From contig OZ241828.1 in NCBI GenBank assembly GCA_965202585.1, forward strand, positions 18,104,001-18,168,000: a DNA stretch of 64,000 nt. Direction: 5' to 3'. The notes beneath the pieces are model-generated. The model made no database searches. It was given only the letters and a program-made list of their open reading frames with translations, and was not told the DNA's origin. Shown here piece by piece: positions 1-64,000 of the stretch; the stretch's first letter is position 1, and each line of letters opens with the position of its first letter. The stretch is from Thalia democratica (taxonomy: Eukaryota). Made by a program: the position numbers and the translations under genes.

Positions 1-450
1 CTTTAATCATGTCCGGATAAGAATTTTTCTGTATAAGTACAACAAATAAAATTTTCTTTAAATATAATAACTGTTGTATATTATGCAGTCAACAATAAAT
101 AATAAAAGCTCAGCTCCTCTTTTACTGTTTGAAATGTTTTAAACTTTTCTTAACTTTTCAAAATGATTTACGAAATCGATCTGCCTATGCTTAACTGAAT
201 CATTATAAAAGACTTTGGAACAATATTGTTTCTACTATCATACAAACTTTAATTGATTTCTAATTGTAAATAAGGGTTGACACTCGTTTTTTAAAATTAT
301 TTTCAGGTTTTCCAAATTTCATCCACGTTATTAAAAGAACAACTTTTTGTGTTTATTTATAGTTTAAACTTAAGTTTAAGGTAATGAGTTGTGTTAGTAG
401 TATAAAATCATTAAAAAGATACTGTAAAGCTACTTAGAATGTGTTTTTTA

Positions 451-1850
451 CAGGGTTGCCTCTAATTTTTTGAAATTTCTCCAAGTTTTCTAAATTTCTG
501 CCAGGGTTTTGAAAGTACACATTTAAGGGTCTATTTTTAGCTTAAAATTAGGTTTAACGTAAAAAAAACTGTGTTGAATAGTATAAAAATATTGAAAAGA
601 TAATTTAAAGCTATTTTAAATGTGTTTATTTATGTTAAAAATTTGATAGGGATATCATTTTTATCTATATGATAGTTTTTTATGTCAACTCTAAGTTTCA
701 TGATGCATGTAAAATTTGTTAAAGTTTGAGGTTTTTTGAAATTTTTGTTCAAAGTTTCTCAATTTCCAGAATTATTTAGCCTAGATTGTCAAACTCAAGG
801 TTTTTCTAGGATTACAGGTTTTCGGGCAGCCATAAATTAAATTATAAAACTATTCATTTTAAAATATTTTTGACCCGTATTTATAACGGCTAAATCAACA
901 AAATTGATATATTACCTGCTCTCATTTATAAATAATTTTGAGAAATATTTCTAGCTATAAGTAAGTTTAAATCAAAAATTAAATCAAGTCAACAGAATTA
1001 TAGGTCAGATTTGCGGCTGCAACAAAACTTAAAGCCGTAAAATAGGATTTGTCAAAAGGTTTGTGGTAAAAATCTTATTATATTTTGTTAAAGCTTGAAA
1101 AATAAAACTGTCTTCTAAAATGTATTTTTCTAACACAGAATACTTACATTTTTACAAGAAAGTTTTTATTTAAATTTATTTGTATAAAAGGGGTCAGCAA
1201 GTTCAAAAAACTTTAATAAGCTTAAAACAAACTTTTTTCAACTTTATTTTTAGACAAAAAATACAGATAGCTTATTTTAAAACTAGAACTATTTAACCAA
1301 ATTTTAGTTAAATTTCAAGAAATTTTATATGCATTTCACAGGACTTTTTCAGACCCCTATTGTAAAGTGTTTTTGTAGAGCTGAGTTTGTAAAATTTAGC
1401 ATTTAGATTTTAGACAAAAAATATTTCATTATTGCTTTATAAAGAAATATTATAGGACATAAATCAAGTTGAAATAATTAGTACTTAGTGTTTCATAAGG
1501 TATTTTTAGGTTTAAAAGCAGTATTAGTTTGAATTAGTAAAAAAGGTTAAAAAAATCAAAAGTTTTTACAATACATTTGTGTTATAAGGTATGGATTGTG
1601 GTACACTTAACCCATCATAATTAAATCTTACCTTATTTGATTAATATCTTATAAATACTACTTAAGACTACTTTATTTTTTTACGATAACAAACATTTTT
1701 TATCTATATGATATATTTTTTTGTATCAGATCTAAATTTTAATGCTGAACATGTGAAATTTGTTAAAATTCTAGGTTTTCCAGGGTTTTTTGGTGATTTT
1801 ATTTCAAAATTGCATGTTTTTCAAGGTTTCCAGGTAAAGTGGCAACCCTG
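451..1850. mobile_element. hAT-type MITE (TIR AGGGTTGCCA...TGGCAACCCT) carrying an internal insertion of about 0.9 kb; partial tandem copy at 273-450
   Basis: cagggttgcc at 451 and gtggcaaccctg ending at 1850; subterminal TTTTCCAGG repeats; the paralogous element at 39090-39528 is about 440 bp. Confidence 0.7.
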
Positions 1851-2090
1851 GTAAGTGCAACTCGTTTACGTTTGATTCATGTCTAGTTTATTCTTAAAAC
1901 CTGGTATGTTGAGTGTGTCAAACTTATATTACTTTAAAAAGTCTTTACACTTTATCTTTAACAAAAAGTGCTTGAATTTACAACCTTAATATTATAGTCT
2001 GAATTAAAAAAACAAGTTTAAAAAATTTAAAAAATTGTCTTATTTTCTAAAATAAATCCTGGTATTACTAAATCCTGGTATGTTAAGTGC

Positions 2091-2504
2091 AGGGTTGCCA
2101 CTCGTTTTTTATTAATATTTTCCAGTTATTTTTAAATTTCTTCGAGGTTTTTTTAAATTCCACATTTTAGGTCCATTTTTAATTCAAAGTTAAGTTTAAG
2201 GTAAAAAACTGTGTTTAATAATAAAAAAAAATTTAATAAGCTGTTAAGCTACTACAAGTATGTATTATAAAAAAAAAAGCTTGATGATGAGATATTTTTT
2301 TAATTTTTCTGATGGATTTTTCGATTTAAGTCAAATCTTTATACTGAGTATTTAAATTGTTAAAATTCCACATTTTTCCAAGTACAAGTGAATTAAGTGA
2401 TTTTTGTTTAAAATTTCATATTTTTCCAGTTTTTTTTTTGCCTAAATTTTTAAAATCGAGGTTTGTAAAGGTTTTTCTAGGTTTCCAGGTAAAGTGGCAA
2501 CCCT
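2091..2504. mobile_element. hAT-type MITE, AGGGTTGCCA family
   Basis: TIRs agggttgcca / tggcaaccct. Degenerate 8-bp TSD (ttaagtgc / gtgagtgt). The empty site ctggtatgttgagtgtg is seen at about 1901 and about 39581. Confidence 0.85.
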
Positions 2505-3645
2505 GTGAGTGTGACAAACTTATACTACTTAATAAAATTCATACAGCTAAACTTGAACAAAAAGTGCTGATGTTAGTAACTTTTATAATATAGTTTGATT
2601 TAAAATATCAAGTATAAAATAAATTTTACACATTAATTTTCTAAACTTAAAACTTAATCAAATATTAAAAATCTTAAGTTTAATTTAAAACTCTAAGTTA
2701 TACTTTAATTATCATTGTTTGAAATGCTTTTTTCTTATTGATTTACTACACATACAGAGGATTTGGATAACTTAACTAGTTTTTTTTAAAGTTTGAATGT
2801 AAGCTTTACTAGTATTATTTCGTTATACTAATATACTAAATAAAATAACAACTTATACACCAATTAAATTTTTCTTCAGCATGAAAGTTTAAATATTTGT
2901 ATAATACAAAATGTTTAAGTCTTATATTGCAATTTTTTTAATTTTTGTCATACTTAGTCTCTCCGGATAAGATCAGTCTGGATAAGTAAGTATTTTTTAT
3001 GAATATACATCACTTTATATTAGGAGGGCCCTCTTTAAAATAAAAAATCTATCTATAGTAATAAAAAACTAATGTTAGTTAAATCAAGCAAACCTAAGTT
3101 AATAGTTAAGCTGAAAAAGTAAACCAAATTTTAGTCGAAAGCTATAAAAGTACTACTAATCAAGCTTTAAAGAACTAAAATGATAAATTAATGACAAAAT
3201 GGCTTACAATTTTTAACAAAACAAAAAGAAAAAGAGTCAAAAAAGCCTTTAATTAAGGAAATATATTAAAGCTAGCCTGAATTTTGTAAAAATATCAAAC
3301 TATTAAGAATTACCATGCGTTGTCTGAGTGTGTAATAAGACTGTATTAATTAAATCTTACAACCAAATTATCAATGAGCAAAAAAGTAAAAATCCAGTGA
3401 AGTTTATTGTAGTAGGATCCTTGTTTGTAAAACTGTTAGTCATATAGTCAAGTTAAGATTTAGTAATATTTCTTTAAGTTTAGCACTATTAGTGTGAGTA
3501 AAAAACTAATTTTTAAAACAAACAGTTAAAACATGATTAGAAATATTGAAAAAATAAAAATGTAAAGAAATTTTTTTTTTAAATAAGATCTAAAACCACA
3601 GATAACAGTCAAGCAGCGGTTATCAAATATTTAAAAATTTGTAAA

Positions 3646-4000
3646 AGTGTTGCCAATCTTTGAGTAAAAAAAATATTGTTAGTGACCAATAACTGTCTTT
3701 AATCAACTTTATTTATATAGATTACAAATCATTTAAACAACTAAAATAAAATTTTTAAGCGAAATCAGTTATAAACTATTAAGAAATCTCATAAATTTCT
3801 TCCAATATTTAGAAGCAAAATAGACTGAGATTATAAAAAACCTTAAAACTATCCTGGGTGAAAAAAACTGAACTGGCCTGAGTTGTTTTGACACTTAAAA
3901 AAAATCTAAACTAGTTTGAGTTGTCTTGATGTTTTCAAAAACTTGGAACTTTTTTGCTTAAATTTCATTATCAAGAAGCAGCTTAAATATGTGGCAACCT
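3646..4000. mobile_element. Related GTTGCCA-TIR MITE with internal TAGCCTGA-like repeats
   Basis: agtgttgcca at 3646 and gtggcaacct ending at 4000; internal aactggcctgagttg and aactagtttgagttg motifs. No TSD visible. Confidence 0.45.
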
Positions 4001-4016
4001 TAATTAAGTTACTTCA

Positions 4017-4444
4017 AAGTTTGCCGATGTTTTCTCAATTTTTTTTCAGGTTTTTCGAATTTCTTTTAGGTTTTTAAAAGTACACACTTTTGGGTCTAAC
4101 TTACCTTTTAAGTTTCAAATTAAGTTTAAGGTAACAAAACTGTGAAAAATAGTGTAAAAACATTCTAAAAATACTGTAAAGCTACTTTAAACCATTTTGT
4201 TGATTAAAAAAAATTTGAGCTTGACAAAATTTGTTATCTATGCAATAATTTTTTTTGTGTCAAATATAAATTTTACTACTGAACATGTTAAAATATCCAT
4301 GGTTTTTACAGGTTTTTTGTTCAAAATTCCAGGTGTTCAGGTTTTTTGTTTTAATTTTCTCAAATTTAAGGTTTTTCAAGTTTTTATTTGCATAAATTGT
4401 TAAATTCCAGGTTTTTCCAGGTTTCCAGGTAAAGTGCCAACCCT
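4017..4444. mobile_element. hAT-type MITE, AGGGTTGCCA family (degenerate left TIR)
   Basis: aaagtttgccg on the left and aggtaaagtgccaaccct on the right; body is colinear with 2091-2504 and 39090-39528. Confidence 0.75.
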
Positions 4445-7400
4445 GTACTTACAAAAATTATATGCAAACAAGACAATTAAGTACTTAGCTATTAATAATT
4501 AAAAGATGTTTTTTTTTTACTAAATTTTTTTGAAACTCTTAAAAAGTATAATTAAAATAAAAATTAAGCACTTTTTGTTTGAAAATTTCTTTTAACTAGT
4601 CCATTACTATATGCACAGTAAAACAATTAAATGCACACTACTGTGTAAGTGTGAACATTTTGATACAAAGTGAGTCCAACTGATTAACAATGTGCAAAAT
4701 TTAATTGTAGGGTTTTTGAAATGCAGCATCCAAAAATTTTGCTAAGAATACCAGAGATAATTTCTTTTGGACATTTATATTAACAGTTTAAAATATGAAA
4801 TCTAAAGGATTTCTACTAGAAACTGCTCCAAAATAGTACTATACTACAAAACCTTGAAATTTATATTTACAAGCTTTTATGTTTGAATAAAATGATTATT
4901 TTTTATACTTTGGACTACAAGCATAAAGTTTTAATCAAAGTCAAAAATATTAATCATTACTATTACTAACGGTAATTTTGTTTAAACTTATAGTTTTATA
5001 TTATTTTAATCATTTTTAAACTATTACTGATTTATAAATCAAAACTGAATCTTCTAAAATATACTGTACATAACAACAGTTAACATAGCAAATGACTCTT
5101 AGACAATTACAAAAATCTGTTTTATTATAGATCACTTGACATTAGGATTACCTTATAAAAAAAAAGCTGACTTTAGTGAGCAAAATCTAGTTTTAGTTTA
5201 TCAAGCTAGCCTAAGATTATTGTTAATCGAAGTAAAAAAATATGTAAGCTAAAAACTAATATAACAAATAAGTATAAAAAATAAGAAAAATATGTCAAAA
5301 AAATGCCCTCTAGTTTTTTCCTGTACTTAAAAAAAATATCCTGAGGTTTTCAAAATACAAATCAAATTGGCCTGAGTGTTTCAAAATTTTTAACTAGCCT
5401 GAATTATTTTGAGAGTATGGCAACTCTGTACTTAGTTTTGAAAAAAAAAAATTATAAAAGGCAAAAATATTAAACATAGTAAGTTTAGTGTAGTGGGAAC
5501 TCTGTTAGTAACACTTTATAGTATGTGCATCCGTCATTTTAGCATAGTAATAAGGATGCTCATACTAGAGGATGCATATTAGATTATTATTAAGCAACTA
5601 GTTTATCTGTAACATAACTAGTATAACAACAATTTAATGATTTAAAATGATAAAATTTATCAGAATAAATGTTTGCTAGAGTAACAAATTAAACTAAAGG
5701 AACCTCCAGTCATCAAAAACTTTAAAAACTGTAAACAGTAAATTACTTTTAAAGATATGAGCATACAAAACAACTTAGGATTAGTTTTATTTATAAAACT
5801 AATCTTTTTTTATTTTATAGTCAATTGAATAGTAGTTGGAACTATCAAAAATAATATTTTTTTTTAAATAAGGTATATAACATAATTATTGAAAAAATCA
5901 CATAGTCATTGAACAGTAAAACAATTTTACAAAAGCTGCTTTGAAGTTATTAATTTGATAAACACTAAAAAATCAATGTGCAAATGCAAAAGTTCTTTTG
6001 AGGACTTTTGACATTCAACATTCAAATATTATGCTAATATTCCCAATAATGAATCGAAGACAAGTTTATAAGCTTTAACTTTGTTTGATTAGCATTTTTT
6101 TGATTTCTTTTAAATGTGCTAACTTTAAATCATATTAATTTCCTTATTTTTAAACGTAACTAATTTTTTTATTCTAGATGTGCTTTTTATTCTATTGCAT
6201 TTAAAAAAGAATCCATTAGATTGGGGTTTGAATTTTCAAGTGGGGCCCTTTAGAAAAACTATTATTTTTTGCAACTTTTACTCGAACCTATGTTTTACTC
6301 TAACCAATGTTAACTCAAATTTCTTTAATGAGGGATTTTATTTTCACTTGTTGAGAGTTTTAGTAAAACGTGCAGTGGTCATATCTTACATAAAAAAAGA
6401 TTATACAAAAAAGAAGTGTGGACCATTTATAATAGTTATAATTAAGTTTTTAAAACTGTTTTAAATGTTATATATTTTAGGCCTATCAAGTACTTTACAA
6501 AATACTATTAATATACTATTAAAATTAAATTCTTTGTTATCTTTTTTATTTGAGATGAAAGGTTTTATAGGTTCATAAAATAATTTATAGGTTTGTATTA
6601 TACTATACACTTATCTATATTTAAAACTTTATTTTATATGAAGTTATGATTTTTAATCAGTTTATAATTTTAGATTATTTCTATCATTAATACGGATATT
6701 AAAGGCGTGTAAGAGCAAGTTATTAGTAAAGATTCATTAAGTATGTCAAGTACAATTTTATTGGCAGTTGTAACGTTTAAATTAAAATAACAATTTTCGA
6801 TTTGAACTAAACAAATTAAGTTGAAGTTTTACACTAAAAGTTCTTGTGATACCATATATCCTGAGCTTTGCAGTTATATATAATTAGTTTTTATACTTAA
6901 AGAAATAAATCATTACTTGTGATAATTTAGTTTTAATCACTCTGTAGTTTCATATAAAAAAAACTAAAAACATACTCCAAGATGCAGTGAATTGTTTTTA
7001 TTTATAGATAAATTAAAAAAACTTTTTTCTTAAAACGTTTGACATCTGTTATATCTTTTTTAACAAACGTCACTACAAAATCTTGATAACTTAATAGCTT
7101 ATTAACTAGCCTACTGAAATAAATAGTTTCATTATAGATGAACAATTAATATATTTCGTTATAGATTTAAACTTATACATTTATAATAAACCAGTTTGAA
7201 GTTATAAGTTTATCAAGTATTTAAATTTTTTCATACTTTGCTTCAAGAAAATTGTAACCATAAACTACTACTAATAGCATTTGAGTTTGCTTTAGTATAC
7301 TTAAAACTTTAAAATACGTCTCACTTACTATTAAGTTGTTTTCGATTTATTTGTATAAAATATAGAATAATAATTTTATTTAGTCGTTTATTTGATTACT

Positions 7401-9274
7401 TTTGTATACTAACATAAAACGATAACAACATAATTTATCTTTGATAGGTTTTTAAACTTATGGTGTTTCAAAAGTATGTCTTAGGTTTTTAAATAGAGCT
7501 GAGATACTTATTTTTTCCTAAAATTTTGACTACACTAATCAACTCTTTAGTACGTATATTTTGTTAAAATTATTTAGCTGAACTTGATTTGTTTCTTATG
7601 TATAAAGTTCTTTAAAAAGAACAAAAAAGTTTGGTAGTCTGCTGTGAAACGGTAATGTATTTTATTATCAAAAACTAGTTACTCAAGGTATTTTAGTTTC
7701 TATACTTAGTTTCATGTATATAAATAAATTTTAAACCAAATAAATGTTTCATATAATCATAAAAGTTTTGAAAAGTGAAGAAAAGAAGGCAATTAAAAAC
7801 AACGATGTTACTTTAAAGTTGATGGAATTTCGAAAAAAAAAATTTGGTTTAATAATGAATATAGTTTATTTTAATTCAAAATAAAATTTTGGTAAAACTT
7901 TATTCCAATAAAACTAAACTCTATATTTTAAACAAAGATTCTAGCAGTTGTTATTTAATGTATAAAGATTTTAAATAAAATGTTTCAATCTAGCGAAGCA
8001 CTAAATGTACTTAATCAAATGCATTTTGAATCTTAAAAATTACAAATTTATTAGAACTAAAACAAAGTTTAAATAATATGCAATATAGTATCTAAACTTT
8101 AAATTAGCTCAATTTATTAAAACGACCTAAAAAGTTTAAAACACACACTAGCTAAAATGCATTTTTATTTATTTATTTTATGTTCGGTAAAAAAAAAATT
8201 TAGAATTTTTTACTCTAGTTAAAATACAATTAGTCGAACTCGACTAATAATTTGTTAATTACATACTTAACTACTTTTAGAACTTGTATTTTTTGCTAAA
8301 TCCGTTTCAACAGTATATGTTTAATTCTTACTTTTAGATCAGCTCTTTTAAATGCAAAACAACAAATTTTTATTTAGCGTAGAAACATTCGACTGTGTAC
8401 TAAGATTGCTTCATTCCAGAAAAAAATAGATCAACTATTTAAACATAAAAAAATTTCAGATCGAGACATACTTCTTTAAAATTCAAAACTCTTCTAAAAA
8501 CCAAAGATACAATTGTACTAAAACACTTCCTTTAAGTCCAAAGAAAAAAGTGATTTACTTGATTTTTACATACAAATATCAAATTTTATATTATTGAAAG
8601 AAATTAAAAAATAAAATAGATGAGTAGCATGTCAGAAAAAACAATCACTATTTAGTCCTTTTAATAATATCACAACGTAAACTAATTAAACGACTTTTTT
8701 TTTACGTTTTAAACTAGTTTTTAATCAAACTACATATATTACAACATTTATTTTTGAATAATAATTTTAAAATTGCTTTTAAACTTATTTACAGTTTTAT
8801 TAAAACTATCCGTAACACACCTAGTTCTTTCAATTACAGTATGTTAATATCTTAAGCATTTTAGAAATAAACTTTCTGATTATATGTTTTTTTATTAATG
8901 AATAGTGCTTTTTTTTCTTAAACATATTACGATCTACGCTATAGTTTACAACTAAATTACAAGTCAAGATAAAACAAAGTTTTAACAATCAAGTTCGTTT
9001 AAACAGCTTATTAGTGTAACAAGATTCTTTTTTACTACTTTGTTTTACTAATAGATTCATTTAATAGTAAAATAAGTAAGTTTTACTGACTTATCTGTTT
9101 TGTAACAAGTAAAGTTAGGAAGTTGAAGTTTTAATTACCAACTTTAAGTTAACAAAATTATAAAATAATAAAAACTAAAAAGAGTATAAAGAAGTGTGAA
9201 CATAAGAAAAATAATCTTGCGTTTTTTAAACAAAAAACTTTTAATTAAGGTCGCTATAAATCAATATATATTTG

Positions 9275-9403
9275 CGAAAATGATGCAAAAGATCAATTTC
9301 TCGCTATAAACTTTTTTTCAGTCTCTATGTTAAGTCAAGGTCTATCTGTTTTATTGTAATTATTTTTTTAATTTTCAATTAGTTTCTATTTAAAATCACG
9401 TCA
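9275..9403 (+). promoter_or_regulatory. Palindrome+CRE module (putative regulatory)
   Basis: cgaaaatgatgcaaaagatcaatttctcg (29 bp); tcacgtca with its centre 124 bp from the palindrome start. Strand convention for all modules: + means the palindrome precedes the CRE on the + strand. Confidence 0.6.
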
Positions 9404-12040
9404 TTCAGTGTAAAGTTATACATAAATGTATCGTATTAAAGTATTACATTTTAAACAGCTTTGAAATTTCAATCAGTCGCTAAATTTGAAATCGAAACTA
9501 TGTATAAGAAAAGCTAAGTATAAGTCCATCAAACAAAATAAAAGTTAAACCAAAAACTTTACAAAGATAACTCATATAACTAGTTTTAGTTCAAGAATAA
9601 AAAAATCTTAAAAAGATCTAAAAAAGAAAAGGCTTATCATGAATTATGCTTGAAAACTCAAATAAATTGCGTTCAACATTTGTAGAATAATAAAAAAACA
9701 CAATTAAAGGTAAATATTCTACCTCATTTAGTTTACTTTAGTTGTTTGTATATTTTTAAACCGAAACTCCATGTATTCTGTTTTTAAGTTAACAAATAAC
9801 ATACATATATTTCTTAAATTTAATTTTACTTCAATCAAAAAAACTTTTTGTAAATAAAGTATAATGCAGTTAGAAATTTAATAAGTTTTAAAATTGTAAT
9901 AAAGTTCCTAAAATAACAAAGTACACATTTGTTTTATTAAGGATTCAAGTTTTAAATAAAAGATTAAAAAAGATAAGTATCATATATTATATAGGGATGG
10001 TAAAATTAAAGTAGATTTAATTAAAAAAAAAATCTAAATTCCTAAGTGTTTTTTTAACTACAGCGTTACTTACTTAAAATTTAGTTATGAGTTTTGCTTA
10101 ATCTTCTGAGTAAACACACACCAAAGTACCTATTTTAAATCTAAATAACATAGTATAGTATCAAAATGATTTAAAAAATATAGTGTTAATTTTATTGTAA
10201 TTTTTTTACTGTGACTGTATTAAATGTGTAAACTGAAAGTTTGCAATGAAAACAATAACACTTTTTAAATTTCGTTACAAATAGTTTCTTTACTAGCTTT
10301 GCTTGTTTACTTAATACTTATTATTTAATCTTAAGTTTTTCTTAGTTTTTATAATGTTAGTCGTTAGCTAAAAACAATTTGTAGTTTTTAGTTAAAAATG
10401 TTAAACATTTCTAAAATTGGAGTTTATTGATTTACATAAGTAAAACATATAAAAATAATACCAAAATTAAACTAAAACAATTAACATGTAAAAGTTTACT
10501 GTATAATAAATTTGGGATTTTTAGATTTTTCTATTACGAGTTATTAGTTTTGTTACTAACTGATTAGATAAATTTAAACTGTGAAGTTATAAAACTACCA
10601 CTTATGCAATTATTAAACATAACGTTTTTTAATTAATATAAACAAATATATTTCATATACTATTGTTATTTTATCTTTTGCACCAACAAAATTTTTATAT
10701 TTAGATAGCTAAATGAGATTGATTTTGTACAGCTAAAATAAGAGACAGGTATTTTTAAAACTTCAATTTTTTATTTTTAATTATTATAGTTATACTTGTT
10801 TACTTAATTACTAAATTAATTTAGTAAATACATTTACTCACGCCAATAATTTTTAATTTATTTGTTTATAGTGATTATTAAATAAAACTTTTGAATAAAA
10901 CTATTAGAAATCCGTAACTTATCACAATATAGATGCATAGAATAACTATCAATTACTAAACCTAAATACATGTAACCAATAGGTAAATCTTTTATGGTTA
11001 GTTATTAACAAATTTAACTACAAGAAAAAAGGTCTGTAATACAAAACAAAATAAAAGCTAGGTAGATACTTATACATCTACCCCAGATTTTATCTACAAA
11101 GTAGATAAAACGATACATTTAGTAAGCGATTAAATTTTTTTAAAACAATTTGTAACAATTTAAACACAATTTTCAGATCGTAAATCAACAAAACTGAACT
11201 CAAAAAGATAACCAGTTAAAAATTACGATTAATTTATTTAACTATTGAATAAAAAAGGAAAAACAAAGTATAACTTAAACAAACAAACTGTAAAAAAAAG
11301 TTGGGACTTAATTTTTACATTTCTTCACTCAATTGCTGAATACAAGCACTCTAAAAGTTAATTGCTTTGGCATTTTAATCCTTTTAGATTTTAAAAAGCA
11401 AACTGCACACAATTTATCTATCTACGTTAAAACTTTACTCAATTGGCGGATAAACATCTCTATCATTATTTCGACTTAAAAAAAGTAGAGGGTGCATTAC
11501 CGATTGCAGTAAACAAATATACTGCTACAAACATTTTGTAAATACTCGATACTAACCAACAATTCCACTTTTTGAAAGTAAATTTCTGCGTCCTTATCCA
11601 AGACCACTTAGAACAGACGGCTGTTAGACAAGTCTGCTGCAAAGTCAACTACAAACTTTATGACGTCACCATCGGACAGAAATTTATCAATTGACCACAA
11701 AACATTGTTTTACACGAAGCTTTTGAAAAGCATCATTATGTCTTACACAGTAAAGCTGAAAATAGTTTCTCACTATGATCATTTCAGAATTGATGATTCA
11801 GAAAATCTATGATGACTCACTATTTACAAAAGGATAAATAAATAATTTACTTATACAACTGTTAAACGTAGTTCGATTCAGTGGTCTCTAAATGTATTAA
11901 CAATAAAATTGCTAAACGAAATTATAATAAAATACTATATAACTTAAAATAACAATCAATCGAATTATTAATTTTTTAAAGGCTAAAATACATGAATCAA
12001 TGAAGTGTTCGTTTAAGAAAGAACATGAAGTTGTTTAAAA

Positions 12041-12385
12041 CAGGGGTCAGCAGCTTTTTGTTATTCGCGTTCTCAATTTCTCATAAAATTGATTGCGGGC
12101 CAGAATATTTAGCAAATGTGTTCGAGGGCTATAGATATTAAAAAAGAGTCATATTAATTGCTAAAAAAATACTATTTTCAACCAAATATATAACAAATTA
12201 AGCAGTAAAATAGCACCTTTTAAATTAATTTATAAATTTAAAAGCCTGGTTGTAGGTTTTTATTGTAAAACTTTTAATCTTTTTTTTTTAAGTATGCTTT
12301 TAGCTGAAAAATACCTTGCGGTCAGCAGATTTTGATTTCAAGAAATTTCAAGAAATGCGTTAGGCCTGCACTTCGCCGAACCCTG
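12041..12385. mobile_element. hAT (Charlie-like) MITE, 345 bp; mirrored at 15773-16116
   Basis: TIRs caggggtcagca / cgccgaaccctg; degenerate 8-bp TSD gtttaaaa / gtctaaac; internal gcgggcc motif. Confidence 0.75.
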
Positions 12386-13039
12386 GTCTAAACTAAACTC
12401 ATCAAACAAACTAAAAGCGAACTTATCGTTTGCTTATACAAGATCGAAACCATTAAGAAATTAAATGCAGCAAAAAATCGCTAATAAAACCAAAGGCTAA
12501 CTGCAAAACAGCTAATACTAAAGAAGCTAAGCTTAAGCATAGCTTGAGCTTTGAAATAAAATACGTTTTCTCAAAAAGAGAAAATGTAAGTAGCATTACA
12601 GTAGTTTGATCTTATACCGTGCAATAAATTGTAAATTATAACATATTTAACAAACAATTATAACTACTTTGATAACAAAATCAAAGTTTTTTAAAGTAAA
12701 TTTTTTTTTTTAATTTTGTTGGAACCAATTTTTTAAATTATTTACATTTTATATTTTTTGATGGTACTAAATGTTGTTACTAAAAAAGACTTATTTTCTT
12801 CACTATTTAATACAATTATCTATTAAAAACTTAAATTATTTAAAACTTAGACAATAACTAGTACTTTAGTAATCTAAAGCAACATAAAACAACTAAGTAT
12901 GTTAGTATGTATGCTTTATCGAATAATCGAAACTCAGAGTGCTTTTACCAATTTTTTTTGATATATAGTCTTAGGACTGTAATTAAATATATGTTTTCAA
13001 AAGTAAATTAATAAAAGAGACAGAAAAACGTACTTCTAC

Positions 13040-13926
13040 ACACTGGATGAAGACGAAAACGGCACAAATCCCAAAGCAATCTTCTTCTACCTCCAAATGA
13101 ACTAATGATTCCACAAATTTCATTTTAATCGATTGTTTGTGTTTGTTTTTATTTCAGAGGGTGATATTTTTTTGAAGCCACAAGCAGAATTACAGGTTGG
13201 ACAGAACAACAAAGAATAAAATTAGGTACAAATGAGTCTGGTTCAAAAGGACTATGTAAAGCTTTGCGTCGTAGTTTTGTAACTTTTGGTGTTCTAGTTG
13301 AAATATCTACAGAAGATGTTCCAGAGTTTTCAGCAAAAGTTACCTAGGATTTTCTAAAACAATGGGGTATACACCATCATATGTAATCTGCATATCATAT
13401 TATGTCAAACGGTATAGCAGAACAATCGGTAAAGGCCACTAAGCGATTGTCAATGAAAAACGTTGGTCTAAATGGTGAACTAAATAACGACAGAATGGTA
13501 CAAGCTTAATTTTGCAGATAAATACGCCTGATCAAGGATGCAAACTATCCATTGCACAGATCCTTTTGGGACGGAATTCAAATAAGTCTTTACCTTACTT
13601 CAGAAAGAGCGTTATGACTTACAATAACCCACATATCTCAAAAATGTGGTGTAACGTATACAATAAAAAAAAAACTCTCTCAGTATTCGTTATGTTAAGT
13701 CTCTGAAAAATTTAAGGTGAATACTAAATTGTTGCCACCACTGAATCGCTGTGATATGTCGTGATACTAAATAAAACACGTAACTTTTCTAGCAAGGGGA
13801 AAAAGTGGAGTAATGGTGGAAGTTAAGGACTGCCATCAATGTGTTGTCAAGGTTGATAGATTAGGCCGCTTAGCTGTTCGAAATTGTAAGTTTTTGAGAA
13901 GATTTACCCCTCTTGTTTGCAAAACT
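13040..13926 (+). mobile_element. Decayed Ty3/Gypsy LTR-retrotransposon integrase (left-arm copy)
   Basis: Translates, with stops and frameshifts, to GWTEQQRIKLGTNESGSKGLCKALRRSFVTFGVLVEISTEDVPEFSAKVT*DFLKQWGIHHHM*SAYHIMSNGIAEQSVKATKRL...NTPDQGCKLSIAQILLGR. This matches the Gypsy integrase core (SDGGPEF, WGI.H..SS.YHPQSNG.AE, NTP...SPA..LFGR). Confidence 0.9.
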
Positions 13927-15118
13927 TTAAGTATTATTCCTTATCTGAGAAAAGCAAACATACCACTGTAGAAGTTTGTCTGTTCTAGTAAAGTTAAGAA
14001 AAGCAATTTCAAAAAAAGTTTTGGTGTCTTGTACTCCTAGAAGGAAGGTTATATTTACATAGGCATTGTGTAATTTTCTCCTGTACTTTGTAACGACTTT
14101 TCTTTAAAATTGATGTTGAACTGGAATGACTCGGATTTGCTGTGACCTATACTTTTTTGAACTATATTTCCTACAGAAAAGCAAACAGACCACTTTTTTG
14201 TTTTCTTTCGTACAACAATGTGTTCGGGATGAGTTTTGCAAACAAGAGGGGTAAATCTTCTCAAAAACTTACAATTTCGAACAGCTAAGCGGCCTAATCT
14301 ATCAACCTTGACAACACATTGATGGCAGTCCTTAACTTCCACCATTACTCCACTTTTTCCCCTTGCTAGAAAAGTTACGTGTTTTATTTAGTATCACGAC
14401 ATATCACAGCGATTCAGTGGTGGCAACAATTTAGTATTCACCTTAAATTTTTCAGAGACTTAACATAACGAATACTGAGAGAGTTTTATTTTTATTGTAT
14501 ACGTTACACCACATTTTTGAGATATGTGGGTTATTGTAAGTCATAACGCTCTTTCTGAAGTAAGGTAAAGACTTATTTGAATTCCGTCCCAAAAGGATCT
14601 GTGCAATGGATAGTTTGCATCCTTGATCAGGCGTATTTATCTGCAAAATTAAGCTTGTACCATTCTGTCGTTATTTAGTTCACCATTTAGACCAACGTTT
14701 TTCATTGACAATCGCTTAGTGGCCTTTACCGATTGTTCTGCTATACCGTTTGACATAATATGATATGCAGATTACATATGATGGTGTATACCCCATTGTT
14801 TTAGAAAATCCTAGGTAACTTTTGCTGAAAACTCTGGAACATCTTCTGTAGATATTTCAACTAGAACACCAAAAGTTACAAAACTACGACGCAAAGCTTT
14901 ACATAGTCCTTTTGAACCAGACTCATTTGTACCTAATTTTATTCTTTGTTGTTCTGTCCAACCTGTAATTCTGCTTGTGGCTTCAAAACAATATCACCCT
15001 CTGAAATAAAAACAAACACAAACAATCGATTAAAATGAAATTTGTGGAATCATTAGTTCATTTGGAGGTAGAAGAAGATTGCTTTGGGATTTGTGCCGTT
15101 TTCGTCTTCATCCAGTGT
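13927..15118 (-). mobile_element. Decayed Gypsy integrase and 3' tail (right-arm copy, continuing through the spacer)
   Basis: Mirror of 13040-13926. The reading frame LAVRNCKFLRRFTPLVCKTHPEHIVV continues into the spacer, so this is the less truncated copy. Confidence 0.88.
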
Positions 15119-18033
15119 GTAGAAGTACGTTTTTCTGTCTCTTTTATTAATTTACTTTTGAAAACATATATTTAATTACAGTCCTAAGACTATATATCAA
15201 AAAAAATTGGTAAAAGCACTCTGAGTTTCGATTATTCGATAAAGCATACATACTAACATACTTAGTTGTTTTATGTTGCTTTAGATTACTAAAGTACTAG
15301 TTATTGTCTAAGTTTTAAATAATTTAAGTTTTTAATAGATAATTGTATTAAATAGTGAAGAAAATAAGTCTTTTTTAGTAACAACATTTAGTACCATCAA
15401 AAAATATAAAATGTAAATAATTTAAAAAATTGGTTCCAACAAAATTAAAAAAAAAAATTTACTTTAAAAAACTTTGATTTTGTTATCAAAGTAGTTATAA
15501 TTGTTTGTTAAATATGTTATAATTTACAATTTATTGCACGGTATAAGATCAAACTACTGTAATGCTACTTACATTTTCTCTTTTTGAGAAAACGTATTTT
15601 ATTTCAAAGCTCAAGCTATGCTTAAGCTTAGCTTCTTTAGTATTAGCTGTTTTGCAGTTAGCCATTGGTTTTATTAGCGATTTTTTGCTGCATTTAATTT
15701 CTTAATGGTTTCGATCTTGTATAAGCAAACGATAAGTTCGCTTTTAGTTTGTTTGATGAGTTTAGTTTAGACCAGGGTTCGGCGAAGTGCAGGCCTAACG
15801 CATTTCTTGAAATTTCTTGAAATCAAAATCTGCTGACCGCAAGGTATTTTTCAGCTAAAAGCATACTTAAAAAAAAAGATTAAAAGTTTTACAATAAAAA
15901 CCTACAACCAGGCTTTTAAATTTATAAATTAATTTAAAAGGTGCTATTTTACTGCTTAATTTGTTATATATTTGGTTGAAAATAGTATTTTTTTAGCAAT
16001 TAATATGACTCTTTTTTAATATCTATAGCCCTCGAACACATTTGCTAAATATTCTGGCCCGCAATCAATTTTATGAGAAATTGAGAACGCGAATAACAAA
16101 AAGCTGCTGACCCCTGTTTTAAACAACTTCATGTACTTTCTTAAACGAACAATTCATTGATTCATGTATTTTAGCCTTTAAAAAATTAATAATTCGATTG
16201 ATTGTTATTTTAAGTTATATAGTATTTTATTATAATTTCGTTTTGCAATTTTATTGTTAATACATTTAGAGACCACTGAATCGAACTACGTTTAACAGTT
16301 GTATAAGTAAATTATTTATTTATCCTTTTGTAAATAGTGAGTCATAATAGATTAATTAGTAAATATAGTATACGCGTTAGTCTGGGGACATCTCTTATAT
16401 AAGTTAAGGTGCACGTTAAGTTATAAACTACGCCCCTTATATCAAATAAGTATTTTAAGTATAGATTTGCTCTTTACTGCCATGGTAACTCGAACAGCTA
16501 GTTATTTACAGTGGGCATTAAACACGGAATCCTTTATTAAACATTTCTACGAGAAGTAGATGGTGACCCAAAAACAGATAAGAATAATAGTATAAGTTTA
16601 ATAAACATTTTTTAAACGTAAATTTTGACTCACATAAGTTGTCTTTGTTTTTTTTTTGAGTCTTAGAAAGATATAGTTTGTAAGTAAAATAACGTTATGA
16701 GCACTTAAAAAAAGTTTTTCTTAGAATAAATTACAATAATTACTAAGAAAACTTGTGTCGTCTATCATTATATTTGAGTTAAATTATGTAAATACAATAT
16801 GTAAACATAAAAGTGCAAACATAAATTTTATTATTCGTTGTTTTAGTTTATTATACAAAATAGGATTACAAATTTAGATTGACGAATGCTTATTAGAGTT
16901 TTTTTCAAGTTTAAACTATATTTTATTAGTTTTCGGTTTGTTTAGTATTAAAAAATTATATATACTTATGGTTCTTTAAACAGAACCCTTTTTTTAAATA
17001 TCACTAAATGAATAATCATTTTCTTACCAACATATTTCATAAACTTTTATCAGAGAAAAAGCGGTTAAAACAATAAAATAAAATAAAATTATATAAACAA
17101 CACAAACACTTTACAATTATAACATTTAATTAAACACAGGTTTAATTATTTGGTTAAGTAAATTATGGCTAAAAAGTACACAAAATCTTTCTCTTTAGAT
17201 AACTTAGGGTTATTTGGTTGTTAAAAAGTTGCTCCGAGTCTGATTAATTGTGAAATATTTGAACATTGTCTGATAACAGTAAAATTAAAATTTTCGAAAC
17301 TATTCAAACAACTGGGTTAGTTTACAAGGTACTTGCCGAGACAAGTTTTTTATTGGATTTTTGACTGCTGCGCTCTTTTAATCTTTTCTATCTTTGTATT
17401 TAAAATAATACACTTCTTCGCGTATCGTTTCAATCTTGTTTATGGATGTCGGGAAGTTTCTAAGTAGTAACTTTAGCAGTAGCAATTAAAACTGTTTTCT
17501 TTTTGTGTCATTAAAAAATTTCTCGACCAATGAAGCATTGGTTTTATTTCAAAAGAACTCTGGAATTCACTGAAGAGTATGTTCAGCATTTTATACCTCC
17601 CATCTTTCTTTTAATTTATTTAGAATTTGCTCCAATATACAATAGTTTCAGTAAAAATGTAAATTTTTCCGGGCAATTAGGTTAAACTTTATTTGACTAG
17701 ATTGACTGTAACTCTATTATTTTTATTTATTTAAAAAATTATTTATTTTGATCACATTTTCAAAAATAAAATTATGAGTAGTGTACTAGTCTACAATAAC
17801 TCAACTTAAAAAGGTTATCTAATTAGGCCGAACTTAGTTTTCATATATTTTCTTAAATTTATGTTTAGAAAAAACAAAATTTACATTAGCTGATTAATTT
17901 ATTAGCTGTTTTAAATAAACTTTTTAACGAAAATTTAATTAAAATTAAGCTTTATTAGTGTAACCTAAAAAGGTAAATATTCCACAAATAATTCAATTTT
18001 ATTGTGGCCAATAAATTTAAGCCATTTAAACAT

Positions 18034-18062
18034 TTTTTTGGCGATCGTTTGTTTCATTCTCG
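18034..18062 (-). promoter_or_regulatory. Decayed palindrome module (half core)
   Basis: gatcgtttgtttcattctcgta matches the reverse-orientation consensus gatcttttttatcattctcgta. The other arm and the CRE are degenerate. Confidence 0.35.
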
Positions 18063-18583
18063 TATAAATTAGCATGATTAAATTAGAAATATTATATTAG
18101 CAACAAACTGGTGTATTCTGAAAAGTTCTTGTTATTCAAATGAAGACAAAAAATTATCTTAACCAGTTTAATTAGTGTAACTCTGTTGAAAAGATTTAAT
18201 TTATTATTTTGATTAATAAGTGTTAGCTTGTTTAAAAGTAATTAAAAACATAATCATAAAAACTAAATAAAATACAGAGTTTGAAACAAAACCATATACT
18301 ACGTGGTGTATTAAATATCTTTTTATGAAAGCTAACATTTTTTCAAATTAGTAATTAAGTAAGGTTGAAAAAATTTATCAAAACAATTAATTTCTTATAA
18401 TTAATTACACTGAATTATCGTTTTATTAAATACAATTTTTTTATTTAAAATTAAATTGAAATAACTAACTACTCAATTTTATAATAAACACTGTATATTA
18501 ATTGATGTATTTTTGTCTTGCTCAGTAATTAGACAAGTTTTTCATCATATCTATAATGGATAAATTTTTTAAATCAAATAATA

Positions 18584-18719
18584 CGAGAACTACATAAAAG
18601 ATCAATTTCTCGTTGCAAATTGCTAACATATAATTCAAGAACAGATTAGCAATTTATGTGTTTGAATTATTTACATATTACACAATGAAGATTGAATTTA
18701 TTGCGTTCAATAGACGTCA
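18584..18719 (+). promoter_or_regulatory. Palindrome+CRE module
   Basis: cgagaactacataaaagatcaatttctcg (29 bp); agacgtcactatgcgctcaa at spacing 131. Confidence 0.7.
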
Positions 18720-19369
18720 CTATGCGCTCAAAATTAATAGATAGATAATAAAAAAATATAAATTTGGAAATAAAATGCTTAAAATAGTTTTGCCCTCTAA
18801 AATATTAATATTTTAAGTTTACAACGCATACTTATGTTAAATCGAAATAAGTATGCTTCACAAAAAAAATATACCACCTCAAAAGATACTTAAATCAAGC
18901 AATAGTACAAAAACGGTATGTCTATAAAGTAAAAAAAACTTTAGGTTGCGTTAGAACTGTAATCAACACAAATGAAGTCTTTTTATAAAGCCTTTAGATT
19001 ATACAAACATTATGCCTTTATCATTTTTGTGCAATTTATTTGATAATCAACGTTTAAAAATGCAAACGTTTTTAATTATATATTAATCAGATATGTTTTG
19101 ATAAAAGCTAACTTATTCTTTTAACTTACTTCACAAAAGCTAATAAATAGTAGTTAAGAAGGATTCAAAATATATCAAATGAAAGTAAGTCGTGTACAAT
19201 AAGTTAACGTTTTTGTTATTATCTACAATTAGTTTTTTCTTTAATTGCATTGAAATTATTAATGCCTAGTTTTTTAATAAATGCAAGATAGGTTTAGTGT
19301 AATGTCTTGGCCTGTTCAAAAATTAAACAATTTTTTTTTCATTCAGATATTGTTTTAGTTAGTCAAATA

Positions 19370-19504
19370 CGAGAATGATAAAAAAGATCGATTTCTCGTT
19401 AAAAATTGCATTCAGATTATTACAACAAAAGTCAACTTTAAAAACTTGGATTATATATATTTCACACGATCAAGCTTGAATTTGTGTGCATTTAAATGAC
19501 GTCA
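19370..19504 (+). promoter_or_regulatory. Palindrome+CRE module (near consensus)
   Basis: cgagaatgataaaaaagatcgatttctcg; gaatttgtgtgcatttaaatgacgtca at spacing 130. Confidence 0.75.
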
Positions 19505-20402
19505 TTGTGCATTTAAAAACAAAAAGGTTTTTTTTTTTATTAAGCTAAAAGGCGAGAAAATAGCTTTGCAATATAAAAATATTCGTATTTTAGTTTACAA
19601 CTGACTACACTCACATTTTTGTTTATTAAATAAAATATACTTAAAATTATTCTTTTAAAAATAACGCTACTTGATTAGAGCAATTGTAAAAAATCGAGAT
19701 ATTCATGACCAAAAGCAAAACTTAATAATGTATCAGAACTTTAAGCAACATGAATGAAATCATTTTTTTAAAGCTCTAAATTCACACTAGCAGCAATTTT
19801 AGATATTTTTGGTGAATTATGTTATATACATTGCTTAACTTACAGATTTACAAAGAATATTAATAATTTGTTCATTTCACTTTTACATTATCTGTAAGTT
19901 TTTTCTATTAAAATGCTTGAACAAATAGTAGAAAAACGTTATTAAAACAAGACAAATTTAATTTCATTTCATTTTTAGCTAAATTATCAATGATTACTGC
20001 TTTTATACTCTTGAAACACTTAAATTACTTATAATTCCGATAAGTTTAGTATTTGCGTGACAATTACATATGTTAAAATACAAAAAAGTCTTTACATCTC
20101 AACCGTAAAAAAAAATTAATTAATCATAAAGTTGAAACAAACAATTTAGAACCAATTTTGAAAATTGTTTGTTTTTTATCAATTAACTACTTTAAGGTTG
20201 TCGCTGCGCGCTTAACTATTGATTTAAATTTTAACTGACAGCAATAGTTTAAAGCGAAAATATTGATTAAAATATTGTTTACTGATAAATTAGCTAAACA
20301 TTAAATAATACTAATATTCTACTATAAAATTTTTTTTTATAATTTCAAAGCTGTGCATTGTTCAAGCTTTCATTTATAAATAAGCTTAACATTATAATTT
20401 AA

Positions 20403-20536
20403 CATGTTATGAATCGTTTTAGCTCGTATAAGTAAACGGTGTTTTTTATCATTTTATTTTTTTAAACACTTTTCTTATCAGACTTTAAAGAATAAAATAA
20501 GTTAGAGCGAGCATATGATTATCTATATCATTATCG
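20403..20536 (-). promoter_or_regulatory. Palindrome module with decayed CRE
   Basis: cgagcatatgattatctatatcattatcg (29 bp, 20508-20536); possible decayed CRE (atgttat) about 130 bp away. Confidence 0.5.
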
Positions 20537-21353
20537 CAAATTTCTAAAACATACCTGAATAACGTTAAAAAAGTTATAGATTAATTAAATATAGATTTTT
20601 TAAAATGTAATGTTTATAGATAGTACTTTGCCGAAATCGGTTCACCATCCACTAAAATTTAAAAAATCTCAAACGTTATGGTGTTCAACTTATGTTTTGT
20701 CATTCCTAGTCAACATTTTTAAAACAAATTAAACTGTTATAAATTTACAATATATAGACTGGATTTAATATTTAAGTTTTGAATTATTTTTGTTTTTTTT
20801 CATCTAGCATATTAATTTACTTTTACTCGAAAATTGTTAAGTTAAACTAGTTTAACAACATAGTTTTTCTGATAAAATTAGCTCAGCTTTTTTTAACTTG
20901 TATGTAATAATATGCACTATATTTCAGCCATTATAACTATAAAACAAAACTTAAACTAAATTTAGTTTTGTTATTTTGCTGATAAAACAAACTATTACTG
21001 TAACTCATTTTGAAAAAGAAATGATTGGTATGAACTTTCATTTATAGCAAAGAAAACAAAAACTAGTCATATCATGTTTGTTTATTGAAGAAAATTTTTG
21101 TATACCATTATTTTAACTGTAAAAGTTATAAACAAAATCTCCTTTTCTTTTAATTTAAAAAATTATTATCTGGTCAATTTTACATTTTCGGGAGGAAATA
21201 ATAATTACTAAAACTTTAACTCTTACTTAAATTTAAAACTTTTTTGCACTAATGATAGAATAAAATTAAATATTATATATTGTACAAAACCAATATGCAT
21301 TTTTTAATTTAATCAATTTTTAAATTTAAAAAAATTGGCTGTTTTTAATCTTA

Positions 21354-21470
21354 AATACCTACAAACTTAGGATTTATAAAAATGTATAAAACAATTGTGT
21401 ATTAGGATACAATTGTCTTAGTAAAAAGCTGTGGTTTCTAGCAAGAAATTGATCTTTCATATCAATCTTG
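21354..21470 (-). promoter_or_regulatory. Palindrome module with CpG-decayed arms
   Basis: caagaaattgatctttcatatcaatcttg (29 bp, 21442-21470); aaatacctacaaac resembles the reverse TTTGTGTG block; CRE lost. Confidence 0.55.
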
Positions 21471-23683
21471 CAAAGTATAATGCATTAGAAACAATAGAAA
21501 AAGTTTAGCTTAGTTAATGTTTTAGCACCTTGTAGTAATGACAAAAAATTAAAAGTATATAACTTTCTTTGAAAACTAAGACAATATAAACAGTTTTAAA
21601 GTGATACTTATGTCAATTTTAATTTGTTAAAGGAATACAATTATTAGTATTAATAATAACTATTTTTTCAGAATAACCTTGTGGATAAATTTATAATAGA
21701 TTTAGTAGACTATAAAATGTGTTAATATTTCATACAAAATTTTCTTTAATAAACTAAAAATAACTATTTAGTTCGTTTGTTCGATAGAAAAATTTCAAAA
21801 ATATTAAAAAATTTATGTTTTAAAAAATTGAATTTAAATATTTGTAGTTAGTCTAAAATCAAACACATACTTGATTACAACTTTATAATTTTAATTTCGT
21901 GTAACTGTCGTGCTGTTAAAACTTTTTGGTATTAATTTGATCGAGTTGTTTATCTAATTTTACCTAATGTAATTCCATTATATACATATATATTTGTTTT
22001 ATTAGATTATATAAAAAACGATAAATTAAACGACCGTTTCGTATTTGAGATGTATAACTTCATATGATCATCAGTCAGCTATAATTTATTTAGAATGTTA
22101 AACAGAAATTCACAATTTGAAAATTTTAATTTTTTTTGACTTAGAAATAATGAAGTTTATTGTAAAGTAATTTGAATTGGAAAAAACACGCTGATCTTGA
22201 TAGTTTAAGAACTTATAAATTTTGAAAAATTTAAAAAGAGTGTTTTAGATAAATGTTTTAAAGTGTATTAGAAAAATATTTAAAACTTTAGACTTTTGCT
22301 TTTTGAGACCCTGTTTAATTAGTTATTAATACTTTTTGGTCGATTGACAACTTTTTTTAAACAATTAGTACAACTAAAACACAAAAACTAGCTAAACTAA
22401 CAAAAGTAACGATTTACGCTTAGTTTAATATTTCGTTTGAAATTAACTTGCTATCATTTAATAAGTAGCAAAATAGTTGTTAACTTTTTTCACAAAACTT
22501 AGAAGTTTCTGTCATGTTAAATATTTTTATTTTTGTTAGTTTTTTTCTTTCGGCACACTAAGGAATTGTAAATACTCTAAACCTACTTAAAAAAAATTAC
22601 CTAAATTAAAAGATATAATATATATCGCTAGATGATATTGTTCGACACACACACGTATTAATAAATTTTAGATCTAAATTTAAAAAATCAGCCTACATGT
22701 AGAACAAATGATGAGTAAAATGTTCTTTTGAAGCAAAAAAAAAAGGTGTATATTAATTAAAGATAGCTTTAAAATAGTTTTTAACTGAAGTTTTATAAAA
22801 AAATTATCTTCGATAGGTCTTATTTTACTTTGTATCACTTTTCCATAAATTTTATATCATATTTTTTTTTATTATAAATCTAGTTTCACTTATAACGATA
22901 AATTGTAAATCAGAACTCAAAAATATTTTTTTTCTGTAATATTTAAGTAAACGTTTTAGGAATATTATAATTTTAGAAATTTTTGTTTAAACATTTTGAC
23001 TATAATAAATATATCGAGTTTATTAAATGCGTTTATTGTAAAGACAACATATAAAAAACAGATTTTTTAACAACATCATAAGTTTTGTTTAATTGAAAAT
23101 GTTTTAAATTTTAATTTTTTTAAGAATAGTAGAATTCAAAATATAAAGTATACAATAAAGTAACCTGTAAAACATTTAGCATTTAATTTGTAATGAAAAC
23201 ACTAATTCAGACATAAATTATGTTTATATTTTTACCGTTTAAAGTATAAAATACTTTAACTTACGTATTTAAGCAATTAAACGGTATTTTAGTATTTATT
23301 TTAAGCTTTAATTGTTCTACTTTATTATTTTACTTAATAAAAATTTAAGTACCCTCATATAATTTTTTAAGCTAAAATAGTCTTACTAAATTTTAAATTC
23401 ATAAAATCCGAAATAATTTTTAATAACTGTAGCGTACCATTACTGATTAATAAAACCAAAGTTTAACAACTACATTGACTAAAATTAACTATACTTTGCC
23501 ATTATGTTGTTACTACTGTTGTATTTCTTTATAAGATAAAACTTGATCATTTAATATAAAAAATGTGTTGCGCAACTACAAAATAATAAAAAGTTTTATT
23601 TTATTATTACGTTTTATTATTACTATAAAATTTTCGTTAATTAAACGAGGCAGTATTATCTTATACTCAAAAAAAAAATACTA

Positions 23684-23817
23684 CGAGAATGATATAAAAG
23701 ACCAATTTCTCGTTATAAATTTGTTTAAAAATGGTGTAAGTATTTACTTTTTATTGCTTCTGATTATTTATAAATAAAGTAATGCAGATTAATTTTGTGT
23801 GTAACAAAATGACGTCA
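23684..23817 (+). promoter_or_regulatory. Palindrome+CRE module (near consensus)
   Basis: cgagaatgatataaaagaccaatttctcg; ttttgtgtgtaacaaaatgacgtca at spacing 129. Confidence 0.75.
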
Positions 23818-24278
23818 AAGAGTGCTTAAAAATATTTAATGCGATAAAAATATTTATGTCAAAGGTTACTAGAATGGTGATCATTTTCTTGTTCTAACTA
23901 CTAAAAGGTGTAAGACAGAGTTAAATAATAGTAGTACTAAAAAAAGTTGTTATTTGAATAAAATAATGAAGATTTTTACAATTAAATTTACGTAATTTCT
24001 ATATAAATAACGTTAGTGGAAACTTAAAACGAGTATTGTAATGTGATAAAAAAAATCAAAAATCATTGCTAAATCAATCTTATCGCGCTTAATATATTTT
24101 TGTAAGAAACAGTGTCGTTAAAAATGTCGATGAAAAAATTGTTTAATGCGATAAAAATTTGTAAATCAAATTAACCTTATTGTGCTAAATTTTTTTTTTG
24201 TAAGAAATAGTGCTGCATCATAAAAATCTATAAACTTCTTAAGTTCTTTCACTCAAGTTATTGTTATACCAGGATGTT

Positions 24279-24407
24279 GGAAAAATGATTCAAAAATAAA
24301 TCTCTCGTTATAAATTTATATATTTCGAAAAGTGTATCTTATAAAAAAATAATAGTCTAAGACTTGTGTGTTTTAGTTAGTTTACTTATTGTTTCTGTAG
24401 ATGGCAC
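24279..24407 (+). promoter_or_regulatory. Decayed palindrome+CRE module
   Basis: ggaaaaatgattcaaaaataaatctctcg; ttgtgtg at 24364; gatggcac (decayed CRE) at spacing about 123. Confidence 0.45.
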
Positions 24408-24440
24408 AAAGTAGTAATAAGCTTAATATATGATGCTATT

Positions 24441-24571
24441 TTTCTTAACATTTCAGTAAGTTTCAATTTTTCAATTTTTCTTAAGCAATTGATTTTTTAA
24501 TATTCTTTCTTAACATTTCAGTAAGTTTCAATCTTTCAATTTTTCTTAAGCAATTGTTTTTTTTAATATTC
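24441..24571 (+). repeat. Two-copy tandem duplication, 65-bp unit
   Basis: tttcttaacatttcagtaagtttcaatYtttcaatttttcttaagcaattg...taatattc at 24441 and 24506. Confidence 0.95.
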
Positions 24572-25542
24572 TAACAATTATCATATACTAAAAATAGTTA
24601 CCTTAACAACCTCACAATTCACTTTACAAATTAATTTTCTCAACTTTATTTAACTTGTTTGTATTTAGTAACTCGTACTAGAAAGGTACAAAAAATCCAT
24701 ATTTCTGTTATAAATCTTAACTATACTGTTATATTAAATTTTTCAAGTACTTTTAAGAAATGTCACCTATGCATTGTGGTACTTTGTCTTTAAAATATTT
24801 GCTGTATATATGTATATATAACATTAAACTAGAAAAATTATACTGTAAGAAACAAATTTCAAATTGTTTTAACCATAACCTAGTGATATATTAATATTAA
24901 TAAAAAGTTAGATATAAAGAATCTACGAAAAAGTTTACACTTATCTACAAGTAACATTGCGCTTAGATAAAATATAAACTATTTAAAAAAAATTGAAACT
25001 TACGTGTAATTTTTTTCGTAATTAATTTTTTTTCTAGAAATGTAGTTGTTTTGTAAACTTTATTTAATTTACCTATATTTTTACTTTAATACTAAATTAA
25101 TTGGTGCATATAGACCTAATATAAAAAATTATAAAGCTGTGACCATGCATGTGATTATTTACATTATATTTGTTTTCTTAAATATATAACTGTTTCAATG
25201 GTTTCGAAAATACTTATTTTAATACAAACTAACATAACAGTTATTTTTAGTTTAGTAAAAAAAAGTTTCGTAAGGATTTTTTAAAAAATTTATAGTTAAA
25301 TAAATGATTTTGAATTATTTCACAAGGTTATTCTTCAAAAATAGTTATTGTCAACATTAAATATTGTTTTTTTCTTACAAATTAAAATTGACCTTAGTAT
25401 CACTTTTATACTGTTTCTATTGTTATCAGTTTTCATTCAACTTTATATACTTTCAATCTTTTTAGTAATATTACTAGGTGCTAAAACATTTAAAAAAACT
25501 AAGATAAACTTATTTCTATTGCTTTAATTGCAAGGTAATTTG

Positions 25543-25571
25543 CAAAATTAATAATAAAGATCAAATTCTTG
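25543..25571 (+). promoter_or_regulatory. Palindrome core only; a Penelope-like remnant lies where the CRE would be
   Basis: caaaattaataataaagatcaaattcttg followed by ctataaact (consensus YTAHAAAYT). Confidence 0.45.
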
Positions 25572-25589
25572 CTATAAACTGCATTTTTC

Positions 25590-26075
25590 AAATATTTCAA
25601 ATAATTCTCAAAAACTTCTTGTGAACATATTTTCTTAGCTCTGTGAATAAGGTTTTAATAAAACCAGTTTTTCTCCCCTTACTACAATAAGATTTGAAAT
25701 TAAGATATTGACTCGCGAACAATGGTTTTCTGAATAATATCGACGTGATAAGTTTATTATCTTTTCTTTTGATCAAGACATTCAAAAACGATATTTAATA
25801 ATTTACTTCAGTTTCTCGGTGAGCTGGGTAGAATATCAAAATAAATTTAATTTCTTGAATAATAAAGAGCTAACTCTTTTACTGTCACTAAAAATGAAAC
25901 AATCGTCTATGTTTCTTACCAACTTACATCTCGAATTAAATTCAGTTAACATTTTATATTTCAAATGACCTTTAAACATATTGGCCACGCAGGTCCAAAA
26001 GGGGACCTCATAGCTATACAATCTATTTGACGGTATAACACATTCTTGAAACTGAATTTAACTTTTTCAGTTACA
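25590..26075 (-). mobile_element. Decayed Penelope-like element reverse transcriptase fragment
   Basis: Reads FSFKNVLYRQIDCIAMRSPFGP-(frameshift)-VANMFKGHL...KLVRNIDDCFIF...FLNVLIKRKDNKLITSILFRKPLFASQYLNFKSYCSKGRKTGFIKTL. This matches the PLE RT motifs YxQxDGVAMGSPLGPxLAN, RYVDD and TSVYRKPT..GxYLNF. Confidence 0.9.
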
Positions 26076-26422
26076 AGTTTTATTAATTAAATATTTTATA
26101 AATGGAAAGTTGAAACCTTGACAAAAATCAGTTGACTACAGAATTAAAAAAAAACATTATAAACTATATTTAATGCTTTAATTAATTTAAAATTATACAG
26201 GGGTTGCATATATAAAAGAATACTGTTTTTTAGTAATTTTACAATGTGTAGAAAAGAAATGGTATAACTTATAGCTTAGTGTATATTAATAAGTTTGTTT
26301 TTAACATTACTATTACTTATCAATCTTATAAAGATATTTAATGTAAGTTTCATGGAAAATTTATAAACCAAACAATGAATTGAAACTTTTTTTTGTTGAA
26401 ATTAAATTTAACTTATATTTTA

Positions 26423-26571
26423 CGAGAACTATATAAAAGATCGAATTCTCGTTAAAAACTAATGCCTGTACAAGTATCTACCAGTAACTCACAATTTTTT
26501 TTAATATATTTTACAGTAAACTTTTAGTTTGTGGTCAACTTTAATAACTTTAATTTTTCTATTTGACGTTA
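26423..26571 (+). promoter_or_regulatory. Palindrome+CRE module with lengthened spacer
   Basis: cgagaactatataaaagatcgaattctcg; tttgtgg at about 26528; tgacgtta at spacing 144. Confidence 0.6.
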
Positions 26572-27330
26572 ATTACAAGTATGTTGCACAAAATGATTGA
26601 AAAACTAAAGACTCTTTTAACTTTAACTACATATATACTTATTGGAACATGTATAAAGCATATAATGAAAAGACAGTAAGTAAATAGATCATTTAGTGAA
26701 ATAAATAATGTAACGATTATTAATTTAGATGTTTTTACAGATACACATAAGTACCACAAAATAAACAACTGAGCAAAAACCAACGTACAGTATTTGTATT
26801 AGATGAAAAAAAGTTTACATATATAAACTAGAACACTGTTGTTTTAAAATTTTAAAATCATAAAATAGTTTATTTGAAAATGTTGTATGAGTTTACTTAA
26901 GCAACTTTTGGAAAATTTTATTTTAAACCTAACTATAATCAAAAAAGGAACAAAATCAGTTTATGAGAGTAACTTAAAATAACAGTTTCGCGTTTAAAAT
27001 TGAATAGTTTATCTCTAGCTAAATTATAAAACCAAACATAGTATTTAAATATATTGTGTATGTTTTTATACAAAATCGTATTTTTAGTTAGCTAGCTGTA
27101 TGTAGTTTTAACAAAATCGAACTGATTATTAACTCTTAAACTGTACGCGAATTAAGTAGAGTAGTATATAACGTGATAATGATTTAAAATAAATATTTCT
27201 TAATATAACATGATAAGTTTTGTTCGTAAAAATCTAAACATTTAAAATAAGTTGTTAAATAAAAGTTAATAAATTAAGTTAACAAACGTTTTTATTTTAT
27301 GTTTATTTGAAACCAAATTTAAAGAAAAGT

Positions 27331-27457
27331 ATAGTCAATCAAAAAAAAAAAAAACAAACATTTCTTTTTTATAGATAAATAAAACTGATAAACACATTCA
27401 ATACGTTAAGGCCATCATCGTTAATTTTAGTGAGAAATAAATTCAAAATCATTCTCA
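27331..27457 (-). promoter_or_regulatory. Decayed palindrome+CRE module
   Basis: tgagaaataaattcaaaatcattctca (both CpGs mutated, 27 bp); agtatagtcaat resembles agtgacgtcaat at spacing about 123. Confidence 0.45.
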
Positions 27458-29352
27458 TAAATAGAGAAATAGTTATTTAAATTTAAAGTTTAGGTTAGAA
27501 TTAAAGGATTTTTAATATGTTAACTGAAAAATCTATCTATTTCTATAATCTTTCATTATGTTTTGCAAAAAAATTTTAAAAGAACCTTGAAAGTTTCTTA
27601 AAAGAAAGATTAAATATTGATAACACTTTATTACTCATTGCTAAATGCCTTGTTGAGTTAGTACGAATCTATTATTCAGCAAATCGAATCGTTTCAGCAT
27701 AACATAAATGTACGATTTAGGTGTCTTTTTGATATGCGTTCAATAGCAATTTGTAGTGTGTAAAAAAAATGCAATATATATCAAATAGACATTTAAGAAA
27801 ATGAAAATACACTTTTTCTCCTTCTACAAAGTAGAGGACTTCATTTTTTTTTAAGTCAAAACTATAGTGATAAAAATTACTCAAAAATGATTATAAAGGT
27901 AATTAAAATATAATTTTTGAAGCAAAATTTATATAGGAAACTTGAAACTAAATATAACTAAACAATCATCACAAATATAATTTTAGTAAAACAAATTAGT
28001 AAAATAAATAAAAACTTCAAAAAACAGTAAAAATATTTTATGAAAGTTGCAGTATATTTTTATACAAAAAGCCAACATAAATGAGCCTAATAAAAACAAA
28101 AACTATTTATTAGCAACTAAAACAAGGTAATGAATGTAATTAAGTTTTAAGGCAGAATTTTTCAGTTAAAAACTTTTTTAAAATTCTTTTCTTGAGAGTT
28201 TAGGTACAAAAAGGAAAACAAATTAAGTTATTATAACTAAAAATATTGAGCTACTACCAAATTTACGTCTTTGTAAGTTTTTGAGCATTGATTTAAGGAC
28301 ACTGACTAATCTATCAAATTAATATTCAGTAAAAGAATTGCAAATAACTTGTGGCATCAAAAGCTCTTTTAATTTCTCAACAAACAAAACTCTTCTTTAT
28401 TTTCTGTTGTTCCTTTTTAAAAAAACTGACACTGGATAAATTACTTAAAGTTTTTTTTTTGATTTTAATTTTTTATATAATTTTATTTAAAATGGTGGTT
28501 GACGACTACCAAGTTGTTACTAAGTTTATTGAAGGTGAAAAGTAGAATTGTTAAACATTTGTTAAAACATATATCTTTATTATTAAGATTCTTAATGGTT
28601 TATCTGATTTAGTTGTAGTGCATTGTGTTATTTCTACTAAATCTAAATATTCAAAGATATTTTTAAACAGACATACATTTAACAATGTTATTTTTACTGT
28701 TTATTAGCTGGATACTATTAACAATTGCTTTGGTTGTTAATAAATAAATTTAAAAAATCTAATCTAAACTTTTAATAGTGAAACTTATAAAAGACGAAAA
28801 AAAGTAAAAAAACTGCATAATTAAAAATTAGTTTATACTTTTAATTTTGCATACTTGAAGTACTACTTCATTTAAAAATTGATAAACAAAAATTAACTTG
28901 ATCCAACAAAGTTATTTTTTTCTAATATTACATGTAATTTACAGACCTATATCAAATTTTATAATTTTTTAGTCAGACTAAGAAAACTTTATTTTTATTT
29001 TTTCATTTTAAAATTAATTAACAAATTCTTGTATTTCAAATAACGACAAAAACGATTATTTTGTTAAAAGCAGTATTGGATCTGATTGTTGTTTCTGATT
29101 GCTATTAATATATTTTCATAGATATCATCAAACACAATCTCCCTGATCAACTTTAATAAACTAAACCAATTAATTTATGTTCGTGTTGAAAACCACACTA
29201 AAGTGTTTTTAGATAAAATATTGAAGTTTTTATACGAATAAACTTCCAACTATTTAACAAAAGATAATTTACTCACTTACAGCTAAGTTAGTAAAAATTA
29301 TAAAGAGGACTTAAAGTTTAAGCTTTAATTATACTTCTTCTTTTTTTCTTAA

Positions 29353-29483
29353 CGAGTAAAACAAAAAATATTCATTTCTCGCTTTAAATTAAGTATGTAC
29401 AGTTTATGTTATCTATCTTAAAAGCTGTTTATATATATGTTAATTTAAAAAGATTTAACTTGTCTGTATTTCCAATGACATCA
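29353..29483 (+). promoter_or_regulatory. Palindrome+CRE module (partly decayed)
   Basis: cgagtaaaacaaaaaatattcatttctcg (29 bp); aatgacatcatt at spacing 126. Confidence 0.6.
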
Positions 29484-30107
29484 TTAGTCTTTCTAAAGTT
29501 TTTAAGTTTTAAAGCTCTTAAATGTCTTTTATAACTTTAAAATTTATATGTAGCTACAATCAACCTTTCAGTAAGTCTAATAAATTCTTTATACATTTAA
29601 CCTTGTATACTATTTGTTTTAATTGTATTAACTATAATTCTCAGCATGATTTCAGAAAGGAAAAACACTTGTTTCAAACTTTTAAAGAGCTCTATTACAA
29701 AACAATATTTGTTTTTGAAAAAGATTAGCACTTATAAATAACTGTTTATTTAATTTTAATAGTTTTAAAGAAATTATAATAATTATAGAACTAATTGTAA
29801 AGTAAAATATATAATTGTCATGAATATCAAAATAATTACAAGATTTAAATTTTAAATGTAAGCAAGAAACGTGTGAGTTTAATGTTTACTTGTAAATGAA
29901 ATTAAAACTATTACACATGTTTAATTTTACAATATAAAAACCATTTGTGAACTATGATAAAGTATTATTAATTTAATATGCGGATTTACAATTCATATCC
30001 AAAACTTTTTACCACTTCTAAAAACAAATATACAGTTTTAATACTAGTGCTAAAATTCTATTTACAGTTGAATTAACTACTAATAATAGAATTAGAGATC
30101 TTTAGCA

Positions 30108-30271
30108 GTTGGGCGCTTTGGCAGACGCCTGTAATCTAGCCACTTAGAAGCTGGAAATGGTGACGATTTTACTAAACTAAAACGCTGATAGATATCACCG
30201 TGACTATGTAATTCATCATAATTGAAAGTTAAGAAGCAGCAGCTAGTAATTATCGGATCCATTTCTTTTTT
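30108..30271 (+). ncRNA. 7SL/SRP-RNA-like 164-nt sequence (Alu domain plus reduced middle), copy 1; gene or pseudogene
   Basis: The 5' end gttgggcgctttggcagacgcctgtaatctagccacttagaagc folds as SRP Alu helices 3 and 4 with the UGU(A) turn and complementary loops (UGGC/GCCA). gaaatgg pairs with the 3' ccatttc; a T-run terminator follows. Confidence 0.65.
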
Positions 30272-31019
30272 AAATTTTAAGTATAAATCGTAATATTTTT
30301 AAAACAAAACAGCGAAGATATAGATATTAATAAAACAAAAAAATATTAACCGAGGTTTGATATTATTGTCAATTTTCTCAATAAAAGTTATAGTTGGCGT
30401 AAGTTGATGTTTTTTTGTGAAAACATAAATATTGCAGACACTTCTACAGACAAAGAAACTCACTTAAATTTTTTGAAATTTTAAGATATCTTTATAAAGC
30501 CGTATTCATTTTAAAAATTTATATAAAAATTTTCATACCCAAGTGCTTATTTTTCTTTAAAGTGAATAGACTATAAAAACGCCCGACAGAAAACTTTACT
30601 TTAAATAAAAATAAATTGAAAACATGATGACATCGTAAGTATTAAGATTTTTTTTAAACAGTTTTTTTGATGATATACTGTTATAAATTTTACCGAGATA
30701 TTTTTTAAATGACGTTTATATGATGAGTTTTAAATTATACTGATATGTGTTACGTAATAGCTATTGAGAATATCAATTGAGACTTTTTAAATACAAAAAT
30801 TACAATAACACATTGTTTTATCGATTGGTGACTCCTTTTAACATAAATTAAGTCATTTGAATAAAAACTATCAAGTAAAAACAGTTACTTCACACTTTTA
30901 TATAAATTGATATTAATTTTAGATACTAAGAAAAAACACAAAATCTAGAAATAGTTAAACTAGTTCTTGTGATGTTAGTTTTTCTTTTAGATTTTAATAA
31001 AATAAAATAAAGAAACCAT

Positions 31020-31049
31020 CTTGGTTCTTTTGCAGGCGCCTGTAATCTA
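31020..31049 (+). pseudogene. 5' fragment of the 7SL-like sequence
   Basis: gcaggcgcctgtaatcta is identical to the corresponding part of 56506-56669; the rest is absent. Confidence 0.55.
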
Positions 31050-31116
31050 TTTTGGATATGTGTTTATATATACTTACTTCACCTTGTATCTAATAATTAA
31101 ACATTTCCTTGACAAT

Positions 31117-31191
31117 GACGTTGCCTTTTTAGCTGTATCCAAGTGGTGTATGACTCGATAACCGCAAAGTTCGATTGTAGTAACGTCTTTT
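31117..31191 (+). ncRNA. Candidate Pol III small RNA with vault-like panhandle (probably a pseudogene)
   Basis: 5' gacgttgc pairs with 3' gtaacgtc, followed by tttt. A-box-like tatccaagtgg (31136) and B-box core gttcga (31169). An internal T5 argues against full-length transcription. Confidence 0.3.
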
Positions 31192-32362
31192 GTTTTTATA
31201 TGACGAGTTCAAACCGTTTCCTATATTTAGTTAGCTACTTTTGTTTGTAAAACTACTATGAATTAACTGAAGGATTTAAAAAAAATAAAACTTTTGTCTT
31301 TTTTCTTTTGTTATCACCTTTTTTATGAACAATAATTGGGGTTGCTTCAAATATAACCAAGTAAAGCTTAAAATATTTTGATGATACGCTGATAATTTAG
31401 TTTTTAGATTTTTAAATTAAAACGACGGTAGTTATTCAAACGGTGCTTTTTAATATTTTACTTAACAAAGCTACATATTTAGTTGTTAAAATTCCAATGC
31501 ATTTAGTAGAAGCCAAGTAAGAGAATGTTTGCACTTTAACTTCATTGCAAATTTGAGGAAGCTTCTTTTGAGTTATAGTTTAAGTTATAATTTTACATTT
31601 TGCAAGTAATTTAGTTTTCGTTTAATTTATCTTAATGATAGTTTATAAAACATCTTTTTTCATTAAAACTGACAAAGTTTTGAAACATTTCTATGTTAAG
31701 AAGGTGTTTTAACATAATTAAAACATAAAGTGAAAACGAAGTTTAAAATAATAAAAGTTAAACTACAAAAACAAAAATTTTATTATCATTTGAGTTTATT
31801 TTTAACTCTCTATGAGTTTTTATGGCTGAATGTAAAACTGTTTAGTATTAAAAAATAACTCTCTTTGAACTTTGTTTAACAACTAGGTTACCTTAACATT
31901 GTCAAGAGGATTTGTAAAAAAAACATTTCATTTTGTTTTTACATTAATGTCTTAGTTTAATATATTTACCACATTTAACTAAGGATGTTTCATAAACATT
32001 TGCTAAAATAAGTTAAGTATTTTATCTTTTGAATAAAACCTATTTAACAAATACCAATTAAATGAGGTTTTTATAAAATCAAAATATAAAAGTTAAATTT
32101 ACAAAAGTAAAAAACCTTTCCTAAATTGTTTTTGTGCTTTAAATCTTCTTGTCTTTGTTTTAATTAATGTGAATTTATAAAAATGGTTTTCAAAATAAAA
32201 ATTTTTAAACTTAAGAAATATTATCAACAACAAGTCGAATGAAAATAATATTTATTTACTTTTATCATTGTCACAACTTACACTGTTTTCATATGAAAAC
32301 TAGTTCTGATAGTTCTGATAGAAATCAATTTATTTTATTCATGTTATTTATAGCTAGTTTTT

Positions 32363-32494
32363 CGATAATGACATAAATGATCATTTTCTTGCTACAAATT
32401 AATAGTATGGTGCGTTATATGTTAATAAGCTAATAAATTGTTTTAATTTATAAATTTTTATATGTCTTTGTTTGTGTGTTATTAAATGACGTCA
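32363..32494 (+). promoter_or_regulatory. Palindrome+CRE module
   Basis: cgataatgacataaatgatcattttcttg (29 bp); tttgtgtgttattaaatgacgtca at spacing 127. Confidence 0.7.
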
Positions 32495-33859
32495 TTCACT
32501 GGGTTTTTTTTATAGAAATATTTTTTAAGCTTAAAGACTTTTAAATATTAAAAAGCGTTTTATTTTGTTTTACAACTTTAAAAATATTTTCAATAAGTGT
32601 ACAGCAGATAAGTCATTAACAAATATGTTGATATTTGGTAACTACTTTCTTAGTTTATAAAAGCAAAATTAACTAATAAAAATAGTAGTTTTCATGAAAG
32701 TTCAATTTTTCTGTAATTTTAGCAATAAATATAAAATTGTCATTAAGTACTTTTAACATTTGAATTAAGTTGAACTATTTTAATTATAAGTACTTTCATT
32801 TTTATTTATTTAAAGTGTTTTTTATTGTTGTTTTTTTGTTTGTGCTTATGTTTTTCAACTATTTAGTATAAAATATATAAAAAAAAAATTAAACACAACT
32901 TTAATTTATTAAAATAAAAAGATTAAAGTGAACTAAATAATAAACTGATCATAAATCTTATAAACTTAACTGAAAATTTTAAAGAAGATATACTAGACGA
33001 GATTTGATCATCCTCGTACTTGTTGTATAAACAAACAAGTCAGTTAATTGTCATTGATCTACTTGCTCTAGGTCTGGGTAGATAAATATTTTTTTGACTT
33101 GAAAATTTCACCACACTACAGTTTTTGTCCTTAAAGTATATTTTTTACAGAATTTAATATTAAATGATGTAGCTAAAACAAAAACAGCTAAAACTCATAA
33201 AGCTAAGAATAACGTTTTTTATTTTCGATTTCAGGTTTATTGGGTCGGTAATGTACCAATATAAAAGTGGGACATTTTGGCTCTTTTTTATCTGAGTAGA
33301 GTATCTAAAAAAAGATATAACTTTTTACTAATTTTTCTTGCATTCGAAATTTAGTGAACTAACCACAGTAGTTATTGTTTTTATTTTTATATAAACTTAA
33401 TATTTATTGTTATGTTGGAAAGTTTTGTTTTTCAGATTTTGTCTTCATCAGGGTAATTTTTCTTAGTCAAAAAGTCTAAGAAAATCTTATTTCACTAACG
33501 AAAAACTAAAAGAATTGTAATGCTAAAAAATTTTTTTTTTGATTTTACGGAGACTTTAGACACATTTATAGACTCTTTTGTGGTTAATAGCTTGCATAGC
33601 ATAATAAAAGTATAGTTTTACACTTTAAATCTTTAACTCGGTAATTTTTATTTGTCAGTATTTTTAGGTTAATTAAAAAAAAATTTAAGCATAAAGACCC
33701 TGATTTCTCCTTATTGATGAATCATTTTCGTGAAGTAAATTTAAACAATTCAAAAACAAAATTTTCATATGAGCAGATTGATAGTAAGAAATAAGTCAGA
33801 CTAAAGAAAACCAGTAAGTATATTTAATGGAAATGAAATTTGTATTAAAAGTATATTTT

Positions 33860-34130
33860 AAAGGTTAAAAGTGAATGGGTTAGAAATGATTGGCTACCCC
33901 CGAAACATCTAGTATATGTTTCGTGTTACCGTTAGTAAAACCTTACTTTTATTCTCTAACCCGAGAATGTCTAACGCAAGCTGAATTTTTTTTGATGGAC
34001 TACTAAGAATGCCTCCGGGTCATTTTTTATTTTCTTTAGCTGCGTTACCTTTAATAAACCGCGTCCTAATAAAATTAAAAATACGCTCTACGGCCAAAAT
34101 CTGACCTTACTTTAGTCCGTAGGATTATTA
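33860..34130 (+). mobile_element. Possible highly decayed non-LTR (LINE) RT C-terminal fragment
   Basis: GC-richer patch. One frame gives SCVTFNKPRPNKIKNTLYGQNLTLL*SVGLL, loosely like the LINE RT thumb region. Weak. Confidence 0.25.
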
Positions 34131-34839
34131 TTTATTCAATAATTGTTACAGCTAAAATTTTACTTAACGTCTAAACTTACATATTTCTTTTAGTTTATAT
34201 AAGTCTAGTATTTAGTAACAAACTCAAATTTTTAAATTTTATTGTAAAAAAAATTTTCACCTAAATAATTCAACGAGATTCTCAGTTTAATAATAAATTC
34301 TGTAGGTTTTTATAGAAACATGCAAACAGACATAAAACAAACTTAAGTAAATTCTGGTGTTTTTTTGTTAATAACAAACAAAACTTATAATTTAAAATTA
34401 TCATTTTAATAAATTAGCAATATCAACAAGTGAGTTTATACGGTAGTTAAAAAATATTAGCTTTTTATTTTTTTTTTAATTTGAAACAAATGATCATACC
34501 TACAACTAGTTGGCTGGTAAAATTTGTTAACAAACAACTTTTTTAACTATCACACTACAACATATTACACTATTTTAACTCTTTTAATAATTAAAGTAGA
34601 ATATTGTAACGCAGTTATAAGTTTTACTTTTAAAATCTGATAATGTTCTAAATTTAAATATTGAAAGTTTTATATTTATATCAGTTAAAAAAAATTTAAA
34701 AAAAAATGTTATGTCTAAGATTTTATTGAAAAAAACAGTCGAACTAAAATTTATTTATCATTTTTTAAACAACACATAAAATTAAATTTTTAATCAAGTC
34801 GTTTTTTTCTCATAGAACAGTTTATTTTAACTAATGGGG

Positions 34840-36983
34840 TTAATACCAAGGTATCTTTGTACAAGAAAAATCATCAAGATATTTTGTAAGTTCACAGGAT
34901 TCAACAGACCATTTATTTTTATCGACATCATAACAAGCTATTACCGAAGTCTGGTTTAGAAAAATTACTATTCTGTTTCCCATCGACAAAGCTTTGTTTA
35001 AATCAATATCATCGTAAGGTGACTTCACAGCAATAAACTTTTTACAAACATTGTCTAAAACTTCACAAATGTTTTTCCCGTCACCTATAACAAATAATTT
35101 ATTTTTCACAGAAACTAAACTGTGATTCTTACGATCATTTATCATACTAGGCATTGGTGACCATTTATCAGCAAATACATCATATGATTCCACTGATTGG
35201 GAAACTTCCTCATTATTACCTTTGCCACCGGAAACTATAATATTTCCTTGAAAAACTACACAAGCTGCATTTCTTCTTGCGTCAATCATTCCACAAACCT
35301 CTTTCCAAGAGTTATCATTTAAATTTAATTGCAAACAAGAATTAGTACTTACCCTATTACCATTACCACTATCACAATCACCACCAACTATAAAAATTTT
35401 ATCTACAAATGCACAAGCACAAAAGAACCAACGTTTATCGACCATATTAGTTACTTCATTCCATGTATTAGTTAAAGGTGAGAATTTTTCAATTGAACAA
35501 GATATTTTTCCTAAAGTTCTAAAACCACTTACAACATAAACTTCTCCTTTCAAACAAACAGCTTTGAAATTTTGTCTCTCAATATAAACTGAAGGTATAA
35601 GCTTTACGTTGTTTAGATTGCTACCATCAATTTGATGTATATTTGCTACATACTTTGCACTTTCGTAATCCAATCCGCCACAAACTAAGACGTTAAATTG
35701 TTTTTGGTTGCAATACCTTCTTGTCTGGGTACTACTTAACTTGTCATGTAAGTTGATCTTGTTTAACACAACTCCTTTTAGTATGCTAGAGCATTCATTG
35801 TTATTCATTGATGAAGAAATTTTGTCTAAAACGTAATTTAATGCATGTTTTGATAGCAAAGAAAATCGAACTTTTAGTAATAACTGTTTCGCATATTTGG
35901 TACGTTCTTCACAGTTATATTTCAACCAAGTAATTACTGCAATAAATACTTCAATTTCTGTATGAATATTCAATTCAGAACTTGAAAGTACTTTTGTAAC
36001 AATACTAAAATTTAAATGTAAAAAGTTTTCATTTTCAACAACCATTGAAAAACATCGCTCTATAAAACTCAAGGATGATTCAGAAATAGTAGCTAGGTTG
36101 TAATATTTAGCTAAACTATAAAAAGTAAAAACATTGTCTTTGTTGATCATTTCTTTTGTATAATCAAATATTTTTATATATTTTTCTTCATTTAACTTCA
36201 ACTTATTCAATTTTATAGCTACTGCTATCTCGTTTTCTTCAATCTTTGTTTTATCTAAAGAAAGTAAATGTTATAATATATTAGTTTAGTCACAAACTGT
36301 TTACATATTTAATAGATTCTTTTTTGTCAATATTTCAAAGTTTTGAATTTTCCCATGAATTATTTTAAAACTATGTTTATATAATTTAAAAATAGGTTTT
36401 TATTAGGGTTATGAAATGTTTAATTAATTTTTTCTTGACTTCTATTTATTTATACTAAAAAAATTAATTTTTAAAATGACTTTAAAAAACAATCTTTGGA
36501 GATATAAACAAAAAGTTTTTTGTAACAGTATCTTACAGGTTATTTGTATAAATACTTACTTTAAAAATGTTTATTTCTAACAAATTTAAAAAGATAAATA
36601 TATGTACTTTTTAACTAGTTTGTTTAAATTAATTTAATCTTACTTTTATTTGTTTTATTAATCTAAATCTAAGTTTTATTTAAAATAGTATTATACAAAC
36701 TTAAAAACATATGTAATTTAAGATTGTTTTTAAAAATATTATAAAACCGATTTTTATAATTAAAGTTTAAAAATTTGTTTGCTAAACATTTTGTTATTAT
36801 TTGATAAATTTACTACATAGCTACAATTTGGCGAAAATTCTTGTTAATTTCAATAATTTCTAAATGTTTCAAGTATTTTGTTTCATTCTTACCTTGTTTA
36901 CAATCTTCAATTGAAGATTTAGCAATGCTTTCTTCAAAAGTTTTCTGAGCATTTATCTTGAATTTATCTACTAAGTCATGCAT
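34840..36983 (-). CDS. BACK-domain/Kelch-repeat protein, 501 aa, two coding exons (36983-36893, 36254-34840); no recognisable BTB
   Basis: The long ORF has a BACK-type segment (ENENFLHLNFSIVTKVLSSSELNIHTEIEVFIAVITWLKYN..R) and Kelch blades (VLVCGG, VYVVSG, IFIVGG, IIVSGG, LFVIG; W at blade ends). Upstream 91-nt exon ATGCATGAC...AAACAAG|gtaag splices in phase 1 to ctttag|ATAAAAC, giving MHDLVDKFKINAQKTFEESIAKSSIEDCKQDKTKIEENEIAVAIKLNKLKL.... An AATAAA lies just downstream of the TAA. Confidence 0.9.
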
Positions 36984-37384
36984 AACTAAAAACTTGTTTT
37001 ATTAAAGTATACTATTAAAACTGAAAAAATTAGTATAAATTAATATAAAACCATGAATTCCTTTTAAAATTTAGTATTTAGGAAAACTTTTCTAAAACTT
37101 CTTTTACATACATCAAATTGTTAATAAAATAAACATGCTACATCTAAAAATTACTAAAATCTATAAAAAATAAAAAAAATTAATGCTATAAAATACAAAA
37201 ATATAATATATTTAAGAGAATAGCAAACTGTTGTACTTTAGGTATATTTATGTAAATAATTTAAATATTTGATAAATAACTTTGTTGATTAATAAATTTT
37301 TATTACGTATTTTCATGATAAATAATAATATTAATGTGAAAATAGTAGTTTCGAGTATGTTTCAATTTCCTATCACAAGAAGAT

Positions 37385-37500
37385 AAAAACTATTTAACTT
37401 GGGTATCACAAGAGTCAAACGGATTTTTTTGTCGTAGAATCAACCTAGAAATATTAAACAAGAAGGCCAATCTAACCTGAGTTTTGAACTTTTTAACATT
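37385..37500 (+). mobile_element. Possible decayed LINE RT thumb fragment
   Basis: LGITRVKRIFLS*NQPRNIKQEGQSNLSF resembles the LINE YLGIT...LSWNxHI..I..KA...L.FL pattern. Confidence 0.3.
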
Positions 37501-38829
37501 CACTTTCGCTATGGTTCATTAATTTTGAAACAAGGGGAAGGCAGAATTAAAAGATATTAAATTTTAAACTTTGTGTTATTTTTTTAAGTACGTTAATGAA
37601 CTGTTAAACCTATAAACAGTGTGTGTTCACTAGACTCTCCTTAACATACTTCCTAAAACAGTCACAATATTAATAATTAATTTTGATGAAACAATTTGTA
37701 TAATAATAGAACTTTATCTGATTGGTTAAAATTTTCTATGATGACTAATAATTTTAGCTTTTTAGCTCAAACTAGTTTTATAGAATCCCTTTAGCTTAGC
37801 TACATATCTTTACCTGTGCTCTAGTTTTTGATTTATCTAAAGACGAAAGCTAAAGAAAAACTGTTTAAAATTTTAAAATTTTATTGTAGAAAAAAAAATG
37901 TTCGTAAAATATAGCAATTATTAAACATAGTAGATTTTCACCTAACTCATCTTAAACTATACTTGATTTATGTTTATCCTAAGCTGTTAGTCTTAACTTA
38001 CTTAGATAAAACTGATTAATCAAATGCTTTCTGCTAAGTTACAATTTCCTTTCCATTAAATCCTGATTAAACTTCTTAATCAGTTCTAAATAAGTAATAG
38101 TCTTAACCACTTAAAAAATTCAGTAAATAATAAAACTAAGATGACCTTTATCATATTTTTCATTCTTTGAGCAAAAAAAAAAAAGACTAGCCTTGGTCAG
38201 TTAAATTTTTTTTTAAATTATATAAAACATGTAAAAATAAAAATAAAACTGTTTTTATTTCAGCTGAAACAGTAAAATAACAAAAAAAACATGAACAAAA
38301 AAGCCTAAACTTTCCCTAGTTACATCAAGCTATCCTGAATTGGCCAGAGTGTATTAAAAACCTTAAAAATGTTAACATCAGCTAAAAACTAAAAAATGAT
38401 AGTTTTAATAAAGCTCAAAGTTCTATAAACAACTAAAATTGATAAAAATTTTAATTCATAATAAATTAAGTCTAAAAAACTAGCCTGAGATTTCTGAAAA
38501 ATATAAAAAATAGCCTGCATTTTAAAATTTAAATTGACTGTGTTTTTCAATTTTTTAAAACTAAGTTGAATTATCCGGAGTGAGTCAATCGAGTCAAGTT
38601 TATTTTTGAACCCTCCTACACCCTTAAGCAAATAATTATGATAGTTTTAATTATTATTGAGTTTATTATTATTTTTAGAGTCTTTAGATTTCTATGTTGT
38701 CTATTATTAATATCAAAACTTATACAAAGACTTAAACTTTAAAATCAGTTATTCTTAACTGTACTTGACCAAGCAAATACTTCTCAGACACAAGAATACA
38801 CTTATATTAACATGTTTGGCAAAATTGCT

Positions 38830-41345
38830 CTGTAATCATGTCCAGATAAGCATTCTTCCAGATAATTGAAAAATATTTAATAAAATAGTATAACTGTTGA
38901 ATATTCTGTAATGCACAATAAATAATAAAAGCTCAGCTTTTCTTTTGCTGCTTGAATTTTTTTTCTATACTTTTCAAAATGATGTACAAAGTTGACCTTC
39001 CTATGCTAAACTAAATTATTCTAAAAGACTTTGTAACAACATTGTTTTTACTGTCATACAGGCTATCAATTTATTTCTTATGGTAAGTGAGGGTTGCAAT
39101 ATGTTTTTTCTTCTAATTTTTTTCAGGTTTTTTCAAATTTCTTCCAGGTTTTTTAAAATACATATATTGGGGTCTATTTTTAGTTTAAAATTAAGTTTAA
39201 GGTCAGAAACATTGTTTAATAGTATATAAACATTGTAAAAATGCTGTAAAGCTACTTGAATGTGTTTTTGAATAAAAATTATTGATGATGACTATTTTTT
39301 TAATCTATTTGATATATATTTTGTGTTAAATATAATTTTTATACTGAACATTTGAAAATTGTTATAAAGTTCTGGGTTTTTTAAAGATTTCATAGTTTTT
39401 TTGTTCAAAGTTCCAGGTTTTTCCAGGCATTTTACAAAGTTTCCCAAATCCAGGTTTTTCCATTTTTTTTTTTGCCTAAATTTTCAAATTCCAGATTTTT
39501 CCAGGTTTCTAGGTAAAATGGCAACCCTGGTAAGTGCAACTCGTTTACCGTTTGGATCATGTCTAGTTCATTTCTAAAACCTGGTATGTTGAGTGTGTAA
39601 AACTTATATTACTTTATAAAGTCTTTACACCTTATCTTAAACAAAAAGTGCTTGAATTAAAATCCTCTATATTATAGTCCAAATTAAAAAAACAAATTTA
39701 AAAAATATCTTTTAGTCTTATTTTCTATTATAAAACTTAAAATTTAATCAAATATTGAAACTTTAAAATTTCAAATAAAAACTTTTGTAATACTTTAATT
39801 ATCATTGTTTATTTTTTTTTCTATATTATTAATAATAACTACAAAGGTATTGGATAACTATTATTTTTTATAAATTTTTTTTTTTTACAATTTTTTAATT
39901 AACTTTAAAAAAATTAAAATCCAAAGGTTTTCTATAAGAAACTTCTTTGAAAAAGAGAACTATGCTTGAAAATGTTGAAATTAACATGGAAAAGGCTTAC
40001 CTGTAATTTATATTTGCAAGCTTTTTTTATGTGTGAACAAATGTTGATTATTTTTCCATTTTTTGGACGACAGACATAAAATTTTAAGCACAGTCAAAAA
40101 TATTATTCATTACTTTAATTAATAGTTATTTTGTTTAAACTTATAGTTTGGTATCATTCTTATCATTTATAAAATATTACAAAACTTTAAATCAAAATTA
40201 AATCATGGAAACTTGATGTACTTAACAACATTAAACTAAGCAAATGCCTCTTAGATAATCACAAAATTCTGTTTTTTATGTATAACTTTACATTACTTAT
40301 GGATTACTTAACAAACAAAAAAGCTGACTTTAGTGACTAAAATCTAATTTCAGTATATCAAGGTAGCTTGAGATAATGAGTAATTGAAAAAAAAATATGT
40401 AAGCTAAAAACTAATACAACTAATAAGAAATAAAAAAAGGAAAAAAGTCAAAAATAATGACCTGTAGTTAAAAAAATTACCCTAAATTATTCAAAGAATA
40501 TTAAGTTGGCCTGAGTGTTTCAAAATTATTAAACTCGCCTGAGTTATTTTGAGAGTTCGACAACTTTGTGTTTAGTTTGAGACCAAAAAATTTATAAGAG
40601 GCAATAAAATTAAAATCAGTGAAATTCAGTGTAGTGGGAACTCTGTTCATAACAATATTTATTATTTAAATCCTTAGTTCTAGCATAGTATTAAGGATGC
40701 ATATAGGATTATTAGTAACCAACTACTTTATATATAATATAACTGCTATAAAAATAATTCAGTTATTTAACATGATAAAATATAAAACAAACAAAACTTG
40801 CTTAAGTAGCAAATTAAACTAGAGCCAGTGGTCATAAAAAACATTTAAACTGTAAAAAGTAAATTACTTTTAAAGATATGTGCACACAAAATAACTTAGG
40901 ATTTATTTATTTTTAATAAATCTAATCTATTTTTATTTTATAGTCCACTGAATACTAAATGTAGTTGAAGCTATCAAAAATAATATATAAAAATGAGGTA
41001 TAGCATATAATTATTTAAAAAACTTCCTGGTCATTGAACAGTAAAACAATTTTGCAAGAGTAACTTTAAAGTTAGTACTATAATAAACACTTAATGATAT
41101 ATGTGCAAATACAAAACTTTCTTTTTAGGGTTTTTGATATTCAAGATTCAAAAATTTTGCTAATATAACGAATAATTATGGAAATATATATTTACGAACC
41201 TTAACTCACTTTGATTAGCATTATTATGGAATATAAAAAAAAAATACAAATATGTGATCTAATTATTTTCCTTATCATTAAACGTAACAAAAGTTTTATA
41301 CCAGAAAACTCTTTTTTTTTCTTTAATAAAAAGAATCCATCTAAA
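38830..41345 (+). repeat. Diverged segmental duplication, copy 2 (paralogue of 1-6260)
   Basis: Same ordered blocks as copy 1; ends at a short fold-back at about 41330-41372. Confidence 0.9.
39090..39528. mobile_element. hAT-type MITE with perfect 8-bp TSD
   Basis: TIR agggttgc / gcaaccct flanked on both sides by GGTAAGTG (39082-39089 and 39529-39536). An 8-bp TSD is typical of hAT. Confidence 0.9.
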
Positions 41346-43129
41346 TAATTCAAATCCCAATCCAATGGATTTTTTTTAATTAAAGACAAAGGAGAGTTCT
41401 CTATAATAATTATAAGATTTTTTAGTTAGCTTTAAAAGTAAGGAAAAAAATTGAATCTAAAGTTTGGAAGTTATTCGAATTGAGCTAAGTTAATGCTCGT
41501 AATAAATTTTTGATCCCTTGATATTTATTATTCAAAAACTAATTTATTATCTAAAGGTGCAATATATAAATGAAATTCATATTCAATATTTAAACATTTA
41601 CAATACTTATCATATAAAATTTGTTAAGTATTATTTAGAGTGTCAAGTTTTTAACTAAAAACAGTGAAAACATATAATTCTTAAAATGTTTTATTTAGTA
41701 ATTACAATTAAAAATACATAATATAATTTATACAGTTTTATAAATCTTGCAACACTAGAGTAAACAAATCTTAAAATTTAAGAATGTTATTTCGTTCATA
41801 TATTTATCAGATTGAACATTTTTTAATAATAAAACTCAGTGTTTGATAAAATATTGTGTTTCCAAACTATCAGGATAAAGTAACGTAGAAAAAGGTTTTT
41901 TTTTTTGTGTGGAACTTAAACTAGTTTGGGTAAACTTATGCTAACTCAGACTAACATGTAAGTTTAATTTTCGGTCTAATTTTTTACTTTTTGGTTTTCC
42001 TAAAAAGTTTTAATCCTGTTGTTACTTTTTGAAAAGAATGAGTAGTTTCTATCTAAAAGTTATAAAATTTTAGAAAGAAGCATAAACTTGAAATTTTTTT
42101 TCGAAAAAGTTTCTTTTAAAAAGTTATATAAAAAGTAAGAAATAAGAATAAGCTTGAAATTTAAAATTAAATCAAATAACAGTTTTGCCACTCACTTAGG
42201 ATACTCTGAATATTTTCTAAAATTTATTTTCAACTAATGCTGATTCAGAACAGCTTTTTTTTGTGATTAAAATTGGGCTAGTTTTATTTATTCTTATAAA
42301 TCTCAGGACAGACCAGTTTTAGATTTTTATTGAGATTTAAGTCATTTAATTTAATATTGTTCAAACATTTAACAATTTTGTGAAAATTATAATTTAGTTA
42401 ACTTTAAAAACAGATTACCATATAAAATATTATTAGTTTTCTCTCTACTCAACAATATTTTTAAACAAACTTAAAAAAAATAAATCTAAATTTAACAAAA
42501 AAAACGATGTCAAAGGGTTTTAAATATTTTGGTTATCTAAAGATTTCTACTCAGACAAGTATTCATTCTGGAAAAAAAAAAAATTAATAAAAAAATAATC
42601 AGACCAACTCAGCATAGTTTGAATTTTATTATAAAATTCAAGGGAACTAAGGCTTGTTTGATATATTTTCTTTTAAGCCTTTAGCTAATAAATACGCTAA
42701 CACAAAACTCTTAACTATTTAAAATTTTTGTTGTTTTAGTTTATATCGCAGTCTTTTAATTCGTTTCCTTTGTTTTTTTTATAAAAAACACTTTAAAGTT
42801 TGTTAAATGTTAATTATAACTTAGTTATTATGAGCTGATTTTACTGAAGTAAATTCAATTTCAATAAACAAAGTAAAAAAAAAGTTTACACTTAACTTAT
42901 TTTTTCATTGAAAATTACTATATTTTATTTAATTCATAATAAAAAACTAATTATTCTTAAGAAAGTATAGACTTTGTAAGCTTTGTTTATTTTAAGTTAT
43001 TATTTGTTTTAAATGTTTTTTTTGCTCATTATATTAAAATAATGAATTAACTTTATAAAAAAACAATTGAAAACAATATATTATATGAAAACAAATTTTG
43101 TAATAATTCTAAACTATTACATTGCTAAA

Positions 43130-43261
43130 TGACGCCATATAAAATAAACACAAACTGAAACTTAACAAAATAAATTAAAGTAAAGCAGCTTATTTACAAA
43201 AGATGTTATGAGCTTTTCTATGAAATTTGTAGCGAGAAAAAGATGTTTTTTATCATTCTCA
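43130..43261 (-). promoter_or_regulatory. Palindrome+CRE module
   Basis: tgacgcca...aaacacaaac; cgagaaaaagatgttttttatcattctca (29 bp); spacing 127. Confidence 0.65.
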
Positions 43262-45150
43262 CGAAATCAAGCTATCTAAAAACGATCTTATTTAAAATAC
43301 TTAAGAATATTGATTTACATCATTTCGGTTGTAACTTGGGACTATATTTTTCATAACTTTTAAATATTATTATATGTAGTATGTAAAGTTGTATAAAATA
43401 ATGGTTTTTAGGAAATAACTAATGATTATATCTAAACTAATATTCTAATGAAACACAAAACTGGTTTACTTGCTTACTTTTCTAAGAAAGATATGATTAA
43501 GACAACCTGAAAATTTGTAGATAAACTAGAATTTCAAAAACTGAATTTACCTTTTCAAAGACAAAATAATTATTACCTAATAGTCTTAAAACACAGAATA
43601 GTTTTTTATTGTTGAATAAAGTAAAATAACTTCACTAAATAACATTTATTTTACCAAGTTAGCAACAAAAACTTATGAATAAATCAAACGTTTACTTTAA
43701 TCGAATTGAACAAACACCTTATAAATCAACAGGCTGTTAACTTATTAAACATCTTACTGTTTACAAAAAAATATGTGTTAATTAAAGTAACTTAATCTAG
43801 TGCTTTAAAACTGTTTTTAAAGATTGAATATTGTTCATTGAACCGGTTTTAATTCAACTTAATAACTTTACTATATTTTATTACGAATACTTTAATTTTT
43901 TTAACAAATATAAATGTTTTACTACTAATATTTAATCCAATTTTAAATTGTAATCAAATGCTTAAATTTGTTAATGTTATCTGTATAAAACTCATATGAA
44001 AGTTCTGAATGTAAAACTTTATGTTTTAATAACCTTGTTATGCATCGTATTCAGTTTAAATCCGAATAGCTTTTTAAAAAAAAAACTTAAAAAGCCTTAA
44101 GTATTATGTAATCAAATAGTAATTTTAAGTTTCAAATGTTTTCTGAAAAAAAGTAACACTTTCTATAAAAAATGCATCAGCTGTAATAGATGCATAAAAA
44201 CAAAAACAAATAGCAACTTAATAAAAGTTTATACTTACAGAGATATTTGAAAAGAGATATCGATATTTCACATAAATATCGCAAAACTGAAATTACTTAA
44301 ACCAAAATTTTAACAAAATGTTTTGTAACTTTACTTATATTAAGAACCATACCTAAAGTTGATTTTGAACAGCAGTTATCTTGAATTATATACTTTCGTC
44401 TTCATATAAACTTTAATTTTTTATTGTTTTACAATCAAGTTTTATCTATCAAAATATACAAAAAACTTTTTAAATAGCTTTTGTCCATAAAAATTTATTA
44501 ATAATGTAAACAGCAATTTTATACTTTAATACGACTACAATTATTACACCTGATTAATTAGTGTATATAGTTTGCATAAGTAGTATACAGTTTATTGTAT
44601 GTTTAATCTATCTTTCCAATCAGTTTATATTACTATGTATGACTTACTTCTATTTATTTGTGAAAGCGTTATTTTTTACTTATAACTCAAGTTATTTAAT
44701 AAAAATGCGTTAACAAAATAATTGAAATAAGTTGTAAAAACAAAGTTGAATTTGACAAAAATATCTTAGTTACTATATATTTACTTTTTAATTGTAAAAT
44801 ATATTGAACAAACAAGAAAATCTTGAAAAAAATAGTTTGGGAATAATTATTGATAATTTTTTTCATTAATCAATTATTTAATAGCTGTTGCTGTGCGCTT
44901 AATTATTAATTGAAACTAAAAACTAAAATTTGTAGTTTGTTTTAAAGCTGTAATATTAGCAAAACAAGCAATATACCTGAATATCTACTTAACTTCGGCT
45001 AAAAACTTTAGTTTATTTGGTTTTTTTAATATATAATAGTGTTATACAAAATTATTATTGTTATAGTTTCAAAAATATTAAAGTTAAAACAAAAATATTA
45101 AACACCAAATCAAAAGAAATAGTTTTACTTTTATAAGTTAAGATACTGAA

Positions 45151-45283
45151 TGACGTCACTTAAGTTTTACACAAACAAAAAGTTAGAACATAAATGTATA
45201 AATTTTTCATCTATGATCAAAATTTTAGCTTTGTTTGTCAGCAGTTATTATTAGCAAGAAATTAATCGCAAATATTATTCTTG
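45151..45283 (-). promoter_or_regulatory. Palindrome+CRE module
   Basis: tgacgtca...tacacaaac; caagaaattaatcgcaaatattattcttg (29 bp); spacing 128. Confidence 0.65.
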
Positions 45284-45636
45284 CAATACTACAAATTTTA
45301 GATATATTACTAAAACCTTAAATTCATAAATGTTTTCTTTATTATTTTTAGTTTTTATTTTGTATAACTTAAAAAGCAACATTAATATACAAATTAATAT
45401 TTTGCGTTTAAAATCGACTGTATACTATGTAATACAGGTTACTTAAATTTGTAGCAACAAATACTTTTTTGATTTATTTCTGAAACTATATATTAATTTA
45501 AGATTTTTATTTTACATATAATTGTAAAATTTTTGATATTAATTAGAGTATGATTTATTTATTATCTTATTAAAAAGAAAAAAAAATATTTGAAAAAAAT
45601 TATATATATTTAATATAAAGGTTTATTTCAAGATGT

Positions 45637-45925
45637 AAAACTCAAAGGACTCGAGTTTCGTGCTTATGCACAAAACATCAGCTTCAAAACAAGTTTAAAA
45701 TAAAGTCTAAAACAGAACAAACAAATGAAAGTTAAAAAATTTAGCATAAATAGATTATGACGTAATTTTGAAACTATAAATAATCATAAAACGTCAGTGA
45801 GTAATTATATATTAGGGCAGATATTTATGCTAAATTTTTAACTTTCATTTGTGTGTTTTGTTTTGTGCTTTACTTTAAACTTATTTGAAGCTGATGAGTG
45901 CATTAACTCGAGTCCTTTGAGTTTT
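45637..45925. mobile_element. Fold-back MITE-like element with imperfect inverted arms of about 120 bp
   Basis: aaaactcaaaggactcgagtt...catcagcttcaaa...aaatgaaagttaaaaaatttagcataaata is mirrored by tatttatgctaaatttttaactttcattt...tttgaagctgatg...aactcgagtcctttgagtttt. Confidence 0.8.
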
Positions 45926-45929
45926 GATT

Positions 45930-46007
45930 CATGAAATAAACCTATTTATTAATAAAGCCCTTAAGGTGGGCTCAGTGTTAAAGATTTGATTTATCAAGTT
46001 AAATAAC

Positions 46008-46053
<46 letters not shown>

Positions 46054-46165
46054 TTAATAGCGGCATATATGAAAATGACACTGAACTTTCGAAGTATGTT
46101 TGTGGCTTAAAGCGCAGCGGCATTGATTTTGAAATATCCTGGGAAGTTTGTGGCAATACCTTTTT
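45930..46165 (+). mobile_element. Penelope-like GIY-YIG endonuclease remnant interrupted by (TA)n
   Basis: GLSVKDLIYQVK before the TA run and ENDTELSKYVCGLKRSGIDFEISWEV after it, matching the PLE pattern TELSKYIW.LK......I.W.I. Confidence 0.7.
46013..46048. repeat. (TA)n microsatellite
   Basis: About 18 TA units. Confidence 0.95.
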
Positions 46166-46660
46166 AAAACACAGATAGTAATCGCTTAATAAAAGGTCAT
46201 TAAATAAGTTTAACTAAATATTTAAATTTATTATTCAAAAATAGTACCAAGACTACTGATTCTTAATTAGGGTTGTGGCAATGAATTAAATTAATCTAGT
46301 TAGTATTTTAGACCTGGGTGATACAAGGAAAATATTGTAAAAATAATATCAGATAAATTATATTACAAGTTTTTTATAATGAAAAAAACATAGGGTAACT
46401 GGTAATTTCAAAGTTAGCGGGTTAAAATTAAGTGGGTGTTACTGAAATATTAGTAAAAAAACGATTAAAATTGTTTACACATTCTTGAACACTAGCGGCG
46501 CTAATGAGTGCGAAGTGGGGTGCACAGAATATTAATTTTGAGATTTAGGGTTCACGGATTCGAAATACCGTGCCGACCACTGATCTAAGCGATAATTTTA
46601 AATTTTTTACATAAATTTTAATTGCAGTTATATAGTTAGTAAAGTTTAAATTCATTTAGT

Positions 46661-47330
46661 AGAAGCTAAATGAGTGTATTTTTGCAGGTAAATTTAATGC
46701 AGTTGCAAAACGTTTCCATTGAGATTTAGTCATAATATAGCAGTTTGCTATAAACTATTCGGATCAAATTATCGTACTAATAAGTTTAATAAACCTCTTT
46801 ATCTTGAAGTCTTAAAAAGTTTCGAAAACTGATAATAGTAAAAAAATCGTGTCAATATTATTTACAATACACAGTGCAAAGAAATTTTATAAATTTAAAT
46901 ATAAAACTTCAATAGATGCTCAATAAATAAATAAAAAATTTTACCAATGCTTAATTGCACATTGACGTCACACAAATGCACACAAGTTCAAAATACAATG
47001 AATAAAAATAAATCTATGATAATATATAAACTAGTCTCTCCACTGTTAAACTGTATTTTTAACAAGAAATTGATCTTTTATATCATTCTTGTACAATAAT
47101 CAAAAAGTTATAAAGTAAATGTATTTTCTTGATTTTTTTTTCAGTTAAAGTTCTTAGATATAATTCCTAAGTTCTAAACTAGCAAACTTTTTTAGCACAG
47201 CTTATTTAGAAAAACTGTTAAAAAAAAAACAATTATGACTAAAACTAAATTATTTTCTAATATATTTTTATCTATTTACTCAATAATTTTTGAAATATTT
47301 TTACCAAAATTTTTCTTAAAACATTTTATT
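46661..47330 (+). repeat. Local duplication (paralogue at about 49213-49870) containing one module each
   Basis: Shared agaagctaaatg, gcagttgcaaaacgtttcc, tatttacaatacacagt, tacaataatcaaaa, ataattcctaagttctaa, tatgactaaaactaaa. Confidence 0.9.
46963..47091 (-). promoter_or_regulatory. Palindrome+CRE module
   Basis: tgacgtcacacaaatgcacacaagttc; caagaaattgatcttttatatcattcttg (29 bp); spacing 124. Confidence 0.75.
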
Positions 47331-47351
47331 CTTAAAGTTTATTAAAATATG

Positions 47352-47490
47352 CGATAATGTTATAAACATCAGTTTCTCGCAACAAACATTGCAATAGCAA
47401 ATTTATTTAAAAAAATTTTAGAGTATTAATATTACTCTGGTTTTTTTTTTATCATAAAGTTCGAACTTATTTTTGTAGGTAAGTGACTTT
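47352..47490 (+). promoter_or_regulatory. Palindrome module with decayed CRE
   Basis: cgataatgttataaacatcagtttctcg (28 bp); ttttgtagg-taagtgactt at spacing 135. Confidence 0.55.
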
Positions 47491-49500
47491 AAACAAAGCT
47501 TAAATTTTCGAAATATAATATATTAAAGCAATATTTAATAAGTTTGTCTTTAGTTTTTAATTATTATCATCCTAAAATTAAAAAACATTATATATTAACT
47601 TGGTAGAAAAGAACAAACATTTAATAAAAAGAACTATATACTTGTTTATTTTTATTTTATGAATCATAAGCTTAACGTTAAAGAAAATATTTTTCATTAA
47701 TAGACTATAGTTTTTGAATCGATAATAAAGCTACAAATAAAGAAAAATATTTTATTATAACTAAGCTAAATTTACACGAGTAATAAAAGTATATACTTGA
47801 TTTCATTTTATTCTTTTTGGTCAAAAACTAATCTGTATTTAAAGATTTTATTTTTAAAAATATTTTAATATTAGTTTTATTATTTAATCAGATAAAAGTG
47901 TTTATATTTTAATACAAGGTAGCAAAGCATATAGTTTTTATATAGCTTATAGTTTATAAAACAAACAATTTTTTTTTCGTTTAACGTCAACTAGTATTAT
48001 GTATATTTGAAAAAAAAGTTAATTCTGGTATAAGAGGTTTTAATTTATATAAATTTTAGTTTAAAAGTTTTTTCTTCTAGCTAAAAGAAGCTAACTGAAT
48101 TAAATAGTAAAAACTGTGTAGTATTAACCATTAATTAACGAAATATACGCAAAGATATTTGATAACTTTTTTAACTAAGAAACGTATATATGGTGTAAAA
48201 CTCAATAACCGAAAGGTCTTTTTGTTAACAAGTTGCTATTTACGACAAAAACTTAAATTGTAATTTTAGTAATTACTCTTTATTCTTTTCATCAAAATTT
48301 TGTTTTGTAATATAGTTCTTATTAGCTCTTATCTCGAAATAGATTTCAGGTATTGATAATATAGTTTAAGATTAATAAAGGTTTGTTGTATTTTAACTAG
48401 ATAGACAAAAAAATAATTGACATCTCTTATAAATGTATTTTTAAGTAAATATCAAAATATCGGAACTTTACTTTATGATATATAAAATATAAAACTAAGA
48501 ATTTTATCAGCAGTAAAAAATAAGTAAGTGTTAAAATTTTTAAAAAAGAAAATTAAGTTTTACAAACTTTCAACTAAATTAATTTTATGAAAGTTTTATC
48601 AAACAACTTTTTTGTCTAAACAATATAAAAAATTGAACTTAAAAAAAAAGTTCTATAGTTCAAGTAGTTTAATTGATATGTGACAACTTTTATCTTCTAA
48701 TTCTATTGTACTTAAAAGTGTTATTGTTTACTTTTAATATAAATTTACTAGCATTATTTAACTAAAGTTTTGTCTTTCTTGAACTTTGTAATATTGATGG
48801 TGTCTCAAGAACATAAATTATTGATAATTTAACTCGAAATAAAAAGTTTTATAAAAGGGAAATTTTAATTAAATAACTTATTTATTTTATACCACGTGCT
48901 TTTAAATAGTGTTTTCTCCATAATAGTCGGTAAAACTTTCTATTTTATAAGTATTACGTTTCAGATTTAAACAAAGGAATTATAAATAGATAAGACTTTA
49001 GTCGTTTTTTTTAAAACTTTATCTCTTTTTATTATAAAAAATGTGTTGCTTTAAACATAATCAAGTGAAATTAAATTTTAAAGATAATAAGCTGATAATT
49101 TAATTTACAATTTTTTGAAGCTAAAAGAAGTTGGTTATTTAGGAGGTGATTAAATTTTTTTACATAAAATAAGCTGCAGTTTTTTACACAAGTAAGTTTC
49201 AATTTATCTAAAAGAAGCTAAATGCAGTTGCAAAAACGTTTCCTTTGAGTTTCAGTTCTAGCAATGATAACATATTAAAAAGAAATTTTGCAATGTTTTT
49301 TTTAGTTTAACTTATCTATCTAATAAATTTATAAAGTTTTATTTTTTTAAGTCTAACAAATTTTCGAAAAAAAGTTTAAAAAAAAATAAAAAAGAGTATA
49401 AATATCAATGTTATTTACAATACACAGTTCAAAGCAATTTTTAAAATTTAAATAAATGCTTAGTAAAACATTTTTTTTCTACTAATATTTAAGCGCACAG

Positions 49501-49632
49501 TGACGTCAAACAAATGCACACAAATTCATATTTTATCGCAATGCATATAATAAAAGCCACACTAATATGTTACGTGCGTATCACAAGCCATCTATATTTT
49601 TAACGAGAATTAGATCTTTTTTATCATTCTCG
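49501..49632 (-). promoter_or_regulatory. Palindrome+CRE module (near consensus)
   Basis: ttaagcgcacagtgacgtcaaacaaatgcacacaaattc; cgagaattagatcttttttatcattctcg (29 bp); spacing 127. Confidence 0.75.
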
Positions 49633-51104
49633 TACAATAATCAAAACATTATAAAGTAAATATATTTACTTGAACTCTTTTTCTTTAGATAAAGTTATCA
49701 AACATAATTCCTAAGTTCTAACTTAGCAAACTATTTTAGCCAAGCTTACTAAGAAAAACAGTTATATAATGAAACAACTATGACTAAAACTAAAGTATTC
49801 TGTAACATATGTTTATCTTTTTACTCAGTTATTTTTGATACAATTCTAATAATTTTTTTCTTAAAGCACAAAGTTCATAAAATATGGCTGGCAAACAATT
49901 ATTAATTGTCGTTATGAATAAAACTCTATATTAACATAATTATAGATTTGTATTTGTCAAAAGATTTAATACAAATGCTTAAGTTTTTAAAGAATTTATT
50001 TGAGTACTAAAAATTTAATAACCTAATCTTTGCTTTCTTGCTACACATGAGACTTATATTTCTAAAATATTTATTTAATATATACTCATCGTTTTTAGAC
50101 TAAACTTTAAATGTTTTATATATTATAATTTCTTTTCATTTTTATAAGCCCTTGTTGTTAGTTAAACCAAAATAAATATATTAGCCAAACCATTCTCATA
50201 TTGACATAGTTTACTTTTAACAAACAATATGTAGCCTTTCTTTTTCAATAATAGTCAAATATTTTACTTTTCAAACAAATATTTTAAACATATTATTTTC
50301 AATATAAAAATGTAATCGATATATTTGCAAAACTAACAAAAATTATATTTATAGTCGGTTGTTACTAGAAAAGTTTGACATGATATATATTTTTACTTAA
50401 TAAGCATAAAAATTTCACTGATTAATCTAAGATATGTCTGAAACTAAACTAATCTTATTGATAGAGACTAAAACTCCAAAAACTGACTTTTTTAGGTCGT
50501 TGATTTTGACTTAGGTACTTTAAATTTATATTGATAACACTAATGTACTAAAATTCGTTTTCTACTTTGTTTTTCTCCGGTCCTATTTTACTGAGAGTAA
50601 TATAATAAATCAACTGTCGCTACAAAAAGATAGTTATAAAGTAAATATACACTAAGATTGAAAAAAATGCACGGCCCGCGAATGTTTGAAAATATAAAAT
50701 AATCCAACCGTAGAACTATTTTGATTCTAACTAGTAGCGTGTAGCCAAAATGATAAGTTTTACTTATGTTTGGAATGAAGTTAAGATATATTTATATAAA
50801 ATGAATTGAAAACTTCTGTTTTTCTAAGTGATGTTATCTTGTATCTAAGATAACATAGAAATAACAAAAATAAAAAGTTTATTTAATTAAGCAAATATTA
50901 GTTTTACACTAATTTTTGTTTGTTAATGTTAGTTAAAATTTGAAGCTCAATTTTTTTTAAGATAAGCATTAGATGTTTAAAATTCAAATTTAACAAAATC
51001 GAATTGTTTATTGAACTGAAAAAACGAATTCTTAAAAGGTTTGTCCAAAAACCTAGTACATGATTTTTCTCTTTATTTTCCAAGTCATAAACCAGAAGGA
51101 ATGA

Positions 51105-51632
51105 ACTAGAGTAGGAGCAATTGAAGCAGAGAAAACTCAGGAAAGGAAAACTCGAGTAGGATCAATTGAAGCAGCAAAAACTCGAGCAGGAGCAATTGAA
51201 GCAGGCAAAACTCAGGCAAGGAAAACTCGAGTAGGAGCAATTGAAGTAGGGAAAACTCGAGCAGAAGCAATTGAAGCAGGGAAAACTCGGGCAAGGAAAA
51301 CTCGAGTAGGAGCAATTGAAGCAAAAAAAACTCGAGCAGGAGCAATTGAAGCAGGGAAAACTCAAGCAGGAGCAGTTAAAACAGGGAAAATTCAGGCAAG
51401 AAAAACTCAAGTAGGAGCAATTGAAGCAAGGAAAAATAACTCGAGCAGGAACAATTCAAGCAGGGAAAACTCGGGCAAGGAAAACGCGAGTAGGAGCAAT
51501 TTAAGCAAGGAAAAATAACTCGAGTAGGAACAATTCAAGCAGGGAAAACTTGAGTAGGGAACACTCGAGCAGGAGTAACTCGAGCAGGAGTAACTTGAGC
51601 AGGAGCAATTCGAGTATGGAAAACTCAAGCTG
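51105..51632. repeat. GC-richer minisatellite, 15-bp unit (AAAACTCGAGCAGGR / GCAATTGAAGCAGGR), about 35 degenerate units
   Basis: Alternating 15-mers. The four low-complexity minus-strand ORFs in the track are by-products of this array. Confidence 0.92.
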
Positions 51633-53133
51633 GGGCCACCTCGTTGTTTTTTAAGTTACTTGCATGTTTTTTTTTGTTTTTTTATACTAGTTAGACTAGT
51701 CATAAAATTTAGTCAGTAAATTTATACAGATGCAAATGTGAAACTTAAATGGACATAAAAAATAAAAATAAAAGTAGATATAGTTGTTAATAGATGATGA
51801 TATACATGGGTATGAGATATGTGTTTTTTTTTAAATTTTGTCTCTATATTTTATTTACTATTTAATCAAACAAATATGTTCAACTTTTTCTCTGAAAAAA
51901 TTGCTATTTAAATATTCTATTTAAATTTAAATTTGCCAATTAATTGTTACTTTTATGATTTAAATCTGATGTTTTAAACTAAAGGTTTTTTTAATTTGAC
52001 TATGTCAATATGCAGCTTCCCCTAACAAAAAGACCACAAGAGGCCACTGGTACTCAATAAATTTTCTAAAATATAGCAGAACCTATATATTTAGTTTTAT
52101 ATCATAACAGCAAGTTCGAAGAAAAAGCAAAAAATATTCTGCAAAAGTATTCTTTAAACAGCATAGATCACAATAACTGCTAAAATGAACGTTAGATTAA
52201 GTAAAAATAAAACTAACTTGTAACAAGTTTTTTGTTAACAAGTAAAGTTTTATAATAGCTTAAAGCAATTTAATATGAGCTGATAAACAGTAAGAATATT
52301 GACAAAGTTCTTTATTTTTGTCCCTTTGTAGTTACTGTTGTTAAAAATAACCGTTTAATTTTGGTAAGTTGTATTTATCAATAAGCTCTTAAATGTTTTT
52401 GAAATGTATGACTTTAATTCTAAGAGAAAATAGCTGAATATAAATTTTAAACTATGTTCATGAATCTAAATAACCAAATTTTAAAAATAATTATTTTCAA
52501 CAAAAGAAGAATACCGTAACTTTTATAATAAGTATTATTTATTACGTCATCTAGTTACATCTTTTTGAATAAAACTGCAAATTTTTAACACTCAATGATA
52601 TTTATCAGCTTTATTGACAAAGTTGAAACTGTTAAAGTTTTATCAAAAACTGAACTAGTGCAATAAATTTTACACTTGATAATTTAAGCTTTATTGCTTG
52701 TAATGTGTTTGTTATCTTTAAGTTTATTAAAAAAGACATGTAGTTTTAATTCTTAAACGTTTTGCATATTCTCAATATTTTTAATTACGACGTTGTCTAA
52801 ACTATTGTTTACTGCTTAGAATAAATATATAAATGATTGAATATAATATTTCTACCATACTACTTATTATAACTTTAATTACGCTTTAATTATTAAGCCG
52901 TTGGCAGCACTTTAGAAAATTAAGCTTAATCTAAATACCTGAAACTAAAAGTAGTCGTAACTTTTCTAAAACTTCAATAGCTTAAAAATATATTGTAAAT
53001 GTTTAAAAGGTATCCGTGGTGATAACCTTAGGTTCTTCGTGCACCAGGTCTTAGGACAACATATTTTGAGCTTTAATTATGCTTAAAATAGTACTCGCGT
53101 GTTTTTATTTTGTTTCTTTTCGATAAATAATTG

Positions 53134-53161
53134 TAAAAATGATATAAAAGGTCAAAAGTCG
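53134..53161 (+). promoter_or_regulatory. Decayed palindrome core
   Basis: ttgtaaaaatgatataaaaggtcaaaagtcgctaca versus consensus ttgcgagaatgatataaaagatcaatttctcgctaca. Confidence 0.45.
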
Positions 53162-54293
53162 CTACATTTTTTTAACGAAGCACACAATTATTTACTTGCC
53201 GTATTTGCTAAATACTTTTATGAATTTTCTTGACCAAAAGTATCATATTTGTCGAAAAAAATATGTTTTATCAATATAAGGATATTTATTAGTCATTATA
53301 GTGAACTTATACATTAATAAACAATCTATGTACTTCTGTCTGTACTATGTTAACTATCTTTTTTTTTTTTTTTTAAAAAAAGTAGCTCCTTTTTCATTAG
53401 TTTTTTTAATTTTTTCAAAGATAATCTGTCTCAACATTGTTTAATGCTTAAAACATGCTAGTTAAGTTACCAATTTATTTTTATCAGGTTTATATTAGTT
53501 GTATAACATTATGAAAGATCATACTATTAGTGATAAGCTGCACTTGTATAACTAAATATTATTGTTGTTTTGGTCACCTTTACAAAAATGATTAATTGCT
53601 TTTAATAAGTTAATATGTTTCCTTAACTGACACTTTTGAACTGGTAAAAAATTTACGGAGATGTTTATTTATACTTAATTTCAATGTTTGATACTGTACA
53701 AATAAAAACCAATATTTAATTAATGCTCATTGTTTCATGTTAATAATGATCACAAGAAAAAAAAACTGTGTTTGTTTTTATGACATATTATTACGATTAA
53801 GTAATGATTTAATTTATATAGTTTAAACATACTATAAATCTTTCAATAAACAAAAAAAAAGGTTTTTAGGGCGATACATATCTTTATTAACCGCCATTGT
53901 ATAATCCTAAAATAGTTATTTTATATCAAACGTAATATATAATTGTTGTACCACTCAGAGTTAAGTTATAGTTTTAAATTGAGCAAGTTTTACTTACTAG
54001 TTTAGTTAGATAGTTTAGTTCTAACTTTAACTTAGTTATCACTTTCAATAAAATTTGTTCGCCAGTTTTCGCCAGTTTATTAGCGTTAGCAAATACTCTA
54101 ATCATTTAAAAATTAAAAAATATACTTGCATGATATTACTACTTCTAGGAATTATAAAACTTTAAAATTATTTTGCTTTTAACAAATTTGTTTGTACTAC
54201 AAAACATTATGATATTTTAGATAGAATTGTAAATCTAAATAAATTCGCTGGTTCCAAGCAACGATAATTTTTTGTTATGTCTAAAACATTAAG

Positions 54294-54432
54294 TGACGTC
54301 AATTTAGAGACTCGCAAATAATTAATTCAATGAAATTTATATATAAAATCAAGTTTAACGATTATTATTTAACTTTAGTAGTTTTGGATAAAGAATTTTG
54401 TAGCGAGAAATAGATCTCCTTTATCGTTCTCG
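54294..54432 (-). promoter_or_regulatory. Palindrome+CRE module
   Basis: tgacgtca...ctcgcaaat; cgagaaatagatctcctttatcgttctcg (29 bp); spacing 134. Confidence 0.75.
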
Positions 54433-55518
54433 CAAAACATAGCATTTAAGTTGAAAAACAGCTAATTTTTTGAAAATAATTAATATAATAACGAATTTTT
54501 GTTTTAGCAATTTTTTCATATTATAAATATGAAACATTTTACAAAAAATCACAAACTATAAAATTAATGTATAATAAAATATTATGTTTATGCTTAGTAA
54601 TCTTTTTAAAAATACTTGCAAAGATATTGTTTGTTAGATTATAATCCCGTAACGTATTAAAAAAATGAACTGGATGTTTTGGAAAACATAATGGCAACCT
54701 TAAAAAAAAATTATTTTGTTTATCATAATTAACGATAACCTTTGCTTTAAAATTCAATGTATAGTTAAAATAAAACATGTTTAAGGTTTAATCTATGGTT
54801 TTTGTTATCCACGAAAAATAGTTTACATTAATAAAACTGTGCTTTAACATTTTGTTATGTAGTTTTCGTGTCTTAATAAATTACGTTTTCGAAATTTCAC
54901 AACAGATAGTTTAAGTTGTGAGTAGCTTTTTCTTCTAAAATAAGAAGTCATACTTCATTATAGTTTATGTTTTTTTAGTTTGTCTATTTTAATGTTATTG
55001 AGCATTTTTAGTTATGCATTTTATAAAATGTTTTTGCATAAAACAAAATACTAAGTTTAATTTCTTTAGAATAAAAGTTGTCAAATTGTATTTTTGATAA
55101 TGTTTTGCTATTGTTTACTCTACTAAAAATTTTGTTGTTTGTTTGTTTAAACAATTGTTTCATGATTTTTTTTTCACTTTTAATATTAACTTATGGAAAT
55201 TTCTTTTTTTAAAAAAAAAAGCATTCTTTCCTATTTGGTAGGTTCCTATTTTCATTTTAAGTTTTCTAGTTTTTACCGATAGGTCCACAATTTGACAAAA
55301 GCTAAAAATCAAAGTGATAACATTTTAATTTAAAACGTAGTTTTTTTTAGCTTTGTAAATCAATAAAAATTTAGCATAATAACGTTAATGATGCTTTTTT
55401 TTATCAAGTTAGTTAAAATAAATACATTAAAGATTTTTTTACGATAAAATTAACTAATCAATTTTAGTTGACGGATCTCAATAGTTATACGTTTAATAGT
55501 AATAGTATTAAACTTTTG

Positions 55519-55625
55519 CGAGAATGATACAGAAAATCGATACAAACTATGCCAGACCGGAAGAACAACATATTTTAATTAGTTGTAGTTTTTAGTTAGA
55601 TTTTGTGCGTCTTTCAAAGACATTA
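55519..55625 (+). promoter_or_regulatory. Module with the right arm of the palindrome deleted
   Basis: ttgcgagaatgatacagaaaatcgat, then ttttgtgcgt and agacatta (decayed CRE). Confidence 0.45.
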
Positions 55626-56505
55626 TGTTTCAGTATAAGATTTACTTTAAAAGTTCTTCAATGTATTTTAAACTGGTTGAATTTTAATTCAAGTTTGTGA
55701 AACGATAGCATAAGTTTAGTTTGTCTAAAAAGATGAGTAATGTTGTCTATTCCTTCAAAAAATTTAACTTCTCGAAATTGGTAGATTTTTATTTTTACTA
55801 AACTTGATTCTTTTTAAAGGTTTTATTTCAGTAATGGTTTGTATTAAAATCATTAAAACAAAATTGCATGTTAAGTAAATAAACTTTTTGAGCAACAACT
55901 TAAAAGTCAAATCTAGCAGTAAAATAATTTCTTGCATTTAAAGTTAATTTGAATTTAATTTTAACTAAAATCTATTGTAAACGTTTTTCTATTTGTTTTT
56001 TCCTCACTGCATAAAATCTTTTATTTTACGTAGTATTACAGGTCTGTTTATTGGTTTATATATAACTAGTAACATTAAATTCAAAAGATAAAGGGTATTT
56101 CTAAATTACATATTTTTTATCATTTTTAAAACAGAAACAAAAATTTTATTTAAGTAATAGTCTTTTTAATATAAATTTAAACTTAACTTAACTATAATTT
56201 TAATGCCTGTTGTAGATACAACTTAATCATTACTATATCTTAAATTAATTGTTAAAAGTATATTTAATGTAAGGAATGCTACAAAGTTGTTTATTTAAAA
56301 AAAACTTATTACTACTACACTTATATCTCACTTTTAGTTGTAGTTTAAAAAAAAAATGTTGCAAAATTTTATCAAAACGAAAATTATTAGTGAACTATTA
56401 AAAGTAAAAAACAATTGATACAACATTAGGTATTACAAAACAAGACCAAAAATTTCAAATTACAGTTAAAATAACTATTTATACTTCAATTATAGGATTT
56501 TAGCA

Positions 56506-56669
56506 GCTGGGCGTTTTGGCAGGCGCCTGTAATCTAGGTGCCTAAAAGCCTGAAATAATGACGAATTTACTAAATTGAAACGCTGATAAAAAACACACCG
56601 AGACAATGAATCCCAATTTGTGTGATACATGAATCGAAAGAGGTAGTTGTCGGATCCATTTCTTTTTTT
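56506..56669 (+). ncRNA. 7SL/SRP-RNA-like 164-nt sequence, copy 2
   Basis: gctgggcgttttggcaggcgcctgtaatctaggtgcc: helix GGGCGU/GCGCCU, loop complementarity GGCA/UGCC. 3' end cggatccatttc plus T7. Same length as copy 1. Confidence 0.65.
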
Positions 56670-57671
56670 AATTTTAAATATAAACTCAATATATTTTAAA
56701 TGAAGCAGTATAAAAATAGATATAGAAAAAAATAAACTTAAATTTAAACTAAAATTGAACAATATAGTCGTTTTTTGCATTGAAATTTACAATTGGCATA
56801 AGTAAATTTTTTAATGAACTGTAAACACTTATAGACACAGAGTAACTGAAATCACTTGGTTTATATGATGTCTTTATGAAAGCTATATCTAAGTACATAT
56901 TTTTTTTCTAAATGGTTAGACCAAATACACGTCAAAATAATTTACTAAAAAAATTGAAGTATACTGGATAAATGCCGATAAAGTACTTGTTAAAAATTAA
57001 GTGGTTTTGTTTAAACTTTATAAGAAACTGAGATTATTCACAAATACTGTACTATTAAATAAAGTTAAAAATTTTAGATTATACTTATTTGTGTTTCGTG
57101 TTAGCTATTAAAAAATATAAACATAAACCTTTAATACTACAATCAGAATATTAGCCAACAAAAACAAAAAATAAAGTTACAATAATACAGTGCTACATCG
57201 CTGTATTTTTTGTGCAGATAGTTATTTTAAAGAGCACAACACATGTATACAAGCTTTAAAAAATAAATACACTGTAAGGGATTAGATATTAAGCGGTCAA
57301 ATAATTTTGTGTTATTATTTAAAAAAAAGTAATATTAGCTTTAGTATCTATTTTCTAAATATCATCTGTAGAAACTACTGCAAGAAAGAAATAAATAGTA
57401 AATATACGATACATACATTTTGGTTTAAACCGAAAACATACTTCAATATTACTTGTAACTAACCTTTAATTTTAATGAAGTAATTCATAAAACTAAATAA
57501 ATCGAGCATTAGCTATAATATATATTTTTGTGTTTGTGGCAGTGAATAGTAGTTTATTTCTATCTAACTTAGCTACGCTGTCATCCATTAAAAACTTTCT
57601 AGATCACAGGCGTTTGACAAAGCACCCGTTTCAAAAGCATAAAAACCATCATACTTGGTGATCATTTAAAC

Positions 57672-57710
57672 CAGGGGTGGGCAACATTTTTGTTCAGTGG
57701 GCCGGATTAA
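57672..57710 (+). mobile_element. 5' end of a hAT (Charlie-like) MITE
   Basis: atttaaac|caggggtgggcaac...gtgggccgga; no 3' end found. Confidence 0.5.
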
Positions 57711-59873
57711 TATTTAACTAAAACTACTATATATCTAAACTACTTACTAAAACAACTTACTGAAACTGAAACTACAACAAGTTTATGTGTTTATTTGTCA
57801 GCTCACTAAATCCTGCAACTTTTTTAAAATACTCCTGCGCACAATTGTAATTTTTTTGACTATTTATATTTTTTAATAGGTTATCATTTAATTATAAATT
57901 AAATAAACGATAACTTTTGATAAAGACAAACTTATCCAACATTAAAGTGCAGTATCTAAAGATCTTTATTTGGTCAATATTTAGATTTATCTTTTCATAT
58001 TCCTAAATTTAGCAAGTTAAGACCAGACTTGGTCGAACTTCGAACTTTTTTTCAGTAAAACATTATAAAAAAGTTATTAAAATAAGTACATAATGTTTTT
58101 AAATTACACAAAAAAAGGCTACTAAATAATTTATTACTCTACAAACCTAGTAAAGATTAGCTAATCTAAAAAAGTTGAAAAAAAATTGTAAAATTAGTTT
58201 TAAATATTTACTAAAACTATAATTTGTTCTAAAATTAATAAAAAAGTTTGGATTATTTTGCAATTTATAGTTATTAATCTCTGTAAAACTTGGCGCTGAG
58301 TAACTAGTTATTCATTTACTTTTTATTACTTTGGAAAAGTAAAACGTTTTTGTTTTTTTTTTTCGTTTAAAGCTATTTACGTTTATCAAACATGCATTTA
58401 AAATTTTGAGAACGTTGCGGTAGTAATTTTTTTTCAAGTTGTTATAAAATTAAATGAAAGTCGGTTGGCATTTTTCAACAAAACATTTGTCTAGTTAACA
58501 AAACACCTTTAAGTATTTCGAACGTTTTCAAACTATTAATGGTTGTAAATTTCTTTAAAAATTTAAATAACTTGTTTAGTTTGTTTAATCTCACATTATT
58601 TGTTTATTTTTTGCTTTAAATGATACATAATAATACTACAATCGGTACAAAAGTTATTCTTATTATTTACTTATAAACTTTTAAGTGAAAAGAATTAATA
58701 ATTTAAGCAGTAGTTTTTTAAACCCTCTCTTTATTTAGAGCTGAAAAAGTTTGGCAATACTGTTTTTTTAACAAAAGTAATTTCATTAGAAGCAAATCTA
58801 TTTATAAATTTATGTTGATCTGTAACAAAAACGTAGTTCTTAGTTATAGACTTTTAAGCGCTTAGAGATGTCACAGATTAAAATTTTGTTGTTTGACTTA
58901 ATATCCCTAAGTACTTTAAATAATATATAAATTCTAGTTCCTCATAACTGGCAAAGTTTAAAATCCTTACAGTCAATATCCCTAAATATTTAAAAATAAT
59001 ATTTTAAAACTAGCCTACGTTAAAATGCTTGCAGCTTTGCAACGAGTAATTGTAATCATGTAAAATAATTGGTATTTACTTCAAATTTTATGCTACTTGT
59101 CTTAGTGTATTATAAAACATTCAGACAATTACAACAACTAATAACGTATACTTCTTACAAAAAAGCGTAAATGCATTAAACAAGAATTATGAAAACAAAT
59201 TTCTCTAAAGTTAGTACTTTTGAACATTTATAGTTTAAATTGAATCGATAAATTGTCCTTTTTTATTTTTCATATATAATTATAAAAAGTTAAATTAACT
59301 ACAGCAACTTAAAACTTATTTTTTGCTTTATTTATTCTATACAATATTGAGTTCTAAAGTACAAAAATTTTGAAACGTTATGAATCAAGTATAGGTAAGC
59401 TAATCAAGTTATAAGGTTCTAAGTTATAAGTTTTCAAACAATACACACATAAATTTCAAATCAATTAGAACTTAAACTAAACAGTTCCTTACGGAATATA
59501 AACAAACTCAAAGGCGGTAATTTCCTGTAATTTGTATATTTTAAACTGAATTTTAGTAAATTTAACTTTTAGTTATGTACCATACAGTCTTTTAGGCTAT
59601 GTACTTAAAAATGTTGAAATAACGACTTGCATTTTTTACCGAAACGCTTAAGTTAGGTGGTAAAGTTGTATATGTAATTTAATGGTTAGGGATAAAATAG
59701 CGTTGCGGTAACAATTAAACTTAACTATTATACTTTTTTTAATCAGGAACCATCGTTTTTACTTAAATTTCAGCGTTAAAAGTTTTTTCGTTTAAATATT
59801 ACATTAAGTGTTTAAAAAATTTATTAAGTTCAGCATAAAATATTAACATTGTGTTATAAATATTTTATTCATG

Positions 59874-60002
59874 CACGAATGATATAAAAAAGTTATTTTT
59901 CTTTTAAAATTTGTTTCCAACCTGCTAATGTTGTTTAAAAACAAAAATTTTATAAAAAAAATTTTACAGAGTTTTGATTTTTGTGAGTTTTAAGTGGTGT
60001 CA
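59874..60002 (+). promoter_or_regulatory. Decayed palindrome+CRE module
   Basis: gcacgaatgatataaaaaagttattttt; tttgtgag and aagtggtgtcatt at spacing 124. Confidence 0.45.
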
Positions 60003-60125
60003 TTTAATTTCAAGTCATAGCAAAATAAATAGTTATATAGTTTATAGTTTTTTATTACTCTCGAAATTCACTATCACGGAACACCAATAATTTCCTAAAC
60101 CTTAATAAATTGAAGATTAATATTT

Positions 60126-60154
60126 AACAGGAATAAAATTTTAAAAAATTCTCG
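60126..60154 (-). promoter_or_regulatory. Decayed palindrome core
   Basis: tttaacaggaataaaattttaaaaaattctcgtac versus tttaacgagaattagatcttttttatcattctcgtac (49599). Confidence 0.35.
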
Positions 60155-60367
60155 TACCACTTTAAAATTAAAAAAAAAATTAAGTTTCAATTATTAACAT
60201 ACTTCAAAAACTTAAGATATAATATATAACTTTAAAATTTTAATTAGAACATTACATTAACATGTGTATATAAGTTTAATAAGAAGCTATTATATATATT
60301 AAATTGATTTATTTTTAATTTTACGAGTATATGTGTTGATGATAAAAAAAAAGTGTTTTACTTTATG

Positions 60368-60496
60368 CGAGAATGATAAAAAAGATCGATTTCTCGTTAA
60401 AAATTCGATGATAAATATATTACGGATTGTAAAAATTAAAGCCATTTTCTATTTTAAATGTTCAAGTTTGAATTTGTGGTGCTTTAAGTGACGTCA
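60368..60496 (+). promoter_or_regulatory. Palindrome+CRE module (near consensus)
   Basis: cgagaatgataaaaaagatcgatttctcg (core identical to 19370); gaatttgtggtgctttaagtgacgtca at spacing 124. Confidence 0.75.
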
Positions 60497-61434
60497 TAGC
60501 TGTAAAAATATAATTATTACTTAGTAATTTATATTGAGGTGTAACATCTTTTTTATTTTCTACTTCTCATATGTTCATTCTGTTATCTTAGTTTAATCTA
60601 ATTAGTTTTTTTAACTATATGCATGTTGTTTAATTATTTTTTATATAATGTAAATAATTTGTTTTGATATTTGTCAACGCGACAAAAACATAAAGTTAGA
60701 TAAGCTGCTTAAATCTATAATTGTGTTCAACACTTAGTTCTTAATATCAAACTTAATTTGAGTTTAATTTTTAGCACAATCTTTAATGTTTTAAAGAAAT
60801 TTGTTTTTAATCTTAGTTTCCTTTTAAAAGACTTACTTATGGAATAAACTATTAAAAAGTTCATAATCATGTTTATAAAAATAGAATCTAATATAATACT
60901 TGATCTTTTTTTATCAATTATAAAAATTATCTTAAGTGTATCTGAAAATTAAAAATTTAAATTTTTAAATCTACAATATATATAACGATAAGTAATTTAT
61001 TATAACAAAAATTTTTTTTTTAATATCTTTACAAAAAAAAAAACGACAATAAATTATTTATCTCCACTTAATACTTTAAACTAAATATATTTTAATTTAA
61101 TATAACTTATATTTAATATAACGTACGTTTAAATATTGATTAAGTTTTCTATTTATATTGAAAAGCTCTTACGAGTAAAATGTGATGTTACAATTTTTGT
61201 GAAATAAAAAATATAACAAGAATTTTGAATACCATTACGGTTTTACCGTAAAAAAATGTTTTTTATATAAAGTAAATGAGATAAATTTAAAAACAAGCTA
61301 ACAATTTTTTTTTATTAGTTAATTATTTTTGCAGAATGTGAATTAAAATTAATAGTAGTTTAATTTTAATACGTTTAACTTTAATAACAAAATACGTTTT
61401 TATCCAAAATTAAAATGGGAATAATGTGTTTTTG

Positions 61435-61564
61435 CGAGAATGATATAAATGATCAATTCCTCGATAAAAATATATTTATAATGAATAACAGATAAGACAA
61501 AAACTTACTGTAATATATATACATAATTAAAGCTATAATTTGTATATTATTTCAAGTAACATCA
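61435..61564 (+). promoter_or_regulatory. Palindrome module with decayed CRE
   Basis: cgagaatgatataaatgatcaattcctcg (29 bp); tttgtata and aagtaacatca at spacing 125. Confidence 0.65.
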
Positions 61565-62144
61565 ACCAGCTCTTTTGCAATGATTCATAAAATAAGGTAG
61601 CTGAAACATTGTTAGTTTATTTTTAAAGACATATCCTTTCATAGACTTTTTATAGATCGGCGTTTAATCAACAAAATTCTAAAATATTAATAATAGTTTA
61701 TGTATTTTCTATACTATTTAGTTACTTTAAATAATAAAAAATTGTTTATTGAAACCTACTAAATGCATTTAATGTATTAGGATTAGAAATATAAACAACA
61801 TACAAAATTTCCGTAATTTAAAAATTTTTGAAAGTTTTTTTTACTTTGGTAGTATAAACGCTAACTGTGCTTATTTTTTCAGAATTAACTTTTTAAGTCA
61901 AAGCAGAAATTAAATTGTAAAAAATTTTCTTTAAAAATTTTTTGATCTTTTTAAAAACTAAAACAAAAGTTTAGAAATATTTTCAAGTTTACAATTTTTT
62001 TGAAATAGTTTAAGTCAGTTCTAGTAGTTTTCAATTATAAGATGTTTAATTTCGTTTTATCAATAATATTAATGTTCATTATTTACGGTTTTTTTTTGTT
62101 ATTCTTAAAAATAGTTAATAGATTTTTGTTGTACTTTCAAACAG

Positions 62145-62378
62145 CTTTTAGTTAAATCTCAAATAATCAGCAGTTCTCCCAGTTTTGCTAAAGTTCATAA
62201 CTCAGTGTAAATAAGACGTCATCAAAGACTTCTGATAAAGTTTCTTCACAGTAAGAAAAATGAATGTCCACAATGTAGAGGAAGAATTACAGTTGATTCA
62301 TTCAATCTAATTAAGTTCAATGATGATTTAGAGATTGACACTCAAAACCCAGAAGATTTTCCTGTAAAAAGAATTTAA
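62145..62378 (+). pseudogene. RING-finger-like C-terminal fragment (pseudogene or terminal exon)
   Basis: One frame, with a single upstream stop, reads ...RLLIKFLHSKKNECPQCRGRITVDSFNLIKFNDDLEIDTQNPEDFPVKRI*. CPxCR preceded by a hydrophobic helix is the RING C-terminal signature. tttcttcacag at 62241-62251 could be a splice acceptor. Confidence 0.4.
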
Positions 62379-64000
62379 ATACATTTTTTGTATCTTGAAA
62401 GTGCATTTAAGTTGATAACTAGTGTTTGACGAATAAATTACAGACAAAAATTAACTTGTTTTGTTTTTAAATAATTTGTAATGTTATTATACTTTTACGT
62501 ATAAAACATATATCTTTATTTTTTACACAAAATAAAAGTAAAGATTGTCATCTCAGTAAAGTTAAGTTATTTTAACTAAATTTCCGCCTTAATTTTGAAA
62601 TGGAATAAGTTGTATAATGAAGTTTACTTGTTACGATTAAAAAGTACTAAATAATGTATGTCGATAAAAAAGTATATATTAAGTGGCAGAAACTGAACCA
62701 AAAAAGCAGAACTAGTAAAGCAAGGTTTCCGAATTAAAAGCCATATAGCCTCTGGGGACGATTTTAGTAAGTCGCGGACAATAACTAGTAGAGGAGAGGG
62801 GAAATTTTTAGATATTTTGCAGACTAACTTTTTTTCTTTTTAGCTTGCTATTTTACTAATTTTACCTTGCTATTGAATACTTGACCCTGAGGTAAAACTT
62901 AAAAAAAATTATATTTTATATATGTAAAAGTATTTGTAGATAAATGCTTAGGACTACTTTCTCATTAAAACAAAATGTTTTTATTTATAATTTTCTCATT
63001 TAACAAATACATAGGTCATATATGAAAAAATCCTTCTCCCCATTTCATAACCTGACATATATGCTATTTTAGATCTTTAATAATTTGTAAAAATTTATGC
63101 TATCTCTTATAAACTATTATCTCATGATATTTCCAATTGTTTTTTGAAAAGTCACCTAATTAGACTAAAATATAAAATTATTTAGTCTTAATTTTTCAAT
63201 AGAATAAAAAAGTCGATGTAATTAGATAAGATATATTTTACAAGTTATGTTTTGAAATCAATATTTTGTTTTTGAGGTTGCACTACTTAATTTAAAAAGG
63301 TAACTTTTAAATATTATGTACTCACATCTTTATTACTAATATGTTCTAACTTTATTCTAACAGATAACAAATAGTAGTTGTCTGGTAACAGAAACAGGGT
63401 TAATATGTAATACAATAATAATACTTAGAATAACCCTATTAAACTGCAAATACATGTTGAACAGTTGTTATTATCTTTTCCATTTATGGCGTTATAGCAA
63501 ATTAAAAATTCTGCTTAACTTTTTTTTATACTTAAAACTTCAAGATAAGTTTTATGACTTTTGTTTTTTTGTTAATTATAAGATCTTTAGAGAACATAAT
63601 TGTGTTTTTCATTAGTCTTGTTGTCAAATCTAAAAGCCAAACAGTTAATATTTTTAAGTTTATTGTTTTTTATATTAAATATAAAAACATCTGAAATTCC
63701 TGTAATTTATTGATTTTTTTGAATTTATTTTTTTTATTGATATACTGTTATTTAATAAAGTTTAATGGTTAATAGCAATCAATATAATTTTAAAAGTTAA
63801 TTCATGAAAGCATTTTGGTTTGCTGTTACTTAAGTGCGTACTTAAGTAACAGAAATATTAAAAATATGTATATATTAGATACTGATTACGATAGCAAAGT
63901 TTTCAACCCGTATTTAACTTTAGCTACTTTTTTCGGAAACGGGTCATAATTGCACGAAGAAAAAAATGCACGAGAGGACTAAATTGTTCAAAAAATGTAT

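What the first reader, a model, noticed from the sequence alone, without database searches (positions are those of the whole stretch)
9275..61564. About 25 dispersed copies of a fixed-geometry module: 29-bp interrupted palindrome + non-conserved spacer + TTTGTGTG/TGACGTCA block; candidate array of small-RNA promoters or protein-binding sites
SEEN: RCGAGAA-N17-TTCTCGY (inner consensus TGATAWAAAAGATCDAT) recurs about 25 times in both orientations, clustered in 18-33 kb and 43-62 kb. The core is exactly 29 bp in about 19 copies, even though it spans an A-run in indel-prone DNA. In most copies a CRE octamer or a decayed version sits 123-135 bp from the outer edge of the palindrome, preceded by TTTGTGTG. 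Eight of the nine perfect TGACGTCA sites I found belong to these modules; at about 23-25% GC (by-eye estimate) well under one is expected by chance. The roughly 70-bp spacers do not align between copies, and similarity stops within about 5 bp beyond the CGAGAA end. KNOWN: TGACGTCA is the CREB/ATF site. snRNA-type promoters pair a distal enhancer with a fixed-length proximal element. C. elegans 21U-RNA (piRNA) loci are clusters of individually transcribed units, each with a conserved upstream motif followed by unrelated sequence. INFERENCE: conserved motifs and spacing with free spacer sequence imply selection on protein binding. The best hypothesis is a cluster of motif-driven units (CRE enhancer then palindromic proximal element) that each transcribe a different short RNA just beyond the palindrome. 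Alternatives are recombination or chromatin-anchor sites, or an ancient non-autonomous rolling-circle element with a terminal hairpin. I do not recognise this motif from any described system.
Basis: partly seen in the sequence, partly recalled or inferred. Interest (0 to 1): 0.82.

Follow-up and report, generated by a model that had tools for sequence, protein, structure and literature searches.

The report
Clustered mini-genes for hairpin-tailed small RNAs
This AT-rich animal genome (probably a tunicate) holds hundreds of ~150-base modules that look like tiny stand-alone genes, each apparently encoding a short RNA with a fast-evolving unique head and a shared hairpin tail, but no RNA data were available to confirm this.

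Summary
The window holds 18 modules (13 well kept, 5 decayed). The 29-bp palindrome occurs about 470 times in the 802-Mb genome. Nearly all copies lie in two Mb-scale clusters on one chromosome. Sister families with a different hairpin loop form clusters on other chromosomes.

Only two blocks are conserved: the hairpin block and the TTTGTGTG-N8-TGACGTCA block. The spacer and flanks have diverged to random, yet spacer length is held. The palindrome shows compensatory changes, so it acts as a base-paired hairpin. A TATA-like box sits about 60 nt from it on the CRE side.

In paralog groups with alignable flanks, the ~20 nt next to the hairpin diverge faster than the flanks and are GC-enriched. 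That boundary coincides with the start site predicted from the TATA box.

Best reading (about 0.4): each module is an autonomous mini-gene read from CRE to hairpin. It would give a ~60-nt RNA: unique head, AAUUUnUAR, 3' hairpin. A plain transposon is unlikely.

No RNA data could be obtained. The scan found the same system twice before on other DNA of this genome (s1-287052, s1-301093).

The parts
9273..9417 (+). Module 1. The strand given is the one that reads hairpin to CRE; the predicted RNA is on the opposite strand. This holds for all modules below.
   Evidence: Palindrome 9275-9303 (arms 11/12). CRE-like TCACGTCA at 9396-9403..
18582..18733 (+). Module 2
   Evidence: Palindrome 18584-18612 (arms 12/12). 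AGACGTCA at 18712-18719..
19368..19518 (+). Module 3, an intact reference copy. Hairpin 19370-19398; TTAAAAAT (AUUUUUAA on the RNA strand) 19399-19406; unique head about 19407-19430; TATATATA 19453-19460; TTTGTGTG 19481-19488; CRE 19497-19504.
   Evidence: Sequence read..
20373..20538 (-). Module 4, decayed
   Evidence: Palindrome 20508-20536 (arms 10/12). CRE 5/8..
21342..21472 (-). Module 5, with a CAAGAT...TTCTTG stem variant and a lost CRE
   Evidence: Palindrome 21442-21470..
23682..23831 (+). Module 6, intact
   Evidence: Palindrome 23684-23712. TGACGTCA at 23810-23817..
25541..25700 (+). Module 7, decayed (hairpin block only)
   Evidence: Palindrome 25543-25571 (arms 8/12)..
26421..26585 (+). 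Module 8
   Evidence: Palindrome 26423-26451 (arms 12/12). TGACGTTA at 26564-26571, distance 141..
29351..29497 (+). Module 9, with a decayed loop
   Evidence: Palindrome 29353-29381 (arms 11/12). TGACATCA at 29476-29483..
32361..32508 (+). Module 10
   Evidence: Palindrome 32363-32391. TGACGTCA at 32487-32494..
43116..43263 (-). Module 11
   Evidence: Palindrome 43233-43261 (TGAGAA...TTCTCG). TGGCGTCA at 43130-43137. Its spacer matches only five paralogous modules of the same cluster..
45137..45285 (-). Module 12, with compensated stem variants (CAAGAA/TTCTTG and TAAT/ATTA)
   Evidence: Palindrome 45255-45283. TGACGTCA at 45151-45158..
46949..47093 (-). Module 13, with the compensated stem variant CAAGAA/TTCTTG
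   Evidence: Palindrome 47063-47091. TGACGTCA at 46963-46970..
49487..49634 (-). Module 14, intact
   Evidence: Palindrome 49604-49632. TGACGTCA at 49501-49508. Its head has no other genomic match at 3 or fewer mismatches except its own duplicate..
54280..54434 (-). Module 15
   Evidence: Palindrome 54404-54432. TGACGTCA at 54294-54301..
59872..60016 (+). Module 16, decayed
   Evidence: Palindrome 59874-59902 (arms 8/12). TGGTGTCA at 59995-60002..
60366..60510 (+). Module 17, intact
   Evidence: Palindrome 60368-60396. TGACGTCA at 60489-60496. Identical to a paralog about 1.76 Mb away in the same cluster (held as L005)..
61433..61578 (+). Module 18, probably a dead copy
   Evidence: Palindrome 61435-61463 with a broken stem pair (TTCCTCG). 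TAACATCA at 61557-61564..

Best explanation
Each module is a self-contained mini-gene for a short non-coding RNA, read from the CRE block toward the palindrome.

On that strand the order is:
1. TGACGTCA (a bZIP/CREB-type site) at about -75.
2. N8-CACACAAA and CTTCAT elements at about -60 to -40.
3. A TATA-like box at about -30.
4. The start site, about 28 nt before the hairpin.
5. A unique, fast-diverging, GC-richer head of about 15-20 nt.
6. A single-stranded AAUUUnUAR, resembling an Sm/Lsm site.
7. A 3'-terminal bulged hairpin: 7 + 4 base pairs with loop CUUUUAU.
8. The RNA end, 2-6 nt after the hairpin.

The product would be about 60 nt. The shared tail would bind a common protein, and the head would act as a guide by base pairing.

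Shown:
- the conservation pattern;
- base-pair covariation in the palindrome;
- the placement of the TATA-like box;
- the compositional shift and hypervariability of the head;
- the clustering and the existence of multiple families.

Inferred: that the modules are transcribed, the direction of transcription, the RNA ends, the polymerase, the binding protein and the guide function.
For: Distribution
- The palindrome has 469 hits at 3 or fewer mismatches, against 0 for the control. Almost all lie at 15.1-18.9 Mb and 87.7-93.8 Mb of the window's chromosome (contig C4).
- The block TTGTGKG-N8-TGACGTCA has 284 exact hits, against 1 for the control. These form clusters on at least four large contigs (C1, C2, C4, C6).
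- Strictly defined complete modules number 192, against 1 for the control.
- A second family has the same layout with an 8-nt hairpin loop.

Selection on the blocks
- Pairwise identity is 0.82 in the hairpin block and 0.64 in the CRE block.
- It is 0.57 in the spacer and 0.59-0.60 in the flanks, equal to shuffled sequence.
- Spacer length is 58-74 nt in 40 of 45 copies.

Hairpin
- 92.8% of cells are paired.
- There are 17 double-change cells, against 6.1 +/- 1.9 in shuffles (0 of 500 reach it).
- Four pairs are compensated.
- Genome-wide, TGAGAA...TTCTCA and CAAGAA...TTCTTG doubles far exceed the number expected if the two sides changed independently (hand count).

Start-site prediction
- A TATA-like element is about 6-fold enriched 31-50 nt from the CRE. 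That is about 60 nt from the hairpin.

The head is special
- The 19 nt next to AUUUnUAR have 28.6% GC. The rest of the spacer has 21.8% and the flanks 22.2% (p = 6e-5).
- In paralog groups with alignable flanks, this segment is the least conserved or close to it: 0.45 against flanks of about 0.6-0.8, and 0.40 against 0.8-0.9. In the youngest group, 0.85 and 0.78 in the two adjacent 20-nt bins against 0.93-0.97.
- In family 2 the cassette is 0.59 identical against 0.74 for the flank, and lower in 137 of 153 pairs.
- Three boundaries coincide at about +56 to +60 from the palindrome start: the TATA-predicted start, the GC shift and the edge of hypervariability.

Folding
- The hairpin forms with probability above 0.5 in 37 of 50 copies, and the head stays mostly unpaired.
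Against: - No transcript evidence. No RNA run was found, and the single read-laying run was lost to a filter.
- No Rfam family matches, even at E up to 10.
- The strand is not proven. G-U wobble counts are balanced (15 vs 18), and the TATA polarity is not significant.
- AAUUUnUAR lacks the G of canonical Sm sites.
- The genome's U1 genes and spliced-leader copies show no TGACGTCA at the corresponding distance, and U1 shows no CACAA there. The U6 searches were also empty, but the U6 anchor was unverified.
- The one head tested has no near-complementary site elsewhere, so no target is known.
- The covariation counts are inflated by shared ancestry among copies.
- Other notes of this scan say TGACGTCA is also strongly enriched in this genome's exons. 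If so, it may not be a simple CREB site here.
Confidence: 0.4

Rival explanations
1. Opposite reading direction. The hairpin and the adjacent YTAnAAAT act as an upstream element plus TATA box, as in a type-3 / snRNA-style promoter. The RNA starts in the spacer and runs through the TTTGTGTG-TGACGTCA block.
For: - YTAnAAAT scores better as a TATA box in this direction (39 vs 11 copies).
- In family 2 a conserved T7-9 run lies about 35 nt after the CRE, like a Pol III terminator.
- The CRE block is conserved for about 35 nt, which could be the body of an RNA.
Against: - The hairpin would then lie outside the RNA, yet it shows compensatory changes.
- The central base of YTAnAAAT varies freely among T, C, A and G, which is poor for TBP.
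- There is no T-run enrichment after the CRE in family 1.
- The hypervariable, GC-rich segment would fall between the TATA box and the start site, where nothing explains it.
- U1 genes show no CTCG element at that distance.
Confidence: 0.12
2. The CRE is a distal enhancer, the palindrome is a proximal promoter element bound by a dimeric protein, and a different short RNA starts just beyond the palindrome.
For: The fixed spacing of two conserved blocks resembles distal/proximal element promoters. Similarity stops right after the palindrome.
Against: - Compensated double changes are not expected for a homodimer site.
- There is no GC shift, conserved base or hypervariable segment beyond the palindrome.
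- The TATA-like element is about 90 nt from that putative start.
Confidence: 0.07
3. Untranscribed DNA elements. The modules would be paired protein-binding sites at fixed spacing, serving as chromatin anchors, insulators, replication origins or recombination sites. The palindrome would extrude as a cruciform or be bound symmetrically.
For: - Conserved blocks with constrained spacing and free sequence between them.
- Mb-scale, gene-poor clusters.
- Pairing covariation is also compatible with a DNA hairpin.
Against: This does not explain faster-than-flank divergence and GC enrichment in just the ~20 nt beside the hairpin. It also does not explain the TATA-like box at promoter distance.
Confidence: 0.15
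4. An old, non-autonomous mobile element (Helitron-like with a terminal hairpin, or a MITE/SINE). Its ends would survive by chance or by gene conversion, with no host function.
For: - Non-autonomous rolling-circle elements share only their termini and carry a 3' hairpin.
- Copies occur in both orientations.
- Subfamilies exist.
Against: - About 470 copies are confined to about 1% of the genome.
- No target-site duplications (5.36 vs 5.17 for the control).
- No terminal inverted repeats.
- Only 2-6 nt follow the hairpin, rather than about 10 nt plus CTRR.
- Flanks and interior are saturated while the blocks keep 82% identity, which requires selection.
- Duplicates arise by segmental duplication that carries the flanks along.
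Confidence: 0.08

Closest known systems
Caenorhabditis elegans type-I piRNA (21U-RNA) loci with the Ruby motif
   Same: Hundreds to thousands of autonomous mini-units, each with a conserved upstream motif followed by unrelated sequence. They are packed into two Mb-scale clusters on one chromosome, on both strands (PMC3597512; bioRxiv 10.1101/281360).
   Different: - The motif is unrelated (TGACGTCA / CACACAA / TATA rather than CTGTTTCA).
- Density is far lower, about 1 per 8-17 kb.
- The predicted product is about 60 nt with a conserved AAUUUnUAR-hairpin tail, not a bare 21-mer.
- No 5'-U signal was seen.
- The host is probably a chordate (tunicate), going by other notes of this scan.
U7 snRNA and other Sm-class guide RNAs (spliced-leader RNA, nematode SmY, herpesvirus HSURs)
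   Same: The predicted layout matches: a single-stranded 5' guide of about 15-20 nt, then a U-rich AAUUUnUAR site, then a 3'-terminal hairpin, about 60 nt in total, made from its own compact promoter.
   Different: - There are hundreds of different heads instead of one.
- The Sm-like site lacks the canonical G.
- No Rfam U7 match.
- The promoter blocks were not found upstream of this genome's U1 genes or spliced-leader copies; the U6 searches used an unverified anchor.
- No 3' box is evident.
Non-autonomous Helitron / Helentron elements
   Same: Conserved termini with a heterogeneous interior, and a short hairpin near one end.
   Different: No 5'-TC or CTRR-3' ends, no A/T insertion signature, no dispersal, and only 2-6 nt after the hairpin. 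Conservation is non-uniform in a way that requires selection.
CRISPR repeat-spacer arrays (by analogy only)
   Same: A conserved hairpin-forming unit sits next to a hypervariable segment of fixed length.
   Different: The host is a eukaryote. Units are separated by kilobases, and each has its own promoter-like block. Heads are inherited and diverge in paralogs rather than being acquired. The one head tested has no source or target match in the genome.

Membership tests
Nematode-type piRNA mini-gene clusters | Many autonomous units in Mb-scale clusters on one chromosome | tested here: met
   469 palindromes, nearly all at 15.1-18.9 and 87.7-93.8 Mb of contig C4.
Nematode-type piRNA mini-gene clusters | Ruby motif (CTGTTTCA core) about 40 nt upstream of a 21-nt RNA that starts with U | tested here: not met
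   The conserved blocks are different sequences. No conserved T or any other base appears in the unique segment.
Nematode-type piRNA mini-gene clusters | Short capped precursors; mature RNAs bound by PIWI | not testable with these tools
   No RNA runs were found for this organism.
U7 / Sm-class snRNA | Matches the Rfam covariance model | tested here: not met
   No hit at gathering score or at E up to 10 in the window, and none at gathering score in 245 kb of cluster DNA.
U7 / Sm-class snRNA | Sm site RAUUUKUGR between a single-stranded 5' part and a 3' hairpin | tested here: inconclusive
   AAUUUnUAR is conserved directly 5' of the hairpin on the CRE-to-hairpin strand. It has A where canonical sites have G.
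U7 / Sm-class snRNA | Same promoter type as the genome's own snRNA genes | tested here: not met
   No TGACGTCA, CACAA or CTCG was found at module-like distances upstream of U1 starts, and no TGACGTCA upstream of the spliced leader. The U6 searches were also empty, but the U6 anchor was not verified. Only exact patterns were tried.
Helitron-like non-autonomous element | 5'-TC ... hairpin - about 10 nt - CTRR-3', inserted between A and T, dispersed through the genome | tested here: not met
   Conservation ends 2-6 nt after the hairpin. Copies are confined to clusters.
MITE / DNA transposon | Terminal inverted repeats and target-site duplications | tested here: not met
   The two ends are unrelated. 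The longest word shared by left and right flanks averages 5.36, against 5.17 for the control.
CREB/ATF-driven promoter | Full palindromic CRE TGACGTCA within about 100 bp of a TATA box | tested here: met
   27 of 50 copies carry a perfect CRE. A TATA-like element lies 31-50 nt away. Binding and activity were not testable.

The most novel reading that the evidence does not exclude
A chordate lineage has evolved a large, multi-family set of autonomous guide-RNA mini-genes, from several hundred to over a thousand. Each would make a ~60-nt RNA with a common protein-binding AAUUUnUAR-hairpin tail and a 15-20-nt head under diversifying selection. This would be a programmable RNA-guided system unlike piRNAs, snoRNAs or U7, and undescribed in animals.
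Probability: 0.25. Interest if true: 0.9.

Novelty: new variant of a known kind. Interest (0 to 1): 0.74.

Why it matters
If these modules are transcribed as predicted, a chordate lineage independently evolved clustered, autonomous small-RNA mini-genes. Until now that gene organisation was known essentially from nematode piRNAs. The product design would also be different: a unique head joined to a shared hairpin tail.

The heads diverge faster than neighbouring non-coding DNA. That points to selection for new specificities, as expected for guides in defence or gene regulation.

The prediction is sharp and cheap to test: the strand, a 5' end about 28 nt before the hairpin, a 3' end just after it, and a length of about 60 nt. 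One small-RNA library from this species would settle it.

Tried and rejected
RNA evidence
- Two run searches found only DNA-like runs.

More genomic copies
- I therefore could not inspect the promoters of this genome's snRNA genes or the other clusters.

Strand inference
- G-U wobble counts are balanced.
- A hand count on the genome-wide lists favoured the CRE-to-hairpin strand 14:4, but those copies are not independent.
- TATA polarity is not significant.

Pol III terminator
- No T-run enrichment after either end in family 1.

Ideas rejected on inspection of the sequences
- Box C/D or kink-turn reading of AUGAUA in the loop: there is no box D or GA partner.
- RSS-like heptamer CACTGTG after the CRE: present only in a subfamily, with no consistent nonamer spacing.
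- Splice donor GTGAGT after the CRE: the GT is not conserved.
- Spliced-leader RNA gene: the head is not conserved, and the real leader has no such promoter.

Other negative results
- Coding potential: no ORFs in the modules or in the family-2 unit.
- Target search: one spacer matches only five paralogous modules, and one head has no other site at 3 or fewer mismatches.
- Other species: two metagenome scans found nothing.
- Literature: four searches found no description of this motif or system.

Full report
**What is there**

The window is G000:C4:18104001-18168000 of an 802-Mb assembly with about 23% GC. CGAGAA-N17-TTCTCG with at most one mismatch occurs 11 times, against 0.01 expected. TGACGTCA occurs 9 times, against 0.15 expected.

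An iterated profile search finds 15 full modules. A hairpin-block profile adds decayed copies. I tabulated 18 modules. All have a 29-nt core. Eight of the nine perfect TGACGTCA sites sit 121-131 nt from a palindrome start.

Read from hairpin to CRE, the module is: T-R-CGAGAA-TGATAWAAAAGATCNAT-TTCTCG-YTAnAAAT, then about 70 nt of unconserved sequence, then a.TTTGTGTG-N8-TGACGTCA-nTGnGnGCTtAa. The window contains no tRNA, no Rfam family even at E up to 10, and only one clear protein gene.

**Genome-wide picture**

The palindrome has 469 hits at 3 or fewer mismatches and 0 for the reversed control. Nearly all lie at 15.1-18.9 Mb and 87.7-93.8 Mb of contig C4. A few lie on C6, C10 and small contigs.

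The block TTGTGKG-N8-TGACGTCA has 284 exact hits against 1 for the control. These fall in clusters on C1, C2, C4 and C6.

In the clusters on C1, C2 and at 9.5 Mb of C4 the partner is a different hairpin: AACGAG-CACAYCGT-CTCGTT, followed by the same ATAAAT. The window's family is therefore one of several with a common layout. A strict pattern for complete modules gives 192 hits against 1.

**Not a plain repeat**

Outside recent segmental duplicates, copies share only the ~150-bp module. Flanks do not align.

Pairwise identity by region:

| Region | Identity | Shuffled |
|---|---|---|
| Hairpin block | 0.82 | 0.56 |
| CRE block | 0.64 | 0.55 |
| Spacer | 0.57 | 0.56 |
| Flanks | 0.59-0.60 | 0.59 |

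Spacer length stays at 58-74 nt in 40 of 45 copies. There is no target-site duplication signal and there are no terminal inverted repeats. Duplication happens by copying whole segments together with their flanks. The family-2 unit has no ORFs. A neutral transposon relic does not fit. Selection on two blocks and on their spacing does fit.

**The palindrome is a hairpin**

I used an alignment of 44 distinct copies. The proposed structure has a 7-bp outer stem, a 2-nt bulge, a 4-bp inner stem and a 7-nt loop.
- 92.8% of cells are paired.
- There are 17 double-change cells, against 6.1 +/- 1.9 in shuffles (0 of 500).
- Slid controls give 28-55% paired.

Four pairs show compensated types: A-U/G-C at the outermost pair, G-C/A-U at the third, and both inner pairs. 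In the genome-wide lists, TGAGAA...TTCTCA and CAAGAA...TTCTTG doubles each occur about a dozen times. Independence would predict about two of each (my hand count).

Copies are related, so these numbers overstate the number of independent events. Even so, a homodimer site would not favour matched double changes.

**Direction and ends**

A TATA-like element is enriched about six-fold 31-50 nt from the CRE on the hairpin side. That is about 60 nt from the hairpin. Read from CRE to hairpin, the order is: CRE, N8-CACACAAA, CTTCAT, TATA, about 50 nt, AUUUnUAR, hairpin. A start site 30 nt after the TATA box leaves about 20 nt of unique RNA before AAUUUnUAR.

Two independent signals mark the same boundary.
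- **Composition.** The 19 nt next to AUUUnUAR have 28.6% GC. The rest of the spacer has 21.8% and the flanks 22.2% (p = 6e-5).
- **Hypervariability.** In three paralog groups of this family whose flanks still align, the 20 nt at +40 to +59 from the palindrome start are the least conserved stretch or close to it. Identity is 0.45 where flanks are about 0.6-0.8, and 0.40 where flanks are 0.8-0.9. In the youngest group it is 0.85 there and 0.78 in the next bin, where flanks are 0.93-0.97. In family 2 the corresponding cassette is 0.59 identical against 0.74 for the flank, and lower in 137 of 153 pairs.

Faster-than-flank divergence of exactly this segment argues that it matters and is being diversified. 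It also argues against it being a mere TATA-to-start gap.

The hairpin folds with probability above 0.5 in 37 of 50 copies, and the head stays mostly unpaired.

**What remains open**

I could not obtain RNA evidence. The strand is inferred from layout, not proven. Wobble pairs are balanced and TATA polarity is not significant.

An earlier agent (s1-301093) reported that similar units share the promoter type of this genome's U1/U6 genes. My exact-pattern tests do not bear that out. No U1 start and no spliced leader has TGACGTCA at the module distance, and no U1 start has CACAA or CTCG there. The U6 searches were also empty. I could not read those promoters, and the U6 anchor itself was unverified.

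One spacer matches only five paralogous modules. One head has no other site at 3 or fewer mismatches. No target is known.

Other notes of this scan report that TGACGTCA is also highly enriched in this genome's exons. I did not test that. If true, the octamer may have a role here beyond a classical CRE.

**Comparison with known systems**

The closest parallels are:
- Nematode 21U-RNA loci, for the clustered autonomous mini-units (PMC3597512; 10.1101/281360).
- U7-type Sm-class RNAs, for the layout of guide, U-rich site and 3' hairpin.

The modules fail the defining tests of both. They also fail those of Helitrons and MITEs (see the membership table). Four literature searches found no description of this system.

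**Verdict**

This is a real, strongly non-random, selected multi-family system. It most likely consists of small-RNA mini-genes with diversifying heads and a common hairpin tail. I put about 0.4 on the specific model and about 0.5-0.6 on 'small-RNA genes' in some orientation. The same system was noted before by this scan on other DNA of this genome (s1-287052, s1-301093).

Noticed in passing
window 11804-16353: A large inverted repeat. Arms 11804-13926 and 14232-16353 are 98-99% complementary around a 305-nt centre. The region is GC-richer (about 31%) and holds mirrored short ORFs; to my eye one resembles a retrotransposon integrase tail (no domain search succeeded).
   Followed up: partly
window 34840-36210 (-): A single long ORF encodes a BACK + Kelch-repeat protein (Pfam Kelch_1 2.8e-27, BACK 1.2e-23). 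It is the only clear protein gene in the window. The minus-strand modules at 43-54 kb read hairpin-to-CRE toward it, and the plus-strand modules at 9-32 kb read toward it from the other side.
   Followed up: partly
window 11661-11668: The one TGACGTCA outside a module lies just outside the inverted repeat. Other notes of this scan claim a strong enrichment of this octamer in exons of this genome.
   Followed up: no
window about 43000-64000 vs G000:C4:16.387-16.405 Mb (L005): A recent segmental duplication about 1.76 Mb away, 98.4% identical over 8.2 kb where held. It carries modules 11, 14, 15, 17 and 18 as paralogs. L004/L008 (99.6%) and L006/L009 (about 95%) are similar pairs.
   Followed up: partly
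G000 genome-wide; L040-L047: The Ciona-type spliced leader ATTCTATTTGAATAAG followed by GT occurs 358 times. The eight loci examined (L040-L047) look like retro-copied trans-spliced mRNAs (leader, then 5' UTR, then ATG) rather than leader-RNA genes. A 15,085-bp-period array lies on contig C26.
   Followed up: partly
G000: C4 47.27 and 49.69 Mb, C6 55.9-61.1 Mb, C8 48.74 Mb and others: 42 full-length U1 snRNA genes (116-132 bits) lie in small local groups. None is in the module clusters.
   Followed up: no
window 51106-51410 (-): A short tandem, low-complexity repeat gives leucine/phenylalanine-rich pseudo-ORFs.
   Followed up: no
L021-L039 (family 2), about 35-40 nt after TTATAAAT: A semi-conserved motif (C/T)ATGACAAY recurs inside otherwise variable cassettes of family 2. 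Its meaning is unknown.
   Followed up: no
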